Source: Lentimicrobiaceae bacterium
Lineage (GTDB): Bacteria > Bacteroidota > Bacteroidia > Bacteroidales > JAGONC01
Assembly (NCBI GenBank): GCA_017993235.1
Contig: JAGONC010000002.1
Location: 44,683 to 108,682, forward strand
Length of the DNA stretch: 64,000 nt
Reading direction: 5' to 3'
Part shown: in pieces, positions 1 through 64,000 of the stretch
Numbering within the stretch: position 1 is the first letter of the stretch
Layout: every line of letters begins with the position of its first letter
Notes under the pieces: model-generated
What the model was told of the DNA's origin: nothing
Database searches by the model: none
What the model saw: only the letters and a program-made list of their open reading frames with translations
Translations under genes and position numbers: made by a program

Positions 1-852
1 CTGAATATCATCATCGCGCCATTCAGCCCTCACTTTTACCGATAGTTCCAGAAAAACCTTCACACCCAGAAAAGCTTCGATCTCTTTTCTGGCTTCAATT
101 CCCAGTTTCTTCAGCGCCTGGCCCTTATTGCCGATGATGATCGCTTTCTGAGACTCACGGCCCATGAGTATGGAAGCACCGATCACGGTGATCTGGTCTT
201 TCTCCTTGAAATGATCAATGACCACTTCAGCCGAATAGGGAATTTCCTGGTGATAATTCAACAGTATCTTTTCACGAATGATCTCTGAGACAAAGAAACG
301 AACAGAACGATCGGTGAGTTCATCTTTGGGATAATAAGGAGGTGCGACCGGCAGTTTTTCCAATATCGCATCGAATACGGTATCCAGGTTAAATTTCAGC
401 AGTGCTGAAACCGGGAAGATCTCTGCCTGGGGGAAATGTCGCTTCATCTCCGTGATTTTCATCAGCACGGTCACCTGGTCCGAAAGGTCAATCTTATTGA
501 TGAGCACGATGACGGGGATGCCTGACTGATGGATTGCCTGAAAGATCTCAGGTTCATAGGTTTTCTCATCCACCTGGGTGACATAAAGGATGATATCAGC
601 GTCGATAAGGGCAGTTTCAATATACTTCATCATGGATTGATGAAGTTTGTAATGTGGTTTAATGATTCCCGGAGTATCGGAGTAAACCATTTGAAAGTTA
701 TCCCCATTAACGATACCCATGATCCGGTGACGTGTAGTTTGTGCCTTGGAGGTGATGATGGATAACTTCTCGCCCACCATCGCATTCATCAGGGTGGATT
801 TTCCTGTATTGGGATTGCCGATGATGTTTATAAAACCTGATTTATGAGCCAT
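1..852 (-). CDS. era: GTPase Era; the last ~10 codons run off the left edge
   Basis: My reverse translation from the ATG at 850-852 reads MAHKSGFINIIGNPNTGKSTLMNAMVGEKLSIITSKAQTTRHRIMG..YSDTPGI..LINKIDL. These are G1 GxxxxGKS, G2 TTR, G3 DTPG and G4 NKxD in Era order, followed by a KH-like tail (GNKGQALKKLGIEARKEIE). It is missing from the ORF track only because no stop lies in the window. Confidence 0.9.
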   Translation of the reverse strand, partial: MAHKSGFINIIGNPNTGKSTLMNAMVGEKLSIITSKAQTTRHRIMGIVNGDNFQMVYSDTPGIIKPHYKLHQSMMKYIETALIDADIILYVTQVDEKTYEPEIFQAIHQSGIPVIVLINKIDLSDQVTVLMKITEMKRHFPQAEIFPVSALLKFNLDTVFDAILEKLPVAPPYYPKDELTDRSVRFFVSEIIREKILLNYHQEIPYSAEVVIDHFKEKDQITVIGASILMGRESQKAIIIGNKGQALKKLGIEARKEIEAFLGVKVFLELSVKVRAEWRDDDIQ

Positions 853-967
853 TCTCATACATTTTTCTTCCCAGTAAATGGTCGGAGGGAATAAATCGCT
901 ATATTTGCAGACAAATTTAAGGGAATATTGGGTTAAGGCCGATAATTCCTGCGAATTAAGACAACAC

Positions 968-1040
<73 letters not shown>

Positions 1041-1046
1041 TCTTTG

Positions 1047-1076
1047 AAAGTCCTATATTATAGGACTTTTTTTATT
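1047..1076 (+). terminator. Rho-independent terminator after tRNA-Met
   Basis: The stem AAAGTCCTAT/ATAGGACTTT has a 3-nt loop and is followed by TTTTTTTATTTT. Confidence 0.75.
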
Positions 1077-1091
1077 TTAGAAAATTCTCGT

Positions 1092-1103
1092 GGAGTAAGG
1101 AAT
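1092..1103 (+). repeat. GGAGTAAGGAAT motif at the left end of the island
   Basis: The exact 12-mer recurs in the same orientation at 6906-6917, with near copies at 6863-6874 and 6875-6882. Confidence 0.7.
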
Positions 1104-1134
1104 TTTAACAATTTTATGATCATCTCACCGTAAA

Positions 1135-1335
1135 CTATTCAGGGAAAATCTTCAAACTCGCCGTCTTTTTTACAGCTTCACTTTGCGCTATATAATGTTT
1201 CTGCACCACATCATCATTGCTATGATCGCTTATGGTAGTAGTTATAGACATACCAAATGTAATCAGCAACCAACAATGTTCAGAAAATGGTAAATAAGGA
1301 TGGACAGTTTGGTCACCAATTAATCCAAAATCCAT
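1135..1335 (-). pseudogene. Possible C-terminal remnant of a tyrosine recombinase
   Basis: In the 66-aa ORF, ..VHPYLPFSEHCWLLITFGMSITTTISDHSNDDVVQKHYIA.. loosely follows the box II layout of Bacteroidota integrases (H-x-x-R...G-x-S-I....L-G-H-x-N....Q-x-Y). The catalytic Arg is not conserved. The ORF lies immediately downstream of the tRNA att site. The similarity is weak. Confidence 0.3.
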
Positions 1336-1338
1336 TTG

Positions 1339-1629
1339 ATGATAACGATACCGATAGGTGTTATAGATAATGCCGAAGATGTTGAGCGCTTTTTCATTCT
1401 GTTACATCGGGCGGGAATTCTTTTTTATCCGGACAATTCATTTTACGATTATTACGAAATGAACGAGAATGGGGAAAAAGAACCATTGTTTTGCGACTAT
1501 GAGGCCATGCGTCTTGATCGGCTAATGCATATATGTTTGTATATGCACGACGAAAAAATCATTAATTTATGGCGGATAGCAGAACAAACCCAATTAATAA
1601 TTATTGGTGATCTTAAACGCAGGAATTGA
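1339..1629 (+). CDS. Hypothetical small protein
   Basis: This 96-97 codon ORF has non-repetitive composition and no motif I recognise. It abuts the divergent ORF at 1335. Confidence 0.35.
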   Translation: MITIPIGVIDNAEDVERFFILLHRAGILFYPDNSFYDYYEMNENGEKEPLFCDYEAMRLDRLMHICLYMHDEKIINLWRIAEQTQLIIIGDLKRRN

Positions 1630-1953
1630 TTGCATAATGGATGATGAAACACAATATTCCATTTCCCGGACCATTGTAACCCTGGATCATTTGATCTCAG
1701 GTTGCATAATTCATATTTAATGAAATTCGAAAATGTTAACTTTACCCGACCCTAATACAATATCATATGAAATCCATCAAAGGTCTACATAGGCAGAGCT
1801 GATGATATTACCACTCCGAGCCGAAAAGCGTTGACCATTTTATTCCATTGATTGTATTGCTGTTAGGGGAAAAGATAGATACCGGTAAAGGATCATCAAT
1901 CTGTCCGGTATCTACAATTGGAGTATAAATTAGATTAATAAACAAATACACAT

Positions 1954-2892
1954 CTAGAATGTATCATAATCAGCTCCGCAAAAGGATATTTTTTCAAAAG
2001 ATAAGTCATTTGAAAATCTTAAAAATCCAATAGGTAATGATTCCACAGGTGTGTATTTTAACGATAAGTAACTATAAAGCCAATGGTTCTCATTCAAAGA
2101 AATGATGGTTTTTTTGCACCCTAATTGCTTTGCTATACACTCTACGGCATGGATAAAATCTTCTGTATCATTATTTTTAAAATAGGCTACATCCCCAACT
2201 ATTAGATGCGAGTCAGCCTTTATTAACATAATAAAATCCTTGTAATTAATTAGATATGTATTATACTTTTTATATTTAAAATAATTTAAATCTTTTTTCA
2301 CATGACCCCAGGATTGTGAAAGATTGAATTTGTCAACAATTTCTTCATTTGGCTCTAAGCGGTGTTTTGATAGCCTAATATCACAAAACTTTTTATAGAT
2401 AGGTTTTAAAATCCAAAATTTCGACACTAATTCACAAATCGGGAAAGCTTTATTGTTAAACTTAAAATCCTTCATTCTTCCGTAAAATTCCCAGTTGAGT
2501 TTTTTAATAAATCCCGGATATGAATTTCTGTTAGGAAAACCAAAGACAAACTGGACTTTTTTTTCTTGGATGTAGTTATAGGTTTCCTTTGCCAGCTCGA
2601 TGAATAATCCTTTACCCCTATGTGCTGGATCGGTCATGGTATCTCCGGATTGAGCAACAAGATAATCTTTATTATCAAGTGACATGATCATAGGAAAAAC
2701 TCCATAATAGGCCGCCGGTCTGTTTTTCTGATCAAATGCAAGAAAGCCGGTATCGCAAAGGCCAAATATACTTGTGTCATACTTTAAAGAAATATCATTT
2801 AGCGATTTACGAAGTTTAAAGCATCGATAGTACAACTTTTTAATATGCTCGACTGAGCTCTTATTAATTCGAATTATTCTATACTCGCTCAT
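1954..2892 (-). CDS. GNAT-fold acyltransferase (FemAB/BioF2-like architecture)
   Basis: QSGDTMTDPAHRGKGLFIELAKE matches GNAT motif A (R/Q-x-x-G-x-G/A). The 312-aa length is typical of the two-lobed FemAB-like GNATs found in exopolysaccharide loci. Confidence 0.65.
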   Translation of the reverse strand: MSEYRIIRINKSSVEHIKKLYYRCFKLRKSLNDISLKYDTSIFGLCDTGFLAFDQKNRPAAYYGVFPMIMSLDNKDYLVAQSGDTMTDPAHRGKGLFIELAKETYNYIQEKKVQFVFGFPNRNSYPGFIKKLNWEFYGRMKDFKFNNKAFPICELVSKFWILKPIYKKFCDIRLSKHRLEPNEEIVDKFNLSQSWGHVKKDLNYFKYKKYNTYLINYKDFIMLIKADSHLIVGDVAYFKNNDTEDFIHAVECIAKQLGCKKTIISLNENHWLYSYLSLKYTPVESLPIGFLRFSNDLSFEKISFCGADYDTF

Positions 2893-2904
2893 AAAATTTT
2901 AATT

Positions 2905-3915
2905 TTAATTATAACCCTTGGACCTAAAAGCTAAGTTAAGTGTTACTACATTGGACTCATAAGTTGTAGTTGAGGATATTCCATGGCGGTTAAGAATGCG
3001 AGGATCATTGTTATCCATTTTGTCAATATAATTAACTGCTAATTGCTTTGTAAACCCTATTTCCATGGCCATATCCTTTAATGGTGAATTATAACTTCCA
3101 TCTGGATAAGCCAGGCTGTCCACTTGTTTATCAATTACCTTTTCTAATAGATCCTTCGATTTCTTCATATCATTGAAGGCATCAACAGCACTTAAATTTG
3201 ATAAGTTATAATGTAGATGACCATGTGAGCCAATTTTAACAATCTTCGAATTCGATAATTCTATGATTTCATCTTTTGACAGCAAAGACCATTGTTCAGA
3301 AGGAATATCCTTGATTTTTTTTCTTAAATCAAACTCATGAACTAGATTGTTCAATATTTGATCGCGTTTTGAGGCATCCTGACTTTTCAGATAATCGACA
3401 AGGCTTAGTCCGGTCATGTCATCGACGAAATTCTGAAATCGCATGTTTTCAATTTGTATAATTGCATTTTTATTATAATATTTCAGACATGCAATGTCAT
3501 CAGCCCATAATATGGGTTCCAGATTATTTTCCAAAACGATGGTTGATATAAAAAAAGTGGCCTGTGCATCATATTTCTCTAATATTGGTAAAGCATTTAT
3601 CAGATTGTTTCTATATCCATCGTCAAATGTGATGTTTATTGATTTGCGTTTAGGCTTTATTCTGTTCCTGTAAAGATTAAAAGCCTCGTCTAAACTGATG
3701 ATATCAAACTCTTTAGTTAAATATTGCAAAATCTTCTCGAACTGATTTAATGGGATATGTCTTGGAGAAAAATTCTTAAAGTCATTTTTCACAACACCAT
3801 GGAACATTATATTAAGCACTGAATGATCTGAGAACTTCCTAAAGATTTTCTCCAAACCTGTATCAGTAATGAGGGGGAAAACCACCTTTCGTGCAAATTT
3901 CTTGTCAAACCTCAT
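2905..3915 (-). CDS. Polysaccharide deacetylase (NodB homology domain)
   Basis: The motifs NITFDDGYRNN (TFDDG metal/catalytic motif), HGHLH and LAYPDGSYN occur in NodB order. Confidence 0.85.
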   Translation of the reverse strand: MRFDKKFARKVVFPLITDTGLEKIFRKFSDHSVLNIMFHGVVKNDFKNFSPRHIPLNQFEKILQYLTKEFDIISLDEAFNLYRNRIKPKRKSINITFDDGYRNNLINALPILEKYDAQATFFISTIVLENNLEPILWADDIACLKYYNKNAIIQIENMRFQNFVDDMTGLSLVDYLKSQDASKRDQILNNLVHEFDLRKKIKDIPSEQWSLLSKDEIIELSNSKIVKIGSHGHLHYNLSNLSAVDAFNDMKKSKDLLEKVIDKQVDSLAYPDGSYNSPLKDMAMEIGFTKQLAVNYIDKMDNNDPRILNRHGISSTTTYESNVVTLNLAFRSKGYN

Positions 3916-3927
3916 TTTAAGAATGTT

Positions 3928-5562
3928 TTAATTGTCCTTGACACAACGAATGGATTTTCCAGTATACCTTTTATTATTTTGGCATCTGACATCCTGGCGG
4001 TCATAAAGTAAATTTCTCTTAATTGCACTAGTCGATGTATTTGTCGAGGATGTCCAGAATGCACTATTGGCACCAATATATTGAAAAGATCCGTCGCTAT
4101 TCATCCGCACACCTGCCGGCACTGCAGTGAATCCGCTTGAATTTGTCGCTCCAAGATTGGGCGTCAACCAGTGAACAGTACCAGTTTCTTTTAAATTTCC
4201 CCCGGCATCATACCCCCTGTAACCGTATATTTCCCAAATGGGATCCCCGACAGGATACTGGCTGTCGACCGTGCCTTCCAGAATCTTCCATTCATTATGT
4301 GAGGGGATGTGCCACCCCTGGGGACAGATGCCTTGTGCGCTTTCCGTGGTCACATACTGCATAGCTTCATCCCATTCATACAATCCGCCGTAAATAACAC
4401 AATAGGCTGTATCGTTGTTGTAACAAAACTTTTCAATGAAGCCGTTATCCGACTGTTGCGATTCCCCTGCCGTGCTCATGACCATGGTTCCGACATTCAG
4501 ATTCTCTTTCATCCAGCACTGCGTGCCGATAAGTACCGTATGGTATGTCCTGCCTTGGTACAGCAAAACAGGAATTCCTGGACAATATGTCGGTGATGGG
4601 GGTTCATCCGGAAAAATAAAATCTCCTACCGAATCGACCCATACAGATTCATTACTGATATAGGTCATAATACCTCCCCTGAAGACGGAGGTCTTGTACT
4701 TCAATTTCCCAGCACTAAAGTCAAAGGCGGTGATTTGGTTCAAGGTATCACTGCTGCCAGTTGCATCTTCGATCTTGAAGGCGGAATCTGATCTGACAAC
4801 TCCACCGACATGCAATAATGTAGATGTATCTACAGCCGAGATACCAATACCAACGGATCCGTTATTGGTCTCAACCAACGAGGTAGCGATTAATGCGTTG
4901 CCATCCCATTTGGGAAGATGATTTAGAATATTAGAACCGACTCGGGGATCTAATTCTGTAGTCAGATAGCCGGCTAAAGCATGATTGCCCCAGCTAGAGG
5001 CGTTGTTCCAGTTAATAATGTCATTAGGTACAATGCTGTAAGCAGCACTCAGTCCGAAGATGGGATCTGTTTCGGTAAACCCGGTCAGATAGCCTGCAAG
5101 AGCATGATCACCCCAGGAATATGCAGTATTCCAATGATTTAAATCAATATCACTGACTGTCGCCACTTCATTGGCATAGAATGCATATGGCACTGTTAAA
5201 AGCTGACTGGTGCCCATATGATAATAATTTGTTCCGCCAGCAGTATCCAACTCAATTTTAACGAAATGGTAAGATCCGCCCCAATCGATACTATCAAATG
5301 TCCCTGAAATTACCGTTCCAGTACCAATGGCCAGATTAACTATGCCATAGTTATTAGTTGTGGTACTATGATTTTCGCAGTAAACCACATTCCCGGTTAT
5401 ATTATCTTCGAGCAAACTAATCCGAATGTTTACGGGTTCGTTTGATAATACCGCGTCAGTATTTCCTCTGATAATAGCTTGGTAATTGATAGCTTCGGGT
5501 ACTTGAGCCAGTAGAAGCGTAACAGCGATAGAAAACACAATGAGTAATATAAATCTTTTCAT
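3928..5562 (-). CDS. Secreted FISUMP-domain protein (Fibrobacter succinogenes major paralogous domain)
   Basis: A signal peptide is present (MKRFILLIVFSIAVTLLLAQ). The C-terminal CWMKENLN..YGGLYEW..CPQGWHIPSHNEWKILE..TNSSGFTAVPAG is the FISUMP signature. The N-terminal half carries two W-x-x-A-x-SWG-(D/N)-HALAGYLT repeats. Confidence 0.85.
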   Translation of the reverse strand: MKRFILLIVFSIAVTLLLAQVPEAINYQAIIRGNTDAVLSNEPVNIRISLLEDNITGNVVYCENHSTTTNNYGIVNLAIGTGTVISGTFDSIDWGGSYHFVKIELDTAGGTNYYHMGTSQLLTVPYAFYANEVATVSDIDLNHWNTAYSWGDHALAGYLTGFTETDPIFGLSAAYSIVPNDIINWNNASSWGNHALAGYLTTELDPRVGSNILNHLPKWDGNALIATSLVETNNGSVGIGISAVDTSTLLHVGGVVRSDSAFKIEDATGSSDTLNQITAFDFSAGKLKYKTSVFRGGIMTYISNESVWVDSVGDFIFPDEPPSPTYCPGIPVLLYQGRTYHTVLIGTQCWMKENLNVGTMVMSTAGESQQSDNGFIEKFCYNNDTAYCVIYGGLYEWDEAMQYVTTESAQGICPQGWHIPSHNEWKILEGTVDSQYPVGDPIWEIYGYRGYDAGGNLKETGTVHWLTPNLGATNSSGFTAVPAGVRMNSDGSFQYIGANSAFWTSSTNTSTSAIKRNLLYDRQDVRCQNNKRYTGKSIRCVKDN

Positions 5563-5726
5563 AATCAGTGAATTAATAACTCCCCTAAATTACGAAAAAA
5601 TTATGAAATAGAAAAATAAATGATAATCAGATCATTCAAGTGAGGGACTTATTTTATAAGCGTAGTGATTTTGGGGATGAACTAATAGATACAGAATAAT
5701 AATCCATTCGTATGACACATTAGATT

Positions 5727-6297
5727 TTAATTCGAAAGATATAATCGTTCCCAATTATATTTTGCAATTCTGTGTCTTTTGGCAACAACACCATATTCGT
5801 TCATTACATTTTTATAGAGAGTTTTAATGGGTTCGTTTATATGCTCGCCAACAATTTCTGCAAATGCACGATTTAATATATCTATTTCTTCATCTGTAAC
5901 ATCGGTAAATCCTAATTCAATACTTTCTCTGACCTAGCTGACAAACATACCACTATAAAATCCGTGTAGTTTGTGCCTTTTTAACATACTCGTCAGCATG
6001 ACACCAGATATATATATTGTTCTGTTTCTTTGATAAAACTTCAGCCATTGTGTCATCCACGACGAATACAAACCATATGATCCCACTGTTTGGGTCTGGA
6101 TAAAATCTGTCATTCGCGCATAATCCGTTTCTTGTTCCGTGACCGCAACATATAATCCTTTCATACATCCCCATCAAATGGCGGAGATGTCTACGGGTAA
6201 TACCCCCATCGATAACAGATTTTTTGGGGATGTCTTTATATATATCACATAGAAATCCTGTTGTAACATCTTTTGGATGAACGATCAAAGTATTCAT
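5727..6297 (-). pseudogene. Disrupted gene of unknown function (one frameshift plus an in-frame TAG)
   Basis: ORF 5953-6297 (..IYIWCHADEYVKK..) overlaps ORF 5934-6164, which ends ..HGFYSGMFVS*. Reading past the TAG at 5934-5936 in the same frame gives 68 more sensible codons (VRESIELGFTDVTDEEIDILNRAFAEIVGEHINEPIKTLYKNVMNEYGVVAKRHRIAKYNWERLYLSN), ending at the TAA at 5727-5729. Confidence 0.5.
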
Positions 6298-6326
6298 AAA
6301 TGAGATAATAGATTATGAAATGATGT

Positions 6327-6746
6327 TTAATTCAATATCCAGCGGGGGAATAAATCCTTAAAATTCTTTCTCTTCCATTCATATATGGCGTTAACCAATT
6401 TTTTGTATGTGTTTTTTTCACCGGCGATAACTTCGCTTGTCCACCTGACAAATTCTTGATGGACAAGATCCAGCAGCTCCGTCTTATCTTGCACACCGCC
6501 AAGCTGAAGGAGGATCGTGGCGGTCTCAGGATCATAGGCGTCTTCAGATAAACCAAAATTGATGAAATGAAGAATATCGTATTTGGTAATAAAGTCCTTT
6601 AATTGTTTGAAAGGTGTTCTATATTTTCGTTTTATCGAATTAATATCCAATCCCGTTACAAGATTTTGGTTTATTCGTTCGATAATAAGTTGATAGAAGC
6701 AGAAAGATGGGATTTGGTTTTGGCGGGGCTTATTGGATTGAGACAT
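6327..6746 (-). CDS. Hypothetical protein (island cargo, adjacent to attR)
   Basis: This is a 139-aa non-repetitive ORF with no motif I recognise. Confidence 0.5.
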   Translation of the reverse strand: MSQSNKPRQNQIPSFCFYQLIIERINQNLVTGLDINSIKRKYRTPFKQLKDFITKYDILHFINFGLSEDAYDPETATILLQLGGVQDKTELLDLVHQEFVRWTSEVIAGEKNTYKKLVNAIYEWKRKNFKDLFPRWILN

Positions 6747-6862
6747 AGGAGATGTCTGGATTGAAAAAAGGGCGCTAAACTAAGCGCTTATTTTGGATTG
6801 CGCAGCATATCCGCTAAAATAAAGGAGAATTTACACCCTGGATTTTTGTGATAGAATGAAAT

Positions 6863-6917
6863 AGAGTAAGGAATGGAGTAAGAAAAAAAGGTAGATTTTG
6901 ATATTGGAGTAAGGAAT
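6863..6917 (+). repeat. Cluster of (A/G)GAGTAAGGAAT motifs at the right end of the island
   Basis: AGAGTAAGGAAT lies at 6863-6874, GGAGTAAG at 6875-6882 and GGAGTAAGGAAT at 6906-6917. All share the orientation of the copy at 1092-1103. Confidence 0.7.
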
Positions 6918-6988
6918 ATTGAAAAACTTGGTTTTGTAATTAATTGATATATAAATTAATACAAACACAATAATTCCTATACATCGGT

Positions 6989-7031
<43 letters not shown>

Positions 7032-7078
7032 AAAAAAACGATGGCCCGGAAGAGAAGTTTTCCGGGCTATTATTTTTC
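7032..7078. terminator. Bidirectional hairpin terminator
   Basis: An A7 run is followed by the stem GCCCGGAA/TTCCGGGC (7044-7051/7060-7067), then TATTATTTTT. It could serve both the displaced tRNA fragment (+) and the convergent gene ending at 7099 (-). Confidence 0.7.
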
Positions 7079-7098
7079 GTTAACTGTGCGAACGCAGG

Positions 7099-7875
7099 TC
7101 AGTCAGCGGATTTTTTATCGATTTGATCCTGTAATTCACTGTAATTCAGTTCCTTGATAATCCTGCCGTCTTCAGCCCAGAAAGTCCAGATGCCGGTTCG
7201 TTTTCCGACGATATACTCTCCTTCGTAAAATTTCTGCCCGTTTTCATGCCAGACGGTATGTTTTCCATGATTGATATCATGCTGAAAATTCCCCTCACTC
7301 CATTTTGTGCCATCCCTGTACCAGGCTTTCCATAAGCCATGCTTCTGCCGGTTTTTAACAGGTCCCTCTGTTTCCTTCAGATGATTGGGATAAAAATGGA
7401 CTTCACCCGTAATGGTACTGGCTGTATCATTTTCCATTTTTAAAAAACGGATCATCAGGGGAAAACCCACGGAATCAAATTCCATCCGGTGCTGGTCGGC
7501 CGACAGGAGATTACCGTCAAAATCCCACACCTGCCAATCTCCGCTGCGGAGGCCGTGCTGGAATCTGGCCTCGGCATTCTTTACCCCGTTTTCATACCAG
7601 ATTGTCCACATGCCCTGCATCTGGTCATTTTTCCCAACATCGCCTTCAAGTTGACTGTTTCCATTCTGATACAGGTATTCCGTACGATACCATACACTGT
7701 CCTTCCCCTCCAGGCGATAATAGCTGATCTGCCTGGGCTTGCCATCGGCAAACGTACTGACGATCCTTTTACCCTCGCCTGAGGAGCAACCCAGATAAAA
7801 CATAGCAACGCCCAGGATGGCGATCCACGATAGGATTGAAAATGTGACTGATTTTTTCGGCATAGGCTTGAGCAT
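7099..7875 (-). CDS. MORN-variant repeat lipoprotein (YwqK-like)
   Basis: A lipobox-like FYLGCSS is present. The repeats W-x-x-W-Y-x-N/D-G-x-K-x-x-E-G-x-F-x-x-G-x-x-x-G are typical MORN_2-type repeats. The start overlaps the pyrC stop (TAATG). Confidence 0.75.
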   Translation of the reverse strand: MLKPMPKKSVTFSILSWIAILGVAMFYLGCSSGEGKRIVSTFADGKPRQISYYRLEGKDSVWYRTEYLYQNGNSQLEGDVGKNDQMQGMWTIWYENGVKNAEARFQHGLRSGDWQVWDFDGNLLSADQHRMEFDSVGFPLMIRFLKMENDTASTITGEVHFYPNHLKETEGPVKNRQKHGLWKAWYRDGTKWSEGNFQHDINHGKHTVWHENGQKFYEGEYIVGKRTGIWTFWAEDGRIIKELNYSELQDQIDKKSAD

Positions 7876-9224
7876 TAGCGATTGAATACAAGACGTTTCC
7901 CGATGTGTGATCCATCAATTTTACCTGAATTATACACCAGGTGACCATTCACAAACGTATGGGTGACTCTGGAGCGAAATGTTTGTCCCTCAAAGGGTGA
8001 CCATCCGCATTTATACAGTAATCCGGATGAGCCTGTCACCGTCCATGGATCATCGGGACTGACCAGTACCACATCCGCCCAGTAACCTTCGCGGAGGAAG
8101 CCCCGGTCTTTGATCTGGAAAAGGATGGCCGGATTATGACACATTTTCCGGACAATCATTTCCAGTGAAATTTTACCCTGGTGATAGAATTCCAGCATCG
8201 CAACAAGGGAATGCTGTACCAGGGGGGCACCCGACGGGGCGTGATAGTAGCCCTTGTTTTTCTCTTCAAGGGTGTGCGGGGCATGATCCGTGGCAACCAC
8301 ATCGATTTTATCGTGCAAAAGCGCTTCGAAAAGGGTGTTGCGGTCGTTTTCGGTTTTAATCGCCGGATTCCATTTTATCTTCATGCCACAGCGGGAGTAA
8401 TCCTGCTCTGTGAACCAGAGATGGTGCAGGCACACTTCACCCGTTATGCGTTTTTTCTCCAGGGGCAGGGATCCATCCAGCAGATCCACTTCCCGTGCGG
8501 TCGAAAGGTGCAGAAGGTGCAGTTTTGTGTTAAATTCCTTAGCCAGCTGTACAGCCAGGAAAGCCGAGCGGTAACATGCCTCTTCACTTCGGATGCGGGG
8601 ATGGACTGTGACAGGCGGATCATCGCCATATCGTTGCCTGAATTCCATCGTGTTATTACGGACCGTGGATTCATCCTCGCAGTGGGCTGCAAGGATCACC
8701 GGTGATTGTGCAAAAAGTGACCGGAGCACCCTGCGATCATCCAGCAGCATATTCCCCGTTGAAGAACCCATAAAAACCTTGACTCCGCAAACCGTTGCAG
8801 GATCAGTTTTCAGGACTTCCGCCAGGTTGGTGTTCGACGCTCCCATATAGAAGGAATAATTGGCCAGGGATTTTTCGGAAGCCAGTTGGTATTTTTCCTC
8901 CAGTTGTGCCTGTGAGAGCACGGGGGGGATCGTGTTGGGCATATCCATAAAAGAGGTAATGCCGCCTGCCACAGCCGCACTGCTTTCGGTCAGGAGGTCG
9001 CCTTTGTGCGTCAGGCCTGGCTCCCTGAAATGAACGTGATCGTCAATGATCCCCGGAAGGATCCATTGATTCCCGGCATCCACAGGTATGGCTCCGGGTA
9101 CCTCCTCTGATGGTTTACCCCGATAGATCCTGTCAATCCGACCATTACGGATCATCAAACCTCCTTTGAACATTTCCTGTTCGTTGACAATCCATCCGTT
9201 AAAAATATGGTAATGATCGTTCAT
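7875..9224 (-). CDS. pyrC: Dihydroorotase (amidohydrolase superfamily)
   Basis: IIDDHVHFREPGLTHKGDLLTESSAAVAGGITSFMDMPNT is the class I dihydroorotase N-terminal signature, and ATDHAPH lies near the C-terminus. Confidence 0.85.
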   Translation of the reverse strand: MNDHYHIFNGWIVNEQEMFKGGLMIRNGRIDRIYRGKPSEEVPGAIPVDAGNQWILPGIIDDHVHFREPGLTHKGDLLTESSAAVAGGITSFMDMPNTIPPVLSQAQLEEKYQLASEKSLANYSFYMGASNTNLAEVLKTDPATVCGVKVFMGSSTGNMLLDDRRVLRSLFAQSPVILAAHCEDESTVRNNTMEFRQRYGDDPPVTVHPRIRSEEACYRSAFLAVQLAKEFNTKLHLLHLSTAREVDLLDGSLPLEKKRITGEVCLHHLWFTEQDYSRCGMKIKWNPAIKTENDRNTLFEALLHDKIDVVATDHAPHTLEEKNKGYYHAPSGAPLVQHSLVAMLEFYHQGKISLEMIVRKMCHNPAILFQIKDRGFLREGYWADVVLVSPDDPWTVTGSSGLLYKCGWSPFEGQTFRSRVTHTFVNGHLVYNSGKIDGSHIGKRLVFNR

Positions 9225-9247
9225 ATCAAGCAGCTGATGACCGCGAA

Positions 9248-9982
9248 TTACCCTTTCCGGTGGATCCTGGCAATGTTTTTGAACCGAAGGCTGATCACAC
9301 CGAGAATGGCCTCCCTGAAAATATTCTTGCTCATTTTGGATTGTCCCTGCGTGCGGTCCGTAAAAATGATGGGCACCTCAACCACGCGGAAACCCAGCTT
9401 CCAGGCCGTGTATTTCATTTCGATCTGAAAAGCATATCCGATAAAACTGATCCTGTCCAGGTTAATGGCTTCAAGTACCCGGCGTTTGTAGCACTTGAAT
9501 CCGGCAGTAGTATCCCTGACCTTCATGCGGGTGATCAGCCGCACATAGGCAGATGCGTAATATGACATCAAAACACGTCCCATTGGCCAGTTCACGACAT
9601 TGACGCCGTTGATGTAACGGGAGCCGATCGCCAGGTCGGCCCCTTCGGCAGCACAGGCGTGATAGAGCCTCAGCAGATCATCGGGATTATGGCTGAAATC
9701 CGCATCCATTTCAAATATATAATCATAACCGTTCTCCAGTGCCCATTTAAATCCATGGATATAGGCAGTTCCCAGCCCGAGTTTCCCTTTTCTCTCCTGG
9801 ATAAAGAGCTTGTTTTTAAACTGAGGTATGAGGCTTTTTACCACATCAGCCGTTCCATCCGGAGAATTATCATCAATGATCAGGATGTCGAATGGTTGTT
9901 CCAGTGAAAACACCTTACGGATGATCTGTTCGATGTTCTCGATCTCATTGTAGGTTGGAATGATTACGATGCTATCTGACAC
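9248..9982 (-). CDS. GT2 polyprenol-phosphate mannosyl/glycosyltransferase (Dpm1-like)
   Basis: The motifs IIPTYNEIENI, IIDDNSPDGT, GKLGLGTAY and EMDADFSH, together with the ~244-aa soluble GT2 architecture, fit this family. Confidence 0.85.
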   Translation of the reverse strand: MSDSIVIIPTYNEIENIEQIIRKVFSLEQPFDILIIDDNSPDGTADVVKSLIPQFKNKLFIQERKGKLGLGTAYIHGFKWALENGYDYIFEMDADFSHNPDDLLRLYHACAAEGADLAIGSRYINGVNVVNWPMGRVLMSYYASAYVRLITRMKVRDTTAGFKCYKRRVLEAINLDRISFIGYAFQIEMKYTAWKLGFRVVEVPIIFTDRTQGQSKMSKNIFREAILGVISLRFKNIARIHRKG

Positions 9983-10024
9983 GTTATCTGGTTTAAAAAT
10001 AGATTAAGGTTGTCTTGTCACTCT

Positions 10025-12247
10025 TTATGGTATGAACATCATTTTCCATGTTCTGCAGTAGCCGTCAAGGGATACGATCAATAGATAGCAGCCCTTCGGA
10101 ATGTCGGGAGAATGGAGATCCAATGTGTTGGTACCCGGCTCAAGTACTGTGTTGCCTGAATCCATGAGCTGCCCCCTGATATCTGTCAAACGATAGTTGA
10201 TCCTGACTGACCTGGTTTGATTCCATTCAAGCAGGATTCTTCCGCCCTGGGGATCAGGCCAGACTGAAAGATGAGCGAAATGATCCTCACGGTTGATTCC
10301 GGTTGTGACAGAGAACTTATGGATAGAAGTTTCCATGATATTGCCACTCAGATCTTTAATATTACTCACGGTAAGTTCATAAGATCCATTCTGCAGGTTT
10401 GTAACGTTCAGGTAAACATTGCGTTTCATATTTACCTGCTGATTGGCATCCAGGACGCTGACGCCCTTGTTGACCGCATAATTCGATTCAGATTCTGCTG
10501 ATAGCGGATCGGGTGTTTCAGAAAACATAATCCGAATGGTGGTCGCGTTGATTACCTCCACCAGATCAACTGCCGGAGGAGTGACATCCACCTGGTGCAA
10601 TACATCCCTGTCGGACCTTAATTCGATGAACCAGGAGCTTCCCGAATAACTTACCGGTCCTGTCACCGTATATTGTTCTCCTTCCAGTGGCTGATACTCA
10701 CAGATGGCTGAGTTGTAAACCTTCAGGTAACCTGTACCATCATTGACGGTCCACATCCAGTCGTTGGAGTAATAATCATCCTCCGTACATTCCGCTTTAG
10801 GAACAGTGACCACCATCCCTTCATAGGATTCACTGATGGCATTACAGGTAACCGTGACGGGTTCGGGTGTGGTCATACCCCGTTTGACGGGGTAGTGATA
10901 AATGATATCATGCAGTTCGGTGACCTCTTCTGTTTCGGTGACGGTACCAGTGATGATGATGCTGTCGCCGGGATGCTGGTAACGGCTGGGATCCAAAACA
11001 CGGATCCCCGACCAGGGTTCGGAGCCCTGCTGAAGATAATAGTATTCTCCGAATGTTCCTGTAACGACACCGGTGGTGGTCACCTGCTGGTTCACCAGGG
11101 GTGATTCGTTCTGCAGTCCCTGGATCTCAGAGATGCTGGTGATCACACCTGTGTATTTATTCCGGACCTGAATGACATAGGTCACCGAAGCCGTCTGGTA
11201 AGTGCCATCGGAAGCCTCGATACGGTAAAATATCGACGTATTGTCCATCTGCCCTGTAATTTCTCCCAGGTAATGTCCGGCTATAATTTCCATTGGAAGG
11301 GTATGGTTGAGTTCATATCGCGACAGACCCCAGCACAAGGTAGCGGTGACAGGCTGGGAGCTGCCGGAAATATCCGCGCTGATGATCACTTCCGAGTTTT
11401 CTTCCGGAATCTCCGGGAACGCCTGAATATCGCTGATCTTCAACGGGTTTGCAGTTTCTCCTCCCCAGATCCACTGTGCAAATCCGGGATGATCAATAAA
11501 TGGATTCCTGTTCTTCTGCCAGGCAAAAATGACGTTATTCCTGTTCATCTCGAATGGATCCGGAGGGTCCTGGAGGTTCCATTTCAGCAGTGTCGACAGT
11601 TTGCCATGCTCAGGAGCCGGTGAGGTATTGACCGCATCTACGGCTTCCAGGTCGATTTCCCCATCATCGCCTTCGTAACGGACGGCCATATAGAAAATGA
11701 TCCGTGCAATATCACCCTTTTCGCTGTCACGGGGCTCCCAGGTGAAGTTGGTATAATAACAACCGATTGCTTCCAGGTGAGCGGTTCCGCCTTCATCAAA
11801 ATCCTTGTTGCCCTTGTCATTATTAACCGAAGCGTCGCAGGGTTTCAGGTTGTGCACATCGCTGTACATGGGAAGGATATCGGTGAAGGAGCCATGGGAC
11901 TTGGCCCACACATGCTCGCGGTTAAGCTGATTGTTACCGGTGCCATAATCATCATTGGGATGCGATGTACCTGTATAAACCAGGAGGACGTTGTCAGGAT
12001 CAGCGGGGTCCTGATCAGCGTACTTCATCATGTCTTTGGATGAAAAATAGGAAAATGGCTGATGCTCATCTATCAGGTCATGAAGGAAGGTCTTCAGTTC
12101 CTGTCCGTCTTTCCCTTCCGTCCCATTGTAAAAGCCTGAAGGCTGTGCCAGCAGTAGTGAATGAAACAGCAATGGCAGGGATACAAGGAGAAAAAGAATG
12201 GATTTTGGTGTGGTTGGTTTATTCATCATAAAGCTGCACATTGTCAA
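10025..12247 (-). CDS. Secreted endonuclease I-family nuclease with a T9SS C-terminal domain
   Basis: NREHVWAKSHG..SDVHNLKPCDASVNNDKGNKDF is the Endonuclease_1 motif. A signal peptide, central beta-rich modules and an Ig-like module (SNYAVNKGVSV) are present. The tail LSVWPDPQGGRILLEW..LTDIRGQLM..KGCYLLIV..WKMMF has the T9SS CTD pattern. The start may instead be M8 (12226). Confidence 0.8.
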   Translation of the reverse strand: MTMCSFMMNKPTTPKSILFLLVSLPLLFHSLLLAQPSGFYNGTEGKDGQELKTFLHDLIDEHQPFSYFSSKDMMKYADQDPADPDNVLLVYTGTSHPNDDYGTGNNQLNREHVWAKSHGSFTDILPMYSDVHNLKPCDASVNNDKGNKDFDEGGTAHLEAIGCYYTNFTWEPRDSEKGDIARIIFYMAVRYEGDDGEIDLEAVDAVNTSPAPEHGKLSTLLKWNLQDPPDPFEMNRNNVIFAWQKNRNPFIDHPGFAQWIWGGETANPLKISDIQAFPEIPEENSEVIISADISGSSQPVTATLCWGLSRYELNHTLPMEIIAGHYLGEITGQMDNTSIFYRIEASDGTYQTASVTYVIQVRNKYTGVITSISEIQGLQNESPLVNQQVTTTGVVTGTFGEYYYLQQGSEPWSGIRVLDPSRYQHPGDSIIITGTVTETEEVTELHDIIYHYPVKRGMTTPEPVTVTCNAISESYEGMVVTVPKAECTEDDYYSNDWMWTVNDGTGYLKVYNSAICEYQPLEGEQYTVTGPVSYSGSSWFIELRSDRDVLHQVDVTPPAVDLVEVINATTIRIMFSETPDPLSAESESNYAVNKGVSVLDANQQVNMKRNVYLNVTNLQNGSYELTVSNIKDLSGNIMETSIHKFSVTTGINREDHFAHLSVWPDPQGGRILLEWNQTRSVRINYRLTDIRGQLMDSGNTVLEPGTNTLDLHSPDIPKGCYLLIVSLDGYCRTWKMMFIP

Positions 12248-14015
12248 TACGGTAGGAGGAGGTCAGACCTGTATTACCGTTACCGTTGTACTTAAATCCG
12301 ATATGAGCAGTGCCGGAATAGGCCGACAGGTCGACAACGCCGGAAAAGATCCAGTCATGCTCGGGATCACTCTGTCCGGCCAGTATTGGATTAAGCTCCA
12401 CCCAGGTTGCACCCACGATATTGACTCCATTGAAATCCGTTGAGATCCAGACCGACAGGCCATCGTGGGTCCAGTAAGCCTGGGCACTTTCAAAGGTGAA
12501 TTTGGGACTGGTCATCGCATCCAGGTCGATGGGTGGTGTGATCAGCCAGCACTCATTCTCCTCATTGGAGTTAAAGGATGTTGCCTGTGCATATACATTG
12601 CTGTCAAATTCCTTTGCACGCCAGAGTCTGCTCCCGATCGTGGCCTCATTCAGCCAGCCTGACAGGGAGATATCCACGTCGTTCGACTGTGACTCAAAAT
12701 CTTCATTCATAGAGGTGACACCTCCACCTGCTCCGCTGGAGTTTACTATCACGTCATCGATCCGAAAGCTGGTGGATTCCGTACTGCTTCCCCGGTACCG
12801 GAAACCAATATAGTATATACCCGTATAGGATGACAGGTCAATGTTTCCGGAGGGAATGAATTCATGGTCAGGATCATGCTGATTTGCGATGCGGGCTTCC
12901 AGTTGCGTCCAGGAAGCGGAACCTACATCGGTGCCATTGAAGTCAGAGGAGATCCATACCGTGAGTCCATCGTTTGATGAATGGGCCCAGTAAGCCTTTG
13001 CGCTCGAAAATGTCAGGAATTTTGTTCCCTGGATACGGATGGGAGGTGTGATCAGCCATGCGATCATTTCGGACAATCCGGAATTATACCCGGAAGCCTG
13101 GGCATAGGTATTTCCATCGTATTCCTTGGCCTGCCATTTCCGGTCGCCTACCTCATTAATATTCAGCCATTTCTCAAGAACTATATCCGCGTCAGGTGTC
13201 GTGCTGCTGAAAGTTTCGTTGATTTCATCGACCGGTTCCACATCTCCTCCCCCACCTCCTTCGCATCGTTCACCATCAAGTGCCACTTCGTACAGCGTAC
13301 GTATATATAACTGATAATCAGCACCATACAGACTAATGATGCCTATAATGCTTCCATTTCCCTCCGGTATTTCGGTAGTGGCGAATGTGGCGTAGTTGCT
13401 GGTCCTGACAATCAACGAGTTGCCATCACAATCCTCCAGCATTCGGTTAGCAGAAGCATCCGCATCCGAATAGGTTTTACCCAGTTCCGTTTGCATGAAC
13501 TGCACACTGTCGAGCTCCACCAGGTGCGACTCATACCCCCCGGCCTGGATCTGGCTGATGGTTACCCGTTCCGGTGTGCGGTACCGCTGGTTGGCCAGAA
13601 TGATGATATTAGAATCATTATCTACGTTATCGATCTGATGGAGGCTGTTATAGGTCGAAAGGATGCAGTTTTTAAGGTACACGCGTATGGAATCCCCCAC
13701 GCGGAGTCCGCCAGATTCCAGAAGGTGAAGGTTCATCCCCCCCGTAGCATCCTGTATGAACGCACTCCGATAAATGTTGCCCGTCGTCTCATCCATGGTG
13801 ACCACAGCGTACAATGACTGGTCATCAGTAAAAGTATACGTTCCCTCGTCCTGGTACAGCTGATACAGATCCTCGATCGTTACCTGTTCACCCACAGGGA
13901 TCTGGTTGATGGGAGGTGCATCGAACTCCTGTTTAATGCAACCGGTGTGCATAAGCATTAATCCGGTGACGAGAAAACCGAAAATAACATATAAACGACA
14001 ATTCATCCTTGTCAT
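12219..14015 (-). CDS. Surface lipoprotein with a DUF5689-like N-terminal module and two choice-of-anchor-J-like domains
   Basis: A probable lipobox is present (LMHTGC). The N-terminal ~230 aa match the pattern I recall for DUF5689. Two homologous ~165-aa domains follow (..W-x-N-x-x-x-x-G-x-R-x-W-x-A-K-E-(Y/F)-D-x-N-x-YAQA..WLITPPI..W(I/V)S(S/T)DFNG..(R/Y)RID(D/N)V). Confidence 0.65.
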   Translation of the reverse strand: MTRMNCRLYVIFGFLVTGLMLMHTGCIKQEFDAPPINQIPVGEQVTIEDLYQLYQDEGTYTFTDDQSLYAVVTMDETTGNIYRSAFIQDATGGMNLHLLESGGLRVGDSIRVYLKNCILSTYNSLHQIDNVDNDSNIIILANQRYRTPERVTISQIQAGGYESHLVELDSVQFMQTELGKTYSDADASANRMLEDCDGNSLIVRTSNYATFATTEIPEGNGSIIGIISLYGADYQLYIRTLYEVALDGERCEGGGGGDVEPVDEINETFSSTTPDADIVLEKWLNINEVGDRKWQAKEYDGNTYAQASGYNSGLSEMIAWLITPPIRIQGTKFLTFSSAKAYWAHSSNDGLTVWISSDFNGTDVGSASWTQLEARIANQHDPDHEFIPSGNIDLSSYTGIYYIGFRYRGSSTESTSFRIDDVIVNSSGAGGGVTSMNEDFESQSNDVDISLSGWLNEATIGSRLWRAKEFDSNVYAQATSFNSNEENECWLITPPIDLDAMTSPKFTFESAQAYWTHDGLSVWISTDFNGVNIVGATWVELNPILAGQSDPEHDWIFSGVVDLSAYSGTAHIGFKYNGNGNTGLTSSYRIDNVQLYDE

Positions 14016-14025
14016 AAGTCCTGTA

Positions 14026-16542
14026 TTATAATCTGAATGTCAAATTGATATAAAATGTTCTTCCAAAAAGATAAAAATATCTTGGAGGAAATTTATCGAT
14101 GTTATCCGGGTCGTACCTGAATTGCTCATAACCGCCGGTTGCCAGATCGGTTGTATTCAGAAGGTTATTGAAACTCAGGTTGAGACCTATATAATACTTT
14201 TTGATCTTCCATGATTTCCCTCCATAGAGGTCAATGGTGTAACCATTCTTAAGTTTTTCCTGGTTCAGCAGTTGATCCAGGCGAACATCACCTTCGGTCA
14301 GATTGGCTACTGCTTCCTGGGTCCGGCGGTCAGGATTGACCTCAAGATAGGTATCACCATAATAATTTACATTGCATCCCACCCACCAGTATCGTGAAGA
14401 ACTGTATTTCAATCCGCCTGAGGCAATGGTTTGCGGCATTCCTCCAATGTAATAGTTTTTAAGGTACACGGTCCGGTTCGACAGGACCTCGGAACTATTA
14501 TCCTCCGAAATGGTTGCATTCGGCCGGGATGAATAATAAAACTCACCCATCCCAAAAGCGGCGGTCAACGAAAGCGCTGTGGTCAGGTTGACCTCCGCAC
14601 CGAGTTCGAAGCCGGCATGAATCTCATCAACGTTGGTCATCTGATAGTTGACAAACGTATTGAGGTCTTCATGATAAAAACTTCTCGACCAGGTTTGATC
14701 ATTGAGGACGGTATAATAGAAGGTAAGCCTGCCTTTCGCCCTGTTGGTTCTGAGGAAGTAGCTGGCCTCTCCTGAAAAGATCTGTTCGCTTTTAAGATCC
14801 GGAACCACATGATCCCTGGTTCTTACGGAGACATAGGAATTCCAGAAATAGGGTGCCCGGGTCAGGTAGGCTGCATTGGCAACCAGATAATTTCTTCCGT
14901 TGATCTTATAGGTAAGGCCTGTTTTGATTCCGAAGTTCTCAAATTGCTGTTTTTCAGAATCCCCGTAGGAATCATCCGGAAAATGACCGTTCTGCATGTT
15001 CCCTGTGCGCCAGAAGGACGTATAGGAAGCTGTCCCGGAAATAAAGAAGTCAAATCGGGCATAGGAAAAATTACCCTGTGCAAACAGGGAGTAGGTGTTG
15101 ACATTGGCTGTATAATCATGGGAATACCGGTCGCCTTCCTTTACGATCCTGTTGGGATGGCGCAGGTCGCTCTGCGACTCATCGGTAATGATCATGGGAT
15201 CCTGATCTGCATATTTATCCACATCCAGCCAGAAATCACCGCCCAGCAGATCATTCACGGTGTTAAAGTGGAATCCCTTGTACCAGTTAAGACGGATTCC
15301 TGCATGCAATACCATATGATCGTTGATATTTTCCTGAAGCCGGGAGGTAAATCCAAACTGGCTCTTATCACTGTGACGATCCTCGACGATATATTTCGAT
15401 CGGTTCCCTGTCACCGTATTGCCTGAAATACCATCCGCGTCATTGACCGTATAAAGGAACTTGCTGTTGGCAAAATAGAATGCATCCCAGTTGATCTGCC
15501 GGTAAGCCTCGTCGTTTTCCCAGAGGGATGTAAGGATGTCAGCCTGTTCCTGGTCTCCCTCGTCCAGATAATAGCTGGGAAGGTTCCGGTAGTAATCAGG
15601 CCGTGGATCGCTTGCCTCGGTCCAGTTCAGTGCCGTATTTCCACCTCTGCCGAAAGTCCAGAATAGTGCCGAAGTAAGCCTGGTTTTCGGATTGATCGTC
15701 CAGTAATGATTCAGCAGCAGCATGGGCTGATGGTAATTGGAGACCCGGCTGTTACGTTTTTCCCCGTTCTGGAATCCCCAGTAGGGATTATAATAATTGC
15801 TGCCTGCAAGGTCATTGGCTTCCTGAACGGCCAGCCCATTCTGGCCGCGTTTTGTGGGTGCTCCGAAGCCGGCAAATCCTATACTGTGGGATGGTGAGAA
15901 TTCCTTTTCAATACTGACAAAATAAGACCAGGCATCATAGAACGTACCCTCGACGTATCCTTCCTTCGACCATCTTCGGGAGCCTGAAAGGGTAACCGCC
16001 CAGCCATTCTTCATTTTTCCCGTCGAAGCAATCACCATGATCCTATTCCGGTACGACTGATTGGTCATGGAGTAGGTAGCTTTTGCACCGCGGCTGTACT
16101 GTGATGCGCGAACATCCAGGTACGTCAGCCCGCCAATTCCCTCGAAGCTAAAATCGTTGCCTGATAATCCCAGGTAGTTTTCCTGGCTCCTGAATGCATC
16201 GTTCAAACCACCCCAGGACGACCAGAAGGCACGGCCGGTCTCCATATCATTCATCGGCACGCCATTGATCATCACCTGGGTATTCTCCGTGTCGTACCCG
16301 CGCATCCGGAACCGGGCCGAGCCAAAGGTATACCCTGCTGTAGACGCATAAATGTCCCGGGAGGATTGTAATAATCCGGATATATCCTGTCCCTGGTCAT
16401 AACCGTCGAGTTCTGACTGCGAAAGTGTGACCGTTGGCAATGTAGTAACAATTCTATCATTCACCTGGCTGGTGTCCACCTGACCATAGGTAACAGCAGA
16501 AAGTAAAATATTGATTAACAGTATAATAAACCATTTTTGCAT
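14026..16542 (-). CDS. TonB-dependent outer-membrane receptor
   Basis: A signal peptide is followed by a plug region (..FRMRGYDTENTQVMINGVPMND..). A long beta-barrel with alternating Y/G/N-rich strands ends in ..FYINLTFRL. Confidence 0.85.
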   Translation of the reverse strand: MQKWFIILLINILLSAVTYGQVDTSQVNDRIVTTLPTVTLSQSELDGYDQGQDISGLLQSSRDIYASTAGYTFGSARFRMRGYDTENTQVMINGVPMNDMETGRAFWSSWGGLNDAFRSQENYLGLSGNDFSFEGIGGLTYLDVRASQYSRGAKATYSMTNQSYRNRIMVIASTGKMKNGWAVTLSGSRRWSKEGYVEGTFYDAWSYFVSIEKEFSPSHSIGFAGFGAPTKRGQNGLAVQEANDLAGSNYYNPYWGFQNGEKRNSRVSNYHQPMLLLNHYWTINPKTRLTSALFWTFGRGGNTALNWTEASDPRPDYYRNLPSYYLDEGDQEQADILTSLWENDEAYRQINWDAFYFANSKFLYTVNDADGISGNTVTGNRSKYIVEDRHSDKSQFGFTSRLQENINDHMVLHAGIRLNWYKGFHFNTVNDLLGGDFWLDVDKYADQDPMIITDESQSDLRHPNRIVKEGDRYSHDYTANVNTYSLFAQGNFSYARFDFFISGTASYTSFWRTGNMQNGHFPDDSYGDSEKQQFENFGIKTGLTYKINGRNYLVANAAYLTRAPYFWNSYVSVRTRDHVVPDLKSEQIFSGEASYFLRTNRAKGRLTFYYTVLNDQTWSRSFYHEDLNTFVNYQMTNVDEIHAGFELGAEVNLTTALSLTAAFGMGEFYYSSRPNATISEDNSSEVLSNRTVYLKNYYIGGMPQTIASGGLKYSSSRYWWVGCNVNYYGDTYLEVNPDRRTQEAVANLTEGDVRLDQLLNQEKLKNGYTIDLYGGKSWKIKKYYIGLNLSFNNLLNTTDLATGGYEQFRYDPDNIDKFPPRYFYLFGRTFYINLTFRL

Positions 16543-16658
16543 GATATCCAGCGCCTAAAAGTAGATTTTATATTCCGTACAAAATTAAGATTATTCCTTC
16601 AGGTATTCGAGGGAGTGACCACAAAGTACTAATTTTACAACAGATTCACAAGACTATT

Positions 16659-17723
16659 ATGGAATCAGTCACTAAATCCCTGCTCAGGTTCATTATCCTC
16701 TTCCTGATTTTCATTCCCGGACTGGCCGTTGATTCGTTTTCACAGGAGGATAAGCAATACCGGTTGGGCTGTATTGCATTTTACAATCTTGAGAACCTTT
16801 TTGATACGATCAATGATCCCTCCACCAATGATGAAGAATTCCTTCCTGACGGCAGGAACGCCTGGGATGGAAAACGGTATGCTGATAAACTGAAGCAGTT
16901 ATCTTCGGTCATTGAACGTATCGGGATTGATCTGAATCCGGATGGACCTGCAGTCATCGGTGTTTCTGAGATTGAGAACCGGGCGGTGCTGGAAGACCTT
17001 GCACAGACTGAATCGTTAAAAAACAGGGATTATCAGGTTGTCCATTTTAACTCTCCCGACCGGCGTGGAGTTGATGTGGGACTGCTATACCAGCCAAAGT
17101 ATTTTCAGCTTTTGCATGCCACGAGCCACAGGCTGGTCATTCCAGACCAGCCTGATTACCGTACGCGGGACCAGCTGGTCGTTTCAGGCATCTTTGACGG
17201 TGACACCCTGTATCTGATTGTCTGTCACTGGCCATCCCGCAGCAGTGGCGAAAAAGTGACCCTGCCTTACCGGATTGCGGCAGCCGGCCTGAGCCGGACG
17301 ATCGTTGATTCCATCCTGGGATTCTCCCCTGATGCCAGGATCATCCTGATGGGGGATCTGAACGATAATCCGGTCAACAAAAGTGTCGTCAGGGTACTGG
17401 GAAGTACGCCTGACAAAGAACTGGCAGTCGGCAACTTTCTGTACAATCCGATGACCAGCCTTTACAGGAAAGGTATCGGATCCACTGCCTGGAGAGATAC
17501 CTGGAGCCTGTTTGACCAGATGATCGTATCGCCCTCACTTGTGCACGGAGATCCGAATTCTTACCGGTTCTATACCGTCCGGATCTTTAACGAACGATTT
17601 CTCACCCAATCAGAGGGTGAATATAAAGGATATCCCTACCGGACTTTCGGCAGCGGTGTTTATCTGGGGGGGTATAGTGACCATTTTCCGGTGTATCTTT
17701 TCCTGTATAAAGAAGACCGATGA
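16659..17723 (+). CDS. Exported endonuclease/exonuclease/phosphatase (EEP) family protein
   Basis: A signal peptide is present. FYNLENLFD near the N-terminus, GDLND and the C-terminal YSDHFPV are the EEP catalytic motifs. Confidence 0.8.
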   Translation: MESVTKSLLRFIILFLIFIPGLAVDSFSQEDKQYRLGCIAFYNLENLFDTINDPSTNDEEFLPDGRNAWDGKRYADKLKQLSSVIERIGIDLNPDGPAVIGVSEIENRAVLEDLAQTESLKNRDYQVVHFNSPDRRGVDVGLLYQPKYFQLLHATSHRLVIPDQPDYRTRDQLVVSGIFDGDTLYLIVCHWPSRSSGEKVTLPYRIAAAGLSRTIVDSILGFSPDARIILMGDLNDNPVNKSVVRVLGSTPDKELAVGNFLYNPMTSLYRKGIGSTAWRDTWSLFDQMIVSPSLVHGDPNSYRFYTVRIFNERFLTQSEGEYKGYPYRTFGSGVYLGGYSDHFPVYLFLYKEDR

Positions 17724-17762
17724 TATCTGATATCTGATTAACGATATCTGATATTTGATTTT
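17721..17762. repeat. Heptamer-phased tract of the TGATATC/TGATTTT family
   Basis: The tract reads TGATATC TGATATC TGATTAAC GATATC TGATATT TGATTTT. It starts on the TGA stop of the EEP gene and ends on the stop of convergent mfd. Confidence 0.85.
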
Positions 17763-20700
17763 ATTCACTAGCGATTTTACGCAGGAACTCCAGTGCTTCA
17801 AATACGGATCTGACAGGTTCGATGGTCAGGGTAAGCCGGGATTGTTTTTCTTTTAACCTGCAGGAAAGGGGATTGTTTTTGACAAAATCCAGGACGCTGG
17901 CAAACAGGTCTGATTTGTAATAATCCGATTCCTGGTTACTGACGAATTGCCCGACAAGGCAGTTGTTCTTCAGGATGATCTTCTCGAAGCCTGCTTTTCT
18001 GGCAATCCATCTCAGCCTGACCGCATGGATCAATCCATCCACCTGGGCGGGAATGGGTCCAAAGCGGTCGATCATCCGCTCCAGGTACTTCATCAGCCAT
18101 TCCTCGTTATCCACATTATCCAGTTCCTTATAAAGGATAAGCCGTTCGCTGATGTTGGATACATAATCATCCGGAATTAACAGTCCGAGATCCGTTTCAA
18201 GCTGAACCTCACGGATAAATTCTTCCGCCGCTTCTGCTTTATACAGCTCCCTGAATTCAGTTTCCCTGAGTTCCTGCAGGGCCTCATCCAGGATCTTATG
18301 ATACATTTCAAAGCCAATCTCGGTGATGAAACCGCTTTGCTCCGCACCCAGCAGGTTGCCGGCTCCCCGTATATCCAGGTCGCGAAGCGCAATATTGAAG
18401 CCGCTACCCAGTTCTGCAAATTCCTCAATGGCTTTCAGACGCTTTCGGGCTTCCGGGGTAAGCACAGACAGTGGCGGTGACAGCAGATAACAAAATGCTT
18501 TTTTGTTGGAACGGCCTACACGGCCCCTGAGCTGATGCAGGTCACTCAGCCCGTAATTCTGGGCATCATTGATGATGATGGTGTTGACATTGGGAATATC
18601 CAATCCGTTTTCAATGATCGTTGTGGAAAGCAGGATATCGTAATATCCTTCAATAAAATCCAGCATGGTGCGCTCGAGTTTGTGACCTTCCATCTGTCCG
18701 TGCCCGACGGCTATTTTCACACCAGGAACAAATTTGGAGATCATCTGGGCAACATCCTGGATATTCTGGATGCGGTTGTGCACAAAATAAACCTGACCTC
18801 CCCTGGATAGCTCGTACCGAATGGCATTCCGGATGATATCCTCTCCAAAGGGATGAATTTCAGTCTGTATGGGATACCGGTTGGGCGGAGGTGTGTTGAT
18901 CACGGAGAGGTCTCTGGCGCCCATCAGCGAAAATTGCAGGGTCCGGGGAATCGGTGTGGCCGTAAGTGTCAGTGTATCAACGTTCACTTTGAGCTGTTTG
19001 AGCCTTTCTTTTGCGGAAACACCGAATTTCTGTTCTTCGTCAACGATGAGCAGGCCAAGATCCTTAAATACGACATCCTTGCTGAGCAGGCGATGCGTTC
19101 CGATGAGGATATCCGTTTTGCCGGATTCCAGTTCCGAGAGGCTCTTTTTCAGCTCTTTCGGGCTCTTGAAACGGTTTATATAATCCACCGTGCAGGGAAA
19201 GTCCCTGAGCCGGTCAGAGAAAGTGCGGTAGTGCTGAAAAGCGAGGATCGTGGTGGGTACCAGCAATGCTACCTGTTTACTGTCGGCGACAGCTTTAAAA
19301 GCAGCGCGGATAGCAACTTCTGTCTTTCCAAAGCCGACGTCGCCGCATATCAGCCGGTCCATCGGATGAGTTGCTTCCATATCACCTTTGATATCATTGG
19401 TTGACTTTACCTGATCGGGTGTATCCTCATAAATAAAAGAAGCCTCCAGTTCGTGCTGAAGATAGGAATCAGGCGAGAACGGGTATCCATCGGCTGTTTT
19501 ACGCTCTGCATAGAGTTTGATGAGATCTTTTGCAATATCTTTTACCTTTTGCTTGGTGCGCTCCTTGATCCGGTTCCATGCATTGGAACCCAGCCGGTTA
19601 AGCTTCGGCACACTGCCTTCTTTCCCGATGTACTTGGATATGCGATGCAGGGAGTGAATGCTGACGTACAACAGATCGTCGTTGTCATAAACAATCCGGA
19701 TCGCCTCCTGGATCCTGCCATTGTTCTCGATCTTTTCAAGCCCTTCATAACGGCCTATACCATGATCAATATGGGTCACATAATCACCCGGATTCAGGTT
19801 GTACAGTTCCTTGATCGTCAGGGCTTCCCGCCCGCTGTAGAACTCCTTGAGCTCAAAACGGTGATAACGGTCGAAGATCTGATGGTCGGTGTAGATGGCT
19901 ATCTTCAGGTCATGATCAACGAATCCTCCCTGAAGACCCAGGTTCAGGGTTGTGAATACAATATGCTCGCTTTCGGGAAGATCCCGCTGTATATCTTCAA
20001 AGATGGCATATAATCGCTCAAGCTGCTTGGGGCTGTCGGTTGTGATGATGTTGTAAACCTGTTCACGGCTGTTCATCCTCAGGTTATCGAGCAGCAGGTT
20101 AAAATTCTTATTGAAAGAAGGTTGAGGTGAAAGATGGCATTCGATCCTCAGACTGTTTTCTAGCAGGGAAGAATTGCCCAGTTCAATGACCGGAAACGAT
20201 AAGGCATCCTTCAGAATTTCCTTTCCGGTTGTAAACAGGTCATTCAGTGACAGATCGGGCGTATCCGTTGATTTTAAGAATGCATCTTCCGCCTTATGAA
20301 ATTCCTGGTCAATGCGTTCAAGGGTGAACGGGATCTGGTCGAACCATAATACCGTCTCCGACTGAATGTACGCTAACAAGGATTCCCTCTGCTCTTTCTG
20401 TTTTCGATCCTGAATGTTCGGAAGCAGTGTGATGCGGTTAAGTTTCTCCAGTGAGAGCTGTGTACCCGGATCGAATGTGCGGATGGAGGCGATTTCATCA
20501 CCTGCGAATTCAAGCCGAAAGGGATTATCATTGGAAAATGAAAATACATCCACGATCCCTCCCCGGATGGAGAAGTGCCCCGGCTCCAGAACAAAATCCA
20601 CCCGTTCAAATTCATACTCGGAAAGCAGATCTCCGATAAAATCCAGGCTGAGGGCATCTCCTTTTTTTATTTTAAACAGATTTTTCCTCAGGGTGTTCCG

Positions 20701-21129
20701 GGTGATCACTTTTTCGCTCAATGCCTCAGGGTACGTTACGATCATGGACTTGCGATCTTCAGTACCCAGCCGGCTCAGGACCTCAGAACGTGAAAGAAGG
20801 TTGGTGTTGTCAGTATCTTCAATCTGATAATGCCGTTTGTAGGATGTCGGGAAGAAAAGGATCTTCTTTTTCGTATAGTTGCTGTTTCTCTCCCCGAAAA
20901 GGTTTTCCAGGTCATTATAAAAATAGGCTGCCGATTCTTTATCCGGAAGGATGAATAAATGGTTAACGTTGAGAAAGTGAAACAGGGATGACGAAAAAAA
21001 AGCACGGGATGAACCCAAAAGACCCTTTATATGTAATCGGCATCCGGGGTGGTTCTCAAGAAGGATATCCCTAACCTGTTGAACACGTGCGTCCTGAGCG
21101 TAAAGAGCCTGTATTTCCTTTAAGTCCAA
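17761..21129 (-). CDS. mfd: Transcription-repair coupling factor
   Basis: The 1122-aa protein has the Walker A GDVGFGKTEVA, the DEEQ box LLIVDEEQKFG, the helicase motif LTLTATPIPRTL and the TRCF C-terminal domain. Confidence 0.95.
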   Translation of the reverse strand: MDLKEIQALYAQDARVQQVRDILLENHPGCRLHIKGLLGSSRAFFSSSLFHFLNVNHLFILPDKESAAYFYNDLENLFGERNSNYTKKKILFFPTSYKRHYQIEDTDNTNLLSRSEVLSRLGTEDRKSMIVTYPEALSEKVITRNTLRKNLFKIKKGDALSLDFIGDLLSEYEFERVDFVLEPGHFSIRGGIVDVFSFSNDNPFRLEFAGDEIASIRTFDPGTQLSLEKLNRITLLPNIQDRKQKEQRESLLAYIQSETVLWFDQIPFTLERIDQEFHKAEDAFLKSTDTPDLSLNDLFTTGKEILKDALSFPVIELGNSSLLENSLRIECHLSPQPSFNKNFNLLLDNLRMNSREQVYNIITTDSPKQLERLYAIFEDIQRDLPESEHIVFTTLNLGLQGGFVDHDLKIAIYTDHQIFDRYHRFELKEFYSGREALTIKELYNLNPGDYVTHIDHGIGRYEGLEKIENNGRIQEAIRIVYDNDDLLYVSIHSLHRISKYIGKEGSVPKLNRLGSNAWNRIKERTKQKVKDIAKDLIKLYAERKTADGYPFSPDSYLQHELEASFIYEDTPDQVKSTNDIKGDMEATHPMDRLICGDVGFGKTEVAIRAAFKAVADSKQVALLVPTTILAFQHYRTFSDRLRDFPCTVDYINRFKSPKELKKSLSELESGKTDILIGTHRLLSKDVVFKDLGLLIVDEEQKFGVSAKERLKQLKVNVDTLTLTATPIPRTLQFSLMGARDLSVINTPPPNRYPIQTEIHPFGEDIIRNAIRYELSRGGQVYFVHNRIQNIQDVAQMISKFVPGVKIAVGHGQMEGHKLERTMLDFIEGYYDILLSTTIIENGLDIPNVNTIIINDAQNYGLSDLHQLRGRVGRSNKKAFCYLLSPPLSVLTPEARKRLKAIEEFAELGSGFNIALRDLDIRGAGNLLGAEQSGFITEIGFEMYHKILDEALQELRETEFRELYKAEAAEEFIREVQLETDLGLLIPDDYVSNISERLILYKELDNVDNEEWLMKYLERMIDRFGPIPAQVDGLIHAVRLRWIARKAGFEKIILKNNCLVGQFVSNQESDYYKSDLFASVLDFVKNNPLSCRLKEKQSRLTLTIEPVRSVFEALEFLRKIASE

Positions 21130-21159
21130 CTCTCCATGATAAATAGAACCGTCTGTTTC

Positions 21160-22407
21160 CTATTCTTCAGGAAGAACAACCGGGAAATCATACATAAAAT
21201 CCATGGTTTTTGGCCGCTCAAGAATGTTTTCCAGAAAGGCGACGTAAGCATCCGAGAACTGGAACCGGTTAACGTCGTAATATTCATCCGGCAGCGAACG
21301 GTTTCCAACCCTTCCCATATCGATCGAGCCGGTGTTGAACTCTTCCAGGTGTTCATAGGGGACGATCTCTTTCATGACCGGCATCTGGCCATAATCTTCC
21401 CTGAGGATGAGATCAACCACCTTATCGGCCAGCGTCATGGTCAGGCGGCGGTCATACTCACTGCAATTCCCTGAACGGGGATAATAGCCTGTCATGACTG
21501 CCCTGGAGTCAATATGAAGCTTGTTGTAGATCTCGCTGGCGATTATTCCGCTGATTCCTCCAAAGCGGGGATGGCCATATTCATCCACCTCAGAGCTGGC
21601 GTACACCACGTCGACCTTTTCCAGTTTATCATCATACCACCTTACGCCTTCAGAAACAGCGATGATCAGGGTTTTTTTAGGAGATTTCAGGTAGGTCTCC
21701 TTCACGGTCTCCAGGAAGAACTCTTTTCTTTCCCTGGTGATCTCAAATTCGGGAATCAGGTACAGGTCGGCACCTCCAAAAACGGCAGCTCCGGTCAGCC
21801 ATCCTGCATCTCTCCCCATCACTTCCATGACCAGGATCCGGGAATGGGATTCGGCTGTGGTCCGGATGCGTGATGTATATTCGACGACAGCTTTGGAAGC
21901 GGATGGGAATCCGGGACAGAGGACAGCTTCGATTTCCGATTCGTGATAATGGTGTATTGTCCTGGTTCTCAAATCATTATCAATGGTTTTCGGAAAACCG
22001 ATGACAGGTACGCCTTCTGTTTCATACAAACGCTTGGCTGCTCCATTGGTATCGTCACCCCCAATGGTTACCAGCACGTCGATCTTATACCGGTCGAGAT
22101 TCTCCAAAACCTGCGGGACTCGGGATTCCGGGTTCTTTTTTGATGGAAAAGGATTGGTGCGGCTTGACCGAAGCGCAGAACCTCCGTACCAGCCATTGTA
22201 AGGCTGGTGCGACAGGTCAACGACATCTCCGTCACCCAGCAGACCTTTCCAGCCATGACGGATACCGAACACACGAAAACCCAGCAATGAAGCCCGGTTA
22301 CGGATGGCTTCAATGCTGGAATTGATGGCCGGGGTATCTCCCCCTCCGGATAAGATTGCGAGGGTCTTGCCACTGAATACTTTATCTAATCGTTTCATTC
22401 GTAACAA
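21160..22407 (-). CDS. pfk: 6-phosphofructokinase family, probably PPi-dependent
   Basis: LSGGGDTPAINS, IGGDDTNGAA and PKTIDNDL are present. Asp in GGDDT (rather than GGDGS) is the residue associated with PPi-dependent enzymes. Confidence 0.85.
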   Translation of the reverse strand: MLRMKRLDKVFSGKTLAILSGGGDTPAINSSIEAIRNRASLLGFRVFGIRHGWKGLLGDGDVVDLSHQPYNGWYGGSALRSSRTNPFPSKKNPESRVPQVLENLDRYKIDVLVTIGGDDTNGAAKRLYETEGVPVIGFPKTIDNDLRTRTIHHYHESEIEAVLCPGFPSASKAVVEYTSRIRTTAESHSRILVMEVMGRDAGWLTGAAVFGGADLYLIPEFEITRERKEFFLETVKETYLKSPKKTLIIAVSEGVRWYDDKLEKVDVVYASSEVDEYGHPRFGGISGIIASEIYNKLHIDSRAVMTGYYPRSGNCSEYDRRLTMTLADKVVDLILREDYGQMPVMKEIVPYEHLEEFNTGSIDMGRVGNRSLPDEYYDVNRFQFSDAYVAFLENILERPKTMDFMYDFPVVLPEE

Positions 22408-22489
22408 TCAATATTTCGTTATCTTAATGATAATCAAGAAATTTACGAAAACAGGGCCATAAAATTCCGGTGCAAAATTAGAATTTTTT

Positions 22490-23455
22490 TTACCACCCGA
22501 ATTCATTTTTTATCTTGTCGACAATCACCTTTGCCATTTTAAGGGGCGATTCAGCCGAATACCCGGCAACGTGGGGTGAAAAGATCACATTTTCATGGCG
22601 TAAAAGCTCCATAAAAAGCTCATTATCCGTACTCTCCTTCAATGCTTCGAAAGTACTGTCTTCCCATTCCAGCACATCCAGTGCTGCCCCCAGGATCTTA
22701 CCCGAATCAAGATGCCGGATCAGATCAGCCGTATTGACAACCTGTCCGCGGGACGTATTGATCAGAAAGAAATTTTTCCTGAAAGATTCGATAAACCGTT
22801 CATCCACCAAGTGCCGTGTTTCATCGGTAAGGGGTACATGCAGGCTCACCAGATCGCAACTGACCCGAAGTTCTTCCATGTCGGCCTCTCTTACGAAGGA
22901 ATCCCCGTAATGGGTCTTGTACTTATCATAGGCCAGCACTTCCATCTGAAATCCACTCAGTCGTCTTGCGAACGCGCTTCCCATATTGCCATATCCAATG
23001 ATCCCGATGGTTTTTCCCATCAGTTCCATGCCCCGGTTCCCTTCCCTGTCCCATATTCCGTTTCTGACCTGGGCATCGGCTCTCACTATATGGTTGACCA
23101 GCGACAGGATCATGCCAACGGTATGCTCAGCCAGAGCATCCCTGTTTCCCTCCGGGGCGTTAAGGCATGCAATTCCCCGTTTCTGTGCGAATGCTGTATC
23201 AATGCCCTCCATACCTGCCCCGACCCGGGCGATAAAACGCAGGGAAGTGGCATGGGAAAGCAGTTCCCGATCCAGCCGGATCTTGTTGCGTATGATGATT
23301 CCCGAATAATCAGCGATGATGCTGATAAAGTCATGATAGGTATATTCCGGAAATTGCTCACACACATAACCCATCCCGGTCAGCTCTTCCCATAAAAAGG
23401 GATGGGCTGTGTCGATAAAGAGTACCTTCTGTCCAGCAGCAGTCATTACGGTCAT
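22490..23455 (-). CDS. D-isomer-specific 2-hydroxyacid dehydrogenase (phosphoglycerate dehydrogenase-like)
   Basis: The NAD fold GIIGYGNMGSAFARRL is present, with RGQVV, LDVLEWE and SPHVAGYS (catalytic His). Confidence 0.85.
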   Translation of the reverse strand: MTVMTAAGQKVLFIDTAHPFLWEELTGMGYVCEQFPEYTYHDFISIIADYSGIIIRNKIRLDRELLSHATSLRFIARVGAGMEGIDTAFAQKRGIACLNAPEGNRDALAEHTVGMILSLVNHIVRADAQVRNGIWDREGNRGMELMGKTIGIIGYGNMGSAFARRLSGFQMEVLAYDKYKTHYGDSFVREADMEELRVSCDLVSLHVPLTDETRHLVDERFIESFRKNFFLINTSRGQVVNTADLIRHLDSGKILGAALDVLEWEDSTFEALKESTDNELFMELLRHENVIFSPHVAGYSAESPLKMAKVIVDKIKNEFGW

Positions 23456-23506
23456 TTCTTCAAAAATAATGGATTAAATTGATATTTTTGTGAAAATTTT
23501 CACAGT

Positions 23507-24367
23507 ATGAAAGGAATCATCCTTGCAGGTGGTTCGGGTACGCGGTTATTTCCCATCACCCTGGCCATAAGCAAACAACTGATGCCCATCTACGATAAGC
23601 CGATGGTCTATTATCCGCTATCGGTGCTGATGATGGCGGGTATCCGTGAGATCCTCATCATTTCGACACCGCATGACCTGCCGCATTTCAGACGGCTGCT
23701 TGGCGACGGTCATTCCCTGGGATTATCCTTCAGCTATGCAGAGCAGGCCATTCCCAACGGAATAGCCCAGGCATTTGTCATTGGAGAGGAGTTCATCGGT
23801 AATGATAAAGTAGCTTTGATCCTGGGTGACAATATCTTCTATGGCACAGGGATGCAGCAATTGTTACAGAAAAACAACGATCCTGAAGGTGGAGTTGTTT
23901 TTGCCTATCATGTGTCTGATCCTCAACGCTATGGTGTGGTTGAATTTGACGATGAGCTGAATGCCATCTCCATCGAGGAAAAGCCTGCACAACCCAAATC
24001 CAACTATGCAGTCCCGGGACTGTATTTTTATGATAATTCTGTCATTCAGGTAGCCAGGAACATGAAGCCGAGTGCCAGGGGGGAATACGAGATCACGGAT
24101 GTGAACAGGCATTACCTGGAAAAAAAGAAGCTCAGGGTGGGCATTTTAAGCAGAGGTACGGCATGGCTTGATACAGGGACCTTTGCTTCCCTGTTGCAGG
24201 CCTCCCAGTTTGTCGAGGTGATCGAAGACCGGCAGGGGCTCAAAATTGGATGCATTGAGGAAATTGCCTACCGGATGGGATTCATTTCACGGGAACAGCT
24301 GACCGCGGTGGCTCAGCCTCTGCTTAACAGCGGGTATGGAAAATACCTTCTTGATCTGATCAGGTAA
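23507..24367 (+). CDS. rfbA: Glucose-1-phosphate thymidylyltransferase
   Basis: [48 protein letters not shown].. is the canonical RfbA/RmlA sequence. Confidence 0.95.
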
Positions 24368-24378
24368 ACTATCCGGTG

Positions 24379-25353
24379 ATGAATTCCATACAGGATTTGC
24401 AAAAAATCTTTTCCGAATCGCTCTCCAGGCAGGATCTTTCCGGATATCCGCCTGAACTGTACGGACCCATTACTTATACGTTATCCCATGGAGGGAAACG
24501 CCTTCGGCCCGTGCTTGTCCTGGCGGCATGTGATCTTTTTAACGGTAACGTTCAGAAAGCGATTTCCCCTGCCATCGGGATCGAGCTTTTCCACAACTTC
24601 ACGCTGCTGCATGACGATATTATGGACCAGGCACCGCTGAGGAGAGGTAAATCAACGGTACATGAGAAATGGAATGCAAATATTGCCATTCTTTCAGGTG
24701 ATACGCTTTTTGCACTGGCCTACCGGCATTTACTTCACTGTGATCAAGAGATTCTGCCAGCAGTCTTGGAGGTTTTTACCCGGACGGCCATTGAAGTGTG
24801 CGAAGGTCAGCAGCTGGATATGAATTTTGAGGATCAGTCCGATATCACGATCCAGGATTATCTCGGCATGATCCGGCTGAAAACTGCAGCCCTTTTTGCA
24901 GGCAGCCTGAATATCGGTTCGCTGATTGGCGGAGCAGGCCCGGAGGACGCCCGATGTTTATATGCTTGCGGATTAAACATGGGTATGGCTTTTCAGCTTC
25001 AGGATGATCTTCTGGATATTTACAACGATGAAGCCCTGTTTGGGAAAAAGACCGGTGGAGATATCGTTGCCAACAAGAAAACCTATCTTTACCTGAAAGC
25101 GCTTGAAGAGGCCGGGGAATCTGACCGTACCGATTTGCTCAACCTCTTCCGCGTCCAGATGGCCGATCCGGCTGGCAAAGTGGCCCGGATTACGGAAATA
25201 TATTCCAGGCTCAGCATCAAGGATCTAACGTTTGAGGTGATGAAGGAATATTACGCAAAGGCATTGAAAGATCTCGAAATGGTGGGGGTGAAAGATGAAA
25301 ACAAGGCCGTTCTTGAATCACTCATCCGCGGAATGATGCAACGGGAATTTTAA
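24379..25353 (+). CDS. Polyprenyl diphosphate synthase
   Basis: The FARM motif LLHDDIMD and the SARM motif QLQDDLLD are present. The ATG at 24379 is preferred over the GTG at 24376. Confidence 0.9.
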   Translation: MNSIQDLQKIFSESLSRQDLSGYPPELYGPITYTLSHGGKRLRPVLVLAACDLFNGNVQKAISPAIGIELFHNFTLLHDDIMDQAPLRRGKSTVHEKWNANIAILSGDTLFALAYRHLLHCDQEILPAVLEVFTRTAIEVCEGQQLDMNFEDQSDITIQDYLGMIRLKTAALFAGSLNIGSLIGGAGPEDARCLYACGLNMGMAFQLQDDLLDIYNDEALFGKKTGGDIVANKKTYLYLKALEEAGESDRTDLLNLFRVQMADPAGKVARITEIYSRLSIKDLTFEVMKEYYAKALKDLEMVGVKDENKAVLESLIRGMMQREF

Positions 25354-25354
25354 G

Positions 25355-27304
25355 CTATCCGTTCAGCGCTTTCCATTGCTCAAGCTCCCTGTGGAACTCA
25401 TCCCAGCGTGTGACTTCCGTATCCAGTTGTTCCTTCAGACGTGCATACCTTTCATATATGCCGGGAGCAGTCAGTTCCTGCTGGTAGGTAACCGGATCGG
25501 AAAGGTACCGGTCGATCTGGTTGATCTCCAGTTCCAGCTGATTGATTGCTGCTTCCGTCTGATGAATCCGGGTGGTCAGCCGACGAAGTTCCCTGTCGGA
25601 TTTTTTCTTTTGTTCGTATTTGAGCTTCTGATCAGAAGATGATTTCAAGGTCCGCTGGTCCGTTCCATCTGGCAACATTTCGAGATCCTTCAGGGAGGTT
25701 AGCTTACGGGTGTCAAGGTAATCATAGATATCGCCTATATATTGACGGATCCCTTTATTGCTGAACTCAAACACTTTATTTGTCAGTCCCTGGAGGAAAT
25801 CCCTGTCGTGGGATACAATGATCAGGGTCCCATCGTAGTGGATAAGTGCATTTTTGAGAATATCCTTGGAATACATATCCAGGTGGTTTGACGGCTCATC
25901 GAGAACGAGCAGATTGACAGGTCTGAGGATCAGGGAAGCAATGGCCAGGCGCGATTTCTCGCCGCCGGAAAGGACCTTTACCTTTTTATAGATCTCATCG
26001 CCACTGAAAAGGAAACTGCCGAGGATTCCACGTATCTTTGACCGTATCTCGCCTACGGCAACATCATCAATGGTTTGAAAGACCGTCTTATCCGGATCCA
26101 GCAATTCAGACTGGTTCTGGGCAAAATAGCCAATGCTCACCTGATGGCCGAAGGCAGCGGTCCCTTCATAGTCGAGATCGCCGACAATGATTCTGGATAG
26201 GGTGGTTTTACCCTCGCCATTGCGGCCGACGAATGCAATGGCATCGTTGCGCGTCACAGCAAAGTTCAGATCCCGCAGCACTTCAAGGTCACCAAAATGT
26301 TTGGACAGGTTCCTGGCCTCAAAGACTACCTTCCCGGATCTTGGCGCAGGAGGGAATGAGAAATGGATGGCTGACTGATCAATCTCCTCCACCTCTATGC
26401 GTTCCATTTTTTCCATCATTTTGATCCGCGATTGCACCTGGCGCGATTTGGTATTCTTATACCGGAACCGTTCAATGAACCGTTCGATCTGTGCAATCTG
26501 CCGCTGTTGGTTACTATAGGTCTCCATTTGCCGTTCCCTGAGCTGCTCCCTCATCACCACAAAATCCGAATACCTGGCATTGAAATCAATGATCTTTCCC
26601 AAGGAAATCTCGATGGTGCGGGAAGTCACGTTATCGAGCAGTGCCCGGTCATGTGAGACAAGGATAACAGCTCCCGGGTAGGAGATGAGAAACTCCTCCA
26701 GCCACTGAATGGACTCGATGTCGAGATGGTTCGTGGGCTCATCCAGCAACAACAGATCAGGCCGCGAGAGGAGTATCCGCGCAAGTTCCACCCGCATCTG
26801 CCAGCCACCGCTGAGCTCGGACATGGGTCTGCCGAAATCCGTGGATTTGAATCCGAGTCCCAGAAGCACCTTTTCCGTTTCAGCTTCCATGGTAAATCCA
26901 CCGATCACTTCAAATCGTTCTTTGGCTTTATTTACGTTTTCCACCAGGCGGTCATAGGTGGCTGAATGGAATTCCGTCATCTGGCTGATTGCTGTGCTGT
27001 TGCGCTCAATGCTTTCCTTCAGCTGCAACGCCTCCTCAAAGGCGCTCAGGGCCTCTTGAAAAACAGTAGCATAGCGGAAAATACTTATCTCCTGAGGAAG
27101 GTATCCGACTTTCTTATCGGCTGGGATGATCACCTGACCGGTTTCAGGTTCAAACTCCTTTTTAATGATTCGCAGCAATGTGGTTTTTCCGGCACCGTTT
27201 TTCCCGACCAGTCCGATCCGGTCCCTGGGATTGACCAGGAATGAAACATCATCAAACAGGTAATTCCCGGAAAAATGAACGGATATATTACTTACCGAAT
27301 ACAT
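25355..27304 (-). CDS. ABC-F family ATPase (two ABC domains, no transmembrane domain)
   Basis: Walker A occurs twice (GKNGAGKTT and GRNGEGKTT) and the signature occurs twice (LSGGWQMR and LSGGEKSR). A C-terminal coiled-coil tail is present. Confidence 0.9.
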   Translation of the reverse strand: MYSVSNISVHFSGNYLFDDVSFLVNPRDRIGLVGKNGAGKTTLLRIIKKEFEPETGQVIIPADKKVGYLPQEISIFRYATVFQEALSAFEEALQLKESIERNSTAISQMTEFHSATYDRLVENVNKAKERFEVIGGFTMEAETEKVLLGLGFKSTDFGRPMSELSGGWQMRVELARILLSRPDLLLLDEPTNHLDIESIQWLEEFLISYPGAVILVSHDRALLDNVTSRTIEISLGKIIDFNARYSDFVVMREQLRERQMETYSNQQRQIAQIERFIERFRYKNTKSRQVQSRIKMMEKMERIEVEEIDQSAIHFSFPPAPRSGKVVFEARNLSKHFGDLEVLRDLNFAVTRNDAIAFVGRNGEGKTTLSRIIVGDLDYEGTAAFGHQVSIGYFAQNQSELLDPDKTVFQTIDDVAVGEIRSKIRGILGSFLFSGDEIYKKVKVLSGGEKSRLAIASLILRPVNLLVLDEPSNHLDMYSKDILKNALIHYDGTLIIVSHDRDFLQGLTNKVFEFSNKGIRQYIGDIYDYLDTRKLTSLKDLEMLPDGTDQRTLKSSSDQKLKYEQKKKSDRELRRLTTRIHQTEAAINQLELEINQIDRYLSDPVTYQQELTAPGIYERYARLKEQLDTEVTRWDEFHRELEQWKALNG

Positions 27305-27309
27305 GGCTA

Positions 27310-27317
27310 CAAATATA
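27310..27317 (-). promoter_or_regulatory. Bacteroidota -7 box TATATTTG upstream of the ABC-F gene
   Basis: On the minus strand the sequence reads TATATTTG TAGCC ATG, an exact TAnnTTTG match only 5 nt from the start codon. Confidence 0.4.
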
Positions 27318-27351
27318 GTGAGGGGGCAACAATGGTTTGCCCCCTCATCAT

Positions 27352-27382
27352 AAAAAAAGAGGCCCCGATGGAGCCTCTTTTT
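27352..27382 (-). terminator. Rho-independent terminator of the giant gene (A/T runs on both sides)
   Basis: The stem AGAGGC/GCCTCT (27358-27363/27373-27378) is flanked by A7 and T5. A second hairpin, GAGGGGGCAA/TTGCCCCCTC, lies at 27320-27346. Confidence 0.7.
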
Positions 27383-27400
27383 CCGTATTCAGTGCGATGA

Positions 27401-30400
27401 TTAATGTGCAATCACCACTGATTTGGTAACCTTATCGCCATTGGTTTTGGTAAACTCAACCATATAGGTACCCGTGGCGTAGGAAGTTGTATTGAGCTGG
27501 ATCAGCTTGGAATCGACTACGTTGATGGCATCCATCACCTGACCGATATAATTTATGATCCTGATCTCTTTCACATCATTTGTGACTGTCAGGTTCACAT
27601 AATTGGTGGCCGGGTTCGGATAGATCTGAATCATACCATCGGCAATCGGGTCATCAACACCGACAATGATGGTCATCGTAATCGGTATTTCTGAGCTGAA
27701 GCAACCCAGTTCTTCTGTAATATTGATCATGGCGTTCAGCACGTCACCTGGTTCAAAGAGTCCTTCCGGAGCAATGAAGACAGGTACTTCGACGAACTGG
27801 CCTGGTCCGAGTGTACCGTTGTCGACACCCAGTGAAGCCCATGTAATCTCTGGTGTAATTGCACCAACCCATCTGAGAACACCATTACCATCATTCGATA
27901 TCGTGATGTACTCGGTGGTCACACCATATGGTGCCAGATCTACCACGATCTGACCCGGATCGGTTACAAGGATAGGCTGGTTCAGCGCGAAGTTCTTCAC
28001 CAGATCTCCGGTGATTGCCAGGTTGTAGACCACGATTGGATTGAAGCAGTTGGCACTGCAGGTAACATCGTAGGTGCCGGGTTCGACATCGACGAAGTAT
28101 TCACCTGCGGCATTCGTATAGACCGGTTCATAGGTTTCAACAGCGATCTCAGCTCCCTCGATGGGGGCACCGCCTGCCAGTTCCGTAACCGTTCCATACA
28201 GCGTGTAGGTGATGGATTCGTAAACCTTGATATTATCTACGTACCACCAGTTAATGTTATAACTATCCAGACCGTTGGCCCTGAACCGTACCTGTGTCAG
28301 TTTGCCCAGAGCGGAGGTGGAGATGTTATATTTGTAAGTAGTCCATGGAATATCCTCCGTATCGTTAAACTCGGCAACTTCAACCCATGAGGTGCCATTC
28401 CAAACTTCAATGGTCATGAAGTTTTCGTTCGCATAACCATATCCACTCAGGAAGAGGTCGAACTTCAGCGTAACGTTGGTGGTGGCTGATGTTGCATCGA
28501 TCCACGGGCTTACCAGCGCCATTGAATAGTCTTCCACTGCTGGCGACCAGGCAAAAGCGGCTGTGGGTAATGGATTACCGTCATTTTCATTGAACATCCA
28601 GTTTGCACTGATCGCAGGATCGAATGTCCAGCCCTGAGCATCGAAGGATGCCTCGTCCCATGGTTCAAAGAACGGCAGTACAGCAACGGTCAGGTCGTAC
28701 ATTCCAATGTCGAGGACCGTGGTTTCCTGATGTTTGATGACCACACCCGGGATAGTTTTGGCATTGAATCCTTCTGCAACGCATGACACGATAAACGTAC
28801 CTGCCGGTGCGTTGGCCAGGTTGTATTTACCATCATAACCTGTCACAGCAGAGAATCCACCCGGAAGACTGACCGTAGCACCGATCACCGGAGCACCCGT
28901 CTGGGCATTGAATACATAGCCCTTCAGGGTACCGCGGCCCGTTACGGTCACGGAAGCAGGACCTTCGGCCCAGGATTCACCTTCGGTATAGATTGCTGAC
29001 ACATAGTACTCATAGGTACCGGGATACAGGCCGGCATCTGTGTACGAAGTATCCGGAGTCGGGATATAGGCAACATTATTACCATTTCTCCACAGGTTGT
29101 AGCCCATCAGACCTCTGGTATCGTCATTCGGAGCGTAAGCCGGATTATCAGCTTTTACAACGGCCAAGGTGGTATTGCCCGGGCTCCTGACTTCCTGTCT
29201 TACGATAGGAACAACCGGAGCATAGTTGGCGACTTCCGTGGAGACATAGGCTTCTACGTTGAAATCACCGTCAATGCCAAAATCAGACATCAGGTTATAC
29301 CAGGCTCCCTCATAGTAGATCTTGTTACCCTTGCCATCGTAATTGGCAACATCATCCAACCCTGCGGGATATCCATCGGCAACCTGAACATACTCAACAC
29401 CGAACCAGAGTTCCTGTGTGGCATCGATCAGGTAAGGATCATCCAGGATTATGGTGTTCCAGTCATTGATAACCGGGGCCGGTACTGCCTGGCTGACAAC
29501 TTCCATTGCAGCTCCTTCACCAACCCAAACCATGACACTATAAGTAGCGATCGTGGTAGCCTCAGCCGGTACGAACCTGATCTTGGTCAGGTACATGCCG
29601 TCGTAGGGCAGAAGGTCGGCAGGTGTGAATCTTGCAGCGGCATCCCAGATTGTTGGTTCCGTAATTCCGGTCAGACCCACTCTGGCGGCATAGATACCAT
29701 CGTCCCATGCGATCCATTCGCCGGTAGGTGCACCCGGAGGACTCCAGGTCAGCAGCACGTCGTCGTTTTCCAGCAGGAAGGCCTGCAGGTTGACCGGAGG
29801 TTCGAGGTCACCACCAACATTGGCGATGAACGGAGGATCGAACGGACAGCTCTGTCCGAAGTCATATACAGCTGTGACATTGTATTCGAACAGACCACCC
29901 GGTGAGCAGTTATCAATATAAACTGTGGATGCGATGGGCACCGGTGTCAGTTTCACATTATCCTTCCATACATAGAATCCCTGCAGGATGAAGTCACCAC
30001 CTCTGCTGCCGGGTACTTCAATCTGGCCGTCGCCAAGAATGATATCACCTGCGGGCGGAGTAACTCCGGAAGGTTTCATGCTGATGACCGCTGACGGGTC
30101 GATGGTCTTGTTTGAACGCGGAACCGTAACAGGTTCAAGTACCTGCGTTCCAATGCTGATACCATACACCGTGGCACGGATCATCAGTTGATCATAGGAT
30201 AGTTCTTCCACCCATGAATCACCCGCGACTCTATTATACGATCTTCCCTGGCCGCCTGATGTTTCGTCAATACCGGTCGGCGGACAGTTCGGATAGGTTC
30301 CTATCTGCATGTGCGACAGGTAGAAATCACCGTCATTGATCGTAATTCCAAGGCTGGAAATGTCGAACACAACCCAGTTATAGTTCTCAGGAGTCACATC

Positions 30401-33400
30401 CATAGAACCGAGTTCAGTTCCCGGGAATCCACCAGGACCGTCATCGTCATAGACGATGATTCTGAACGGATTCAGGATATCTCCGGCCGGCCATGTGCCG
30501 TCCCAGATATTCATATGGAACTTGAGGAGATCACACGGATAGCCCTTGGGGGAGAACCTGACGGCAAACTCGCTGTCCACAACGTTCCATGCAACTGCAT
30601 TTTCCCCAACTCCATCGTCATACTTGATCAGGTATTCGACCGGGGTGATACCTGCCGGTAACTCCCAGTTCAGAATAACGTTCATTCCATTGACTGCGCC
30701 TGTGAAATTCACCGGTGGGGCGAAGAAGTCGCAGGTATAGTAGGTGAACGGTACTTCGAGGATGATGGATTCTCCACCGCTATAAACGGCCTGAACACCG
30801 GCTACATAGAATTGACCGAGGACCAGGTCGGTATACGTATAGGTCAGCTCCTGTGTGAAGGCAAGCTGGATGCCATTCAGGTATACATTGTATCCCTCCA
30901 GGGATCTTGCAGAACTCGGGGCACGACCTTCCGGCATAACACCGACAGAAATCTTGATTTCATCAAGGCTGATACCCATTCCTGATGTTTCCGGAGAATC
31001 ACCCGCGAACCCAATCTGGTAGGTACCGGTTGGCATGGGCAGGTTGATCTCTTCGTGACGCCAGGCAGGAATATCCTCAAAGTATCCTGTAAGGGTCTTC
31101 CATATGGCATTGGGTGCAGTCTTGTAGTAAATCTTCAATTCATCCTGGCCAGCACCCGTTGGTTGCGCGTGCCAGAAGCTCAGTTTGGGCACCATGGCAT
31201 TGGCTAGATTGATCGGAGGTGTGATCAGACGTGTGATCGCAGTACTTCCGACAAAATAGGCATTGTACTGACCTTCATGGGCTCCTTCCGGTACACCCTG
31301 TGCACCACCGGTTCTGATAACCCATGGGGTTTGCGTGTCACTGAGGTATTCCTGCGTCCATCCTGTGGGGATAACACCTCCTTCGAAGCCTTCTTCAAAA
31401 GCAGTCTGGTATTCAAGTACCGGAGGACACCAGGTGGCAACGCCGGTCATGTTGTCAACAAAGAAGCATGCTGGTGGCAGGAAGACCTCCTGCAGTTGCA
31501 CATTCAGCGTGATGTCAGCATAGATGGCAAGTCCAGACAATGAGTAAGGATTGTAATATTCCTTTGTGATATCCAGTTTATAGACACCATCCCATACAAC
31601 CTTATTGAAGAACACAACGCCGTTATCAGGAACAACAGCTGTGTAGTAGTAGTTGGGATTGCCATCTTCTCTGGCAAGGATAACCTGTGCACCGGTTGCC
31701 GGTGAACCATCGTTTGTACGGACATTAATGGTCACTGAATGTTCAAATCCATTGGGTACGAGATTGGAGAAGGAGGGTTCGGATACATTATATGAGTAGT
31801 TTGCTGTTACTGCATATCTGTACCATCCCTTTGCATACGATGTCCAGTCGGTATCCAGGTAGCTGGTTTCCGTAACTTCGGCCTTTTCAACCCATGCGGC
31901 AGGATTGGTTTCCTCACCCTGTTTTACCAGGTAAACCGAGTAGCTTTCAATGTCTCTGGAAACTTCGCCTTCTTTCACGGGTTTGAAGATGCCGTCACCA
32001 ACTGTATACGTTCCGCTGAGAGCTTTCGGTGTATTCATTGTGAGGGAATTGTCTCCCAGTTCTCCAATGTTCACGGTACGCGTATTGTCGGTGTAACCCA
32101 GGATGCTCATGCCTTTTTCTTCATCATAGACAAAGGCGCGCATCATGAAATCAGCAAGTTCGGAGACCACCCAGGGTCCATTTTCCGATACGTCGCGTGA
32201 ATAGCTTCTATAAACCATTGCATCTTCATCGATTGCGATGGGTACGCAGTTCGGGTAGTCGCCGCCCTGAACCATGGCTACATAGAAGTCACCGCTGGCT
32301 AGAGCGATTGGATTTTCTGCAAAACTGACATCCACCCAGCCATAGGCAAACGGTTCGACCATGGTACGGCCCAGTTCTGTGCCGGGCATTCCGTCAGGAC
32401 CATTATCAGCATAGACAACAACTTCAAAGGGCTGCAGGTTTACACCTGTGGGCCATGTACCGTCGTAGATGTTGATCTGGATTCCGTAGATCTCGGCCGG
32501 ATAAGCCATCGGCGTAAAGCGCAATGCGTGCATGCTGCCCGCTTTTTGCCATGCCGTTACGTTATCGGCTTCGTTATCATCATAGAAGATCGTGTAGAAA
32601 TCGCTGTATTCATACCAGTCAACCAGTACCTCCGTGTGGGCTGGATTACGCGTAGCCGTCACACCGATCACCGGATACGGGAATTCATACAGTTCAAAAT
32701 TCACTTCAAGATTCTGTTCATCTGCCAGTACCACACCTTCCAGTACCTGTGATTCGAAAGCGTCGGCTTCCACGGTCATGGTGTATGTATCTTCCGTCAC
32801 ACCTTCCAGGATATAGGCACCGTTACTACCCGTATAGGCAGTCCAGGTACCCCACGAACCCGTAGCGGTAACCAGTGCTCCTTCGATAGGTACAAACTGG
32901 CTACCGAACTTGGAGACGGTACCGTAAATGGTGCCTTCACCATTAATATACACCGTGGTGGGGCCTTCCTTCATTGACTCGCCCGGGGTTGGGTTATCAT
33001 AAACGGCTGACACTTCATAGTCATAGTAGCCAGCCAGTAAATCCTGGTCGAAATATTCCTGTGTGCCACCTGAGGTGGGAGCTACATTGGCTATATACGA
33101 TCCATTCCTGTAAATATTGAAGGAGAGCAGTTCACCATATACCGGTTCGCGCGTTCCACCGTTGTCATAGTTTGCTTTTCCCAGTTTCACTTCCCCGCTC
33201 AATGCCTGACCGTTTGGTGGATTGATGGAGGTAGATGCATTCGCGTCAAAGGATTCGGTTGACGAAGGATAGATCATGGTAGGTTCGAGAACATAGTTAC
33301 CCTCAGTGTTTCCAAACACACCCGCGCGGATCATGTACAGATCGTAACTTGGCCCCCCCCATGCTGAGCCGACGGCATGGTCAAGACCACGTCCGGTTCC

Positions 33401-36400
33401 GGATGAACTGGAGCTGATACCTGTCGGGGCACAGTTTGGATATGAACCCAGCTGCATGTGTGCAAGGTAAAAATCACCTGAGGTGATCGTAATGCCCAGA
33501 TCAGAAATATCAAAGGTCACCCAGTAGGCAGATGTCGGAGTGACATCTTTCTGTCCCAGCAATGTGCCCGGGTATCCGCCTGAACCATCGGCTGCATAAA
33601 TCCTGATGCCGAGGGGTACATAGATATTACCTGCCGGCCAGGTACCATCCCAGATGTACATCTGGAATGATGACAGTGTGCAGGGCCATGCAAGCGGTGT
33701 AAAGCGGACGGCGGTTTCTCCTTGCGGGCTGTTCCATGCCATGGCATTATCGGCATTGCCGTTGTCGTAAATGATCCAGTATGCTTCACCCTGCCCTGAG
33801 GGTAAACTCCAGGTCAGGTGTGCGGTATGTCCCACATCTTCTCCCTCAAGGTTGGATGGAGGAGGCAGAAAGGCGGAAACCCACGTATAGTTGATCCTAG
33901 GTGAATGTCCGCTGGCATAGTAGCAGCTAACACCACTCACATAAGTCTGTCCCCAGTTAACGGAATTGGGATCATACTGGAAGAATGTTTCGGTCGTGAA
34001 CCCTGAGATGAAGTCATCCAGGTATACCGTAAATCCGATGGGATTTTTCTCGCTGTAATTCCAGAGCCGCACATTATCCACTCCCCAGTAGTTGATGTTA
34101 TAGCAATCCGCTCCGTAAGCCTTGAACCGGATCTGGAGATTTTCATTGGCATAGTCTTCGACCTGATCAACGCAATGGGTCCAGGCAATGCTGCCTGAAT
34201 TGACAAAGTCGCGCAGGGTAACCCATTCTGTTCCATCATATACTTCGATGGCCAGGTGCTCCTGATTGGTTGATGCATAGTCATTCAGGTACACATCATA
34301 TTCCAGTGTAAGCTGAAAAGTATAGAACTTGCAATCATACACCTGGCTGGTCAGTGTGTGCGTGTAATTTGTCACAGAAGGTGACCAGTTGAAATATGCA
34401 CAAGGTGCAGGATTACCAAGACTTGTATAATACGCCCAGTTGGAACCGGAGGGATCCTCCGTCCACTCATCATACTGTGCCTGGTTCTGGAAAGGATAGA
34501 AGCACAATTCGGTCATTCCGCCCGGTTTTTCCCATGTGGCAAGCAACGTCAGCGGATCCACATACAGATTCTTTGGCGGGTCAGTTATTTCCTGGAGCTC
34601 GATATCCCACACCACATTTCCGTTCAGGACATAATCATTGAGTGTATAGATATCGAATCCCGGCATTATGATCGTCAGGTCGTAGGTGCCGTTCCATGCT
34701 CCCTTGAATTCAACAACACCCGTTGGGCCGGCGACGGCACTGTAGCTGTGTTCCGGCAGGCCATCCTGGTTGATGAAGGTAACATAGGCGCCTTCCGGGC
34801 TCTGGTTTGAGGAAAGTGTGATATTGATGGTAACATCGGATGTCCAGTTCTTACCCAGCAGGTTGGATAGGGTAGCAGGTGAGTTGCCGGCATCGTAGAC
34901 AGCAACCACTGCCCAGCGGTATCCGCCATTGGGAATGGAGATCCATGCATTATCGTAATATGTGGTGTTGGTTACATAGCCTGCCAGGAGGGTCCAGTTG
35001 GCTGGATTGCCTTCATCACCTTCATGGAGGCGGTAGACCATATAATGAGACAGCGCCCTGGGGGCATCGCCGCCTTCTACTGGTATGTATAAGCCTTCGC
35101 CTTCATAACCGGTTTTCATTTTGGGTGCTGACAGATAATTGCACTCTCCTCTCGGAGGCCGGGTACCCTGGTGGATCACCGACTTGTCAGCGCGGGCTCC
35201 CGCTCCGCCCGGACTGGAAACGACCGTACGGATCATGAAATCATTGAATGCAGATTCGTACCAGGGACCGGTTCCGAATTTCTGATAGCTGCGGAACACC
35301 GGATTGGACTCGTCAATGGCGATGGGCGCGCAGTCCGGATAGGAACCACCCTGCTCCATGGCAACGTAGAATTCACCACTGGTGATGACCACCGGTCTGT
35401 CGCTGATATCCCACAGGACCCAGCCTGTTTCTTCCGGTGTCACATCCACCTCGGCCAGTTTGGTTCCCGGCATGCCGTCGGCACCGTCATCGTCGAAAAT
35501 TGCGATGGTAAACTCCTGAAGAATGTCACCACCTGCAGGATATGTGCCATCACCAATATTGACAGAGCCATAGTGAATGGTGCAGGGATATCCGTCCGGA
35601 GTGAATTTCAGGGCATTGTAATTGCCCGGAGTCTGCCATGCAATCATGTTTTCAAATACGCCATCATCATAGATGATTTCGTAGTATCCTTCCGGAATGC
35701 TCCAGGTGACTTTGACCACGTTCACATCTGCCTGGACGATCTGAGCCAGGACACCACTGACAGGAACTTTCGCTTCACTAAGTTCAATATCTGCTTCGAC
35801 AGTTCCTTCCGGGGGAATGATCACTTCAACAGAACCAATGTCATACCCTGCCTTGTTGGCTTCAACCGTGGTATAGTTACCCATCGTTCCTATGGTCAAG
35901 GAATAGTCACCTGATCCATCGGAGAACGAAAAGACCTCCCCAAAAATGCTGTAGGCTCTCATCAGGGCTCCGGATATGGGAAGATCGGTCATTGCATCGG
36001 TTACCGTACCGGTAACGGTTCCTTCCGTTGGCGGGAGGAAAAATACCCTTAACCGGGGAACATAGCTGTAATAATTGCCGGTTGGAAACGGTGGGGGAAT
36101 GGGAGAATCAAAATACCTGTACACCGTTTGGTTGGTCGTACCGGTAAAACGCTCCCAGTAAACATAGCGGTTTCCGCTGTACTGCCCGTCCAAGTTACGC
36201 CAGGCGATGGCCAGATTTCCCTGCCCTGAGTACAGGAAGGGTGCACTGAGCGTAAATTCATTGACTCCGACAAACGGGAGGTAATCTCCCGCCCAGACCA
36301 ATGTCCATCCATCGGCGATCATGGCCGCGTCATTATCAGGGAAAGTGTTGGTAGTCCAGGCACTTTCGCTGATCTCCTTCATCCAGCATGTCAGATTCAG

Positions 36401-36661
36401 AATGGGATTGGACCCACCGTACTGCGTGGTGCCGAAATACCCTATCTTGGTAATGAGCTTGGGCATGTTATCACCGAAATCTGTGGCTTTATAAATACAC
36501 TTGGAATAACCATAGTTATAATAACCATAGAACGGGATATAGGACACTGTCCCTGAGTAGATCCCAACGTCAACTACCATCTGGGCACCAATCTGAAATC
36601 CGAAAAACAATGAAAACATGGTTATCATTGTTAATCTTGCAAAAAGAGTAACCTTTTTCAT
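27401..36661 (-). CDS. Giant (3086 aa) modular T9SS cargo protein of unknown function, adhesin-like
   Basis: This is a single uninterrupted ORF with a signal peptide. It contains 5 copies of a ~180-aa Cys-containing module, 3 MAM/choice-of-anchor-J-like modules, CarboxypepD_reg-like and FN3/Ig-like modules, and a T9SS CTD. I recognise no catalytic motif. Confidence 0.9.
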   Translation of the reverse strand: MKKVTLFARLTMITMFSLFFGFQIGAQMVVDVGIYSGTVSYIPFYGYYNYGYSKCIYKATDFGDNMPKLITKIGYFGTTQYGGSNPILNLTCWMKEISESAWTTNTFPDNDAAMIADGWTLVWAGDYLPFVGVNEFTLSAPFLYSGQGNLAIAWRNLDGQYSGNRYVYWERFTGTTNQTVYRYFDSPIPPPFPTGNYYSYVPRLRVFFLPPTEGTVTGTVTDAMTDLPISGALMRAYSIFGEVFSFSDGSGDYSLTIGTMGNYTTVEANKAGYDIGSVEVIIPPEGTVEADIELSEAKVPVSGVLAQIVQADVNVVKVTWSIPEGYYEIIYDDGVFENMIAWQTPGNYNALKFTPDGYPCTIHYGSVNIGDGTYPAGGDILQEFTIAIFDDDGADGMPGTKLAEVDVTPEETGWVLWDISDRPVVITSGEFYVAMEQGGSYPDCAPIAIDESNPVFRSYQKFGTGPWYESAFNDFMIRTVVSSPGGAGARADKSVIHQGTRPPRGECNYLSAPKMKTGYEGEGLYIPVEGGDAPRALSHYMVYRLHEGDEGNPANWTLLAGYVTNTTYYDNAWISIPNGGYRWAVVAVYDAGNSPATLSNLLGKNWTSDVTINITLSSNQSPEGAYVTFINQDGLPEHSYSAVAGPTGVVEFKGAWNGTYDLTIIMPGFDIYTLNDYVLNGNVVWDIELQEITDPPKNLYVDPLTLLATWEKPGGMTELCFYPFQNQAQYDEWTEDPSGSNWAYYTSLGNPAPCAYFNWSPSVTNYTHTLTSQVYDCKFYTFQLTLEYDVYLNDYASTNQEHLAIEVYDGTEWVTLRDFVNSGSIAWTHCVDQVEDYANENLQIRFKAYGADCYNINYWGVDNVRLWNYSEKNPIGFTVYLDDFISGFTTETFFQYDPNSVNWGQTYVSGVSCYYASGHSPRINYTWVSAFLPPPSNLEGEDVGHTAHLTWSLPSGQGEAYWIIYDNGNADNAMAWNSPQGETAVRFTPLAWPCTLSSFQMYIWDGTWPAGNIYVPLGIRIYAADGSGGYPGTLLGQKDVTPTSAYWVTFDISDLGITITSGDFYLAHMQLGSYPNCAPTGISSSSSGTGRGLDHAVGSAWGGPSYDLYMIRAGVFGNTEGNYVLEPTMIYPSSTESFDANASTSINPPNGQALSGEVKLGKANYDNGGTREPVYGELLSFNIYRNGSYIANVAPTSGGTQEYFDQDLLAGYYDYEVSAVYDNPTPGESMKEGPTTVYINGEGTIYGTVSKFGSQFVPIEGALVTATGSWGTWTAYTGSNGAYILEGVTEDTYTMTVEADAFESQVLEGVVLADEQNLEVNFELYEFPYPVIGVTATRNPAHTEVLVDWYEYSDFYTIFYDDNEADNVTAWQKAGSMHALRFTPMAYPAEIYGIQINIYDGTWPTGVNLQPFEVVVYADNGPDGMPGTELGRTMVEPFAYGWVDVSFAENPIALASGDFYVAMVQGGDYPNCVPIAIDEDAMVYRSYSRDVSENGPWVVSELADFMMRAFVYDEEKGMSILGYTDNTRTVNIGELGDNSLTMNTPKALSGTYTVGDGIFKPVKEGEVSRDIESYSVYLVKQGEETNPAAWVEKAEVTETSYLDTDWTSYAKGWYRYAVTANYSYNVSEPSFSNLVPNGFEHSVTINVRTNDGSPATGAQVILAREDGNPNYYYTAVVPDNGVVFFNKVVWDGVYKLDITKEYYNPYSLSGLAIYADITLNVQLQEVFLPPACFFVDNMTGVATWCPPVLEYQTAFEEGFEGGVIPTGWTQEYLSDTQTPWVIRTGGAQGVPEGAHEGQYNAYFVGSTAITRLITPPINLANAMVPKLSFWHAQPTGAGQDELKIYYKTAPNAIWKTLTGYFEDIPAWRHEEINLPMPTGTYQIGFAGDSPETSGMGISLDEIKISVGVMPEGRAPSSARSLEGYNVYLNGIQLAFTQELTYTYTDLVLGQFYVAGVQAVYSGGESIILEVPFTYYTCDFFAPPVNFTGAVNGMNVILNWELPAGITPVEYLIKYDDGVGENAVAWNVVDSEFAVRFSPKGYPCDLLKFHMNIWDGTWPAGDILNPFRIIVYDDDGPGGFPGTELGSMDVTPENYNWVVFDISSLGITINDGDFYLSHMQIGTYPNCPPTGIDETSGGQGRSYNRVAGDSWVEELSYDQLMIRATVYGISIGTQVLEPVTVPRSNKTIDPSAVISMKPSGVTPPAGDIILGDGQIEVPGSRGGDFILQGFYVWKDNVKLTPVPIASTVYIDNCSPGGLFEYNVTAVYDFGQSCPFDPPFIANVGGDLEPPVNLQAFLLENDDVLLTWSPPGAPTGEWIAWDDGIYAARVGLTGITEPTIWDAAARFTPADLLPYDGMYLTKIRFVPAEATTIATYSVMVWVGEGAAMEVVSQAVPAPVINDWNTIILDDPYLIDATQELWFGVEYVQVADGYPAGLDDVANYDGKGNKIYYEGAWYNLMSDFGIDGDFNVEAYVSTEVANYAPVVPIVRQEVRSPGNTTLAVVKADNPAYAPNDDTRGLMGYNLWRNGNNVAYIPTPDTSYTDAGLYPGTYEYYVSAIYTEGESWAEGPASVTVTGRGTLKGYVFNAQTGAPVIGATVSLPGGFSAVTGYDGKYNLANAPAGTFIVSCVAEGFNAKTIPGVVIKHQETTVLDIGMYDLTVAVLPFFEPWDEASFDAQGWTFDPAISANWMFNENDGNPLPTAAFAWSPAVEDYSMALVSPWIDATSATTNVTLKFDLFLSGYGYANENFMTIEVWNGTSWVEVAEFNDTEDIPWTTYKYNISTSALGKLTQVRFRANGLDSYNINWWYVDNIKVYESITYTLYGTVTELAGGAPIEGAEIAVETYEPVYTNAAGEYFVDVEPGTYDVTCSANCFNPIVVYNLAITGDLVKNFALNQPILVTDPGQIVVDLAPYGVTTEYITISNDGNGVLRWVGAITPEITWASLGVDNGTLGPGQFVEVPVFIAPEGLFEPGDVLNAMINITEELGCFSSEIPITMTIIVGVDDPIADGMIQIYPNPATNYVNLTVTNDVKEIRIINYIGQVMDAINVVDSKLIQLNTTSYATGTYMVEFTKTNGDKVTKSVVIAH
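27404..27640 (-). other. T9SS type A C-terminal sorting domain of the giant protein (aa 3008-3086)
   Basis: The domain reads DGMIQIYPNPATNYVNLTV..IRIINYIGQVM..LNTTSYATGTYMVEF..KVTKSVVIAH. Confidence 0.85.
29240..29803 (-). repeat. Module A copy 5 (aa 2287-2474, the most divergent copy)
   Basis: The sequence EWIAWDDG..ARFTPADL..W..ILDDPY..ELWFGVEY..GYPAG..FNVEAYV is collinear with copies 1-4 at the protein level. Confidence 0.5.
30164..30724 (-). repeat. Module A copy 4 (aa 1980-2166)
   Basis: The copy reads YLIKYDDGVGENAVAW..AVRFSPKGYPC..NIWDGTWPAG..VYDDDGPGGFPGTELG..VTP..WVVFDIS..GDFYLSHMQIGTYPNC..LMIRATV. Confidence 0.7.
32126..32674 (-). repeat. Module A copy 3 (aa 1330-1512)
   Basis: The copy reads YTIFYDDNEADNVTAW..ALRFTPMAYP..NIYDGTWPTG..VYADNGPDGMPGTELG..GDFYVAMVQGGDYPNC..FMMRAFV. 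Confidence 0.7.
33317..33859 (-). repeat. Module A copy 2 (aa 935-1115)
   Basis: The copy reads YWIIYDNGNADNAMAW..AVRFTPLAWPC..YIWDGTWPAG..IYAADGSGGYPGTLLG..VTP..WVTFDIS..GDFYLAHMQLGSYPNC..YMIRAGV. Confidence 0.7.
35216..35755 (-). repeat. Module A copy 1 (aa 303-482)
   Basis: The copy reads YEIIYDDGVFENMIAW..ALKFTPDGYPC..GDGTYPAG..IFDDDGADGMPGTKLA..VTP..WVLWDIS..GEFYVAMEQGGSYPDC..FMIRTVV. Confidence 0.7.
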
Positions 36662-36697
36662 ACGTATTAAATTTTAAGTTAATAAGACATTTTGCTG

Positions 36698-36705
36698 CAA
36701 ATATA
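36698..36705 (-). promoter_or_regulatory. Bacteroidota -7 box TATATTTG upstream of the giant gene
   Basis: This is an exact TAnnTTTG match on the minus strand, 36 nt upstream of the ATG at 36661, inside a 355-bp AT-rich intergenic region. Confidence 0.45.
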
Positions 36706-37016
36706 TAATAAATAAAATAAATTCAAAAATAAATCACTTTTTTTGTCCGGGTCATAAATGAACTCAATTTCAGGAATATCACCCCAGGTTTATTCCCAAA
36801 GCCATCTCCTTATGTAACGATTGAATTGATTATGATTCTCTCTTTTTTCCGTAATGGTAAAAGTAATACAATATTATATAAATTACATGATCTCCATGGA
36901 AATTTGTTAAAAAATCTTGCAACATTAAAACAAAACAAGATTATAAGCAAGCATTTGTATGAAATGTTTTGTAAAATTAATGAAGATTTTATTCGATGGC
37001 ATGTAAATGAATAAAA

Positions 37017-38435
37017 TTAACAATTTTTTACGAGGATACGAGGTTCCATCATTTCCCTCATGGCGTAAGGTACTCCTTCCCTTCCGCTACCCGAATCCTT
37101 AATGCCTCCATAGGGCATGTGATCAATGCGGAAGGTGGGTACATCGTTGATGATCACACCGCCCGTTTCCAGTTCCAGGAATGCCTGGTTCATTTCATCA
37201 ATGTTATTGGTAAATACGCCTGCCTGAAGGCCGAAGCGGCTGTCGTTCACTTTTGTGATGGCTTCTTCGAAGGTGGCATAGGATTCCAGGGTGACCACCG
37301 GTCCGAATATTTCCATGGAACAGACCTTCATACCGGATCCTGTATTCGTTAAAACGGTCGGCTCGATGTAAGCTCCCTGCCTCCTTCCTCCTGCCAGGAT
37401 CCTGGCCCCGGCGGAAACCGCTTCTCCTATCCATTCCTCCACGCGCCGGGCATTGGCTTCATCAATCATCACGGAGATATCGGTCTGTTTATCCATCGGA
37501 TCGCCTGCCCGGAGTGTCTTCACAGCGTCGATGAACAGGCGTGTAAAATAGTCGAACACACTCTGTTCCACATAGATACGCTGAGCATGAATACAAACCT
37601 GGCCCGAATAGGAAAAGGCGCCGCTCACGCATTTTGCCACGGCATCTTCGATCTGGCCACTCCGGGTTACAATCACCCCGGCATTGCCTCCGAGTTCCAG
37701 CAGAACCTTCTTCTTTCCGGCCTGCTGTTTCATCATCCATCCCACATCGGGAGATCCGGTAAACGACAGCAGCCGTATGCGCGGGTCAGTGACCATCAGG
37801 TTTCCGGTTTCCCGTGACATCGGCAGGATGGACACCGATCCTTTGATCAGGGTCGTATTTTCGAAGATCCTTGCCAGTTCCAGTGTGGAAAGCGGAGTCA
37901 GGGAAGAGGGTTTGAGGATGATCGGGCAACCGGCCGCGATGGCCGGTGCTATTTTGTGAACCGCAAGGTTCAGCGGGAAATTGAAAGGGGATATCCCTGC
38001 CACCAGTCCGACAGGGAAATACCTTACCAGTCCCTCTTTATGAGCGCCGGCCGGGGTCCAGTCGATGCTGATGTATTCCTTGGGAAGCCTGAGGGATTCC
38101 TCTGCGGCGATCCGAAAAGTCTGTATTGACCGCTCGATCTCCGCGGCGGCATATTTCCAGGGTTTGGCCGATTCCCTGACGAGCATCTGTGTGAACCATT
38201 GTTTCCTGACCGTGATCTCATCGGCGATCTGCAGCAGGAGGTCGTGCCGCGCATAAGCAGGCATGTCGCGGAGCTGTTTCTGTATGGCCAGCGCCTGCCG
38301 GATAGCGGTTTCCAGCTGGGATTGGTCGGCAAGGTAAGTCTGCGCGATGAGTTCCTGGTTATAGGGATTGCGAACATCAAGGGTAGCGGCAGATTTCCTG
38401 AATTCTCCTGCCAGATAAAGCGGATATATGTCCAT
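37017..38435 (-). CDS. Aldehyde dehydrogenase family protein (GapN/lactaldehyde dehydrogenase-like)
   Basis: The catalytic Glu context LLELGGNAG and the catalytic Cys context FSYSGQVCIHAQR are present, and the 472-aa length fits the ALDH fold. Confidence 0.9.
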   Translation of the reverse strand: MDIYPLYLAGEFRKSAATLDVRNPYNQELIAQTYLADQSQLETAIRQALAIQKQLRDMPAYARHDLLLQIADEITVRKQWFTQMLVRESAKPWKYAAAEIERSIQTFRIAAEESLRLPKEYISIDWTPAGAHKEGLVRYFPVGLVAGISPFNFPLNLAVHKIAPAIAAGCPIILKPSSLTPLSTLELARIFENTTLIKGSVSILPMSRETGNLMVTDPRIRLLSFTGSPDVGWMMKQQAGKKKVLLELGGNAGVIVTRSGQIEDAVAKCVSGAFSYSGQVCIHAQRIYVEQSVFDYFTRLFIDAVKTLRAGDPMDKQTDISVMIDEANARRVEEWIGEAVSAGARILAGGRRQGAYIEPTVLTNTGSGMKVCSMEIFGPVVTLESYATFEEAITKVNDSRFGLQAGVFTNNIDEMNQAFLELETGGVIINDVPTFRIDHMPYGGIKDSGSGREGVPYAMREMMEPRILVKNC

Positions 38436-38557
38436 GGAAAAGGTTTTTGTAAAATTAGAAAGAATGAAGGATGTAGAATGAAATATGAAAAATTTTTAAT
38501 TACCTGTCAGAAAAATCAAATAATAATACATTATTAATAAATGCTCGCACATTCATC

Positions 38558-38606
38558 AAGCTGCAAGCTGCAAGCTTCAAGCTATAAGCTGCAAGCTGCA
38601 ACCTGT
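38558..38606 (+). repeat. Heptamer array (AAGCTGC) x7
   Basis: The array reads AAGCTGC AAGCTGC AAGCTTC AAGCTAT AAGCTGC AAGCTGC AACCTGT and is followed by the hairpin ATCCCGC-TGTC-GCGGGAT (38608-38625). Confidence 0.9.
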
Positions 38607-38684
38607 AATCCCGCTGTCGCGGGATCTCCGCTTCGCTCCGACCTGCAACTATCACAATTGCCTAAAATAATATTATTCTCAACA

Positions 38685-38714
38685 TTTGTAGTTTCGATTT
38701 TTTTACTAATTTTG
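38685..38714 (+). promoter_or_regulatory. Putative Bacteroidota promoter of rplU-rpmA
   Basis: TTTG at 38685-38688 is separated by an 18-nt spacer from TAATTTTG at 38707-38714 (TAnnTTTG). The rplU ATG lies 38 nt downstream. Confidence 0.5.
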
Positions 38715-38752
38715 CTGCTCCGTTTTTTAAGGTAGTTCTAATTGACAGACAG

Positions 38753-39265
38753 ATGTATGCAATCGTTGATATAGCAGGGCAACAGTTCAGGGTTGAACAG
38801 GGTCAGGAAGTCTTTGTTCACCGCCTGCAGGGCGAGGAAGGTTCACAGGTCCGGTTTGAGGAAGTCTTACTGGTGGATGCCGATGGCAAAATCAGGGTGG
38901 GAACACCTGTGGTTGAAGGTGCAGTGGTCTCCGCAAAGATCCTTTCACACCTGAAGGGTGACAAAGTATTGATTTTTAAAAAGAAAAAAAGAAAAGGCTA
39001 CCAGAAACTGACCGGTCACCGCGACTACCTTACGCGTATTCTTATTGAAGATATTTCATTGACCGAAAAGAAAAGAGATAAACCGAAGGAAAAGAAAGAA
39101 CCGGTTGTGGAAGAACAGGCTGCCCCTGCTGCCGAAACGATCATCGAAAGCAGCCCTGTACCCCAGGCGGTAACGGATGAGATGGCACCGGAAGAACCCA
39201 AGGCAAAGAAGCCGCGGAAAAGGCCGGTAAAAAAAGTTGAGGAAGAGGGAACGGAGGAGAAGTAG
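38753..39265 (+). CDS. rplU: Ribosomal protein L21 with a ~65-aa K/E/P-rich C-terminal extension
   Basis: MYAIVDIAGQQFRVEQGQEVFVHRL..KVLIFKKKKRKGYQKLTGHRDYLTRILIEDI is the L21 core. The tail is EKKRDKPKEKKEPVVEEQAAPAAE..PKAKKPRKRPVKKVEEEGTEEK. Confidence 0.9.
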   Translation: MYAIVDIAGQQFRVEQGQEVFVHRLQGEEGSQVRFEEVLLVDADGKIRVGTPVVEGAVVSAKILSHLKGDKVLIFKKKKRKGYQKLTGHRDYLTRILIEDISLTEKKRDKPKEKKEPVVEEQAAPAAETIIESSPVPQAVTDEMAPEEPKAKKPRKRPVKKVEEEGTEEK

Positions 39266-39268
39266 GCG

Positions 39269-39312
39269 GTTGGCAGTTGGCAGTCAGCAGTCAACAGTCA
39301 GCAGTCAGCAGT
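39269..39312 (+). repeat. Heptamer array of the GTCAGCA/GTTGGCA family (x6)
   Basis: The array reads GTTGGCA GTTGGCA GTCAGCA GTCAACA GTCAGCA GTCAGCA GT and begins 3 nt after the rplU stop. Confidence 0.9.
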
Positions 39313-39316
39313 AAAT

Positions 39317-39334
39317 AAGCTTGCAGCTTGAAGC
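39317..39334 (-). repeat. Inverted copy of the AAGCTGC-family words
   Basis: The reverse complement of AAGCTTGCAGCTTGAAGC is GCTTCAAGCTGCAAGCTT, which contains the 14-mer CAAGCTGCAAGCTT found at 38564-38577. Confidence 0.7.
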
Positions 39335-39360
39335 CAATATATTTAGAAACATAATTAACC

Positions 39361-39630
39361 ATGGCACATAAAAAAGGAGTGGGTAGTTCACGTAATGGCC
39401 GTGAATCCCATAGCAAAAGACTGGGCGTTAAGGTGTTTGGCGGGCAATTCGCAAGGGCCGGAAACATCATTGTCAGGCAGAGGGGAACCAAACATAATCC
39501 CGGACTGAATGTCGCAATTGGCAAGGACCACACCCTGTTTGCTCTGGTGGATGGTACCGTTGAGTTCAGCAAGCATAGGGACGACAGATCGTATGTGTCG
39601 GTAATACCCGCTGAGAATCCGCAGGAATAG
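39361..39630 (+). CDS. rpmA: Ribosomal protein L27
   Basis: The sequence reads [54 protein letters not shown]. Confidence 0.95.
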
Positions 39631-39664
39631 AACCGATCATTGACCGGTCGCTCCAAAAAGAAAA

Positions 39665-39698
39665 ATCTCCTGGTTGATTATCAGGGGATTTTTTTTTA
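39665..39698 (+). terminator. Rho-independent terminator after rpmA
   Basis: The stem ATCTCCTG/CAGGGGAT (one G:T pair) has a 9-nt loop and is followed by T9. Confidence 0.75.
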
Positions 39699-39713
39699 GA
39701 AATGGTTACTTTT

Positions 39714-39730
39714 GTTGCAGGTTGCAGGTT
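39714..39730 (+). repeat. GTTGCAG heptamer repeat (x2.5)
   Basis: The repeat reads GTTGCAG GTTGCAG GTT. It is the reverse complement of the CTGCAAC words at 38596-38602 and 38643-38649. Confidence 0.7.
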
Positions 39731-39749
39731 AAGGGGTACAGATTGTCAA

Positions 39750-39799
39750 ATGACTATGAATGACTATGAATGACTACGAATGACCATAAATGACGCGAG
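39750..39799 (+). repeat. Decamer array (ATGACTATGA) x5, decaying 3'-ward
   Basis: The array reads ATGACTATGA ATGACTATGA ATGACTACGA ATGACCATAA ATGACGCGAG and merges into the cassette at 39784-39831. Confidence 0.85.
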
Positions 39800-39831
39800 G
39801 CCTTCAGGCCGAGCATATCACAACGAATAAC
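39784..39831 (+). repeat. Third copy of the 48-bp ATGACGCGAGG-hairpin-CCGAGCA cassette, in the serS 5' leader
   Basis: CCATAAATGACGCGAGGCCTTCAGGCCGAGCATATCACAACGAATAAC is collinear with 51529-51576. The flanks are conserved, while the inner stem-loop changes from GGCGC-GAA-GCGCC to GGCC-TTCA-GGCC. Confidence 0.8.
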
Positions 39832-39837
39832 AATATC

Positions 39838-41106
39838 ATGTTAGAATTAAGCTTTATCCGTGACCACAGGCAGGAAGTTATCCAGCGCCTGGGAATCAAA
39901 AACTTTAAAGCGATTCATCTGGTGGACGAGATCCAGCAGGTGGATTCCGACCGGCGGAAGATCCAGAAAACCCTCGATGATATTCTGGCAGAATCAAACC
40001 AGGCTGCCCGGGAGATCGGGATCCTGTACAAGAGTGGCCGGGTGGAGGAAGCCAGTGAACTGAAAGAAAAGACTGCCGTGTGGAAGGTACAGTCCAGGGA
40101 ACTGGGCGAAAGGCTGACTGAAACCGAAAACCGGTTGAACGACCTGCTGGTGCAATTGCCCAACCTCCCTCATGCATCCGTACCACGAGGCTATTCAGCC
40201 GAACAGAACGAGAATGTCTATCAGGAGGGTGCTTTGCCTGACCTTGGCCCGGAAGCCATGCCACACTGGGATCTGATCCGCAGATACGACATCATTGACT
40301 TTGAGCTGGGCAATAAGGTGACAGGTGCCGGTTTTCCGTTCTATAAAGGCAAAGGTGCAAAATTACAGCGGGCCCTGATCACTTTCTTCCTGGAGTCGGC
40401 TGTCAAGGCCGGATACCTTGAAATCCAGCCTCCCCTGCTGGTCAATGCAGATTCCGGATATGGCACCGGCCAGCTTCCCGATAAGGATGGCCAGATGTAC
40501 CTCGTGACGGAGGAAAATTATTACCTGATCCCGACGGCTGAAGTGCCCATTACAAACATGTACCGCAACGTTATTCTTCCTGCTGAAAGCCTGCCCGTTA
40601 AAAATGTGGCGTATTCGAACTGTTTTCGCCGCGAGGCAGGTTCGTGGGGCAAAGATGTCAGGGGATTGAACCGTTTGCATCAGTTCGACAAGGTCGAAAT
40701 CGTGCAGATCGTGCATCCGGACAAATCCTACGAAGCGCTTGAGGAGATGCGTACTCATGTTGCAGGCCTTCTCCATGCACTGCAGCTGCCCTTTCGTATC
40801 ATGAAACTCTGTGGAGGGGATTTGAGCTTTACCAGTGCCCTGACCTATGATTTCGAGGTTTATTCTGCTGCACAGGCAAGATGGCTGGAAGTCAGTTCCG
40901 TATCCAACTTTGAATCGTTCCAGTCGAACCGGATGAAATTACGCTTCAAAGACCAGGAGGGAAAAACCAGGCTGGCCCATACACTAAACGGCAGTGCCCT
41001 GGCGTTACCCAGGGTGGTGGCCGCTCTGCTGGAAAATAACCAGGGTGCGAACGGGATGACGATTCCCGAAGTATTGGTACCGTATACCGGGTTTGGAATG
41101 ATTTGA
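39838..41106 (+). CDS. serS: Seryl-tRNA synthetase
   Basis: A start at MLELSFIRDHRQEV matches the SerRS N-terminus. The class II motifs FRREAGS and GSALALPR are present. The 48-nt upstream extension in the ORF track is an artefact of the repeat cassette. Confidence 0.95.
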   Translation: MLELSFIRDHRQEVIQRLGIKNFKAIHLVDEIQQVDSDRRKIQKTLDDILAESNQAAREIGILYKSGRVEEASELKEKTAVWKVQSRELGERLTETENRLNDLLVQLPNLPHASVPRGYSAEQNENVYQEGALPDLGPEAMPHWDLIRRYDIIDFELGNKVTGAGFPFYKGKGAKLQRALITFFLESAVKAGYLEIQPPLLVNADSGYGTGQLPDKDGQMYLVTEENYYLIPTAEVPITNMYRNVILPAESLPVKNVAYSNCFRREAGSWGKDVRGLNRLHQFDKVEIVQIVHPDKSYEALEEMRTHVAGLLHALQLPFRIMKLCGGDLSFTSALTYDFEVYSAAQARWLEVSSVSNFESFQSNRMKLRFKDQEGKTRLAHTLNGSALALPRVVAALLENNQGANGMTIPEVLVPYTGFGMI

Positions 41107-41146
41107 GAGAGGAGAGAGGAGAAAGGAGAGAGGAGAAAGGAGAAAT
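41105..41146 (+). repeat. Purine heptamer array (GAGAGAG/GAGAAAG) x6
   Basis: The array reads GAGAGAG GAGAGAG GAGAAAG GAGAGAG GAGAAAG GAGAAAT and begins inside the serS TGA stop codon. Confidence 0.9.
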
Positions 41147-41157
41147 ATTATTACAGA

Positions 41158-43056
41158 ATGTTGATGTATTGGAAGATTTATAGGGAAATTGTACTATTTG
41201 TTATGGGGATGCTGTTACCGGCAATGATGATTTTTGCGCAGCAGCCGGAAACAAACCGGATCATCAGCAGAAGACCGGCATCCACCCGCCCCAGCAATGC
41301 CAGCAATGAAAGCCAGCTGGCTGCAGAATATTATTCACAACAACAATATGATAAAGCTGTTGTGCTCTATGAAAAACTCTACAATGAAAATCCAAGTTAT
41401 GTCAACTACAGCTATTATTATTTCAGCCTGATCCAGCTAGGCAGGTATAATGATGCTATAAAGCTGGTCAGGAAGCAAATCAGGGCTTATCCCGAAAAAT
41501 CACGTTATCTGGTCGACCTGGGCTATATCTACCAGATGTCGGACGAACCTGCCAGGGCTCAGAAGGAATACGAGGAAGCCCTTTCACGACTGCCTGCCGA
41601 TCGCAATGCTATCGTTGAACTTGCAGGAGCTTTTCAATCACGCCGGGAAATAGAATATGCTATCCGAACCTATAAAAGAGGCAAAGAATTACTGGGATAT
41701 TCTGAGCCCTTTTATCTGGAAATAGGCCAGATCTATGAAATGGAAGGTAAATATGAAGAAATGTTCAATGAATACCTTAATTTGATCGAGGTGGATCCTT
41801 CCAGGATCAACATCGTACAGAACCGGATCCAGAACAACCTGGCATCCGATCCGGACGGAACAAAAAGTGAATTGTTCAGGATGGTCCTTCTGAAGAGAGC
41901 ACAGGAATTCCCAGATAAGATCTATTATTCTGAAATGCTGATCTGGTATTCCATCCAGCAAAAGGATTTTAAAACGGCATTAATCCAGGCGAAGGCGCTC
42001 GACAGAAGATTCAATGAGGATGGTGCCCGGGTGTTTGAGATCGGCCAGTTATGTACATCCAATGAAGATTATGACGCTGCCGTGGATGCCTTCAGCTATA
42101 TTGTCAAAAAAGGCGAATCCTCAGGGCTGTACCTTTCAGCCCGCATTGAGCTGCTGAATGCCTCTTTTTTGAAGAGTACAAGCGTTTATCAACCCGAACA
42201 GCAGGTACTGCTGGACATGGATCAACATTTCGATCAATTGCTGAACGAGCTGGGTTACAATGGCACGACCTTATCCCTGATGCGAAACAGGGCACATTTG
42301 CAGGCTTTTTACCTGAACAGGCAACAGGATGCCATCGCATTGCTGGAAATCGCCCGACAGATAAAGACCCTGAAACCACAGCAACGCGCCGGGATAAAAA
42401 TGGAACTGGCGGACATTCTCTTATTTTCCGGTCAGCCCTGGGAAGCCACCTTATTATACTCGCAGGTGGAAAAAGAATTCAAGTACGAACCCATCGGGCA
42501 CGAGGCCAAATTCCGGAATGCCAGGCTATCCTTTTATATCAGTGAATTCCAGTGGGCAAAGGCCCAGCTCGATGTTTTAAAGGCTGCCACCTCCAAACTC
42601 ATCGCCAATGATGCCATGGAATTATCCCTGCTGATCCTCGACAATATGGATGAAGACAGCACCTACACCGTGCTGGGCAGGTATGCCAGGGCTGATTTCC
42701 TGGTTTTTCAGAACAAAGATGATCAGGCTCTCACGATACTTGACTCCCTGGAGCAGTCCTGCCCGGGTCATCCTATCGGGGATGACATTCTCTACAAAAA
42801 GGCTCAGATAAAACTCAGGGAGGGAAAATTTCACGAAGCCGACACCATTCTCCAGGAGTTGATCAGCCGTTATCCCTGGGACATCCTGGCCGATAACGCA
42901 CTGATGATGAGAGCCTCCCTGATGGAAGATCCGTTTAACGATCCGGCCAGGGCCATGGATCTCTACCAGCAGCTTATGGTGGATTATCCCGGAAGCCTTT
43001 TCGTGGTGGAAGCCCGTAAGCGGTTCAGGGAACTCAGGGGCGATGTGGTGAATTAG
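41158..43056 (+). CDS. Exported tetratricopeptide-repeat protein
   Basis: A signal peptide is followed by multiple 34-aa TPR-like units (A-x-x-x-Y-x-x-A-L-x-x-x-P pattern) throughout the protein. Confidence 0.8.
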   Translation: MLMYWKIYREIVLFVMGMLLPAMMIFAQQPETNRIISRRPASTRPSNASNESQLAAEYYSQQQYDKAVVLYEKLYNENPSYVNYSYYYFSLIQLGRYNDAIKLVRKQIRAYPEKSRYLVDLGYIYQMSDEPARAQKEYEEALSRLPADRNAIVELAGAFQSRREIEYAIRTYKRGKELLGYSEPFYLEIGQIYEMEGKYEEMFNEYLNLIEVDPSRINIVQNRIQNNLASDPDGTKSELFRMVLLKRAQEFPDKIYYSEMLIWYSIQQKDFKTALIQAKALDRRFNEDGARVFEIGQLCTSNEDYDAAVDAFSYIVKKGESSGLYLSARIELLNASFLKSTSVYQPEQQVLLDMDQHFDQLLNELGYNGTTLSLMRNRAHLQAFYLNRQQDAIALLEIARQIKTLKPQQRAGIKMELADILLFSGQPWEATLLYSQVEKEFKYEPIGHEAKFRNARLSFYISEFQWAKAQLDVLKAATSKLIANDAMELSLLILDNMDEDSTYTVLGRYARADFLVFQNKDDQALTILDSLEQSCPGHPIGDDILYKKAQIKLREGKFHEADTILQELISRYPWDILADNALMMRASLMEDPFNDPARAMDLYQQLMVDYPGSLFVVEARKRFRELRGDVVN

Positions 43057-43097
43057 TCGGCAGTTGGCAGTCAGCAGTCAGCAGTTGGCAATAGACA
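43056..43097 (+). repeat. Heptamer array of the GTCAGCA/GTTGGCA family (x6)
   Basis: The array reads GTCGGCA GTTGGCA GTCAGCA GTCAGCA GTTGGCA ATAGACA and begins on the last base of the TAG stop. ATTGACA ATTGACA follows at 43140-43153. Confidence 0.9.
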
Positions 43098-43140
43098 GGT
43101 AAGTACCAGCAGATTAAAATTTAATATCAAAAGTTGGCCA

Positions 43141-43935
43141 TTGACAATTGACAATTTCAGGGAATCGGTCAGGCCGAAGAAAAGGTGGGGTCAGCACTTT
43201 CTGGCTGATGAGAACATCGCCCGTAAGATCGTTGGCAGCCTTTCATCCCACCATCTGCAGGTGCTGGAAGTGGGACCCGGCCGGGGTGTTTTGACAAAAT
43301 ACCTCCTGCCATTGTTTCCTTCCCTGAAGGTGATCGAAATTGATCCGGAATCCGTCGGTTACCTGAACGAATTTCTCCCGGGTTTGGGTAACAGCATCAT
43401 TCAGGATGATTTTCTCAAAAAAGACCTGAAGGAGATCTTTGACGGACACTTCGCCATCGTGGGGAACTTTCCCTACAATATTTCATCCCAGATCCTGTTT
43501 CATCTCATCGCTCACCGTGACCAGGTGACCGAAGTGGTTGGCATGTTCCAGAAAGAGGTGGCGGAGAGGATCGTTTCGCCTCCCGGCAGCAAAAAGTATG
43601 GAATTCTCAGCGTTTTGACCGGGGCTTATTATGACATTGATTATCTCTTCACAGTGAGTGAAAACGTTTTTTTTCCTGCACCCAGGGTAAAATCATCCGT
43701 GATACGGCTGACCAGGAACCAGACGCATCATCTGGATTGCAATGAGGAATTTTTCTTTACCGTAGTCAAGACATCATTCAATCAACGCAGAAAAACCCTC
43801 CGGAATGCCTTGAAGATCCTATCCAAACATGCGATCCTGAGCGATCCTTTGTTTTCCCTTCGGGCAGAACAGCTTAGCATTCAGGATTTTATACGACTGA
43901 CAATCCTTTTGGAAGATTCTTTGGCCAATGGTTAA
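43141..43935 (+). CDS. rsmA: 16S rRNA (adenine1518/1519-N6)-dimethyltransferase
   Basis: KKRWGQHFL, the SAM motif VLEVGPGRGVLT and GNFPYNISSQILF are present. The start codon is uncertain: it is the TTG at 43141, and there is no nearby ATG. Confidence 0.9.
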   Translation: MTIDNFRESVRPKKRWGQHFLADENIARKIVGSLSSHHLQVLEVGPGRGVLTKYLLPLFPSLKVIEIDPESVGYLNEFLPGLGNSIIQDDFLKKDLKEIFDGHFAIVGNFPYNISSQILFHLIAHRDQVTEVVGMFQKEVAERIVSPPGSKKYGILSVLTGAYYDIDYLFTVSENVFFPAPRVKSSVIRLTRNQTHHLDCNEEFFFTVVKTSFNQRRKTLRNALKILSKHAILSDPLFSLRAEQLSIQDFIRLTILLEDSLANG

Positions 43936-44009
43936 TCGGATGGGCTATTACCTTATTCTCACCTGGGAACTTTACGGATCTTAATCGTAGCGGCTCCCGT
44001 GTATTTTAT

Positions 44010-44017
44010 TAATTTTG
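44010..44017 (+). promoter_or_regulatory. Bacteroidota -7 box TAATTTTG upstream of the ATG at 44035
   Basis: This is an exact TAnnTTTG match 17 nt before the ATG at 44035. It argues that 44035 is the ancestral start of the GT-C/TPR gene. Confidence 0.45.
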
Positions 44018-44034
44018 CCGGCAAATCAAAACCG

Positions 44035-44196
44035 ATGAAAAAATCCGGCACCAAACGTCCTCACAATCCAGATCTTAAGCCCCTTACACCCGCAAAATCC
44101 TAAAATCTCTGGATCTACGGACTGGTCATATTTCTTTTCGGTCTGGTCCTTTACGGGAACACCTATCGGAACAAATACTCCCTTGATGATCATCTG
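44035..44196 (+). pseudogene. Orphaned 5' segment of the GT-C/TPR gene, cut off by an in-frame TAA at 44101-44103
   Basis: The sequence reads ATG..MKKSGTKRPHNPDLKPLTPAKS-TAA-NLWIYGLVIFLFGLVLYGNTYRNKYSLDDHL and runs in frame into ORF 44197-46035. The segment after the stop encodes the first transmembrane helix and the D-D motif loop. Confidence 0.7.
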
Positions 44197-46035
44197 GTGA
44201 CGTACCCGAATGAACAGATCGCACAGGGATTAAAGGCAATTCCCGAAATCCTCACCTCGCGTTATGCTCAGGAAGAACAATTGACCTATGGTTATCGCCC
44301 GCTGGTCAAGATCACGTATGCGGTTGAATATGCCATCTGGGGATTCAAGCCAGGCCGTTCCCATATCTTCAATGCACTCTTCTATGCATTGACCGGACTT
44401 CTTCTTTTCCGGCTGCTGAAAAAACTGTTCAAAGATCATACGCCGGTCTTTCCCTTTCTCATCACCCTGTTATATCTTGCCCACCCCATACACACGGAGG
44501 TCGTGGCCAGCTTAAAGAACCGGGATGAACTGCTGGGCTTTCTTTTCAACATCCTGACGCTCCTCATGATCCTGCGTTTTACCGAAACAAGAAAAGTCCG
44601 TTTCATCCTGCTGAGCGTATTGATGTTCATTCTGGTACTGTTATCCAAACCCACAGCGGCGATCTTTTTCATCATCTTTCCCCTGGCCCTTTATTTCTTC
44701 ACAGACGTTAAGACAAAGCCCCTGCTTTATTCAGCTCTGTCGTTCTTGGGGCTTGTGATTCTGTTTCTTGTGTTCACCCGATTCATTCTCCCCGAAAACG
44801 TCAGACCGGTTCAGTATTACGAAAATCCGCTATTCTTTGAGAAAAACATCTGGCTAAGGATCGGGACGGGATTTTCCATTCTTCTGTTCTATCTCCGTAT
44901 GCTCCTTTTTCCGCATCCTCTGCGTTTCTACTATGGCTACGACATGATCCCCGTGGTCAATCTGGCGAATGGGTGGGTCATCCTGAGTATCGTGATCCAT
45001 CTGGCATTATTCATCTATGCATTGTATACGTTCAGGCGGAAACATATCCTCTCCTTTGCGATCCTGTATTATCTCCTGACGATGGCCATGTATTCCAATT
45101 TTATCCTGCCTTCACCCGGGATCGTCGCCGAACGGTACCTGTATGTTTCTTCCCTTGGATTCAGCATCGCATTGGTCTACCTTATTTTCAGGGTGTTTCG
45201 AAACTCTCCTGTCCCGGATGATCCTCCAAAAGCATCGCTTGCAGGGATCCTGGTTACCTGCCTGATCATCCTGATCCCCTATTCCGTTCATACCTTCAAC
45301 AGGAATAAGGACTGGAAGAATTACCTTACCCTTTATGAAAGCGATATCCCTTACCTTGAGCGGTCAGTCAAGGCTAATATGCTGTATGCCAGTTTGTTGA
45401 CAAGGGATGTCACCGAAACGATGGATATGGAGGAGCAGACGAAATGGATAGGGCTGATCAAAAAACATTATGATCAGGCATTAAAGGTCTATCCTGACAA
45501 TTTTGAAATCCTGAACAATTACGGTTCTTTTTATGCCTATACGCTGGGAGAGCCCGATAAGGCAATTCCATACCTGGTCAGGGCGGCCCGGCTTCAGCCG
45601 GAAAGACCCGAGCCGTACTTCAATCTGGGTTATACTTATAAAATGAAGGGAGATACAGTGAATGCCATTGCCAGTCTGCGGACCGCCAGCAGGCTGGAGC
45701 CAGCCAACGTAAACATCAAGTCAGAGCTGGCGAACCTTTATTTCGACGCCGATTCGCTAGCGGATGCCATAGCCTTGAATGAAGAGATCATCCGGCTGAA
45801 CCCTGCCCTATCCCTTCCGTATGTCAATCTGGGCAATTACCGGGCGAGTTTGGGCGATACGGTTCAGGCCATCCCCTACTGGGAGAAAGCGGTTTCCATC
45901 CAGCCTGAATACCGCCTGTGCATGATGATCAGCTGGTACTATCTTCACCAGCTCGACTCGGCAAGGACCTGGCAGTACTACAACATGGCACAGCGGGTAA
46001 AACCACGGATGATCAGAGAAGAAATGAAACGATAA
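44197..46035 (+). CDS. Polytopic membrane GT-C-like (PMT/ArnT/TMTC-type) domain fused to C-terminal TPR repeats
   Basis: The sequence ..YSLDDHL..YGYRPLVKITYAVEYAIWGF..SHIFNALFYAL.. follows the TMTC/PMT_2 loop pattern. About 9 further hydrophobic helices and at least 5 TPR units follow (YFNLGYTYKMKGDTVNAIASLRTASRLEPAN and others). As called, the ORF starts at a GTG and lacks TM1. Confidence 0.7.
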   Translation: MTYPNEQIAQGLKAIPEILTSRYAQEEQLTYGYRPLVKITYAVEYAIWGFKPGRSHIFNALFYALTGLLLFRLLKKLFKDHTPVFPFLITLLYLAHPIHTEVVASLKNRDELLGFLFNILTLLMILRFTETRKVRFILLSVLMFILVLLSKPTAAIFFIIFPLALYFFTDVKTKPLLYSALSFLGLVILFLVFTRFILPENVRPVQYYENPLFFEKNIWLRIGTGFSILLFYLRMLLFPHPLRFYYGYDMIPVVNLANGWVILSIVIHLALFIYALYTFRRKHILSFAILYYLLTMAMYSNFILPSPGIVAERYLYVSSLGFSIALVYLIFRVFRNSPVPDDPPKASLAGILVTCLIILIPYSVHTFNRNKDWKNYLTLYESDIPYLERSVKANMLYASLLTRDVTETMDMEEQTKWIGLIKKHYDQALKVYPDNFEILNNYGSFYAYTLGEPDKAIPYLVRAARLQPERPEPYFNLGYTYKMKGDTVNAIASLRTASRLEPANVNIKSELANLYFDADSLADAIALNEEIIRLNPALSLPYVNLGNYRASLGDTVQAIPYWEKAVSIQPEYRLCMMISWYYLHQLDSARTWQYYNMAQRVKPRMIREEMKR

Positions 46036-46044
46036 TTTGCGATC

Positions 46045-47751
46045 ATGAAAGCGGGGTATGATGACAGAAGAACGGTTCCGGACCTGTTGATCAAGGTAGT
46101 GGAGGTCTATCCGCATAAAGGGATTGGATTTGTTCAGGCAGATGGACGGATAAAATTCATGACGTATCAGGAGCTCTTATCCCGGGCTTCAGCATTATTA
46201 GGAAACCTGCAGGCCAGCGGTCTGGCCCCCGGTGATAAGGTGATGATCGTAATGATCAGGAATGTAGAAATCGTTTCTGTGCTCTGGGCTTGTTTTTTGG
46301 GTGGATTTATTCCCACGATACTTCAGCCCCCCTTGTCGTTCACGGAATTCAATCAACCTGCACAAAAAATTGACAATGTATTCCGGACTTTGCAAAATCC
46401 AAAGATAATCCTCTCGGCAGATCTGTATGGCAGTTTTCAGTCGGATGTCATCCCCGCGGCAAGCCTGATCAATGCAGAAGAATTAAAGAATCAAACGGAG
46501 GAATTTGTTTGGACCAAACCAAAGGAATCAGATATTGCTTTCATTCAGTTTTCCTCGGGAAGTACAGGGGATCCAAAAGGGATCATCCTGACGCATAAGA
46601 ACATCCTGACCAATATCGCTGCGATTGGTGCCGGCCTTGACTTCCATAATACTGATGTGTTCACCAACTGGATGCCGCTGTACCATGATATGGGGCTGTT
46701 TGGGTACCACATTTGTCCTATTTTTTCATTGAGTAATCAGTATCTCATTGATCCTGTAGATTTTGTAAAAAAACCAAGCCTATGGCTGGATGTCATGGAT
46801 GAAGTACGATGTACCATTACCGGATGCCCAAATTTCGGTCAGGCGCTGCTTTTAAGGTACTTAAAAAACAGGGAAGTCAATCCATGGGATCTTTCTTCTA
46901 TAAAAGGAATAGTAAATGGTGCAGAACCCATTTCCCCCAGAATAATGAATGGGTTCCTGGATAGTTTATCCGGGTACGGATTAAGAAAAGAATCTATGAT
47001 GCCGGCCTATGGAATGGCTGAAGCGACTCTGGCCATCACTTTCTCTGAATTATTGAAGGCACCTGTCATAACAACATTCAACCGAACCCTACTTCAGAAG
47101 GAGGGTAAAGCTGTTCTGGAAAAAGAGGATACGCATGACATGATCGAACTGGTGAGTGTCGGAAAACCGCTCAATGATATTGAGATGAGAATCGTCAGCG
47201 AAAGAGGGCATCCACTGGGAGAGGGTTTTGAAGGGCATATCCAGATACGGGGTTCGGGAATTACTTCAGGATACTATAATAATCCTGCAGAAACCAGGAA
47301 TTCGTTCAGCAATACCTTTTTAAAAACCGGAGATAAAGGTTTTATTTTCGATGATAATCTTTATATCACAGGAAGGATCAAAGATATCATTTTTGTCCGT
47401 GGGAAGAATTTATATGCCCATGATCTTGAAAATCTGGCCATTAAACATTCCGACATTCCTTATGGCAAAGTGATCATTGCAGGTTTATTTGATCCCAAAA
47501 AAGGGCAGGACCAGATCCTGCTGTTCCTGGTAGGTTCACCCAACAAGTCAACCTGCAATACATTCCTCAGTCTTCACCAGTTTTTCAGGGACACGTATGG
47601 AGTGACCATCAATATTTTTATTCCGATACGTTCCAACCAGGTGCCCAAGACCAGCAGCGGTAAAATTCAGCGTCATAAGCTGGTTGCCAGTTATCAGAAC
47701 GGGGAGTTTGACGGAGCGATCGCGGAGATGGCGAAGCTGATGAAGGGATAA
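46045..47751 (+). CDS. Fatty acyl-AMP ligase (FAAL-type adenylating enzyme)
   Basis: The motifs are FIQFSSGSTGDPKGIILTHKNILTN, WMPLYHDMGLFGY (FAAL-typical), YGMAEATLA, TGDKGF..LYITGRIKDIIFVRGKN and TSSGKIQRHKL. Confidence 0.85.
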   Translation: MKAGYDDRRTVPDLLIKVVEVYPHKGIGFVQADGRIKFMTYQELLSRASALLGNLQASGLAPGDKVMIVMIRNVEIVSVLWACFLGGFIPTILQPPLSFTEFNQPAQKIDNVFRTLQNPKIILSADLYGSFQSDVIPAASLINAEELKNQTEEFVWTKPKESDIAFIQFSSGSTGDPKGIILTHKNILTNIAAIGAGLDFHNTDVFTNWMPLYHDMGLFGYHICPIFSLSNQYLIDPVDFVKKPSLWLDVMDEVRCTITGCPNFGQALLLRYLKNREVNPWDLSSIKGIVNGAEPISPRIMNGFLDSLSGYGLRKESMMPAYGMAEATLAITFSELLKAPVITTFNRTLLQKEGKAVLEKEDTHDMIELVSVGKPLNDIEMRIVSERGHPLGEGFEGHIQIRGSGITSGYYNNPAETRNSFSNTFLKTGDKGFIFDDNLYITGRIKDIIFVRGKNLYAHDLENLAIKHSDIPYGKVIIAGLFDPKKGQDQILLFLVGSPNKSTCNTFLSLHQFFRDTYGVTINIFIPIRSNQVPKTSSGKIQRHKLVASYQNGEFDGAIAEMAKLMKG

Positions 47752-47853
47752 TACCCACCCCCTCAATCCCCCTCCCTTCGGGAAGGGAGGGGGAAGCTCA
47801 CTTTCCCCTTCTCCCCCTCCCTGCAAGCAGGGAGGGGGCCGGGGGGTGGGTAT
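47751..47853 (+). other. GC-rich nested-hairpin element (outer stem enclosing two near-identical hairpins)
   Basis: The outer stem pairs ATACCCACCCCC (47751-47762) with GGGGGTGGGTAT (47842-47853). Hairpin 1 spans 47767-47794 (12-bp stem, TCCCCCTCCCTT / AAGGGAGGGGGA). Hairpin 2 spans 47813-47838 (11-bp stem, CCCCCTCCCTG / CAGGGAGGGGG). Confidence 0.8.
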
Positions 47854-47921
47854 AAGAAACGATTCTAGCTGGGAGAAGACCGGGGAGTGGGTAAAATTTC
47901 TATTTTATTGCAAAAATATCC

Positions 47922-47929
47922 TACCTTTG
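47922..47929 (+). promoter_or_regulatory. Bacteroidota -7 box TACCTTTG upstream of the carrier-protein gene
   Basis: This is an exact TAnnTTTG match 19 nt before the ATG at 47949. Confidence 0.4.
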
Positions 47930-47948
47930 CATCCTCAAAATTACTGTT

Positions 47949-48182
47949 ATGACCATCGAGGAATTTATCGAGAAAATTGAAGTTGAATTCGAGGACCTGG
48001 AACCCGGTAAATTAAAGCCCGCCAGCAATTTCCGCGAAGTATTCGAATGGAACTCCATCAACGCCCTGATCCTGATTGCGCTGGTCAAGACAGACTACGA
48101 TGTGGTGATCAATGCGGAAGATATCGCGCGATCGAAAACCGTAAATGATCTCTATACGATCATCGAACAAAGGATTACTTAA
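47949..48182 (+). CDS. Stand-alone acyl/peptidyl carrier protein (77 aa)
   Basis: This is a four-helix-sized acidic protein. The candidate phosphopantetheine site is FEWNSINALILIALV (Ser in the D/N-S-I/L context), followed by TVNDLYTIIE. Confidence 0.8.
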   Translation: MTIEEFIEKIEVEFEDLEPGKLKPASNFREVFEWNSINALILIALVKTDYDVVINAEDIARSKTVNDLYTIIEQRIT

Positions 48183-48183
48183 T

Positions 48184-48312
48184 AAATCCAAAATTCCAAA
48201 ATCCAAATTCCAGACAAATTCCAACCATCAAATTCCAAGCCTCCTCCGAAATGAGCTTTGGGATTTGGGTATTGTAATTTATTTGGAATTTGGATCTTGG
48301 GATTTAGGATTT
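48184..48312. repeat. ~130-bp imperfect palindrome built from AATTCCA/AAATCCA words; likely bidirectional terminator
   Basis: The left arm AAATCCAAAATTCCAAAATCCAAATTCCAGACAAATTCCAACC.. (48184-48240) faces the right arm ..TTTGGAATTTGGATCTTGGGATTTAGGATTT (48256-48312). It fills the gap between two convergent genes exactly. Confidence 0.8.
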
Positions 48313-50347
48313 AATGAATGAGTTTGCTGGCTCTATCAGCCAGTTCGAGTATAGTTATTTTCTCGAAAAAAAGATACGGTGGGAAATTGATCCCGAATTG
48401 CTGTAGAAAAGCATTCTGTAGCTGAACAGCCTTCATGGAATTCAAACCGTAAACCGTAAGCGGCTTGTCTGGATCAATTTGCTCAAACGGTACTTTCAGC
48501 TGACCGTGGATCCAAGCCAGTAACCAGGACTGTATAGAAACAATTTCATCTGATGGCACAGATATTTTCCCGGTCTGTTGTGATTCATCCAGCTTCGATT
48601 CACCAACCACGTCCAGCGTATGATTGAGAAAAGCTGCCTTGCAGGCTCGGCGCTGTATCTTGCCGCTGGAGGTCTTGAGGATGCTGGCGGTGCGGAGCAA
48701 CTGAACGGCATACACCTCCTGTTCCAGTTCCTCCCCCACCTGCTGGCGGATGGCATCACAGACCTCTGCGACATCCAGATCCCGGATGGAGGTCCGCTCT
48801 ACCTCTACCACAATCACGAGTCTCTCTTCTCCGTCAAGATCAACGGAAAAAGCTGCGCTTGCGTTGGGCCGCAGCGCAGGGTGACTGTTCTCGGCAAGAT
48901 ATTCAATATCCTGCGGATAGTAATTCCTACCCCTTAAGATGATCAGATCCTTCAACCTTCCCGTAACGTACAACTCACCTTCGTAAATGAAACCTAGATC
49001 GCCTGTCCGGAGGAAAGGACCCTCACCGGTGTCGGCTGTAAAGGCATGAAAGGTTCCGGCTGTCTCTTCTGATTTATTCCAGTATCCCTGAGCGACAATG
49101 GAACCAGATACCCATATCTCACCGATCTCATCCTCCCGGCAACAATGGAGTGACTCAGGATTGACAATGAGCATCCTTGTATCGATCCATGGCTTCCCGA
49201 CAGAAACCTGACAAGCAGCCCTGACATCCTTCTCCCCCCTGATGACAACCCTGTGCTTCTCCAGAGCATCCTTGTCAACATAAAGGTAGACAGGCTTTTC
49301 GGATACTCTGCCACCAGAAAGGATCAATGTTGCTTCTGCCATTCCATAGGTGGGATGAAATTTTTCAGGGAGGAATCCGTAAGGTTTGAAACGTTCCGTA
49401 AAACATTCAAGCGTGTCTTTCCGTACTGTTTCGGCCCCATTGTACAGGGTCCTCAGCGCAATGAGATCAAGTCCCTGGCAATCCTCATCCGTCGTTTTGG
49501 TAGCACAAAGATCGTAGGCGAAATTGGGAGCGCCCCCGAGAGCTGCTCCATACCGGGAGATAGCCCATAACCATCTGACCGGCTTTTGAATGAATAAAAC
49601 CGGTGGCATTAAAATACCTGTATAACCCGCATAGATCGCTTCAATAACCCCAAAAATAAGGCCCATGTCGTGATACACTGGCAACCAGTGGACACTTCTT
49701 GTATCCGGGGTCAGTTCATAGCATTGGCGCAGAAACTCCAGGTTCCGCATCAGGTTTCGGTGACTGACCATGACACCTTTTGGGCTTGCTGTCGAACCTG
49801 AGGTATACTGCAGAAAAGCCAGATCATCCGGTCTGATTTTATAGCCGAAATCATTACCCGTAAATGATTCCCGGTCAACAGATACCCAGAGCAGTGATCG
49901 CAGTTCTTGAACATCCCTGAAGTTCTTCTCAAACGATTCACGTATCTCATTGATCGTAAGGCATAGCTGGGGATTGCAATCATTGACGATGGATATGATC
50001 CGGCTGAAGGAACGATTTTTTCGGGGAGGATAGGCAGGAACAGCGTAAATACCCGCATAAAAACAGGCGAACAGGGTCTTGACAAACTCCAGCCCCGGAG
50101 GAAAAAGCAGCAGGGCTCTTTCCCCTGATTGAATTCCAAGGCTCCTGATGACATGAGTGATCTCCCATGCCTGATCGTAAAGCTGTTTATAGGTAATCCT
50201 TTCTTCATCAGATTCACCGTCCTTTAAAAAAATAAACGCGGCTTTATCCGGTGTGTTCTCCGCTCTCAGCTTCAGAATATCACATAGGGTAAAGCCATAC
50301 GTATCCTCTTCCGTGATCGTACCCAACAAAAAATTTTTCAGTCCCAT
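48311..50347 (-). CDS. FAAL-type adenylating enzyme fused to a C-terminal carrier (PP-binding) domain
   Basis: The motifs are AFLQYTSGSTASPKGVMVSHRNLMRN, WLPVYHDMGLIFG, YGMAEATL, TGDLGF..LYVTGRLKDLIILRGRNYYPQDIE and TSSGKIQRRACK. The carrier domain reads VYGLNSMKAVQLQN. I call the start at MGLKNF (ATG at 50345-50347), not at 50500. Confidence 0.85.
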   Translation of the reverse strand: MGLKNFLLGTITEEDTYGFTLCDILKLRAENTPDKAAFIFLKDGESDEERITYKQLYDQAWEITHVIRSLGIQSGERALLLFPPGLEFVKTLFACFYAGIYAVPAYPPRKNRSFSRIISIVNDCNPQLCLTINEIRESFEKNFRDVQELRSLLWVSVDRESFTGNDFGYKIRPDDLAFLQYTSGSTASPKGVMVSHRNLMRNLEFLRQCYELTPDTRSVHWLPVYHDMGLIFGVIEAIYAGYTGILMPPVLFIQKPVRWLWAISRYGAALGGAPNFAYDLCATKTTDEDCQGLDLIALRTLYNGAETVRKDTLECFTERFKPYGFLPEKFHPTYGMAEATLILSGGRVSEKPVYLYVDKDALEKHRVVIRGEKDVRAACQVSVGKPWIDTRMLIVNPESLHCCREDEIGEIWVSGSIVAQGYWNKSEETAGTFHAFTADTGEGPFLRTGDLGFIYEGELYVTGRLKDLIILRGRNYYPQDIEYLAENSHPALRPNASAAFSVDLDGEERLVIVVEVERTSIRDLDVAEVCDAIRQQVGEELEQEVYAVQLLRTASILKTSSGKIQRRACKAAFLNHTLDVVGESKLDESQQTGKISVPSDEIVSIQSWLLAWIHGQLKVPFEQIDPDKPLTVYGLNSMKAVQLQNAFLQQFGINFPPYLFFEKITILELADRASKLIH

Positions 50348-50373
50348 GATATTGCTCCCTGATTTGACCGGTG

Positions 50374-50381
50374 CAAAATTA
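50374..50381 (-). promoter_or_regulatory. Bacteroidota -7 box TAATTTTG for the FAAL-carrier gene
   Basis: This is an exact TAnnTTTG match on the minus strand, 26 nt upstream of the ATG at 50347. Confidence 0.45.
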
Positions 50382-50412
50382 GGAAATCCTCTGCTGGGAT
50401 GGGAAAAAGGAT

Positions 50413-50420
50413 TAAATTTG
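50413..50420 (+). promoter_or_regulatory. Bacteroidota -7 box TAAATTTG for the KAS III gene
   Basis: This is an exact TAnnTTTG match only 6 nt upstream of the ATG at 50427. Confidence 0.4.
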
Positions 50421-50426
50421 CACATC

Positions 50427-51515
50427 ATGTCCCTCTTCACCATCCCCAACATCCGCATCGCTGGCATGGCAGCAGCTGTTCCGGCAAAAGAGGTTTCCAA
50501 CCTTGATTACCGTTGGATCTCCGTCAAAGAGCGAAATCAGGTCATCAGGACGATTGGAGTGGAAAAACGCCGGATCGCCGAAAAAGGTCAAACAACGGGC
50601 GATCTGTGTTTTGCGGCTGCCGACAGGCTTCTGAATGATCTGCAATGGAACCGGAACGATATCCAGGTAATCGTTTTTGTTTCCCAGTCAATGGATTATA
50701 TTATCCCTGCCACCGCCCCCATTTTGCAGGATCGCCTATCCTTACCCAAAACGTGCATGGCATTCGATATTAACCTGGGATGTTCGGGATTTGTATACGG
50801 ACTGTCGGTCATCGGCAGCCTGATGAGCCAGGCCGGTTTCCAGAAAGCACTATTGCTGGCGGGAGATCTTTCCAATGTTACTTCCTCCTACCGGGATAAA
50901 AGCACGTATCCCCTGTTCGGGGATGCCGGTACGGCCACTGCACTGGAATTTGACCGGAACGCGGTTCCCATGACGTTTAACCTCCAGACCGATGGTTCAG
51001 GCTATCAAGCTATTATGATTCAGGATGGGGGAGTGCGTAACTGGGTAAGCAAAAAATCATTCAACTACCATAAATACGGGAAAGGCATATACAGGAATAA
51101 CCTTCAGATCGCGTTGAATGGGATCGAAGTGTTCAACTTTTCCCTTAGGGAAGTAGTCCCTAATATCAAAGCCACACTCGAATACGCAGGGAAAACACTG
51201 AATGATTTTGATTACCTGGTCTTCCACCAGGCTAACCGGCTGATCAATGAGACGATACGAAAAATGCTGAAAGCAGATAAAGAGAAGGTTCCCTATTCCA
51301 TCCATAAGTATGGAAATACCAGCAGCGCATCCGTACCCCTGACCATCGTTTCCGAATTACAGGATAAGATCCGGAAAGAACATGTCCGTTTCCTGCTATC
51401 AGCATTCGGAATCGGATTATCCTGGGGCACGGTGTTGCTGGAGACGGATGGGGTGGTGTGCCCGGGGGTACTGCAAGTCAGCAGTCAGCAGTCAACAGTC
51501 AGCAGTCAACAGTAA
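50427..51515 (+). CDS. 3-oxoacyl-ACP synthase III (FabH-like thiolase fold)
   Basis: The Cys-His-Asn triad contexts are NLGCSGFVYGL, VFHQANRLINE and KYGNTSSASVPL. I call the start at MSLFTIPN. The last 13 codons (QVSSQQSTVSSQQ) are encoded by the GTCAGCA heptamer array. Confidence 0.85.
   Translation: MSLFTIPNIRIAGMAAAVPAKEVSNLDYRWISVKERNQVIRTIGVEKRRIAEKGQTTGDLCFAAADRLLNDLQWNRNDIQVIVFVSQSMDYIIPATAPILQDRLSLPKTCMAFDINLGCSGFVYGLSVIGSLMSQAGFQKALLLAGDLSNVTSSYRDKSTYPLFGDAGTATALEFDRNAVPMTFNLQTDGSGYQAIMIQDGGVRNWVSKKSFNYHKYGKGIYRNNLQIALNGIEVFNFSLREVVPNIKATLEYAGKTLNDFDYLVFHQANRLINETIRKMLKADKEKVPYSIHKYGNTSSASVPLTIVSELQDKIRKEHVRFLLSAFGIGLSWGTVLLETDGVVCPGVLQVSSQQSTVSSQQ
51477..51511 (+). repeat. Heptamer array of the GTCAGCA/GTCAACA family (x5) inside the 3' end of the KAS III ORF
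   Basis: The array reads GTCAGCA GTCAGCA GTCAACA GTCAGCA GTCAACA and is followed by GTAATGA containing the stop. Confidence 0.9.
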
Positions 51516-51528
51516 TGACAACTAATAA

Positions 51529-51624
51529 CCATGAATGACGCGAGGCGCGAAGCGCCGAGCAAATAACCACGAATCACCATGAATGACGCGAGGCGCGAAG
51601 CGCCGAGCAAATAACCACGAATTA
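51529..51624 (+). repeat. Tandem duplication of a 48-bp cassette (47/48 identical)
   Basis: CCATGAATGACGCGAGGCGCGAAGCGCCGAGCAAATAACCACGAAT(C/T)A occurs twice. Each copy holds the hairpin GCGA-GGCGC-GAA-GCGCC-GAGC (51540-51560 and 51588-51608). Confidence 0.95.
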
Positions 51625-51630
51625 CCCCAC

Positions 51631-52365
51631 ATGAACGCTTTCGACCTCACCGGAAAACGAATCCTTGTCACAGGCGCATCCTCAGGCCTTGGACGGCAAT
51701 GTGCCATCACGGCCAGCCAGTACGGGGCAACCGTCATCATTACCGGCCGTAACCAGGGAAGACTGCTGGAGACCTTTGGCCGACTTTCCGGTACAGATCA
51801 CCAGTGGTTGCTGGCAGATCTCACGAATGAAACAGAGATTGCTCAACTAACCGATCATGTTCAACCGGTCAATGGGGTTGTCTACAGCGTCGGGATATCC
51901 GATCTGTCACCCGCACGGTTCATTACCGCAGCAGATATTACTAAAACCTTCAATGTTAGTTATAATGCTTCCGTACTGCTGACCAGTAACCTTCTGAAAC
52001 AGAAAAAACTTGTGCAAAAAGCCTGTTCTCTCGTTTTTATCTCCACGATATCCACAAGATACCCCTTTGTGGGTGGTGCCATGTACATCAGCGCAAAGGC
52101 AGCATTGGAGGCCTATGCCCGCGTTCTGGCTCTTGAACTGGCAGCAAAGGGGATCAGGTCCAACAGCATCTGCCCGGCGTTTGTCAAAACACCCATGCTG
52201 GAAAGTACAGCTGAAAATTATTCCCAGGAGGCCGTAAAAAAAATTGAAGAAAGACAACCCCTGGGACTGGGCGAACCCGAAGATGTGGCCAATGCGGTGG
52301 TTTTTTTCCTCTCAGATGCTTCACGCTGGATCACAGCAACCAACCTCATCCTCGGAGGCGGATGA
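51631..52365 (+). CDS. Short-chain dehydrogenase/reductase (3-oxoacyl-ACP reductase-like)
   Basis: ILVTGASSGLGR (TGxxxGxG) and YISAKAALE (YxxxK) are present. I call the start at MNAFDLTGKRILV, because the upstream 48 nt of the track ORF lie in the repeat cassette. Confidence 0.9.
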   Translation: MNAFDLTGKRILVTGASSGLGRQCAITASQYGATVIITGRNQGRLLETFGRLSGTDHQWLLADLTNETEIAQLTDHVQPVNGVVYSVGISDLSPARFITAADITKTFNVSYNASVLLTSNLLKQKKLVQKACSLVFISTISTRYPFVGGAMYISAKAALEAYARVLALELAAKGIRSNSICPAFVKTPMLESTAENYSQEAVKKIEERQPLGLGEPEDVANAVVFFLSDASRWITATNLILGGG

Positions 52366-52389
52366 AAGATATCCGATACACGGTTAACC

Positions 52390-52448
52390 GATATTTGATT
52401 TTTGATTTATTTTTGATTTTTGGTTTTTGGTTTTTGATATTTGATATT
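52390..52448 (+). repeat. T-rich heptamer-phased tract of the GATTTTT/TTGGTTT/GATATTT family
   Basis: G residues fall at 52397, 52404, 52415, 52422, 52429, 52436 and 52443, giving spacings of 7, 11, 7, 7, 7 and 7. The tract lies between the SDR stop and the GT2 start. Confidence 0.8.
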
Positions 52449-52453
52449 AAGAA

Positions 52454-53377
52454 ATGAGTTCTCCGGATTATTCTGTGATCATACCGGTCTTTAACAGCGA
52501 AGACACCCTTCAGGAACTGTTCGACAGGTTGAAGTCCGTTTTTGATGAAAACAATGCAACTTTTGAGGTGATCTTCGTCGACGATGGTTCACCGGACAAC
52601 AGCTGGGATGTTTTAATCCGTCTGAAAAATGACCATCCTGATGTCGTCACGGCCATCCGGCTGGCCAGAAATTCAGGCCAGCACAATGCCACCTTTTGCG
52701 GGATGGTAAGGGCAAAAGGGAACTTCATGATCACCATCGACGACGACCTGCAGATCCCTCCCGAGGAAATAACAGCACTGATCCGGAAATACGCCGATGC
52801 CCCATGCGATATTGTATACGGTGTCTATCCGGATAAAAGGCACAATACCCTGCGGAATATTTCCAGTAGCTCTTTCCGCCTGTCTTCCCGAATGTTTCAT
52901 GACGGACCCGGGAAAGGCTCCTCCTTCCGCCTGCTCACACGCGAGCTGACCGACCATATCATTCATCATTACCAGAGCTTTGTTTTCCTGGACGAACTGA
53001 TCAACTGGTATACGGCCGACATAGCCTACACAGATATCCAGCACCACCAGCGAAAGAATAAAAAATCGGGTTACTCCCCGCGTAAACTTGCCCGCTTTGT
53101 TTCCAACATCATCCTTTACTATTCCAATATACCCCTGAAGATGATGGTCTATACAGGACTGGTCTTCTCCGTTTTTTCGTTTTTCATTGGCATTCTCTAT
53201 ATCATCAAGAAAATCTTTTTTAATGTATCTGTCCCGGGGTACACTTCAACCATCGTGGTCATTGCCTTCTCAACGGGTATCATCGTGTTCAGCCTGGGGA
53301 TCATCGGCGAATACCTCAGCCGCATCTATTTCTCCCAGAGCCGAAAACCTCCGTATACGATAAAAAAGATACTGTAG
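52454..53377 (+). CDS. GT2 polyprenyl-phosphate glycosyltransferase (ArnC/GtrB-like)
   Basis: YSVIIPVFNSEDTL, VIFVDDGSPDNS and ITIDDDLQ are present. Two C-terminal transmembrane helices end in GIIGEYLSRIY, the architecture of ArnC/GtrB. Confidence 0.85.
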   Translation: MSSPDYSVIIPVFNSEDTLQELFDRLKSVFDENNATFEVIFVDDGSPDNSWDVLIRLKNDHPDVVTAIRLARNSGQHNATFCGMVRAKGNFMITIDDDLQIPPEEITALIRKYADAPCDIVYGVYPDKRHNTLRNISSSSFRLSSRMFHDGPGKGSSFRLLTRELTDHIIHHYQSFVFLDELINWYTADIAYTDIQHHQRKNKKSGYSPRKLARFVSNIILYYSNIPLKMMVYTGLVFSVFSFFIGILYIIKKIFFNVSVPGYTSTIVVIAFSTGIIVFSLGIIGEYLSRIYFSQSRKPPYTIKKIL

Positions 53378-53378
53378 G

Positions 53379-54068
53379 ATGGAGCTGGTAAAATATGGTA
53401 TAAAACTCCATCGCCTCAGGCAAGAAGATATTGAACTGGTCCGCAAATGGCGAAACTCCCCGCTGATCCGGCAGTATATGGAATTCAGGGATGAGATCAC
53501 CCCCGAAATGCAAAAGACCTGGTTCCATTCCATCAACAATACCGAAAACTATTATTTCATTATTGAATATCAGCAGAAAAAAATCGGACTGATCAACTCA
53601 AGCCATGTTGACTGGACCACCCGAAGCTCGGAAGGAGGTATTTTCCTCTGGGATGTGCAGTACTACGAAACCTTCGTGCCTGTCTGGGCCTCCCTCTGCC
53701 TGCTGGAAACATCCTATCATATCCTGGGAGCCGGTAATTCTGAAGTCAGGATCCTCAGGGATAATGAGCGGGCGCAAAAACTGGTCCTTAATCTTGGTTA
53801 TGAACTCCAGCCCGGACAGGAGGATCTTTATAATCAGCATTATATCCTAACCCCCGAACGTTTTTTCCGGCACTCCCGCCGGTTGATCAAAGCAGCTTCC
53901 CTGCTCACAGGGCAAAAAGAAGCAACACATACCCTCTTCTTTGACAGGGAAGATATCCTGTCAGGACTGGCGGATTTTATTGACGATAAAATTGATAGGA
54001 AAAGGGTTGCCGCTTTCACTGAATCCGTTGATAACCGATTCTATGAATTCATGATCAGAGAGGATTGA
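53379..54068 (+). CDS. GNAT N-acetyltransferase, PseH-like (amino-sugar N-acetylation)
   Basis: The N-terminus IKLHRLRQEDIELVRKWRNSPLIRQYM..TPEMQKTWFHSI..NYYFIIEYQQKKIGLIN follows the PseH/RimL-type pattern as I recall it. Confidence 0.65.
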   Translation: MELVKYGIKLHRLRQEDIELVRKWRNSPLIRQYMEFRDEITPEMQKTWFHSINNTENYYFIIEYQQKKIGLINSSHVDWTTRSSEGGIFLWDVQYYETFVPVWASLCLLETSYHILGAGNSEVRILRDNERAQKLVLNLGYELQPGQEDLYNQHYILTPERFFRHSRRLIKAASLLTGQKEATHTLFFDREDILSGLADFIDDKIDRKRVAAFTESVDNRFYEFMIRED

Positions 54069-55128
54069 CCTTTCGTTTATTGAATTTCCAGTATATTTTC
54101 AGAAAGATCCCCAGGGATCGGTTCATGAAGTTTCGTAAAGCAAAAGGCAAATGATCTCCCAGGAGAATCAGCCTGTACATGACGGAGGCATAGATCAGTG
54201 TCGGAAGGATCCAGAGGTATAATCCGGGGGTGAAACGGGTATACTGCCTTTTATACCCTGCTTTCTCAGCAGCTTTCCCTGCTACAAGATCGGCAATCCG
54301 AATCTCACGGGGGCTCATTTCTGTCTTCCAGCGATCGATCCTTTGCGCGGAGATGGGATTGAACAGGCTCTGATGCACCTGTGCGATTTCCTCCGCATTC
54401 GAATAGGCTTTTTCAACTGCGGATTTTTTTTCGTAAAAAGACAGTACGGAAGCATCATAGGGGATCCCAAGAAACTGGCATATTTCCCTGAAATGATGCT
54501 CCGGAGCCGCTACCAGGTCCTCATATCTGATCGAAAAAATCTGGTCCGGAATGCGTTCCTTCAGTTTCCACATCCTCTTCAGGGCAAATTTCCACCGGAA
54601 AACCACCAGGGGTACGATGGGAACTTCAAAATTGACCCTGATCAGCGACAGATAATTATCCCTGTAATCCCGGGTAATGTGAATGATTTTCGCCCCGGGG
54701 AAAAGTTGATGGATCCGCTGTACATAAAGCGAATATCCGGGATTCTTATCCCCAATCCATTGGATCTCTTCCTTTTCAAAGACAGAATTGTAGGATAACC
54801 AGACCTGCATGACCATCGTCTGAAAAGTCGACTTCCCTTCCTTTTCCAAAAGCCGCTGGTAAAGATGCTCCCTGCCGGTCAGCCACTTATCAAAGTACCG
54901 TTGCCTGTAAACATCATCGCAGAATTCCCGGATTTTTGACGGATCCCACTCTGTCACGTTCCGGTATTTCCGGTAGAGATTCATAATGAACGGACTCTCA
55001 GGCGGGACCAGCACCCGGGGATGCGCTTCAAAAAGAAAACGCAGCAGAGTCGTGCCGGAACGGGGCCTGCCAATGATAAAAAAGAAGGAAGGAGATGATG
55101 CCTGATGGCATCCTACCGTTTCATCCAT
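54055..55128 (-). CDS. PAPS-dependent sulfotransferase (paralog 1)
   Basis: The 5'-PSB loop is FFFIIGRPRSGTTLL and the 3'-PB motif is ITRDYRDNYLS. A hydrophobic C-terminal segment is present (GLYLWILPTLIYASVMYRLILLG). Confidence 0.8.
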   Translation of the reverse strand: MDETVGCHQASSPSFFFIIGRPRSGTTLLRFLFEAHPRVLVPPESPFIMNLYRKYRNVTEWDPSKIREFCDDVYRQRYFDKWLTGREHLYQRLLEKEGKSTFQTMVMQVWLSYNSVFEKEEIQWIGDKNPGYSLYVQRIHQLFPGAKIIHITRDYRDNYLSLIRVNFEVPIVPLVVFRWKFALKRMWKLKERIPDQIFSIRYEDLVAAPEHHFREICQFLGIPYDASVLSFYEKKSAVEKAYSNAEEIAQVHQSLFNPISAQRIDRWKTEMSPREIRIADLVAGKAAEKAGYKRQYTRFTPGLYLWILPTLIYASVMYRLILLGDHLPFALRNFMNRSLGIFLKIYWKFNKRKVNPL

Positions 55129-56411
55129 TTTCCGAGTTCTTTCAGGAATATAAAATCACCTTTCTGAAATGCAAGGATCTTTCGAACAGGCATATGGCTA
55201 ATCCTGGAATATACAAAAATGTAAGCTATCGTTCCCAGTGTATAGCTTACGTTGGTCGCCCATACGGCTCCGAGTGCACCCTGTTCAGGTATCCACCACA
55301 GATTCAGCAGGATGTTCACAATAAGGGCAGGTAAAAACACATAAAGGGTAATGTATGGTTTCCCGATACCGGCGATCTGACTGCTTAGGATCCTGAAAAT
55401 GCTGATGAACAGAATTCCCGGTAGGATCATCTGAATGATCTGTACGCTGGGATGAAAGCTTTCTCCCCAGATCACCGGGATGAGCCAGGGTGATAGCATG
55501 GCCAGCACAACCGATACAATCAGGCCCGCTATAAAGGAGATCCTTACCAGCCGGCCGGTGGTCTGATTGATCAGGTGTTGATCCTTTGCGTTGGCCGTAC
55601 GGCTCATCAAGACAATGCCGATCGCCAGGGGAAGCTGCCAGAGCTTTTCAGCGATCGAAACACCCAGCGAATAAAATCCAACCTCCTCCCTGGTCGAAAG
55701 CTCCTGAAGCAGCAGAATATCGATCCGGTAATTTAACTGGATGACCATAAAGGAAAGGGCAAACAGAAATCCCATCGATACCAGGTCACGGATGATCACC
55801 GATTTGTACCTCAGCCGAAAACCATACTCCTTACCCAGGTTGATCCCTGCCCAGAGGGTGATCAGAAAATTGGCCACCAGCAGCGACAGCAATGCACCGG
55901 CGACCTTCCAGTCGAGGATCCACACGAATACCACTATGGCGACCAGGTGAATTAACTCGGAGAACCAGTTGATGAAGTTGGCGTGACCGATCTGCTCCTT
56001 CCCGATAAAAATCCCTCCAAAATAGGCCATGGCCAGACGGAACGGGATCGACAACATCACCAGGATAATATAGGTATGGGTAAAGGACTCATCACCCAGA
56101 AAGATGAATCCGGCTCCCGTGACCAGGATCCCAAGCAGGGAGGTAAAGACCAGGATCATCAGGATACTGCCGATGACTTCAGCCTGTTCATAATGCTTCC
56201 TGCCAAGATAATAGATGGATGAGCCCCTGATCCCGAGTTGCGTGAAACTGACAACGATCAGCGGGATCACCAGGATGGCAGAGTAAATACCAAATCCTTC
56301 AGGACCCAGTCGCCGGGAAAGGATGGCACTGGCCAGTAACCCGGCCACAATCGTAAATACATTGCTGCTCAGAACACCGGCCACATCTTTTAGGAAACTT
56401 CGCTGGGTCAT
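55113..56411 (-). CDS. Wzx-like polysaccharide/oligosaccharide flippase (MOP superfamily)
   Basis: The 432-aa protein has ~12 predicted hydrophobic helices, with the N-terminal pattern ..SNVFTIVAGLLASAILSRRLGPEGFGIYS.. typical of polysaccharide biosynthesis (Wzx) proteins. Confidence 0.75.
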   Translation of the reverse strand: MTQRSFLKDVAGVLSSNVFTIVAGLLASAILSRRLGPEGFGIYSAILVIPLIVVSFTQLGIRGSSIYYLGRKHYEQAEVIGSILMILVFTSLLGILVTGAGFIFLGDESFTHTYIILVMLSIPFRLAMAYFGGIFIGKEQIGHANFINWFSELIHLVAIVVFVWILDWKVAGALLSLLVANFLITLWAGINLGKEYGFRLRYKSVIIRDLVSMGFLFALSFMVIQLNYRIDILLLQELSTREEVGFYSLGVSIAEKLWQLPLAIGIVLMSRTANAKDQHLINQTTGRLVRISFIAGLIVSVVLAMLSPWLIPVIWGESFHPSVQIIQMILPGILFISIFRILSSQIAGIGKPYITLYVFLPALIVNILLNLWWIPEQGALGAVWATNVSYTLGTIAYIFVYSRISHMPVRKILAFQKGDFIFLKELGKWMKR

Positions 56412-56502
56412 GATGCAAAATTAAAAATTTTGGTGAAGGTCTGGCGAGAGGGCATAATTCAAAGAAAATGCGTTATTTTGCCATCACCCAAATTGATCGT
56501 GC

Positions 56503-57954
56503 ATGTTATTCAACTCGCTTGAATACCTGATCTTCCTTCCGGCAGTGGTTGTCATTTACTTCGTCCTCCCGGCCAGAAGACGCTGGATGTTACTTCTTGC
56601 TGCCAGTTATTTTTTCTATTTATCCAACAGGATCGAATATGGCATCCTGATCCTGATCACCACCCTGGTTGATTATTTTGTTGCCCTGAAAATCCATCAG
56701 ACCGCCAGCGTAAAAGGAAAGAAAGGATACCTGGCGATCAGCCTGATTGCCAACCTGGGTATGCTGGCCGGATTCAAGTACCTGGATTTTTTCTCTGAAA
56801 GCGTTAATCTTTTACTCCATTCATTCCATATTCAGGGCGGGTTGCCTGTCTTCGGGATTCTGTTGCCTGTCGGTATCTCCTTCTTTATCTTCAAATCACT
56901 GAGCTATACGATCGACGTATACCGGGGACTGAGAACTCCCGAAAAACATCTGGGATTCTATGCGTTGTACGTTTCCTTCTTCCCCCAGCTCATTTCGGGT
57001 CCTATCGACCGTTCATCCAGCCTGTTACCCCAGTTGCACCATCCCAGGGAATTCAATACCGGATGGCTGATCAGCGGATTGAAGCTGATGCTCTGGGGTT
57101 TCTTTAAAAAGGTGGTCATCGCCGACCGGCTGGGATTGTACGTTGATGAGATTTATAACAATCCCGAGGAATATACCGGATTGTCGGTCATCCTGGCCTC
57201 GGTCCTTTTTGCCTTTCAGCTTTACAGCGACTTTTCAGGATATACGGATATTGCCCGGGGTTCTGCGCGCATCATGGGTTACGACCTGATGATCAACTTC
57301 AACCGCCCCATGATCGCCAAATCACTCCGGGATTTCTGGAACCGCTGGCATATATCGCTTACGACCTGGTTCCGCGATTATGTTCTTTATTCCCTGCCCT
57401 ATATCAGGAACAAAAAGGTCAGTTTCGGCAGACTCTATTTCAACCTGATCATCACTTACCTGCTCATGGGACTCTGGCACGGTGCCGACTGGAACTTCGT
57501 CATCTTTGGATTCCTCAATGGTGTGTTCCTTGTCATAGAGACCACCACGGAAAAACTACGGGAGCGGTTCCTTGACCTGACTGGGATCAGCCGTGCAAGG
57601 TTTTTTAAAAACCTGAACGGAAACATCATTACCCTTTCTCTCATCATTTTTACACTGATCTTTTTCAGAGCCGACAGCCTGGATGAAAGCTTCCTAATTA
57701 TTTCCAATTCATTTGATTTCAGCAACTTAAGTCTATCAATACGAAAAATCCTCCATGATAATGAACTGATATTTGGCATCCTGGCGCTTGTCGTAATGCT
57801 TGTTGCAGAACATATACATGAAAAACACGACCTGGTAAGGATCATCGCATCCAGACCCATCGTGATCCGATGGTCGGTTTATATTGGATTTATCTTTTTT
57901 ATTCTCATTTTTTGGGTACAACAAAAGCAGGAATTCATCTATTTTCAATTCTGA
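56503..57954 (+). CDS. MBOAT-family membrane O-acyltransferase (AlgI/DltB/PatA-like)
   Basis: The N-terminus MLFNSLEYLIFLP, the sequence FWNRWHISLTTWFRDYV (conserved catalytic His context) and the polytopic 483-aa architecture fit MBOAT. Confidence 0.9.
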   Translation: MLFNSLEYLIFLPAVVVIYFVLPARRRWMLLLAASYFFYLSNRIEYGILILITTLVDYFVALKIHQTASVKGKKGYLAISLIANLGMLAGFKYLDFFSESVNLLLHSFHIQGGLPVFGILLPVGISFFIFKSLSYTIDVYRGLRTPEKHLGFYALYVSFFPQLISGPIDRSSSLLPQLHHPREFNTGWLISGLKLMLWGFFKKVVIADRLGLYVDEIYNNPEEYTGLSVILASVLFAFQLYSDFSGYTDIARGSARIMGYDLMINFNRPMIAKSLRDFWNRWHISLTTWFRDYVLYSLPYIRNKKVSFGRLYFNLIITYLLMGLWHGADWNFVIFGFLNGVFLVIETTTEKLRERFLDLTGISRARFFKNLNGNIITLSLIIFTLIFFRADSLDESFLIISNSFDFSNLSLSIRKILHDNELIFGILALVVMLVAEHIHEKHDLVRIIASRPIVIRWSVYIGFIFFILIFWVQQKQEFIYFQF

Positions 57955-57960
57955 CAGGCA

Positions 57961-58959
57961 ATGACCCGAAAAACGATTCACAGATTCCTCCTGTTCCTGA
58001 TCCTGATGGTCATCGTCAATTTCATGCTTGACTGGGCATTTAAGGCATTCTCCGTCCACAACATCATCAACGAGACCATGGACCGGCAATTTGCCGGTTA
58101 CCGGGGGACGATGAAGTACCTGACCATGGGGAATTCGCATAACTGCATCAACACACATATCCTGGAAAACAGCTTCAACTATGGTTCTCCCAGCGAGAAT
58201 TTCATCCAGTCTTACTACAAACTCAAGCACATCCTGGAGGAAACAGGCCAGAGACCCCAGAACCTGATCCTGCAGGCCGATGTCTCTTCATTCGGCCCCA
58301 AAATAGCAAACCGCTTCGAGTACAATTCCTATTGGGCCCACTTCATTAACTACTTTGAGCTGGCCAGGATCACGGGAAACAGGGATGTACTGAGTCAATG
58401 GCTGGAGGGCAGATTCATTTCCTACGCAGGTAACTACAAGGACATTCAGCTTTCCATCTTCTACAGGATCAAGATCAAAACGGTGGAAATTTACAATGGC
58501 TACAGGCCTCACAGGGATTACCGCAACTTTGCCAATGAACCGAACCGGCAGAGGATGGCATGGAACAAAGCAAAACTGATCCTTTCTTCGGAAACTTATC
58601 TGGATTCGTCCATTGCCGTTTATTTTGAGAAGATCCTGCAGCTTTGCCAGGAAAATCAGATCAGGGTGCTGATGGTACGCATCCCGATGTCAAAAGAATT
58701 CTATGAAGAGGAATCCCGGATCGTTCCGGTGGATACCCTGTACGAAGCCGTCGAAAACATTGCATGCCGTTATTCTGTATATGATGGTCTGCTCGACTAC
58801 CATGATCTCTTCTATGACCATCCTGAGTACTTTTTCGATCCTGACCACCTGAACATCAAAGGGGCCGATCTTTTCACAGCGCGGCTGGTAAGGGCTCTCG
58901 GTGAGGTTCCTTCAGCGGGATTTTCGGAAGATGCCGGAGAAATTCCTGGCAATCCATAG
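57961..58959 (+). CDS. Membrane-anchored SGNH-like partner of the MBOAT (DltD/AlgJ/PatB-type)
   Basis: A single N-terminal transmembrane helix is present. MGNSH (block I-like Ser) lies near the N-terminus and FFDPDHLNIKG (D-x-x-H, block V) near the C-terminus. The gene follows the MBOAT gene after 6 nt. The assignment rests on motif layout only. Confidence 0.55.
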   Translation: MTRKTIHRFLLFLILMVIVNFMLDWAFKAFSVHNIINETMDRQFAGYRGTMKYLTMGNSHNCINTHILENSFNYGSPSENFIQSYYKLKHILEETGQRPQNLILQADVSSFGPKIANRFEYNSYWAHFINYFELARITGNRDVLSQWLEGRFISYAGNYKDIQLSIFYRIKIKTVEIYNGYRPHRDYRNFANEPNRQRMAWNKAKLILSSETYLDSSIAVYFEKILQLCQENQIRVLMVRIPMSKEFYEEESRIVPVDTLYEAVENIACRYSVYDGLLDYHDLFYDHPEYFFDPDHLNIKGADLFTARLVRALGEVPSAGFSEDAGEIPGNP

Positions 58960-59958
58960 GGGACCTTTGTTTAAAAGTTTTCCCCTTAACCGGTAAGGCA
59001 ACCGGTCGACCAGATGCGTCATCAGGTAAAGCATTTTTGCATAACTTATTCCCGGCAAGGCCAGCAAGCCAACCCAGGCATGAAAACCGCTGAACTTCCT
59101 TTCATATCCGGCCATTTCCGCATATTTCCCAGCAACCAGGTCGGCTATCCTGACCTGCCGTTCACTCAGGGATCGCTTCCATCGGCCTATTCTGCTTGTA
59201 TTTACCGGATTGAATAAGCTTTGATGATGTCTGCGGAGAACGTCGTGCGGGTATCTCTGCTCAGCCTCTTCCTTTTTTTTATAGAAATCAAAAACCTCCG
59301 GAACAAAGGGTATGGAAAGAAATTCACAAAGATCCCGCAGGTGATGGTCAGGAGAGGTCACCAGGTCTTCATAACGGACGAAATAAAACGATCCCGGGTA
59401 CCTTTTACTGGCCTGAAGAGCTTTTTTATAGAAATATTTCCATTTATAGACCACAAGGGATACCACGGGGAGCTCAAAATCTACATTTCTGACCGATTCA
59501 TAGTTGTCCCGGTAATCCCTGAGGAGGTAGATAAACCGGGCATCTGGGAAGAGTTTTTTCAGGCGGTGGGTATAGAGGGTATACCCGTGGTTTTTATCCC
59601 CGATCAACCGGATGGTCTCCTTGGGATAGAATGAAATATAATTCAGGTATACCACCGTGCAGACCGCCACATAGGATGTTACTCCCTGACATTTTCTGAG
59701 GTCTGCCTTCAACCTGTCGTGATCGACATTCCATGTACTGAATTGCCATTGTTCCAGCAGATCAGCATAAAACCGGTCAAGGATTTCAGTCGTCCACATC
59801 TTGATAGAGCCATAATGTGGGTAAAGGTTCAGCATGAACTGGCATTCCCAGGGGATCTGAACATCAGGGTGAGCGTCGAACAAAGCCCTGAGGAGCGTAG
59901 TCCCTGTGCGGGGTCTGCCGATGATAAAAAAAAACGGGATCGATGACCGTTGCTCCAT
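58912..59958 (-). CDS. PAPS-dependent sulfotransferase (paralog 2)
   Basis: FFFIIGRPRTGTTLL and LLRDYRDNYES are present. The protein is collinear with paralog 1 through QSLFNP..RIGRWK..IADLVAGK. The ATG at 59956-59958 is preferred to the TTG at 59979. The 3' end overlaps the convergent SGNH gene by 48 nt. Confidence 0.8.
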   Translation of the reverse strand: MEQRSSIPFFFIIGRPRTGTTLLRALFDAHPDVQIPWECQFMLNLYPHYGSIKMWTTEILDRFYADLLEQWQFSTWNVDHDRLKADLRKCQGVTSYVAVCTVVYLNYISFYPKETIRLIGDKNHGYTLYTHRLKKLFPDARFIYLLRDYRDNYESVRNVDFELPVVSLVVYKWKYFYKKALQASKRYPGSFYFVRYEDLVTSPDHHLRDLCEFLSIPFVPEVFDFYKKKEEAEQRYPHDVLRRHHQSLFNPVNTSRIGRWKRSLSERQVRIADLVAGKYAEMAGYERKFSGFHAWVGLLALPGISYAKMLYLMTHLVDRLPYRLRGKLLNKGPLWIARNFSGIFRKSR

Positions 59959-60052
59959 CACAGTGGGAAAGAGAAGCAAATATACCCTATTTCATCGTAC
60001 AATCTTCAATTATTCTTATTTTCGCAGGGTCAACACGTTATGAAAGTGAGCC

Positions 60053-61186
60053 ATGGAAGTTCTGTTCAATAAGCCCTATTTAACTGGCAGGGAGTCGCAT
60101 CATCTGGCCCGGGTTGCCCTGTCAGGAAAGTTGTCGGGTAACGGTGAGTATACGCAGATGTGCCAGGATTTTTTCCGGCAACGGTTTGGATTCGGTAAAG
60201 TCCTGCTGACAACCTCCTGCTCCGACGCACTCGAAATGGCTGCCATCCTCTGTGACATTCACCCCGGCGATGAGGTCATCATGCCTTCCTATTCTTTCGT
60301 ATCCACAGCCAATGCATTCCTCCTCAGGGGTGCACACATCCGGTTTGCTGACACCTGCACCGATTACCCGAACATTGATCCCGTATCCATTGAAAAACTG
60401 ATCACTCCCCGCACAAGGGTGATCGTTGTGGTTCATTATGCAGGCGTTGCCTGCGACATGGAATCGGTTATGGCACTTGCCCGTCAGCATGACCTGCTCG
60501 TGGTGGAGGATGCGGCACATGCTCATGACAGCTTTTTCAAGAAGATGCCCCTGGGCAGTATCGGTCACTTCGGTACCTTTTCATTCCACGAAACGAAAAA
60601 CATCATCAGCGGCGAAGGAGGAATGCTGGTGGTGAACGATAAAAAGTTTGAAAAAAGAGCAGAGATCATCTGGGAAAAAGGAACCGACAGAGCAGCTTTC
60701 TCAAGGGGAGAGGTCAGCAAATATGGCTGGAAAGACATCGGATCCTCCTTTTTGCCTTCGGAGATCATCGCAGCAATGCTCTATGCACAGCTTGAAAAAT
60801 ACGATGAGATCCAGGCGAAAAGAAAAAATATTTGGAACGGCTATTACAAAAGGCTCAAACCGCTGGCAGAAGCCAGCCTGATCCGTTTGCCCATCCTTCC
60901 TCAATGGGCTACGGTCAACGGAAGTATGTTCTTTTTGATCACCCGGGACCCTGAGGAGCGTGACGCATTGCTATCGCACCTGAAGAGTGAAGGTGTCTAT
61001 GCTGTCTTTCACTACCTGCCGCTGCACTCCAGCGACTTTTTCCGTCCGCTCCATGATGGCCGTATCCTTCAGCATACGGACCATTTTGCCAGCTGCATCA
61101 TCCGCCTGCCGTTCTATAACGAACTGACCGATTCCGAGATCGACTTTGTAACCTCCGCAATCAAAAAATTCTATACGATTCTTTAA
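60053..61186 (+). CDS. DegT/DnrJ/EryC1-family sugar aminotransferase, WecE-like (dTDP-4-amino-4,6-dideoxyhexose)
   Basis: The N-terminus NKPYLTGRESHHLARVALSGKLSGNGEYTQMCQDFFRQRFG parallels WecE/RffA. The PLP lysine context is FSFHETKNIISGEGGMLV. Confidence 0.85.
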   Translation: MEVLFNKPYLTGRESHHLARVALSGKLSGNGEYTQMCQDFFRQRFGFGKVLLTTSCSDALEMAAILCDIHPGDEVIMPSYSFVSTANAFLLRGAHIRFADTCTDYPNIDPVSIEKLITPRTRVIVVVHYAGVACDMESVMALARQHDLLVVEDAAHAHDSFFKKMPLGSIGHFGTFSFHETKNIISGEGGMLVVNDKKFEKRAEIIWEKGTDRAAFSRGEVSKYGWKDIGSSFLPSEIIAAMLYAQLEKYDEIQAKRKNIWNGYYKRLKPLAEASLIRLPILPQWATVNGSMFFLITRDPEERDALLSHLKSEGVYAVFHYLPLHSSDFFRPLHDGRILQHTDHFASCIIRLPFYNELTDSEIDFVTSAIKKFYTIL

Positions 61187-61239
61187 CTCCTTTCTACCAA
61201 CATGTCATCCCTTCGGGATTTAGATGAATATTATATTAT

Positions 61240-61295
61240 TTCTCCTCTCTCATCTCTCATCTCTCATCTCTCATCTCTCATCTCTCCTCTCCACA
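61240..61295 (+). repeat. Pyrimidine heptamer array (CTCTCAT x5 plus degenerate flanks)
   Basis: Five perfect CTCTCAT units span 61247-61281. The array's complement resembles the purine array at 41105-41146. Confidence 0.9.
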
Positions 61296-61679
61296 CCGGC
61301 ACTCTCCCCGGTGTCCAAGGCGCCCCTGAACGTACCAGTTCATCCTCCAACGCTTTGATATCCTTTTCAGCCCCCGTTCGGATCATCTCCAGTACGGGTG
61401 GAAACTCTTCCAGCAGGATCTCATAATTGTCGATCATTGACACGGTAAAAGCCACTCTGGTCATCCGCCGCTTCAATGATGGCGTACACCACATCCGGAT
61501 TGATTGGACGGATCCATGGCCAGGCAACCGATGGCATAGGCGCCGTAATTGTCAAAAACAGGCTCGAAGGTGGTCCCATTGTTCATGGTTTTCCATATGT
61601 TCCCGCTTGCCACGGCAACGTAGTATTCGCTGTGATCCTCCGGATTTACCGCAAAATCAGCAATGCGACCCGAGGATTT
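61264..61679 (-). pseudogene. Decayed remnant of a large BNR/sortilin(VPS10)-like repeat protein
   Basis: My translation is KSSGRIADFAVNPEDHSEYYVAVASGNIWKTMNNGTTFEPVFDNYGAYAIGCLAMDPSN, then a 4-bp CAAT duplication frameshift (~61500-61507). It continues NPDVVYAIIEAADDQSGFYRVND, then another shift to ..LEDELVRSGAPWTPGRVPVW. There is no start codon, and only ~0.4 kb survives of a gene type that is normally ~3 kb. Confidence 0.6.
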
Positions 61680-61821
61680 TTAACAATCTTTTAAACATAA
61701 TGTAAGGATTTGGCAACATTTTTGTTTTTGATATCCGGTTTTTTTCTGTACAATTTACTAAGAAACAAAATCAAGGGACTTACAACCCTGAAAATTTAGA
61801 AGTCATTAAAATAGGATTCTC

Positions 61822-63054
61822 ATGAAAAAAATAATTCTACTCTCTGTCGTTTTCATATGCTGTCATTTCGTGGGATTTCCCCAGCAGCGGATCCCCGTTG
61901 AAAGCCACCAAACCAAAATGGATCAGCATTATACGGAAAAAGTGTCCTTTACGGGAAGCAGAACCGATCTGGAAGCCCGGTTCACTGCCGATGTACGCTC
62001 AGGAGTAATGCCTCTTTCCGTCCAATTTACCGATGAATCGCTGGGAAACCCTGTCTCATGGGCCTGGAATTTTGGCGACGGCAGCACAAGCACTGAACAG
62101 CATTCTTTCCACACCTATCTCACAGAAGGAAAATTCAGTGTCAGGCTGACCATTTCCGACGGAACGAATACGTACACCCTTGAAAAAGAAAATTACATCA
62201 CCGTGCTGGCAGATCAGCCCAATTGTGATACACTGGATTATCCCTTCACGGGAACATATACTTATTACTTGGTCACGGGAGACGATTCAGGATATGTTTC
62301 CGGTAACAATAGTTTTATGGATAAAGCCAAGGCGAATTATTTCAATGCAATACCTGTGAACATTGAGATCCAGGGACTTTTACTTGAATTTGCTATTGCG
62401 GTTCAGAAAGCAGGTAATATGACAGATATTACATTTGCTGTTTGGGATAATTCTGGTTCAGGTGGCACACCCGGCTCCATCAGGAAGACCGCCTCCATTC
62501 CACTGTCACAGATTATCCAGGATGTTGGCAATAATACGTTTACCTATGTACAGTTCGATGAACCTTTATGGATGAATGCTCCCTTTTACGCCGGGGTGAT
62601 CCTGCCGACAACCACAGGGGATACGGTCGCACTCTGGACAAATACGGATGGAGATGCCGCAACGGGTATCGGATGGGAGCAATGGTCGGATAATGTATGG
62701 GTACCTTATTCGGATTTCGAACTCGGCGGCTGGAAATTGAAAATCGCCAACGCCATATTCCCGGTGGTCTGTGCTTCATCGCAAGGTCTGGAAAGTCAGC
62801 TTAAACAGGAAGATATTCTTATCTATCCGAATCCCGCAACCGATAAGGTCACGGTCAGGTTCAACCAGCCGAACCTCCCTGTCGTCAAAATTCAATTATA
62901 CAACATCATGGGCAGCCTGATGAATTCATTCGTTATCAATCCATTGCAGGTGAACACCACCACAATGCCCCTCCAGGGTTATACGAAAGGTTTGTACTTT
63001 ATGATCATCGAATCGGGTAATCAAAAGATAACGAGGAAGATTCACATCCTTTAG
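61822..63054 (+). CDS. PKD-domain protein with a T9SS C-terminal sorting domain
   Basis: A signal peptide is present. The PKD motif is PLSVQFTDES..WAWNFGDGSTS..H.Y...G.F.V.LT. The tail is ILIYPNPATDKVTVRF..IQLYNIMGSLM..GLYFMIIE..KIHIL. Confidence 0.85.
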   Translation: MKKIILLSVVFICCHFVGFPQQRIPVESHQTKMDQHYTEKVSFTGSRTDLEARFTADVRSGVMPLSVQFTDESLGNPVSWAWNFGDGSTSTEQHSFHTYLTEGKFSVRLTISDGTNTYTLEKENYITVLADQPNCDTLDYPFTGTYTYYLVTGDDSGYVSGNNSFMDKAKANYFNAIPVNIEIQGLLLEFAIAVQKAGNMTDITFAVWDNSGSGGTPGSIRKTASIPLSQIIQDVGNNTFTYVQFDEPLWMNAPFYAGVILPTTTGDTVALWTNTDGDAATGIGWEQWSDNVWVPYSDFELGGWKLKIANAIFPVVCASSQGLESQLKQEDILIYPNPATDKVTVRFNQPNLPVVKIQLYNIMGSLMNSFVINPLQVNTTTMPLQGYTKGLYFMIIESGNQKITRKIHIL

Positions 63055-63055
63055 G

Positions 63056-63083
63056 GATTTTTGCTTTTTGATTTTTGATCCTA
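63056..63083 (+). repeat. T-rich heptamer tract (GATTTTT GCTTTTT GATTTTT GATCCTA)
   Basis: The tract begins 1 nt after the TAG stop of the PKD gene and belongs to the same word family as 52390-52448. Confidence 0.8.
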
Positions 63084-63107
63084 TTTGCTTTTCCCGCCCG
63101 ATTTCAC

Positions 63108-63115
63108 TATATTTG
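63108..63115 (+). promoter_or_regulatory. Bacteroidota -7 box TATATTTG upstream of the usp gene
   Basis: This is an exact TAnnTTTG match 27 nt before the ATG at 63143. Confidence 0.45.
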
Positions 63116-63142
63116 TCCTCTGCTTGTTATAACCTGATCATC

Positions 63143-63598
63143 ATGCACCGATTTTTGCAAACCATTCTTGTACCGGTCGATTTTTCGGATCTGGCTGTGG
63201 ATGTCATCCAGATGGCCTCAAACCTGGCAAAGGCATTCAACAGTACCATTCGCCTGGTTCATGTCACCTCACGTCAATATCCTTACTATGTCGGACTGGA
63301 AATGACCTCTGAAGTTTTACAGGATATCGGGACGGAAGATCTGCATAAACTGGAGAACGATCTCAAGGCGATGGAGTTATACATTAAACAAAAAGGTATT
63401 GAAGTTACCTCTGTGTTGCTGGAGGGTAAAAAGGTCAGTGCGATCCTTGAAGAGAGCAACCGGATAGAAGCCGATCTGATCGTCATCGGGTCGGAAACGC
63501 TGGGACTCTTTTCCCGCACCCTTCTGGGAAGTGTAAGTGAAGGGGTTTTACGCAAAGCCAGCTGCCCGGTGCTCATCGTGCAGGAAAGGGAGACCTAG
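63143..63598 (+). CDS. Universal stress protein (UspA family)
   Basis: MHRFLQTILVPVDFSDLA.., ..ADLIVIGS and ..GSVSEGVLRKASCPVLIV are present. The internal ATG is preferred to the alternative start at 63068 in the track. Confidence 0.85.
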   Translation: MHRFLQTILVPVDFSDLAVDVIQMASNLAKAFNSTIRLVHVTSRQYPYYVGLEMTSEVLQDIGTEDLHKLENDLKAMELYIKQKGIEVTSVLLEGKKVSAILEESNRIEADLIVIGSETLGLFSRTLLGSVSEGVLRKASCPVLIVQERET

Positions 63599-63636
63599 GG
63601 CTGAAGGTACCTGGCCGGAAAGGGATCTCCCTGTTT

Positions 63637-64000
63637 TCAATCCTTGCCGTAATCGATCATTTGTGCACGCTGAAAAGGTTTTGAGCGGTTGAAGAGATAG
63701 CGGTAGGTATGGTGTGTCTTAATTACCTTCCCCCCGATATGCTCTGCCACACGGATCATCTTCGGATTGAAATCCCCTATCCAGGTCATCTCGATTTCCT
63801 TATACTGAAAACCCTTTTGATTGGCGAGCCGGCTGAAAGCCACCACGATGGCTGATTCAACCCCTTTGCCCTGGTGTTCGGGCACCACTCCGAACAACAT
63901 TCCCAGCATCTTGTTGCAAACTTTCCTTTTCTTATAATACAGAAACCTTAGCTTGTTGATCAGGTGCAGTTCACCATGCAGATGGCGGAAGATCTGATTG
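63637..64000 (-). CDS. GNAT-like acetyltransferase, C-terminal part (the 5' end lies beyond the window)
   Basis: VVPEHQGKGVESAIVVAF matches GNAT motif A (Q-x-x-G-x-G/A). The reading frame stays open to the window edge. Confidence 0.55.
   Translation of the reverse strand, partial: NQIFRHLHGELHLINKLRFLYYKKRKVCNKMLGMLFGVVPEHQGKGVESAIVVAFSRLANQKGFQYKEIEMTWIGDFNPKMIRVAEHIGGKVIKTHHTYRYLFNRSKPFQRAQMIDYGKD

Follow-up and report, generated by a model that had tools for sequence, protein, structure and literature searches.

Heterocystous cyanobacteria carry the STRR sequences reportedly described by Mazel et al. in 1990, among which the STRR3 unit is said to be CAACAGT. The 64,000-nt stretch analysed here (the window), from a Lentimicrobiaceae (Bacteroidales) MAG, holds arrays of 7-nt units, and one of these units, CAGTCAA, is a circular permutation of that STRR3 unit, a rotation that the first-pass annotation had noticed in the form GTCAACA.

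The short tandemly repeated repetitive sequences of heterocystous cyanobacteria (STRR; PMC2670836, PMC4692102) resemble the window arrays in their tandem 7-nt units, in their many dispersed intergenic or intercistronic arrays with no assigned function, and in the hairpins formed by some arrays, as in cyanobacterial hupS-hupL. They differ in host, which here is a Bacteroidales MAG, and in unit, since CAGTCAG/CAGTTGG dominates the window together with six further families; STRR1 (CCCCAGT) and STRR2 (TTGGTCA) were not among the families recovered by our array scans of the window, which were general rather than targeted to particular units. Exact CAGTCAG arrays are also found in cyanobacteria, Nostoc, Microcoleus and Oscillatoria among them. 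The term STRR-like, proposed in the annotation, suits heptanucleotide arrays of several unit families, and its count of at least seven word families is a fair one.

Among the LSSRs surveyed by Mrazek, Guo and Shah (2007), heptamers are reported to be the most abundant long SSRs, with slippage as the proposed cause (PMC4679880). As summarized there, the likeness extends to arrays beyond chance length, dominance of heptamers, intergenic enrichment and proposed polymerase slippage; the 2007 survey predates the present genomes and is not known to describe persistence at orthologous sites or the sharing of one unit across phyla. Heptamer repeats were observed to be strongly biased to adjoin or overlap stop codons by Rehm et al. 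(2015; PMC4692102). The GGGAATC/GGGGAYT repeats of Xanthomonas and Nostoc in that study are, like the window arrays, rare between divergent genes, mostly transcribed and in some cases arranged as inverted pairs, but they are G-rich and form G-quadruplexes, whereas the window units have no G-tracts; only the GGCGGGA array of one relative (L128) comes near them. MacGregor (2015; PMC4679880) described TAACTGA direct repeats in Beggiatoaceae, cyanobacteria and five Bacteroidetes, so that the annotation's statement that no equivalent was described for Bacteroidota does not hold. These too are intergenic heptamer direct repeats, some overlapping stop codons, in Bacteroidetes spacers that also hold other heptamer repeats, and their reverse complement (CAGTTAT rotation) has the CAGT core in common with window units. 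However, most of them sit just upstream of a start codon, in the "forward" orientation, and no TAACTGA repeat is present in the 64-kb window. The SSRs of contingency loci in host-adapted pathogens are likewise short tandem units altered in copy number by slippage, but their 1-5-nt units lie in 5' coding regions or promoter spacers and switch genes on and off, while the window arrays lie past stop codons, where a change in length is nearly silent.

Period-7 arrays in the window

Arrays were located in the window with Tandem Repeats Finder, our own period scan and reading of the sequence, which together verified, apart from the amendments given below, the coordinates of the strict 7-nt arrays that the annotation had listed. 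With further arrays included, the window holds:

17721..17762, strand not assigned: TGATATC array, ~5.6 units (Tandem Repeats Finder, period scan and reading)
38557..38605, +: CAAGCTG array, 7 units, in the divergent Aldedh/rplU spacer, no stop codon adjoining
39262..39312, +: CAGTTGG/CAGTCAG/CAGTCAA array, ~7 units, beginning on the rplU stop TAG (39263-65), within the rplU-rpmA pair
39317..39335, +: AAGCTTGCAGCTTGAAGC, reversed remnant of the CAAGCTG family, ~2.5 units (sequence reading and comparison with relatives)
39714..39730, +: GTTGCAG array, 2.4 units, downstream of the rpmA terminator
41105..41145, +: GGAGAGA/GGAGAAA array, ~6 units, beginning on the serS stop TGA (41104-06)
43055..43090, +: CAGTCGG/CAGTTGG/CAGTCAG array, ~5 units, beginning on the TPR-gene stop TAG (43054-56)
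43134..43156, +: TTGGCCA/TTGACAA array, ~3 units, overlapping the ksgA start region
48183..48313, strand not assigned: inverted array pair in a convergent spacer, AAATCCA/AATTCCA arm (48184-48238) and TGGAATT/TGGGATT arm (48257-48306)
51476..51513, +: CAGTCAG/CAGTCAA array, 5.4 units, within the KAS III ORF and translated
52390..52448, +: GATTTTT array, ~8.4 units, in the SDR-GT2 spacer, ending 5 nt upstream of the GT2 start codon
61241..61291, +: TCTCATC/TCTCCTC array, 7.3 units, 54 nt past the aminotransferase stop, as annotated
63056..63079, +: GATTTTT/GCTTTTT array, 3.4 units, starting 1 nt past the PKD-gene stop (63052-54), upstream of the Usp gene

At period 7 the scan counted 13 arrays, where dinucleotide-style shuffles yielded 0.3; other periods from 4 to 13 gave 0-3 arrays each, and period 14, a multiple of 7, gave 8. 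Non-coding DNA makes up 8.9% of the window, yet contains 11 of 14 arrays (P = 8e-10), in keeping with the intergenic location first proposed. Six of the nine arrays that could be tested, those in spacers bounded by a stop codon, lie within 5 nt of the stop (P ~6e-5 under uniform placement inside the same spacer), which upholds the annotation's central claim that arrays begin on or near stop codons. The region was matched at 99.95-100% identity in five independent Logan assemblies, and the arrays are therefore no assembly artefact. Heptamer arrays after stop codons are thus confirmed as real and strongly non-random. All but one of the 13 fall within 38.5-63.1 kb, none was found in the 17 kb of flanking contig scanned, and word families reappear at several loci, in one orientation or the other, as had been noted.

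The TGATATC array (17721-17759/62) occupies the 37-nt spacer between the convergent stops of EEP (+, 17721-23) and mfd (-, 17761-63); its unit includes the palindrome GATATC, and it folds at -11.5 kcal/mol (z = -3.0). In the predicted fold of the 39262-39312 array, G-U pairs join TTGG units to TCAA/TCAG units, while the GGAGAGA/GGAGAAA array at serS has no structure. Logan contigs break at the 39262-39312 array. The AAGCTTGCAGCTTGAAGC remnant has grown to 6 units in relative L127. A -7-box-like TACTTTTG was read at 39705-12, and we infer that the adjacent GTTGCAG array (39714-39730) probably lies within the serS 5' leader. Terminator-like hairpins coexist with the arrays, at 1046-1070 and 7040-7071 by computation and at ~27358 and ~39665 by sequence reading, and the view that the arrays are not simply terminators stands because some are found inside the obligately co-transcribed rplU-rpmA pair.

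Three entries of the annotation needed amendment. The AATTCCA words following the carrier-protein stop (48180-82) from 48184 are present, and to them is added a mirror-image arm that ends 4 nt from the convergent gene's stop; the pair spans the spacer stop to stop and, whichever strand is read, folds into a single long hairpin (+ strand, -56.2 kcal/mol with z = -8.4; - strand, -54.7 kcal/mol with z = -6.6). The KAS III array does adjoin the stop, but rather than ending 1 nt before it the array is part of the ORF, and its final base opens the TAA. It encodes the C-terminal tail, ...QVSSQQSTVSSQQ before the stop, in a translation of 420 residues whose KAS III Pfam domain stops at residue 397. 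The SDR "T-rich tract" is real and is relabelled as the GATTTTT period-7 array, 24 nt from the SDR stop. The TCTCATC family at 61241-61291 is the reverse complement of the GGAGAGA family, and beside the array lie a hairpin of 7 bp and the remnant of a minus-strand gene.

Orthologous sites and other phyla

Syntenic relatives with SerS 74-87% identical were compared over the rplU-ksgA region (L127-L130) and the carrier/KAS III/SDR region (L131-L134), and at their eight loci period 7 accounts for 28 arrays, any other period for 0-1. Arrays occupy the same intergenic sites, with other copy numbers and units, and are missing from some relatives; the copy-number variation sought by the annotation in orthologous intergenic regions does exist. 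The GGAGAGA array at the serS-TPR site has 6 units in the window, 11 in L127, 3.5 in L128 and 0 in L129 and L130. At the rplU-rpmA site the CAGTTGG/CAGTCAG units of the window are replaced in L127-L129 by CTTGCAG, by a GGCGGGA + TTTGGAT composite (L128) or by CAATTGG/CAATAGG, and L130, which manages with spacers of 36-41 nt, has no array. The TPR-ksgA array begins at a conserved ...AATTAG in all five genomes, with CAGTYRG units in four and CGAATGG in L130, and an ATCGACA array takes the place of the window's ksgA-start array in L128. The inverted pair is found in L131 and L132 (with its loop inverted in L132), is absent from L133 and gives way to two small hairpins in L134. The SDR-GT2 GATTTTT array, 8.4 units in the window, has ~5, ~8, 1-2 and 0 units in relatives. 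At the KAS III-SDR junction, L132 has no array and the genes overlap at ATGA, while the other genomes hold 40-170 nt of array; KAS III orthologues finish at ...EVG[L/S] or bear tails, translated from the array, of SQQSAVSS-type sequence differing by 2 to 19 residues, so that the change of C-terminal tails suggested earlier is seen directly for this protein. Of 31 arrays in relatives, 11 have a stop within 5 nt, against 1 that lies only near a start, and the sole conserved array within a coding sequence is 3 x 7 = 21 nt long and keeps the frame.

Beyond these relatives, exact copies of (CAGTCAG)3CAGT turn up, among the matches listed, in more than 120 species of many phyla. Cross-phylum loci contain 274 arrays at period 7 and at most 38 at any other, and array-bearing loci of other phyla hold 2.3-4.9 arrays per 8 kb, from many families. 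Co-directional cross-phylum arrays comprise 30 in sense and 18 in antisense orientation; for the sense arrays the median distance to the stop is 4.5 nt and that to the next start 77 nt, with 16 of them no more than 5 nt from the stop and 1 equally close to the start. The C-termini encoded upstream are conserved, and ahead of the stop the coding sequence is not periodic (30% match, the chance level), indicating that the arrays begin at native stops. This abutment, seen across phyla and in both orientations, is therefore no lineage-specific feature. TAG is the commonest stop beside CAGT arrays (11 of 26), which hints at some coupling between stop and array sequence.

Origin and persistence of the arrays

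Taken together, the arrays are probably slippage-driven heptanucleotide microsatellites of the STRR/LSSR class, retained only at sites that selection leaves to them. The specificity for period 7, the exclusion from coding DNA, the stop abutment, the orthologous persistence with turnover and the KAS III tails are observed; slippage as the generator and the lack of a dedicated function are what we infer. Slipped-strand mispairing would create, expand, contract and homogenize arrays, with a 7-nt register strongly preferred in many bacteria. Because a 7-nt unit shifts the reading frame, arrays would be purged from coding DNA, and likewise from promoters and translation-initiation regions. They would survive almost only in the first nucleotides past a stop, the tolerant point of a compact genome, operon junctions included, or over a gene's few final codons, where the array would supply or follow the stop and yield variable C-terminal tails. 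They would be transcribed as passive spacer RNA, and any hairpin (from palindromic units or from the 48183-48313 pair) would be a by-product, which may locally serve as RNA 3' structure.

Several observations count against the slippage reading. Purely local birth does not predict a few families recurring across loci and distant phyla; persistence at the same sites at 74-87% SerS identity is long for neutral DNA under deletion bias; and the clustering in 38.5-63.1 kb beside an empty 17-kb flank, as well as the frequency of TAG beside CAGT arrays, points the same way. Since the CAAGCTG array is identical in five assemblies, all of one strain, the case for slippage comes only from differences between species.

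A rather unlikely alternative is that the arrays act in cis as RNA elements in 3' UTRs and in the spacers between cistrons. Either an abundant protein that binds single strands (of cold-shock domain, S1 or KH type) would attach to them in the 7-nt register, or they would form hairpins, and they would thereby stabilize the message upstream, free the translation of adjacent cistrons from coupling, or cause transcription to pause or terminate. Csp, S1 and CsrA have been named as candidate binders (MacGregor 2015, PMC4679880), and transcript stabilization or translation coupling has been proposed for STRR hairpins (PMC2670836). The exact start at the stop, the sense orientation of CAGT-type arrays at 3/3 window loci, the sense excess across phyla, the retention of arrays at orthologous sites and the stop-to-stop hairpin of -56 kcal/mol between convergent genes agree with such a role, as does the folding of TTGG/TCGG-rich arrays, which through G-U pairs fold well solely as sense RNA (-14 to -28 vs -2 to -9 kcal/mol antisense). 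However, folding energies of the sense strand range from 0 to -28 kcal/mol and are not conserved at a single site (-1.2, -5.7, -28 and -18 kcal/mol at KAS III across genomes), several unit families are wholly unstructured (0 kcal/mol), and the arrays have no match in Rfam. Unrelated units occupy one orthologous site (CAGTYRG vs CGAATGG, CAGTTGG vs GGCGGGA), both orientations occur, and close relatives do without an array, L132 with overlapping genes and L130 with its short spacers. The same changes of unit and copy number, losses and unconserved folding speak against the dedicated repeat "system" that the annotation envisaged, leaving its interpretation partly supported.

Less probable still is a selfish or recombination-borne spread between loci, in which a per-genome repertoire of unit families colonizes permissive sites by ectopic gene conversion, by a switch of template from one array to another or by hitch-hiking on small REP/MITE-like hairpin elements. 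It would fit the occurrence of families at several sites in one genome (the CAGT type three times; GATTTTT, GGAGAGA/TCTCATC, AAATCCA and CAAGCTG each at least twice), of different families at one site in different relatives, of many families at the array-rich loci of other phyla, of two-family composites side by side (L128 rplU-rpmA, L131/L134 KAS III junction) and of interleaved hairpin elements (in L127-L129 an insert of ~30 nt in the TPR-ksgA arrays, in L127 tandem hairpins, and an AATGAC-hairpin element). Against this, neither flanks nor terminal inverted repeats nor target-site duplications are shared by the window copies, the neighbourhood has no transposase or other mobility gene, and units within an array grade by single substitutions, as in-place mutation followed by amplification predicts; moreover, such spread would go along with the slippage model and does not compete with it. 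That the arrays are contingency (phase-variation) loci whose copy number switches or tunes a surface lipid/polysaccharide cluster is very improbable, for although 12 of 13 lie in a block with acyl-carrier, KAS III, SDR, glycosyltransferase, sulfotransferase, flippase, MBOAT and aminotransferase genes and one alters the KAS III tail, they lie outside the 5' coding regions and promoter-element spacers where phase-variable SSRs act, flank housekeeping rplU, rpmA, serS and ksgA equally, change a tail alone (all three frames meet a stop within ~30 nt past the KAS III array) and do not vary in copy number among the five assemblies of one strain.

Both the stop-codon proximity of heptamers and heptamer repeats in Bacteroidetes have been known since 2015, and the window arrays belong to this known class of bacterial heptanucleotide repeats; on the best reading they act like fast-evolving microsatellites and not as a new regulatory system.

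Period-7 arrays in the window

The first-pass annotation had placed short tandem arrays of 7-nt units (heptamers) at stop codons, and the array positions it gave were all borne out on reading the sequence, with three small corrections. Tandem Repeats Finder returned 15 period-7 rows in the window, and an autocorrelation scan found 13 non-trivial period-7 arrays versus 0.3 in dinucleotide-style shuffles, in keeping with the STRR-like, head-to-tail nature claimed for them. Periods 4–13 other than 7 gave 0–3 arrays, while period 14, a multiple of 7, gave eight. The longest arrays reach 8.4 units. Since five independent Logan assemblies match 10.5 kb of the region at 99.95–100% identity and thereby reproduce it, the arrays are real.

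A curated gene map assigns 91.1% of the window to coding sequence, and 11 of 14 arrays lie in the remaining 8.9% (P = 8e-10), so the arrays are indeed rarer in coding DNA, as had been anticipated. The claimed bias towards stop codons was likewise recovered: in stop-bounded spacers, six of nine arrays stand no more than 5 nt from a stop (P ~6e-5 against uniform placement of each array within its own spacer). The T-rich tract at 52390–52448, which had been counted among the stop-associated arrays, is a true GATTTTT heptamer array, but it stands nearer to the next start (5 nt) than to the preceding stop (24 nt). Confirmed as well was the AAATCCA array behind the carrier-protein gene, to which a mirror-image arm (48257–48306), its end 4 nt away from the convergent gene's stop, can be added. 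The coding sequence for an aldehyde dehydrogenase holds an in-frame heptamer repeat of three units (21 nt; 37376–37395) that is kept in relatives (L128 3238–3260, L129 2585–2605).

Twelve of the 13 arrays fall within a 24.6-kb block (38.5–63.1 kb), with one elsewhere in the window. No arrays were found in 17 kb of flanking contig sequence (L135 12900–20939, L136 12180–21233), despite spacers of 10–263 nt, and heptamer arrays are also present on another contig of a relative (L033). The genes that flank the arrays comprise a first group (rplU, rpmA, serS, a TPR gene and ksgA), a lipid/polysaccharide-type cluster (acyl ligases, carrier protein, KAS III, SDR, glycosyltransferase, sulfotransferases, flippase, MBOAT and aminotransferase) and a last group consisting of a PKD/T9SS protein gene and a Usp gene. 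The idea that clustering stems from an origin of replication or a change of skew in the divergent spacer at 38.5 kb was rejected, as GC skew shows no switch.

The arrays have two practical consequences. They break short-read assemblies: Logan contigs L002–L006 of the same strain, all carrying rplU, end inside the CAGT array (window 39309 or 39279), which is the likely outcome of short-read assembly if CAGT-type arrays are present at several places in the genome; the window has three such loci. They also mislead gene callers, which run spurious ORFs through arrays (a 64-aa ORF at 38541–38735) and mis-set start and stop positions, for instance by extending the starts of serS (from 39790) and ksgA (from 43141).

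Several other repeats and hairpins lie close to the arrays.

Other elements beside the arrays (window coordinates unless a locus is named)
39749–39814 and 51515–51626: a second repeat type directly upstream of the serS and SDR starts, with 4.6 copies of an AATGAC-phased 10-nt repeat (AATGACTATG) and then a hairpin, GCGAGGC-loop-GCCGAGC, that carries tandem G.A mismatches; copies differ in the apical stem by compensating changes (GGCC/GGCC versus GGCGC/GCGCC).
51524–51626: the same element as a 48-nt unit x2.1; a diverged copy stands at the same junction in a relative (L133 5632–5673).
47752–47856: nested GC-rich hairpins after the acyl-ligase stop, two CCCCCTCCC...GGGAGGGGG stem-loops inside ATACCCACCCCC...GGGGGGTGGGTAT.
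38608–38625: small hairpin ATCCCGC-TGTC-GCGGGAT adjoining the CAAGCTG array.
L127, about 4435–4950 (orthologous spacer of a relative): the hairpin family of 38608–38625, here TTCCCTGC-TTTC-GCAGGAA-TGACG, expanded to many tandem copies, roughly 20 by eye.
61264–61613, minus strand: frameshifted gene fragments (for example ...SGNIWKTMNNGTTFEPVFDNYGAYAIGCLAMDPSN...), the last of which runs into the TCTCATC array and ends at an array-encoded TGA.
61293–61315: 7-bp hairpin between this gene remnant and the TCTCATC array.

A search of the whole window against Rfam 15 at gathering score matched only a tRNA at 968–1039, and the AATGAC-phased element had no Rfam match.

Turnover of arrays at orthologous sites

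Comparison of orthologous spacers had been proposed in the first-pass annotation, and syntenic loci were taken from four to five related genomes (SerS identity 87, 86, 80 and 74%; KAS III 73–90%). Both copy number and unit sequence were found to vary.

Arrays at orthologous junctions in the window and its relatives
serS–TPR: window, GGAGAGA on the TGA stop, 6 units; relatives, 11 and 3.5 units in two, none in two.
rplU–rpmA: window, CAGTTGG/CAGTCAG; relatives, CTTGCAG in one, GGCGGGA + TTTGGAT in one, CAATTGG/CAATAGG (12 copies) in one, a plain 36-nt spacer in one.
TPR–ksgA: window, CAGTYRG beginning exactly at the conserved ...AATTAG; relatives, an array at AATTAG in all, CAGTYRG in three and divided by a ~30-nt insert; fifth genome, CGAATGG units, with the spacer filled from stop to ATG.
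SDR–GT2: window, GATTTTT, 8.4 units; relatives, about 5, about 8, 1–2 and 0 units.
Carrier/acyl-ligase (convergent): window, an inverted array pair; relatives, the pair in two (loop flipped in one), an 11-nt spacer without array in one, two small hairpins in one.

Across eight loci taken from the relatives, 28 period-7 arrays were found versus 0–1 at other periods. A slightly lower score cut-off gave 31 arrays, five of them in coding sequence, 11 within 5 nt of a stop and one at a start only. In this, the arrays behave as microsatellite loci: their position is inherited, and the number of copies and the sequence of the unit are subject to turnover and homogenisation. A metagenome scan with a degenerate pattern for the TPR C-terminus returned two contigs only, both from genomes already compared.

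The insert of ~30 nt that divides the TPR–ksgA array in L127 (about 9273–9303), L128 (about 9222–9251) and L129 (about 9234–9265) reads CCTGTCCCGAGGAACGTAGTGACGAGGGAT, with CCTGTCCTGATGAGTGAAACGAAATCAGGAT in L128. A superficial likeness of the L128 insert (CCTGTCCTGATGAGTGAAACGAAATCAGG) to a hammerhead core was discounted, as L128 9150–9400 gave no Rfam match at E <= 1 and the motif is missing from L127 and L129. In the convergent carrier/acyl-ligase spacer, the loop of the inverted-array hairpin (48240–48260) is AGCCTCCTCCGAAATGAGCT; its reverse complement occurs in L132 (2320–2340), indicating that the palindromic element has flipped.

The junction between KAS III and SDR allows arrays to be compared with their absence. 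L132 lacks an array, its KAS III and SDR genes overlapping at ATGA (5555–5565, TTATGAACG), and in the other genomes 40–170 nt of array occupy the junction; it follows that arrays elsewhere in the clade separate genes that overlap in L132. One ending found among the KAS III orthologues is the conserved ...VVCPGVLEVG[L/S]* (353 residues), while other orthologues run on into array-encoded tails, such as SQQSAVSSQQSTVSSQQ, that add 2 to 19 residues, so the suggested change of C-terminal tails is seen here. In the window itself, the KAS III array (51476–51513) is present as described, except that it lies within the ORF and is translated.

Folding and recurrence of arrays across phyla

The folding of array RNA is heterogeneous, and signs of a function are few. 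Sense RNA of TTGG/TCGG-rich arrays folds through G-U pairs (−14 to −28 kcal/mol), and the TGATATC array folds (z = −3.0) because its unit contains a palindrome. The inverted pair at 48183–48313 forms a hairpin of −56 kcal/mol (z = −8.4) on either strand and, from this prediction, could serve as a bidirectional 3' structure. The GGAGAGA, GATTTTT and TCTCATC arrays are fully unstructured, and pure CAGTCAG arrays fold worse than their shuffles. Values for the four KAS III arrays that are orthologous are −1.2, −5.7, −28 and −18 kcal/mol. A uniform hairpin or terminator role was rejected on these grounds, as folding ranges from 0 to −28 kcal/mol and differs between orthologues at one site; the conserved feature is thus the 7-nt repetition itself, neither sequence nor structure. 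Moreover, the rplU–rpmA pair is expected to be co-transcribed, and an array inside this pair means that arrays cannot simply be terminators. Terminator scans covering 1–20000 and 47000–64000 reported no array within these stretches. Ordinary terminator hairpins do occur beside the arrays, as had been observed in the first pass (1046, 7040, about 27358 and about 39665).

A search for exact (CAGTCAG)3CAGT with one genome per species returned at least 120 loci, which were oriented so that the array reads CAGTCAG. Among the matches listed, the hosts are Bacteroidales, Chitinophagales, Saprospiraceae and Cytophagales, and also many cyanobacteria, Acidobacteriota, Nitrospirota, Chloroflexota, Poribacteria, Verrucomicrobiota, Streptomyces and more. 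The 8-kb loci among these matches contain 2.3–4.9 period-7 arrays each, of many unit families, some of which (AATGACT, AAATCC, AAATTCC) also occur in the window.

Arrays in the matches listed occupy co-directional spacers in 48 cases (30 sense, 18 antisense), convergent spacers in 16 and divergent spacers in seven. The 30 sense arrays between co-directional genes lie a median of 4.5 nt from the upstream stop versus 77 nt from the downstream start; 16 of them stand no more than 5 nt from the stop, whereas a single one is that close to the start, and 23 are nearer the stop and five nearer the start (sign test P = 9e-4), all among the matches listed. As ORFs were taken from their longest possible starts, distances to starts are if anything underestimated, making the comparison conservative. 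In sense orientation, a CAGTCAG array is free of stops in every frame and runs into the ORF downstream. In antisense orientation the unit is CTGACTG, with TGA inside it, and in the matches listed such an array often reaches over the end of an ORF and so provides its stop. That stop abutment is seen across phyla makes it a general property of heptamer arrays, not one peculiar to this genome. The stops before CAGTCAG arrays (L008–L111, the loci from other species; n = 26 among the matches listed) are TAG in 11 cases, the commonest, TGA in nine and TAA in six; TAG is likewise the stop of three window genes, those for rplU, the TPR protein and the PKD protein.

Relation to known repeats and the origin of stop abutment

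Heptanucleotide tandem repeats of Calothrix and Nostoc were reportedly described as STRR by Mazel et al. in 1990, and their canonical units are said to be CCCCAGT, TTGGTCA and CAACAGT. To our knowledge, heptanucleotide repeats have been known since 1990, and their 7-nt register and function are still without explanation. Like STRR, the window arrays are head-to-tail 7-nt units. CAGTCAA, a rotation of CAACAGT, makes up a minority of the units at 39262 and 51476; CCCCAGT and TTGGTCA are absent among the families recovered by the window array scans. The STRR host, however, is a heterocystous cyanobacterium, whereas the window, which belongs to contig JAHZTK010000121.1 of MAG GCA_020047475.1, has SerS and KAS III proteins that carry the names Bacteroidales and Lentimicrobiaceae in NCBI and nr, and T9SS sorting domains are present. 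STRR repeats are mentioned in PMC4692102 and PMC2670836.

According to the summary of Mrazek and co-workers (2007) in PMC4679880, heptamers are the most abundant long SSRs in many prokaryotes, with polymerase slippage suggested as their origin. The window arrays have a unit inside the 5–11 nt range of LSSRs, are longer than chance and reach 8.4 units, and, as with heptanucleotide LSSRs, heptamers dominate and are enriched in intergenic DNA (11/14). As regards slippage, copy number differs between species at orthologous sites, and within the strain no length polymorphism was seen among the Logan contigs, which are 99.95–100% identical to the window and end inside the CAGT array; a further contig look-up gave back the source contig alone. 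The GGGAATC/GGGGAYT heptamers of Rehm et al. (2015) are strongly biased to positions very near or overlapping a stop, with 0–50 bp as the preferred distance, rare between divergent genes and mostly transcribed (PMC4692102). Window and cross-phylum arrays similarly adjoin or overlap stops, with few divergent spacers (seven arrays among the matches listed), but the window units lack the GGG tracts for G-quadruplexes. In MacGregor (2015), Beggiatoaceae, cyanobacteria and five Bacteroidetes are shown to carry TAACTGA repeats, of which some overlap stops and some share spacers with other heptamer repeats (PMC4679880); the sole match in the window has two mismatches and lies inside the TGATATC array. 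REP/BIME and MITE elements have a fixed-length unit with inverted repeats at its termini or a conserved palindrome, and common ends; same-family window arrays have no common flanks, the small hairpin elements that adjoin them being separate. CRISPR repeats are 24–48 nt with unique spacers in place of contiguous 7-nt units.

The arrays thus have the defining features of heptanucleotide LSSRs in unit, length and intergenic enrichment and the positional rule of the Rehm heptamers, and differ from STRR in host, from the Rehm heptamers in G-tracts and from TAACTGA repeats in unit. They are not a new system, and the impression that such repeats were undescribed in Bacteroidota is answered by the five Bacteroidetes of MacGregor (2015). 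The first-pass interpretation was right in part; its observation is confirmed and statistically strong. What is added is turnover at orthologous sites in several genomes, one exact unit abutting stops across many phyla, and clear array-encoded tails.

The arrays are, with considerable confidence, slippage-type heptanucleotide SSRs, and we lean towards their having no dedicated function. The simpler explanation of their position is a map of tolerance, in which coding DNA would be closed to a 7-nt unit that shifts the frame, as would promoters and the sequence where translation of the following gene is initiated. As the spacers of array-less relatives measure merely −4 to 41 nt, these constraints would leave one open insertion point, either immediately after the stop or over a few dispensable codons at the gene's end; the 20–80 nt left between array and next start would presumably function as the 5' region of the gene that follows. 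The recurrence of a few families within the genome and across phyla goes beyond local slippage and suggests either a sequence-dependent propensity to slip or exchange between arrays.

It is improbable, in our estimation, that the arrays are cross-phylum cis-elements acting on the mRNA 3' end or on the ribosome at termination, with arrays behind stops coated by a conserved single-strand-binding factor of 7-nt footprint that would insulate cistrons or set mRNA fate. Were this so, the sharing of CAGTCAG-type units, which among the matches listed spans Bacteroidota, Cyanobacteria, Acidobacteriota, Nitrospirota, Chloroflexota and others, would represent a common recognition code and no shared mutational quirk. 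Invasion of gene ends by arrays, with new stops arising through CAG to TAG changes, was rejected as a general rule, since upstream C-termini are conserved among relatives, agreement with the in-phase unit over the last 14 coding nt ahead of the stop is 30%, equal to chance (cross-phylum loci, among the matches listed), and just 11 of 26 stops in those matches are one substitution from the in-phase unit triplet; for KAS III, the sequences indicate that this model does hold.

For the Bacteroidales family, five genomes are open to comparison at the same intergenic sites, and this comparison shows "an array" persisting at a site while its units and copy numbers turn over, providing a concrete system for telling mutational bias from function.

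Follow-up and report, generated by a model that had tools for sequence, protein, structure and literature searches.

The 64,000-nucleotide stretch of DNA analyzed here (the window) carries a single open reading frame for a 3,086-residue protein that is, with a probability of about 60%, a nonenzymatic, multivalent cell-surface binding protein (an adhesin or capture scaffold) of an uncultured Lentimicrobiaceae (Bacteroidales) bacterium, its surface anchoring and ligand binding being the properties that we infer. The protein would be a long chain of about 24 β-sandwich units, in which eight jelly-roll modules (five of type A and three of type B) do the work and CarboxypepD_reg Ig-like domains serve as spacers. 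Giant type IX secretion system (T9SS) cargo proteins are common in environmental Bacteroidota, mostly with uninformative names, and the present one is of a fairly ordinary kind, save for an unnamed domain, module A, and the apparent placement of this domain within fibronectin type III (FN3) domains; the current understanding of T9SS and adhesins is unchanged by these results.

Reading frame and export signals

The open reading frame (3,086 codons plus stop, nucleotides 27401 to 36661) starts with ATG and lies on the (–) strand, as do all features of the protein described below. Near-identical proteins of 3,072 to 3,087 residues are known from five further public assemblies, and a collinear homologue of 3,089 residues shares 32 to 42% identity with the protein; both speak against an artefact of sequencing or assembly, and a split or artefactual frame was rejected in view of the near-identical proteins. 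The intact reading frame described in the first-pass annotation was thus upheld, and so was its assignment of the protein to the T9SS cargo. The C-terminal sorting domain (CTD; residues 3013 to 3086, nucleotides 27404 to 27625) scores above the curated cutoffs of two libraries over residues 3013 to 3083 (PF18962, 36.4 bits, cutoff of 27; TIGR04183, 25.7 bits, cutoff of 23), and by these matches the protein is a type-A cargo. At the other end, the N terminus MKKVTLFARLTMITMFSLFFGFQIGAQ looks by eye like a Sec signal peptide: its n-region (KK..R) is typical, and a hydrophobic core and a closing “IGAQ” follow; residues 1 to 26, MKKVTLFARLTMITMFSLFFGFQIGA (nucleotides 36584 to 36661), were assigned to it. 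Two further CTD-bearing open reading frames are found within the window (10028 to 12247 and 61822 to 63051), and are an indirect sign that the organism uses T9SS. The protein would be exported through Sec, moved over the outer membrane by T9SS via its type-A CTD, and anchored on the cell surface, where the attachment is probably covalent by analogy with other type-A cargo.

Very large, repetitive, nonenzymatic T9SS cargo proteins serving attachment are likewise represented by SprB and RemA of Flavobacterium, and a giant repetitive cargo from Bacteroidota could be a gliding-motility adhesin of this kind, which the gliding machinery would move over the cell surface. However, SprB and RemA are built from another repeat family, and SprB-type adhesins carry a type-B CTD, whereas the present CTD matches the type-A model TIGR04183. 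The protein has no match to the SprB repeat of Pfam, no gliding genes lie within the window, and the module A family is also present in Cloacimonadota and Ignavibacteria metagenome-assembled genomes (MAGs); with no link to gliding found here, we consider this explanation very improbable.

Domain layout and tandem super-repeat

The mature protein begins with a domain (residues 27 to 212, nucleotides 36026 to 36583) that forms a second unassigned family; it occurs in 38 of 209 relatives, always at the N terminus. It has no match in Pfam, NCBIfam, or the PDB, a PDB profile search included, and a homologue search with it returned five unnamed fragments only. The remainder is dominated by two tandem super-repeat units of about 1,030 residues each. 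Unit 1 (residues 213 to 1241) is composed, in order, of spacer 1 (213 to 296, nucleotides 35774 to 36025), module A1 (298 to 484, 35210 to 35770), FN3 strands C to G (541 to 608, 34838 to 35041), spacer 2 (611 to 690, 34592 to 34831), module B1 (693 to 868, 34058 to 34585), FN3 strands C to G (872 to 931, 33869 to 34048), module A2 (932 to 1118, 33308 to 33868), and a last set of FN3 strands C to G (1176 to 1241, 32939 to 33136). Unit 2 (residues 1242 to 2286) repeats this order with spacer 3 (1244 to 1324, 32690 to 32932), module A3 (1328 to 1514, 32120 to 32680), FN3 strands C to G (1572 to 1641, 31739 to 31948), spacer 4 (1643 to 1723, 31493 to 31735), module B2 (1727 to 1906, 30944 to 31483), FN3 strands C to G (1917 to 1975, 30737 to 30913), module A4 (1980 to 2168, 30158 to 30724), and FN3 strands C to G (2222 to 2283, 29813 to 29998). 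A third, partial unit follows, made up of module A5 (2287 to 2474, 29240 to 29803), FN3 strands C to G (2512 to 2577, 28931 to 29128), spacer 5 (2579 to 2655, 28697 to 28927), and module B3 (2660 to 2815, 28217 to 28684). Spacer 6 (2820 to 2885, 28007 to 28204) and an Ig-like domain without Pfam assignment (2888 to 3004, 27650 to 28000) lead to the CTD.

Self-alignment of the two units gave 34.9% identity over 1,052 columns (E = 3e–163), in keeping with the tandem duplication of about 1,000 residues proposed in the first-pass annotation; its two units stood, but the phase of the repeat starts about 90 residues earlier than placed there, at a CarboxypepD_reg domain. The copies are as diverged in DNA as had been noted, with just three short blastn matches (38 to 253 bp, 68 to 79% identity) between units. 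Modules A1, A3, and A4 share 56 to 64% identity with their positional equivalents in other proteins versus 45 to 53% with the paralog in their own protein. Judged by these identities the duplication is ancient, and an old tandem duplication of a unit of about 1,030 residues (CarboxypepD_reg-A-FN3-CarboxypepD_reg-B-FN3-A-FN3) gave rise to the present layout.

The spacers match the CarboxypepD_reg family PF13620, which scored 150.9 bits over four stretches in a scan of the whole protein. By segment, spacers 3, 5, and 6 are above the cutoff (50.1, 46.1, and 43.7 bits, respectively), whereas spacer 1 (28.6 bits) and the CarboxypepD_reg-like spacers 2 and 4 (22 to 23 bits; E = 1.7e–4 and 1.1e–4) fall below it. 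The NCBI name, “carboxypeptidase regulatory-like domain-containing protein,” under which the protein is entered from Lentimicrobiaceae/Bacteroidales MAGs, derives from this spacer domain.

Module A family

Four copies of module A are recognized by the family HMM at E values from 1e–65 to 1e–79 (A1, 7.9e–79; A2, 6.8e–65; A3, 8.9e–79; A4, 6.7e–73) and share 41 to 54% pairwise identity. In A1, an FN3-like A-B hairpin (residues 298 to 324) precedes the jelly-roll core (residues 325 to 484); in A4, residues 2006 to 2168 make up the core. The first-pass annotation counted five copies; the fifth, A5, departs from the motif string listed there and reaches an independent E value of only 0.045 with the strict HMM. 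The profile of the A5 subfamily, built independently, aligned with the module A profile over 169 columns in hhalign (probability of 96.3%, E = 1.5e–9), by which A5 is a true distant paralog of module A and belongs to a divergent subfamily.

The first reading could not place module A in a known family, and our searches agree: no match to it exists in the 2025 copy of Pfam, in NCBIfam 20, or among the sequences of the PDB, its profiles retrieved nothing from PDB sequences at E ≤ 0.1, and the profile of the A5-type subfamily had no PDB match either. The sole faint Pfam match was to DUF4082 (E = 0.13, 38 residues, 12.6 bits against a cutoff of 28.4), which is not evidence of membership. No carbohydrate-binding module (CBM) family of Pfam matches, and the identification of module A as a known CBM was dropped. 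A description of the module was likewise not found in the literature on T9SS with CarboxypepD_reg and MAM domains, on the T9SS of Lentimicrobium, or on nested FN3 domains.

The module is not confined to the 3,086-residue protein. A profile search retrieved 1,450 representatives at E ≤ 1e–3 (196 at E ≤ 1e–30) after clustering at 50%. A word-indexed homologue search with A4 as the sole query found no relatives, which reflects a limit of sensitivity because the exhaustive profile search gave these 1,450. The relatives that could be placed are T9SS-type surface proteins in MAGs of Bacteroidales, Cloacimonadota, and Ignavibacteria; the genome scan behind the occurrence in the last two used a four-sequence alignment of module A. 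There are also miniproteins that consist of an A core and a CTD alone. Module A is thus a large, autonomous, and widespread but unnamed family of at least 1,450 clusters at 50% identity, and defining it would, if this reading holds, give better annotations to proteins that number in the thousands in anaerobic digesters and sediments.

The “YPC…YPNC” cysteine pair, which the first reading took as a trait of the module, is present in A1, A2, and A4 only (in A4, as C2043 and C2126); A3 has a single cysteine and A5 none. In the family as a whole, the two columns are occupied by cysteine in just 27% and 40% of members, and the pair was dropped as a defining mark. Near-invariant residues of the module are, in many cases, polar or aromatic and located in predicted loops (YDDG, DGTWP, DDDGxxGxPGT, Q, D, RSY), a pattern that would suit a conserved site better than a pure spacer. 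In module numbering, conserved positions are D36, D37, W46, Q140, D153, R161, S162, Y163, and R183. The loop pattern bears on whether the modules form a passive structural coat or spacer, S-layer- or fibril-like, which would build a long protease-resistant fiber and have no specific ligand. A protein that is wholly β-sandwich, free of enzyme domains, encoded among housekeeping genes, and lacking any pointer to a ligand agrees with such a coat. The near invariance of the loop residues holds across more than 1,000 clusters, however, and the A core is also secreted with a CTD as a single-domain protein; for a mere spacer, both would be hard to account for. In addition, interaction is the usual role of MAM and choice-of-anchor J domains and of galactose-binding-like folds. 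We regard the passive coat as rather unlikely and favor a binding function for module A.

Predicted fold of module A

The AlphaFold2 model of A4 (pLDDT of 93.5, pTM of 0.85) is an all-β sandwich of 13 strands; an earlier model from the four copies in the window alone (pLDDT of 59.5) was discarded. The fold search advised in the first-pass annotation led to no clean family. Among solved structures, the best Foldseek match was Cwp84 of Clostridioides difficile, a protein that includes a lectin-like domain; the similarity is weak (TM of about 0.6, ranging from 0.59 to 0.61; E = 6e–4 to 8e–4; 12 to 13% identity), the aligned portion of Cwp84 not being given. Lower-ranked matches were jelly-rolls, among them APC10, the ligand-binding domain of Eph, PHR, and a module that binds xylan, of which APC10, Eph, and PHR share the structural class of the galactose-binding-domain-like clan, and in a viral structure library the model matched phage tail-fiber and minor-tail proteins. 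Module A is thus predicted to adopt a lectin-like, galactose-binding-domain-like β-sandwich.

Cwp84's lectin-like domain (residues 335 to 497; PDB codes 4ci7 and 4d59) is, like the module A model, a β-sandwich of about 165 residues in a cell-surface protein, but no sequence relation between the two is detectable by profile search against the PDB. In structure, its own neighbors are CBMs, PHR, and comparable domains of the galactose-binding-like kind, it packs on the cysteine protease of Cwp84, where substrate positioning has been proposed, and sugar binding by it has never been demonstrated (PMC4089489). Cwp84 belongs to a Gram-positive S-layer and its domain is fused to the protease, whereas module A is found without any enzyme in 47 relatives.

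Repeated surface jelly-roll modules in T9SS type-A cargo are also known from the gingipain/HagA “cleaved adhesin” proteins of Porphyromonas. None of the five A modules matches the cleaved-adhesin domain PF07675, even at E ≤ 10, and this assignment was rejected; the 50 highest-ranking Foldseek matches of the module A model include no cleaved-adhesin structure. PF07675 gave a subthreshold score for B2 only (17.7 bits, cutoff of 21.4), and the protease domain of gingipain has no counterpart here.

B modules and FN3 pieces

Three MAM/choice-of-anchor-J-like modules had been proposed, and all three are sustained. B2, in which the jelly-roll follows an A-B hairpin, exceeds both curated cutoffs (PF00629, 32.6 bits, cutoff of 26.4; NF038128, 45.7 bits, cutoff of 30). 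B1, likewise a hairpin followed by a jelly-roll, and B3 have no direct match to either model; iterated profiles (E = 6e–24 to 1e–6) and hhalign (100%) connect them to B2, so that the three are mutually homologous. Module A is unrelated to this family at the profile level (hhalign probability of 15 to 18%) and was rejected as a MAM relative.

FN3 modules had also been called, and this was correct in part: the pieces identified by profile comparison contain FN3-type strands C to G but are incomplete, the A-B hairpin being located upstream of the preceding A or MAM-like module. As contiguous segments, the C-to-G pieces cover only positions ~29 to 79 of the Pfam fn3 model at about 14 bits, and most single matches are below threshold. 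When the A5 hairpin was stitched to the piece that follows the module, the fn3 match extended over positions 2 to 79 and rose from 14.7 to 27.3 bits (cutoff of 25); stitched A4 and B2 scored better than before but still below threshold, and stitched A1, A2, and B1 gave no fn3 match. At the profile level, the stitched profile of module A matched 93 solved FN3 sequences end to end, compared with nine FN3 matches for a control profile of the C-to-G pieces only. With 3mpc_A, for instance, the stitched profile aligned over residues 7 to 77 (40.3 bits), whereas the control aligned from residue 33 only (28.5 bits). Stitched profiles reached E values down to 4.6e–20 against solved FN3 domains, and stitching for the B modules had the same outcome.

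The two halves also occur together. The C-to-G piece is present in 108 of 132 cases with a hairpin, in contrast to one of six without (Fisher P = 0.0016), and B3 has neither hairpin nor following piece. Given an A-B hairpin upstream of each A and MAM-like module except B3, the jelly-rolls are therefore probably inserted in FN3 B-C loops, and the split halves indicate a domain order that is probably nested rather than linear. Stitching and co-occurrence thus point to nesting of all A and B modules but B3, so that seven of the eight jelly-rolls would hang from the B-C loop of an FN3 domain; if so, the domain parsing of such proteins would be corrected. We tentatively propose, as a possibility of somewhat less than even odds, that module A and its A5-type sister constitute an undescribed ligand-binding jelly-roll family of T9SS-type surface proteins in uncultured anaerobic Bacteroidota, Cloacimonadota, and Ignavibacteria, displayed, like the MAM-like modules, as an insert in the FN3 B-C loop. 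In that case, lectins or CBMs would gain a new family, and giant bacterial adhesins a recurrent “jelly-roll-in-FN3” building block.

Function and gene context

The first reading saw no catalytic motif, in agreement with our search: no HExxH, GDSL, or similar motif is found in the 3,086-residue protein, and no enzyme domain of Pfam in it or in 47 relatives with module A. Partner domains in these 47 are CarboxypepD_reg (39/47), Por_Secre_tail (21/47), and also Reelin subrepeat-B, Laminin_G_3, and GEVED. Module A might nevertheless have a cryptic enzymatic activity or serve as an accessory to an enzyme, for instance by positioning substrate for a protease, since the nearest solved fold, in Cwp84, packs on a cysteine protease whose active-site cleft it shapes, the module has conserved Asp, Gln, Arg, and Ser, and one miniprotein relative adjoins a gene for a large T9SS subtilase. 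Yet none of the 47 scanned relatives has a peptidase or other enzyme domain, no known catalytic motif is present, and the neighborhoods of three other miniprotein relatives show no association with enzymes, which makes this role quite improbable.

A multivalent array of jelly-rolls would instead rely on avidity to bind a polymer, a particle, or another cell, and the protein would function as an adhesin or substrate-capture scaffold. This proposal of the first-pass annotation fits the predicted lectin-like fold and the enzyme-free relatives, but no ligand, binding site, or informative neighborhood was found for it. If it is true, module A is a concrete target for binding studies on the attachment of these uncultured fermenters to particles or to one another.

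The neighborhoods of four small module A relatives have no common theme. In the window, the gene is surrounded by housekeeping genes, and its neighborhood is inconsistent among relatives. A terminator-like hairpin with an 11-bp stem, including seven G-C pairs, is located 54 nucleotides past the stop codon (nucleotides 27319 to 27347 of the (–) strand).

Gene, secretion signals, and N-terminal domain of the giant protein

The giant T9SS cargo protein is encoded on the minus strand by a single ORF of 3086 codons that runs from 36661 to 27401 and has an ATG start. An identical protein and five near-identical ones of 3072 to 3087 aa are recorded from other assemblies, all under the NCBI name "carboxypeptidase regulatory-like domain-containing protein" in Lentimicrobiaceae or Bacteroidales MAGs, and a 3089-aa homologue is collinear with it (32-42% identity); thus, the ORF is not an assembly accident, and the single-protein call of the first-pass annotation stands. 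The Bacteroidetes -7 consensus is TAnnTTTG, and a TAtaTTTG motif lies 37 nt upstream of the ATG; a strong hairpin with a T-rich tail is found 54 nt 3' of the stop codon. The neighboring genes are housekeeping ones (mfd, phosphofructokinase, ABC-F ATPase, aldehyde dehydrogenase, ribosomal protein L21, and seryl-tRNA synthetase). Two antisense ORFs inside the gene, 35171-35914 (+; 247 aa) and 30311-30661 (+; 116 aa), most likely arise mechanically as a by-product of so long a coding region.

The N terminus reads by eye as a Sec signal peptide, and the proposed T9SS C-terminal domain (CTD) scored above the cut-off in both databases, as Por_Secre_tail in Pfam (aa 3013-3083; 36.4 bits, cut-off 27) and as the type-A sorting domain TIGR04183 in NCBIfam (25.7 bits, cut-off 23). 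Pfam further recognized CarboxypepD_reg at several positions in four stretches (150.9 bits, cut-off 32.3) and MAM at aa 1765-1905 (28 bits, cut-off 26.4). A 410-aa T9SS cargo with PKD and Por_Secre_tail domains (51.1 bits) is encoded at 61822-63051 (+) and is further evidence that the organism uses this secretion system.

The N-terminal domain (aa 27-212; window 36026-36583, minus strand; type VEIGTGT...YS.SQ.IY) has no match in Pfam, NCBIfam, or PDB and is a second unassigned family beside module A. It is present in 38 of 209 relatives, always at the N terminus, and also in a CTD-bearing mini-protein (P0211).

Module A is a widespread family with a predicted β-sandwich fold

Four of the five recurrences of module A noted earlier, A1 to A4 (aa 298-484, 932-1118, 1328-1514, and 1980-2168), are recognized by one family HMM (E 1e-65 to 1e-79) and share 41-54% identity and 43 invariant columns. 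The fifth, A5 (aa 2287-2474), is matched by this HMM over its first 40 residues only; a profile built solely from its close relatives and the A profile align across 169 columns (hhalign probability 96.3%, E 1.5e-9), and this profile-to-profile link places A5 in a sister subfamily. The label "Cys-bearing" is not general, as the two columns hold Cys in 27% and 40% of family members, and within the giant protein A3 has one and A5 none.

As in the first-pass annotation, module A could not be placed in a known family: A1 to A5 gave no match in Pfam or NCBIfam at E<=10 except a meaningless trace of DUF4082, and the module A profiles found none among PDB sequences. When 1.84 billion cluster representatives were searched exhaustively with HMMER, 1450 proteins, mostly long, reached E<=1e-3 and 196 reached E<=1e-30, so the module is not rare; a genome scan located it in MAGs of Bacteroidales, Lentimicrobiaceae, Marinilabiliales, Cloacimonadota, and Ignavibacteria. 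Among 47 scanned relatives, the partner domains were CarboxypepD_reg (39), Por_Secre_tail (21), and Reelin subrepeat-B (10), with a few instances of Laminin_G_3, GEVED, and others. None of the 47 carries an enzyme domain, which makes it quite improbable that module A is a cryptic enzyme or enzyme accessory. Module A is an autonomous domain: small proteins made of the A core and a CTD alone exist. One of these, P0146, adjoins a 1553-aa T9SS subtilase (Peptidase_S8 and MBG domains) at 9293-13954 of its locus, L001, downstream of starch-degrading enzymes; the loci of three other mini-protein relatives lack this arrangement, and the gene contexts of the small relatives have no theme in common.

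The AF2 model of A4, built from a 44-sequence alignment, is confident and all-β, with 13 strands (pLDDT 93.5, pTM 0.85). In a Foldseek search of PDB with this model, the best two matches are chains of Clostridioides difficile Cwp84 (E 6e-4 to 8e-4, TM 0.59-0.61, identity 12-13%), in which a cysteine protease is joined to a "lectin-like" β-sandwich. Lower matches are generic jelly-rolls (BMP9 prodomain, APC10, Eph ligand-binding domain, PHR, a xylan-binding module, and the KP-43 C-terminal domain), and phage tail-fibre and minor-tail proteins from a viral library scored similarly. The Cwp84 domain has been described as a calcium-binding putative carbohydrate-binding domain, with CBMs, PHR, and related folds as neighbors, and its authors stress that sugar binding was not demonstrated (PMC4089489). 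The model and the fold matches thus assign module A to the β-sandwiches, in a class that is broadly lectin or galactose-binding-like, and it has no close solved relative.

FN3 domains appear to be split by the jelly-rolls

Of the FN3 modules described earlier, the pieces that follow the A and B modules (F pieces) match only positions ~29-79 of fn3, corresponding to strands C to G. Every A module opens with a PPxNLxAxxxxxVxLxWxxP hairpin resembling FN3 strands A and B; some family members lack this hairpin and start at the core YxIxYDDG. When each hairpin was joined to its own downstream F piece and scored with Pfam fn3 (cut-off 25 bits), the score rose and the match, where one arose, stretched to positions 2-80: stitched A5 reached 27.3 bits, above the cut-off (14.7 for F alone), and B2 and A4 remained below it at 18.8 bits (14.1 for F alone) and 15.9 bits (no match for F alone), with no match for stitched A1, A2, and B1. 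A stitched family profile from 22 proteins matched 93 solved FN3 sequences end to end, including titin (E 4.6e-20) and 3mpc_A (residues 7-77, 40.3 bits), whereas the F-only control profile found 9 sequences and 3mpc_A from residue 33 only (28.5 bits); the stitched profile of B, the MAM/choice-of-anchor-J-like module, behaved the same way. The gap between the end of B and its F piece is only 6-19 residues (83 cases). Hairpin and F piece occurred together in 108 of 132 cases, and an F piece without a hairpin in 1 of 6 (Fisher p 0.0016); B3 (aa 2660-2815), an internal control, has neither. Given the stitching, the co-occurrence, and B3, the economical reading of these sequences is that each jelly-roll, A or B, likely interrupts an FN3 domain at its B-C loop.

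The super-repeat and its age

In a BLAST search of 120-aa windows against the whole giant protein, two extended regions lay almost on one diagonal (aa 213-713 versus 1242-1747 and aa 870-1222 versus 1917-2267). The units aa 213-1241 and 1242-2286 share 34.9% identity in an alignment of 1052 columns (E 3e-163), so self-alignment confirms the proposed super-repeat, with a phase that differs by ~90 aa. With CPDr as the CarboxypepD_reg spacer, the unit order is CPDr-A-F-CPDr-B-F-A-F (B1 at aa 693-868, B2 at aa 1727-1906), followed by a partial third unit (A5-F-CPDr-B3). The reported divergence at the DNA level is evident, as just three short matches of 38-253 bp with 68-79% identity are left. The duplication is old: a neighbor-joining tree of A modules puts A1 and A3 in one subtype and A2 and A4 in another, and A1, A3, and A4 each resemble their counterparts in other proteins (56-64%) more than their paralogs within the giant protein (45-53%). 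The A...B theme occurs in many permutations among relatives.

Putative function

Judged from its anatomy, the giant protein is best explained as a non-enzymatic adhesin or substrate-capture scaffold (probability of roughly 0.6). It would be exported by the T9SS and probably anchored on the cell surface as a chain of about 24 β-sandwich units without an enzyme, presenting eight jelly-roll modules for putative multivalent binding. The same chain might instead form a passive coat, which we consider unlikely. A role as a gliding adhesin is more doubtful still, since the CTD is type A. As an adhesin or scaffold, the protein would work like known multimodule T9SS adhesins, such as the adhesin domains of HagA/gingipain, SprB, and RemA, but belongs to none of their domain families. 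It is ordinary in type, in the way it is secreted, and in being built from repeats; the novelty lies in a large domain family that has a confident model but no name, and in an FN3 topology that is probably nested.

Other loci in the window

Positions 10028-17720 look like an extracellular-DNA uptake locus, comprising an Endonuclease_1 protein whose T9SS CTD scores below threshold (10028-12247, -), a DUF5689+DUF5017 protein (12222-14015, -), a Plug/TonB-dependent receptor (14029-16542, -), and an Exo_endo_phos_3 nuclease/phosphatase (16659-17720, +). Positions 1-8000 may be an acquired island; their GC content is low (0.33-0.41 versus 0.46-0.51 elsewhere), a tRNA-Met lies at 968-1040, and the genes encode a GNAT acetyltransferase, a polysaccharide deacetylase, and a Fib_succ_major-domain protein. 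The cluster at 46045-57951, which looks like a locus for modifying lipids, glycolipids, or surface polysaccharides, encodes two AMP-binding enzymes (one with a carrier-protein domain), KAS III, a short-chain dehydrogenase, and a GT2 glycosyltransferase, followed by a Polysacc_synt flippase and an MBOAT acyltransferase.

Follow-up and report, generated by a model that had tools for sequence, protein, structure and literature searches.

Small GA hairpins in decamer arrays ahead of start codons: a dispersed repeat family of uncultured Bacteroidales

Two genes in the stretch of DNA analysed here, serS and an SDR gene, are preceded shortly before their start codons by the same kind of stem-loop, which raises the question of whether this structure is a control element of those genes, a general part of leaders or a repeat that has come to lie there. 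The stretch (the window) comprises 64,000 nucleotides from a Lentimicrobiaceae bacterium, and its serS protein is 100% identical to one labelled Lentimicrobiaceae/Bacteroidales bacterium. The sequence-only reading of this DNA had described a 48-bp cassette, in tandem upstream of the SDR gene and single upstream of serS, and had proposed for it a dispersed 5'-UTR module (for example an RNA stabiliser or a loading site for proteins or ribosomes) or a miniature mobile promoter/UTR cassette, placed at a fixed distance from the start codon.

A scan of the window with the motif GACGCGAGG-N8/9-CCGAGC returned three matches, all on the + strand (39792-39814, 51537-51560 and 51585-51608), and the same motif had no match in 100 dinucleotide-preserving shuffles of the window. 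TRF identified a 48-bp unit in 2.1 copies with 96% matches at 51524-51626, and a 10-bp unit, AATGACTATG, in 4.6 copies at 39749-39794, so that both the tandem cassette with its single serS counterpart and the decamers reported ahead of the latter are borne out. The two loci are arrays of A-rich decamers (AATGACTATG, AATAACCACG and similar), in which a hairpin of 20-21 nt is set directly after AATGAC. The 48-bp cassette consists of one such hairpin plus about 27 nt of decamer-array sequence, and tandem periods of 38 nt and 48 nt are both present in the family. The unit is therefore better described as a 20-24 nt hairpin placed after AATGAC in a decamer array.

The serS leader, read on the + strand, begins after the rpmA intrinsic terminator (a hairpin followed by a T run, 39665-39698), whose hairpin is conserved in L145-L151 and which forms the upstream boundary of the serS transcription unit. 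A Bacteroidota -7 box, TACTTTTG, lies at 39707-39714; it matches TAC[TC]TTTG and occupies the same place in L147/L148, L149 and L150/L151. The Bacteroidota -7 consensus is TAHHTTTG, with G at -5 (PMC6847099), and a sigma-70 promoter scan was set aside since Bacteroidota promoters differ. In the rpmA-serS spacer, the terminator and the TAC[TC]TTTG box are conserved together in four lineages. By motif inference, the start of serS transcription is predicted at about 39719, which would place the cassette inside a 5' UTR of about 119 nt; as the conserved terminator and -7 box lie upstream of it, the cassette should be transcribed. A GTTGCAG heptamer repeat of 2.4 copies (39714-39730, TRF) opens the leader, and the array of AATGACTATG decamers, which hosts the hairpin, ends in AATGAC. 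The GA-hairpin core of this copy, GCGAGG-CC-TTCA-GG-CCGAGC, extends over 39795-39814 (covariance model R1 match at 39783-39826, 51.1 bits), and the A/C-rich, decamer-like spacer ATATCACAACGAATAACAATATC (39815-39837) separates it from the ATG at 39838. When 39721-39860 was folded (140 nt), just a short weak hairpin was predicted around the serS ATG, and the stretch overall was no more structured than shuffles (z +0.71).

The spacer between the KAS III and SDR genes is organised in a similar manner on the + strand. An AGTCAGC/AGTCAAC heptamer array at 51476-51513 (TRF and open reading frame list) is read as the C-terminal tail of KAS III, with the stop codon at 51513-51515; the Pfam domain of this ORF ends at residue 397 of 420. 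The decamers AATGACAACT and AATAACCATG and an AATGAC follow at 51514-51539, ahead of the first GA-hairpin core, GCGAGG-CGC-GAA-GCG-CCGAGC (51540-51560; covariance model, 72.8 bits). The stretch at 51561-51587 again holds two decamers, AAATAACCACG and AATCACCATG, and AATGAC, which gives the 48-nt tandem period seen by TRF. The second core, found by motif and covariance model at 51588-51608, has the same sequence as the first, and the A/C-rich spacer AAATAACCACGAATTACCCCAC (51609-51630) leads to the SDR ATG at 51631. Both SDR copies sit in an intercistronic spacer of 115 nt.

The ATG within AATGACGCGAGG opens ORFs that start with MTRG at both loci, 39790-41106 (438 aa) and 51583-52365 (260 aa). 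The serS homologues are nearly all of 422-423 aa and the SDR homologues of 244 aa, with 100% query cover from the downstream ATG among the close homologues listed. Since these close homologues begin at the downstream ATG, the MTRG extensions are spurious, as the sequence-only reading had held; the public protein P0002, of 438 aa, indicates that a serS call has already been misled by the cassette ATG. A coding reading of the cassette was also considered and rejected: the extension keeps the reading frame at the two loci of the window (48 nt) and does not do so elsewhere (49-71 nt), and the start of the homologues speaks against it too.

Public data and the window together yielded 33-34 copies at 12 distinct loci in a Lentimicrobiaceae-like clade of uncultured Bacteroidales, collected by a scan of species representatives, a metagenome scan and then the retrieval of the neighbours of homologous proteins. 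The scan of one genome per species with AATGACGCGAGG-N6-11-CCGAGCA gave 23 loci, of which 22 are chance matches in GC-rich genomes, approximately the number expected. The sole genuine locus, L022, belongs to a Bacteroidales MAG and has two copies before hsp20; with one locus in the sole matching representative genome, some members may have few copies per genome. The metagenome scan returned 120 stretches, mostly chance matches, from which genuine copies were told by their AT-rich decamer flanks and palindromic inner stem, and the metagenome Ga0209096 carries at least nine copies on 0.9 Mb of contigs. Viral contigs gave no match to the family. The only gathering-score match of the window in Rfam was a tRNA, and nothing relevant appeared at E<=10 at either locus. 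The module is thus dispersed among several related genomes, as had been surmised, and it constitutes a new family of very small non-coding dispersed repeats, previously undescribed, its comparison with the cyanobacterial small dispersed repeats being one by description alone.

The consensus of the family is AATGAC-GCGAGGC-(variable inner stem of 2-3 bp)-(triloop)-GCCGAGC-AAATRAC, and at all 12 loci the core lies within arrays of AATRACNNNN decamers. On the 5' side, all copies but one are flanked by AATGAC or by a sequence one base away from it, and the 3' flank is AAATRAC or ATATRAC. The loops are R-N-A triloops, mostly GAA, then AAA, GCA, ACA and ATA, with one GCAA and one TTCA besides. All copies are intergenic save one, at L064, where the frame of a PF05635 pseudogene reads through.

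More generally, spacers in this clade consist of 7- and 10-nt arrays that evolve fast and have several families of mini-hairpins embedded in them. In a second hairpin family (L147, position 13222) a hammerhead-like CUGAUGAG..GAAA was noticed; there is no room for stem I, and the likeness was dismissed as a coincidence.

The outer stem, GCGAGGC/GCCGAGC, carries a tandem G.A/A.G mismatch, whose two positions are invariant in alignment A3. In a gap-free alignment of 18 distinct copies, standard pairs fill 126 of 126 pair cells, changes on both sides occur at five of seven pairs, and the observed covariation score is reached in none of 500 shuffles; sliding the pair partners against each other destroys the pairing. 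A covariation analysis was also run earlier on an alignment of 13 sequences. The outer-stem variants GCGAGG/CCGAGC and GCGAAG/CTGAGC never mix, and in the degenerate L064 copy, GTGAGGTGC-GAA-GCACCGAAT, the fold is kept by U-A and G.U replacements. For isolated copies the hairpin is the RNA minimum free energy structure (-7.9 to -14.5 kcal/mol, z -2.6 to -4.7), and it makes up more than 90% of the RNA ensemble for most of them. Hence, what had been noticed in the two window versions, an inner hairpin that changes with its fold kept and outer pairs and tandem G.A/A.G retained in both, was confirmed, and the covariation analysis that the sequence-only reading had proposed found the compensatory changes to be real.

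Under DNA parameters the hairpins barely surpass shuffles (z -0.9 to -2.6), weak evidence given that these parameters hold no special loop bonuses. The antisense RNA folds nearly as well, with a mean difference of 1.3 kcal/mol, so that energy alone is no proof of a sense-strand RNA structure and the case for RNA rests on orientation. The hairpin is followed by AAATAAC or ATATCAC and by no U tract, and therefore it is not an intrinsic terminator. Neither is a kink-turn formed, as the G.A/A.G pairs make a symmetric 2x2 internal loop and no copy has a 3-nt bulge. As far as sequence comparison goes, the covariation and the copies left intact at a locus kept across lineages show that the pairing is maintained by selection; we infer that this selection would act on the hairpin as RNA.

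The element lies on the sense strand of the downstream gene at each of the 12 loci (binomial p=0.0005). The last hairpin ends 23 nt before the ATG at serS and 22 nt before it at SDR, as had been reported; across the family this distance ranges from 18 to 66 nt, always ahead of a start codon, so that the supposed fixed spacing did not survive the census of orientation and start distance that the same reading had suggested. An A/C-rich, decamer-like spacer lies in between, and the upstream gene is usually co-directional and ends right where the repeats start. The downstream genes are functionally unrelated: serS, SDR, hsp20, a GFO/IDH/MocA oxidoreductase, thiolase, 3-hydroxyacyl-CoA dehydrogenase, RNase R, 6-pyruvoyl-tetrahydropterin synthase (PTPS) and a 372-aa ORF read as pdxA from its sequence alone. 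One locus, L139, runs counter to transcription through the hairpins, as it has a perfect TACTTTTG box downstream of them. The idea of an insulator, a hairpin that keeps the start region open, was examined in silico and given up as the main mechanism: the unpaired probability from -20 to +10 was 0.65 for native leaders, 0.68 with the hairpins deleted and 0.64 with them scrambled, differences that are not significant. Since accessibility does not change on deletion, a role in opening the start site is without support.

Comparison with relatives revealed turnover in these spacers. Relatives whose serS or SDR proteins are 86-91% identical to those of the window have other repeats, or nothing, in the same places. 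In the serS spacer, the heptamers, decamers and GA hairpin of the window are replaced by inverted CAAGCTG heptamer arrays in L147/L148, by a different inverted-repeat insert in L149 and by nothing in L145, and the leader of the most distant relative is of about 20 nt. The covariance model found no copy in 123 kb of syntenic serS loci from four related lineages that carry the family elsewhere. The KAS III-SDR spacer of relatives with 91% and 89% identical SDR proteins holds heptamer arrays alone, and no cassette. As the cassette is absent from the serS and SDR spacers of relatives, both window copies are recent, lineage-specific acquisitions. Being recent, and dispensable in relatives, they fit a passenger as well as a functional module.

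Copy number also varies where the element is retained. The hsp20 locus has two copies in one lineage and five in another. In the spacer between the PF05635 and thiolase genes, five lineages have 1, 3, 3, 4 and at least 1 copies, every one of them intact, although the identity of the PF05635 protein has fallen to 64%. Identical copies are common within a locus (four in L159, three in L157, four in L063 and two in the window), and multiplication within a locus occurs by tandem duplication with periods of 38 or 48 nt. At L139 an inverted copy lies beside direct ones; elsewhere the copies are single or repeated directly in tandem. In another lineage, the same AATGAC^AAATGAC site is taken up by a hairpin other than the GA hairpin (L152 47-114, compared with L064). 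Gain and loss between close relatives means that the element behaves like a small mobile hairpin repeat rather than a gene-specific regulator. The proposal of a mobile promoter/UTR cassette is hence upheld in part: presence or absence and one to five copies per locus argue for a mobile, expandable unit, and the -7 box of serS for a place in the UTR, but nothing points to a promoter inside the cassette.

Seven loci have, directly ahead of the direct array, an inverted array of decamers, (TCATTCATAG)n. In folds of whole spacers (z -2.5, -3.6 and -7.4) the two pair with each other into a long AU-rich stem, whose end falls exactly at AAUGAC, next to the GA hairpin, and the tail up to the AUG remains unpaired. 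No inverted array precedes the window copies, and a model based on RNase III cannot apply to them as such. At one locus, between the genes for 3-hydroxyacyl-CoA dehydrogenase and thiolase, the loop between the arrays is occupied by a gene of the PF05635 family (23S rRNA intervening-sequence protein, E=9e-27), which is intact in L155, L157, L159 and L152. A PF05635 gene at another locus (L156) has inverted decamers and no hairpin. Of six loci, three have significantly complementary arrays around the PF05635 ORF (z -2.5 to -2.9); in the remaining three the arrays are not complementary. The gene is found in cis at one of the 12 cassette loci, and a tblastn search for further PF05635 genes gave none in the window and L064 as the sole find among the loci searched. 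Those at the thiolase locus are orthologues of one insertion and therefore count as one observation.

Intervening sequences (IVS) of rRNA consist of an S23p ORF in a stem-loop that is cut by RNase III (Warrier et al. 2016, PMC4990558). By analogy, an IVS-like selfish element residing in mRNA spacers may have the decamer arrays and the GA hairpin as its ends, a proposal that we regard as speculative and rather improbable. Its full form may comprise inverted decamers, a PF05635 four-helix-bundle gene and direct decamers with GA hairpins, of which the ORF-less forms, for example the two window copies, may be miniature derivatives. RNase III may cut the long decamer stem or excise it from the transcripts of operons, and the GA hairpin may serve as the protective 5' end of the downstream cistron or as a putative binding site of a PF05635 pentamer. 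If true, this would provide the large orphan PF05635/Avd-like family with its first concrete RNA partner outside DGRs, and would imply an intervening-sequence life-style in bacterial mRNAs.

The explanation that we favour, with somewhat better than even confidence, is that of a dispersed repeat family that multiplies in tandem and whose transcribed hairpin forms a 5' structural cap or processing boundary, and not a gene-specific regulator. Spread to new spacers would proceed by recombination or gene conversion between decamer arrays, or by a mobilising enzyme. The hairpin would be transcribed together with the downstream gene and would fold in the mRNA as a compact, self-contained stem-loop, leaving the A/C-rich tract of 18-45 nt before the AUG presumably single-stranded; start sites of Bacteroidota, which lack Shine-Dalgarno sequences, need unstructured A-rich tracts (PMC6847099). 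The effect on the host, if any, is predicted to be that of a 5' structural cap or a processing boundary for the downstream cistron. Where an inverted array lies upstream, the long AU-rich stem would be a plausible RNase III site, at which a cut would place the hairpin close to the newly formed 5' end.

The element might instead control serS and the SDR gene specifically, as a riboswitch, an attenuator, a thermometer or a T-box-like leader would do. The leader position close to the start codon suits such a role, and the hsp20 locus adds a classic thermometer target; nevertheless, close relatives lack the hairpin in their orthologous serS and SDR leaders, and it precedes unrelated genes, does not involve the start region, lacks the U tract of an intrinsic terminator and has no Rfam match even at E<=10. 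We consider gene-specific regulation highly improbable, and on the comparative data it is effectively refuted. A more serious candidate is purely selfish or neutral DNA, in which the palindrome would be kept at the DNA level, the structure of the transcript being irrelevant to the host, either by a mobilising enzyme acting on the single-stranded hairpin (RAYT or IS200-type HUH, REP-like) or by hairpin-templated repair or gene conversion, in which one arm would be rewritten from the other. Presence or absence at orthologous spacers, the changes in copy number and the lack of a predicted effect on start-site accessibility are all in line with it, and the identical copies within loci suggest homogenisation. 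The inverted doublet at L139 is REPIN-like, and another hairpin at the same AATGAC^AAATGAC site is what an insertion hot spot would produce. Moreover, mini-hairpins of the d(GCGAAGC) type, with a GNA triloop and tandem G.A, are very stable in single-stranded DNA as well. However, sense orientation at every locus and a place just before the AUG are unexpected if insertion is blind to transcription, and repair by template switching would turn the G.A/A.G pairs into Watson-Crick pairs, yet they are invariant in A3. Wobble variants, G.U (G.T in DNA), do occur (L063, position 635, and the degenerate L064 copy), and the copies at the PF05635-thiolase locus have remained intact in five lineages despite the divergence of the neighbouring protein. 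The DNA-parameter z scores, weak evidence as they are, add to this, and so does the fact that no transposase gene was noticed in the fetched loci in an unsystematic look at Pfam calls on selected ORFs. Selfish DNA is accordingly judged unlikely, though it deserves to be kept in mind.

The hairpin could also be the RNA or DNA binding site of a trans-acting protein, for which PF05635 (Avd-like) is the candidate, in a post-transcriptional network or as recognition sites of the IVS kind. The invariant G.A/A.G pairs and the purine-rich triloop resemble a recognition surface, beyond what a merely stable stem would demand, and tandem copies at a spacing of 38 or 48 nt would suit a multimeric binder. 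Avd is a pentamer. S23p proteins are likewise pentamers (PMC4990558). At the thiolase locus the PF05635 gene is preceded by inverted decamers and directly followed by one to four hairpins in five lineages, and the second such gene, at L156, has the inverted decamers without the hairpin. Against this, the gene accompanies the hairpin at one locus of 12, is missing from the window and, its copies being orthologues, supplies a single observation; recognition by such a protein seems improbable.

The transcribed dispersed repeat that we favour is of interest in several respects. It is a clean, covariation-supported and very small dispersed hairpin repeat in the Bacteroidota, a phylum without Shine-Dalgarno leaders. 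Gene calling is affected, since the internal ATG creates false N-terminal extensions of 16 codons, one of them already public. The family is a tractable system for studying the spread of elements of some 20 nt that have no obvious transposase, and it can serve to test PF05635 genes as markers of IVS-like elements in mRNAs.

Several known systems share features with the GA hairpin. The small dispersed repeats of heterocystous cyanobacteria, SDR1-8, are reportedly of about 21-27 nt, some of them hairpin-forming, and are said to be intergenic, to lie inside short tandem (heptamer) arrays and to be present or absent at orthologous sites, for which they are reportedly regarded as very small mobile elements. 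These repeats are cited in PMC4390886 and PMC3116915, and SDR5 inserts precisely in HIP1. The GA hairpin is comparable in its core of 20-24 nt within tandem arrays, in its insertion polymorphism at orthologous spacers and, as with SDR5, in being set at a defined short sequence, after AATGAC. It differs in its Bacteroidota host, in decamer rather than heptamer arrays, in its strict sense orientation and start proximity and in the invariant tandem G.A. REP and REPIN sequences are short extragenic palindromes mobilised by RAYT transposases (Bertels & Rainey 2011, PMC3116915). The GA hairpin is similarly a short imperfect palindrome, extragenic, repeated and dispersed, with the hairpin as the functional unit, and L139 alone shows an inverted doublet as in a REPIN; singlets and direct tandem copies prevail otherwise, and the elements are embedded in decamer arrays, are always sense to genes and have an apparently far lower copy number than REP.

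The pneumococcal BOX elements are modular intergenic repeats with a variable number of tandem sub-units, which are co-transcribed and form a stable RNA structure. Correia/NEMIS repeats of Neisseria are intergenic, are co-transcribed with their neighbours, can be RNase III substrates and can alter the expression of neighbouring genes (PMC2649163). The GA-hairpin family shares with both the intergenic location, modularity, variable tandem number and a stable predicted RNA fold. BOX and Correia elements are of 100-300 nt, with terminal inverted repeats and target duplications, whereas the core is of 20-24 nt here, with no identifiable TIR or TSD, and there is no sign within the cassette of a promoter that it could create. 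Heptamers of the TAACTGA type, upstream of start codons in Beggiatoaceae, Cyanobacteria and some Bacteroidetes (MacGregor 2015, PMC4679880), are forward and intergenic, lie 1-43 nt from the start codon, have no common downstream function, undergo whole-unit indels between strains and are missing from the same spacer in close relatives (PMC4679880). Forward short direct repeats near the start codons of unrelated genes are found here too (decamers at 12 of 12 loci), but the unit is a 10-nt AATRACNNNN, the window heptamers have other sequences, and a covarying hairpin is embedded, none being described in PMC4679880. The IVS of 23S rRNA (PMC4990558) has a possible counterpart at one locus, in the PF05635 ORF between inverted decamer arrays whose complementarity is seen in part of the cases; the differences lie in the mRNA spacer between metabolic genes, the stems of tandem decamers, the GA hairpins after the 3' arm and the lack of an ORF in most cassette copies. 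Hence, by analogy with REP, BOX and the cyanobacterial repeats, the kind of element is already known and its effect on expression is putative, while the family stands apart from those kinds by the phylum of its hosts, the decamers of the arrays around it, a tiny core in which the tandem G.A is invariant, its strictly sense and start-proximal placement and its one link to PF05635.

The leaders that carry the GA hairpin, a 20-24 nt hairpin with a tandem G.A/A.G set in decamer arrays before start codons, present some additional signals. At one locus outside the window (L139 13175-13200, minus strand) the GA hairpins are separated from a 372-aa ORF resembling pdxA by a stretch that contains a short ORF (MNTFTTFA*) and TACTTTTG, a perfect match to a -7-like box, the promoter element of Bacteroidota. 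Of the loci with the cassette, only this one may have a promoter downstream of it. In the hsp20 leaders of two genomes (L022 515-534 and L063 759-778) the ATG is preceded at 8-9 nt by a canonical AGGAGG, which is unusual since Bacteroidota are poor in Shine-Dalgarno sequences.

The GA hairpin is accompanied by other hairpin families. In the rplU spacer the mini-hairpin ATCCCGC-TGTC-GCGGGAT (window 38608-38625) follows a CAAGCTG array upstream of the gene, and the same spacer of a relative (L145 8480-8900) holds about 15 tandem 24-nt hairpins, YCCYGC-TTKY-GCRGGR-TGACG, whose stems covary; these hairpins are a second hairpin-in-array family. A third family, CCTG-TCCCGAGGA...CGAGGGA-TCAGCAG, is located inside GGCAGTY heptamer arrays (L145 13274-13310, L149 13235-13270, L147 13222-13260, L085 348 on the minus strand and L089 5230-5255), and in it the CGAG/CGAG tandem G.A context recurs. 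A hammerhead reading of its variant CUGAUGAG..GAAA was discarded, as too little room is left for stem I. An outer ACCCACCCCC/GGGGGGTGGGT pairing downstream of an AMP-binding gene (window 47750-47860) encloses two GC-rich hairpins, CCCCCTCCC-TTCGGGAA-GGGAGGGGG and CCCCCTCCCTGC-AA-GCAGGGAGGGGG, which constitute a different repeat or hairpin type.

One and the same hairpin, GCGAGGCG-TGAAA-CGCCGAGC, was found in unrelated GC-rich genomes. L025 has two copies, in opposite orientation, of a longer palindromic repeat with this hairpin at its tip (725-745, plus strand, and 4775-4795, minus strand), and in L031 (1367-1389, minus strand) a stop codon is followed by NNNTGAC heptamers and then by the hairpin. 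Repeat families in other phyla may therefore also contain the CGAG/CGAG tandem-G.A hairpin.

Tandem heptamer arrays are present in many intergenic spacers of the window (38557-38605, 39261-39312, 39714-39730, 41105-41145, 43055-43090, 43140-43156, 48184-48238, 51476-51513, 52390-52445, 61241-61291 and 63056-63079), with units CAAGCTG, GCAGTCA, GAGAGGA, AGTCGGC, TTGACAA, AAATCCA, GATTTTT and TCTCATC. They frequently start at a stop codon, and in the same spacers of syntenic loci in relatives they differ in length or unit. The AGTCAGC array at 51476-51515 is read through by a KAS III-like ORF, generating the repeat-encoded tail ..VLQVSSQQSTVSSQQ*; because the Pfam domain stops at residue 397 of 420, array expansion alters the C-terminus of the protein. 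Between a convergent gene pair (48184-48306), inverted arrays (AAATCCA)n ... (TGGATTT)n form a long hairpin, which could serve as bidirectional terminator or 3' stabiliser. The CAAGCTG array of the rplU leader (38557-38605) could pair across the whole message with its reverse complement, AAGCTTGCAGCTTGAAG, located just downstream of the gene (39318-39335).

Elsewhere in the window, a second copy of the 3' 46 nt of tRNA-Met(CAT), 98% identical, lies 6 kb downstream of the first (968-1040 and 6986-7031). The two bracket a segment of low GC content (33-41% versus about 48%) with genes for a GNAT, a polysaccharide deacetylase and a Fib_succ_major protein. The segment looks like an old integrated island; no integrase was found for it.

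PF05635 genes, encoding the four-helix-bundle 23S rRNA IVS protein, lie in mRNA spacers (L064 2099-2492, minus strand; L155 269-646; L157 1537-1899; L159 2481-2861; L152 1584-1973; L156 3001-3390). In many homologues the C-terminal tail is encoded by decamers (..NMNDYQ, ..NNSHNNHE, ..MTNDNE), and the L064 gene is interrupted by an in-frame stop. Like the ORF of an rRNA intervening sequence, these mRNA-spacer genes are flanked by inverted arrays, here of decamers; the flanking arrays are significantly complementary in 3 of 6 loci. The heptamer arrays of the window resemble the STRR repeats of cyanobacteria, although here the host belongs to the Bacteroidales.
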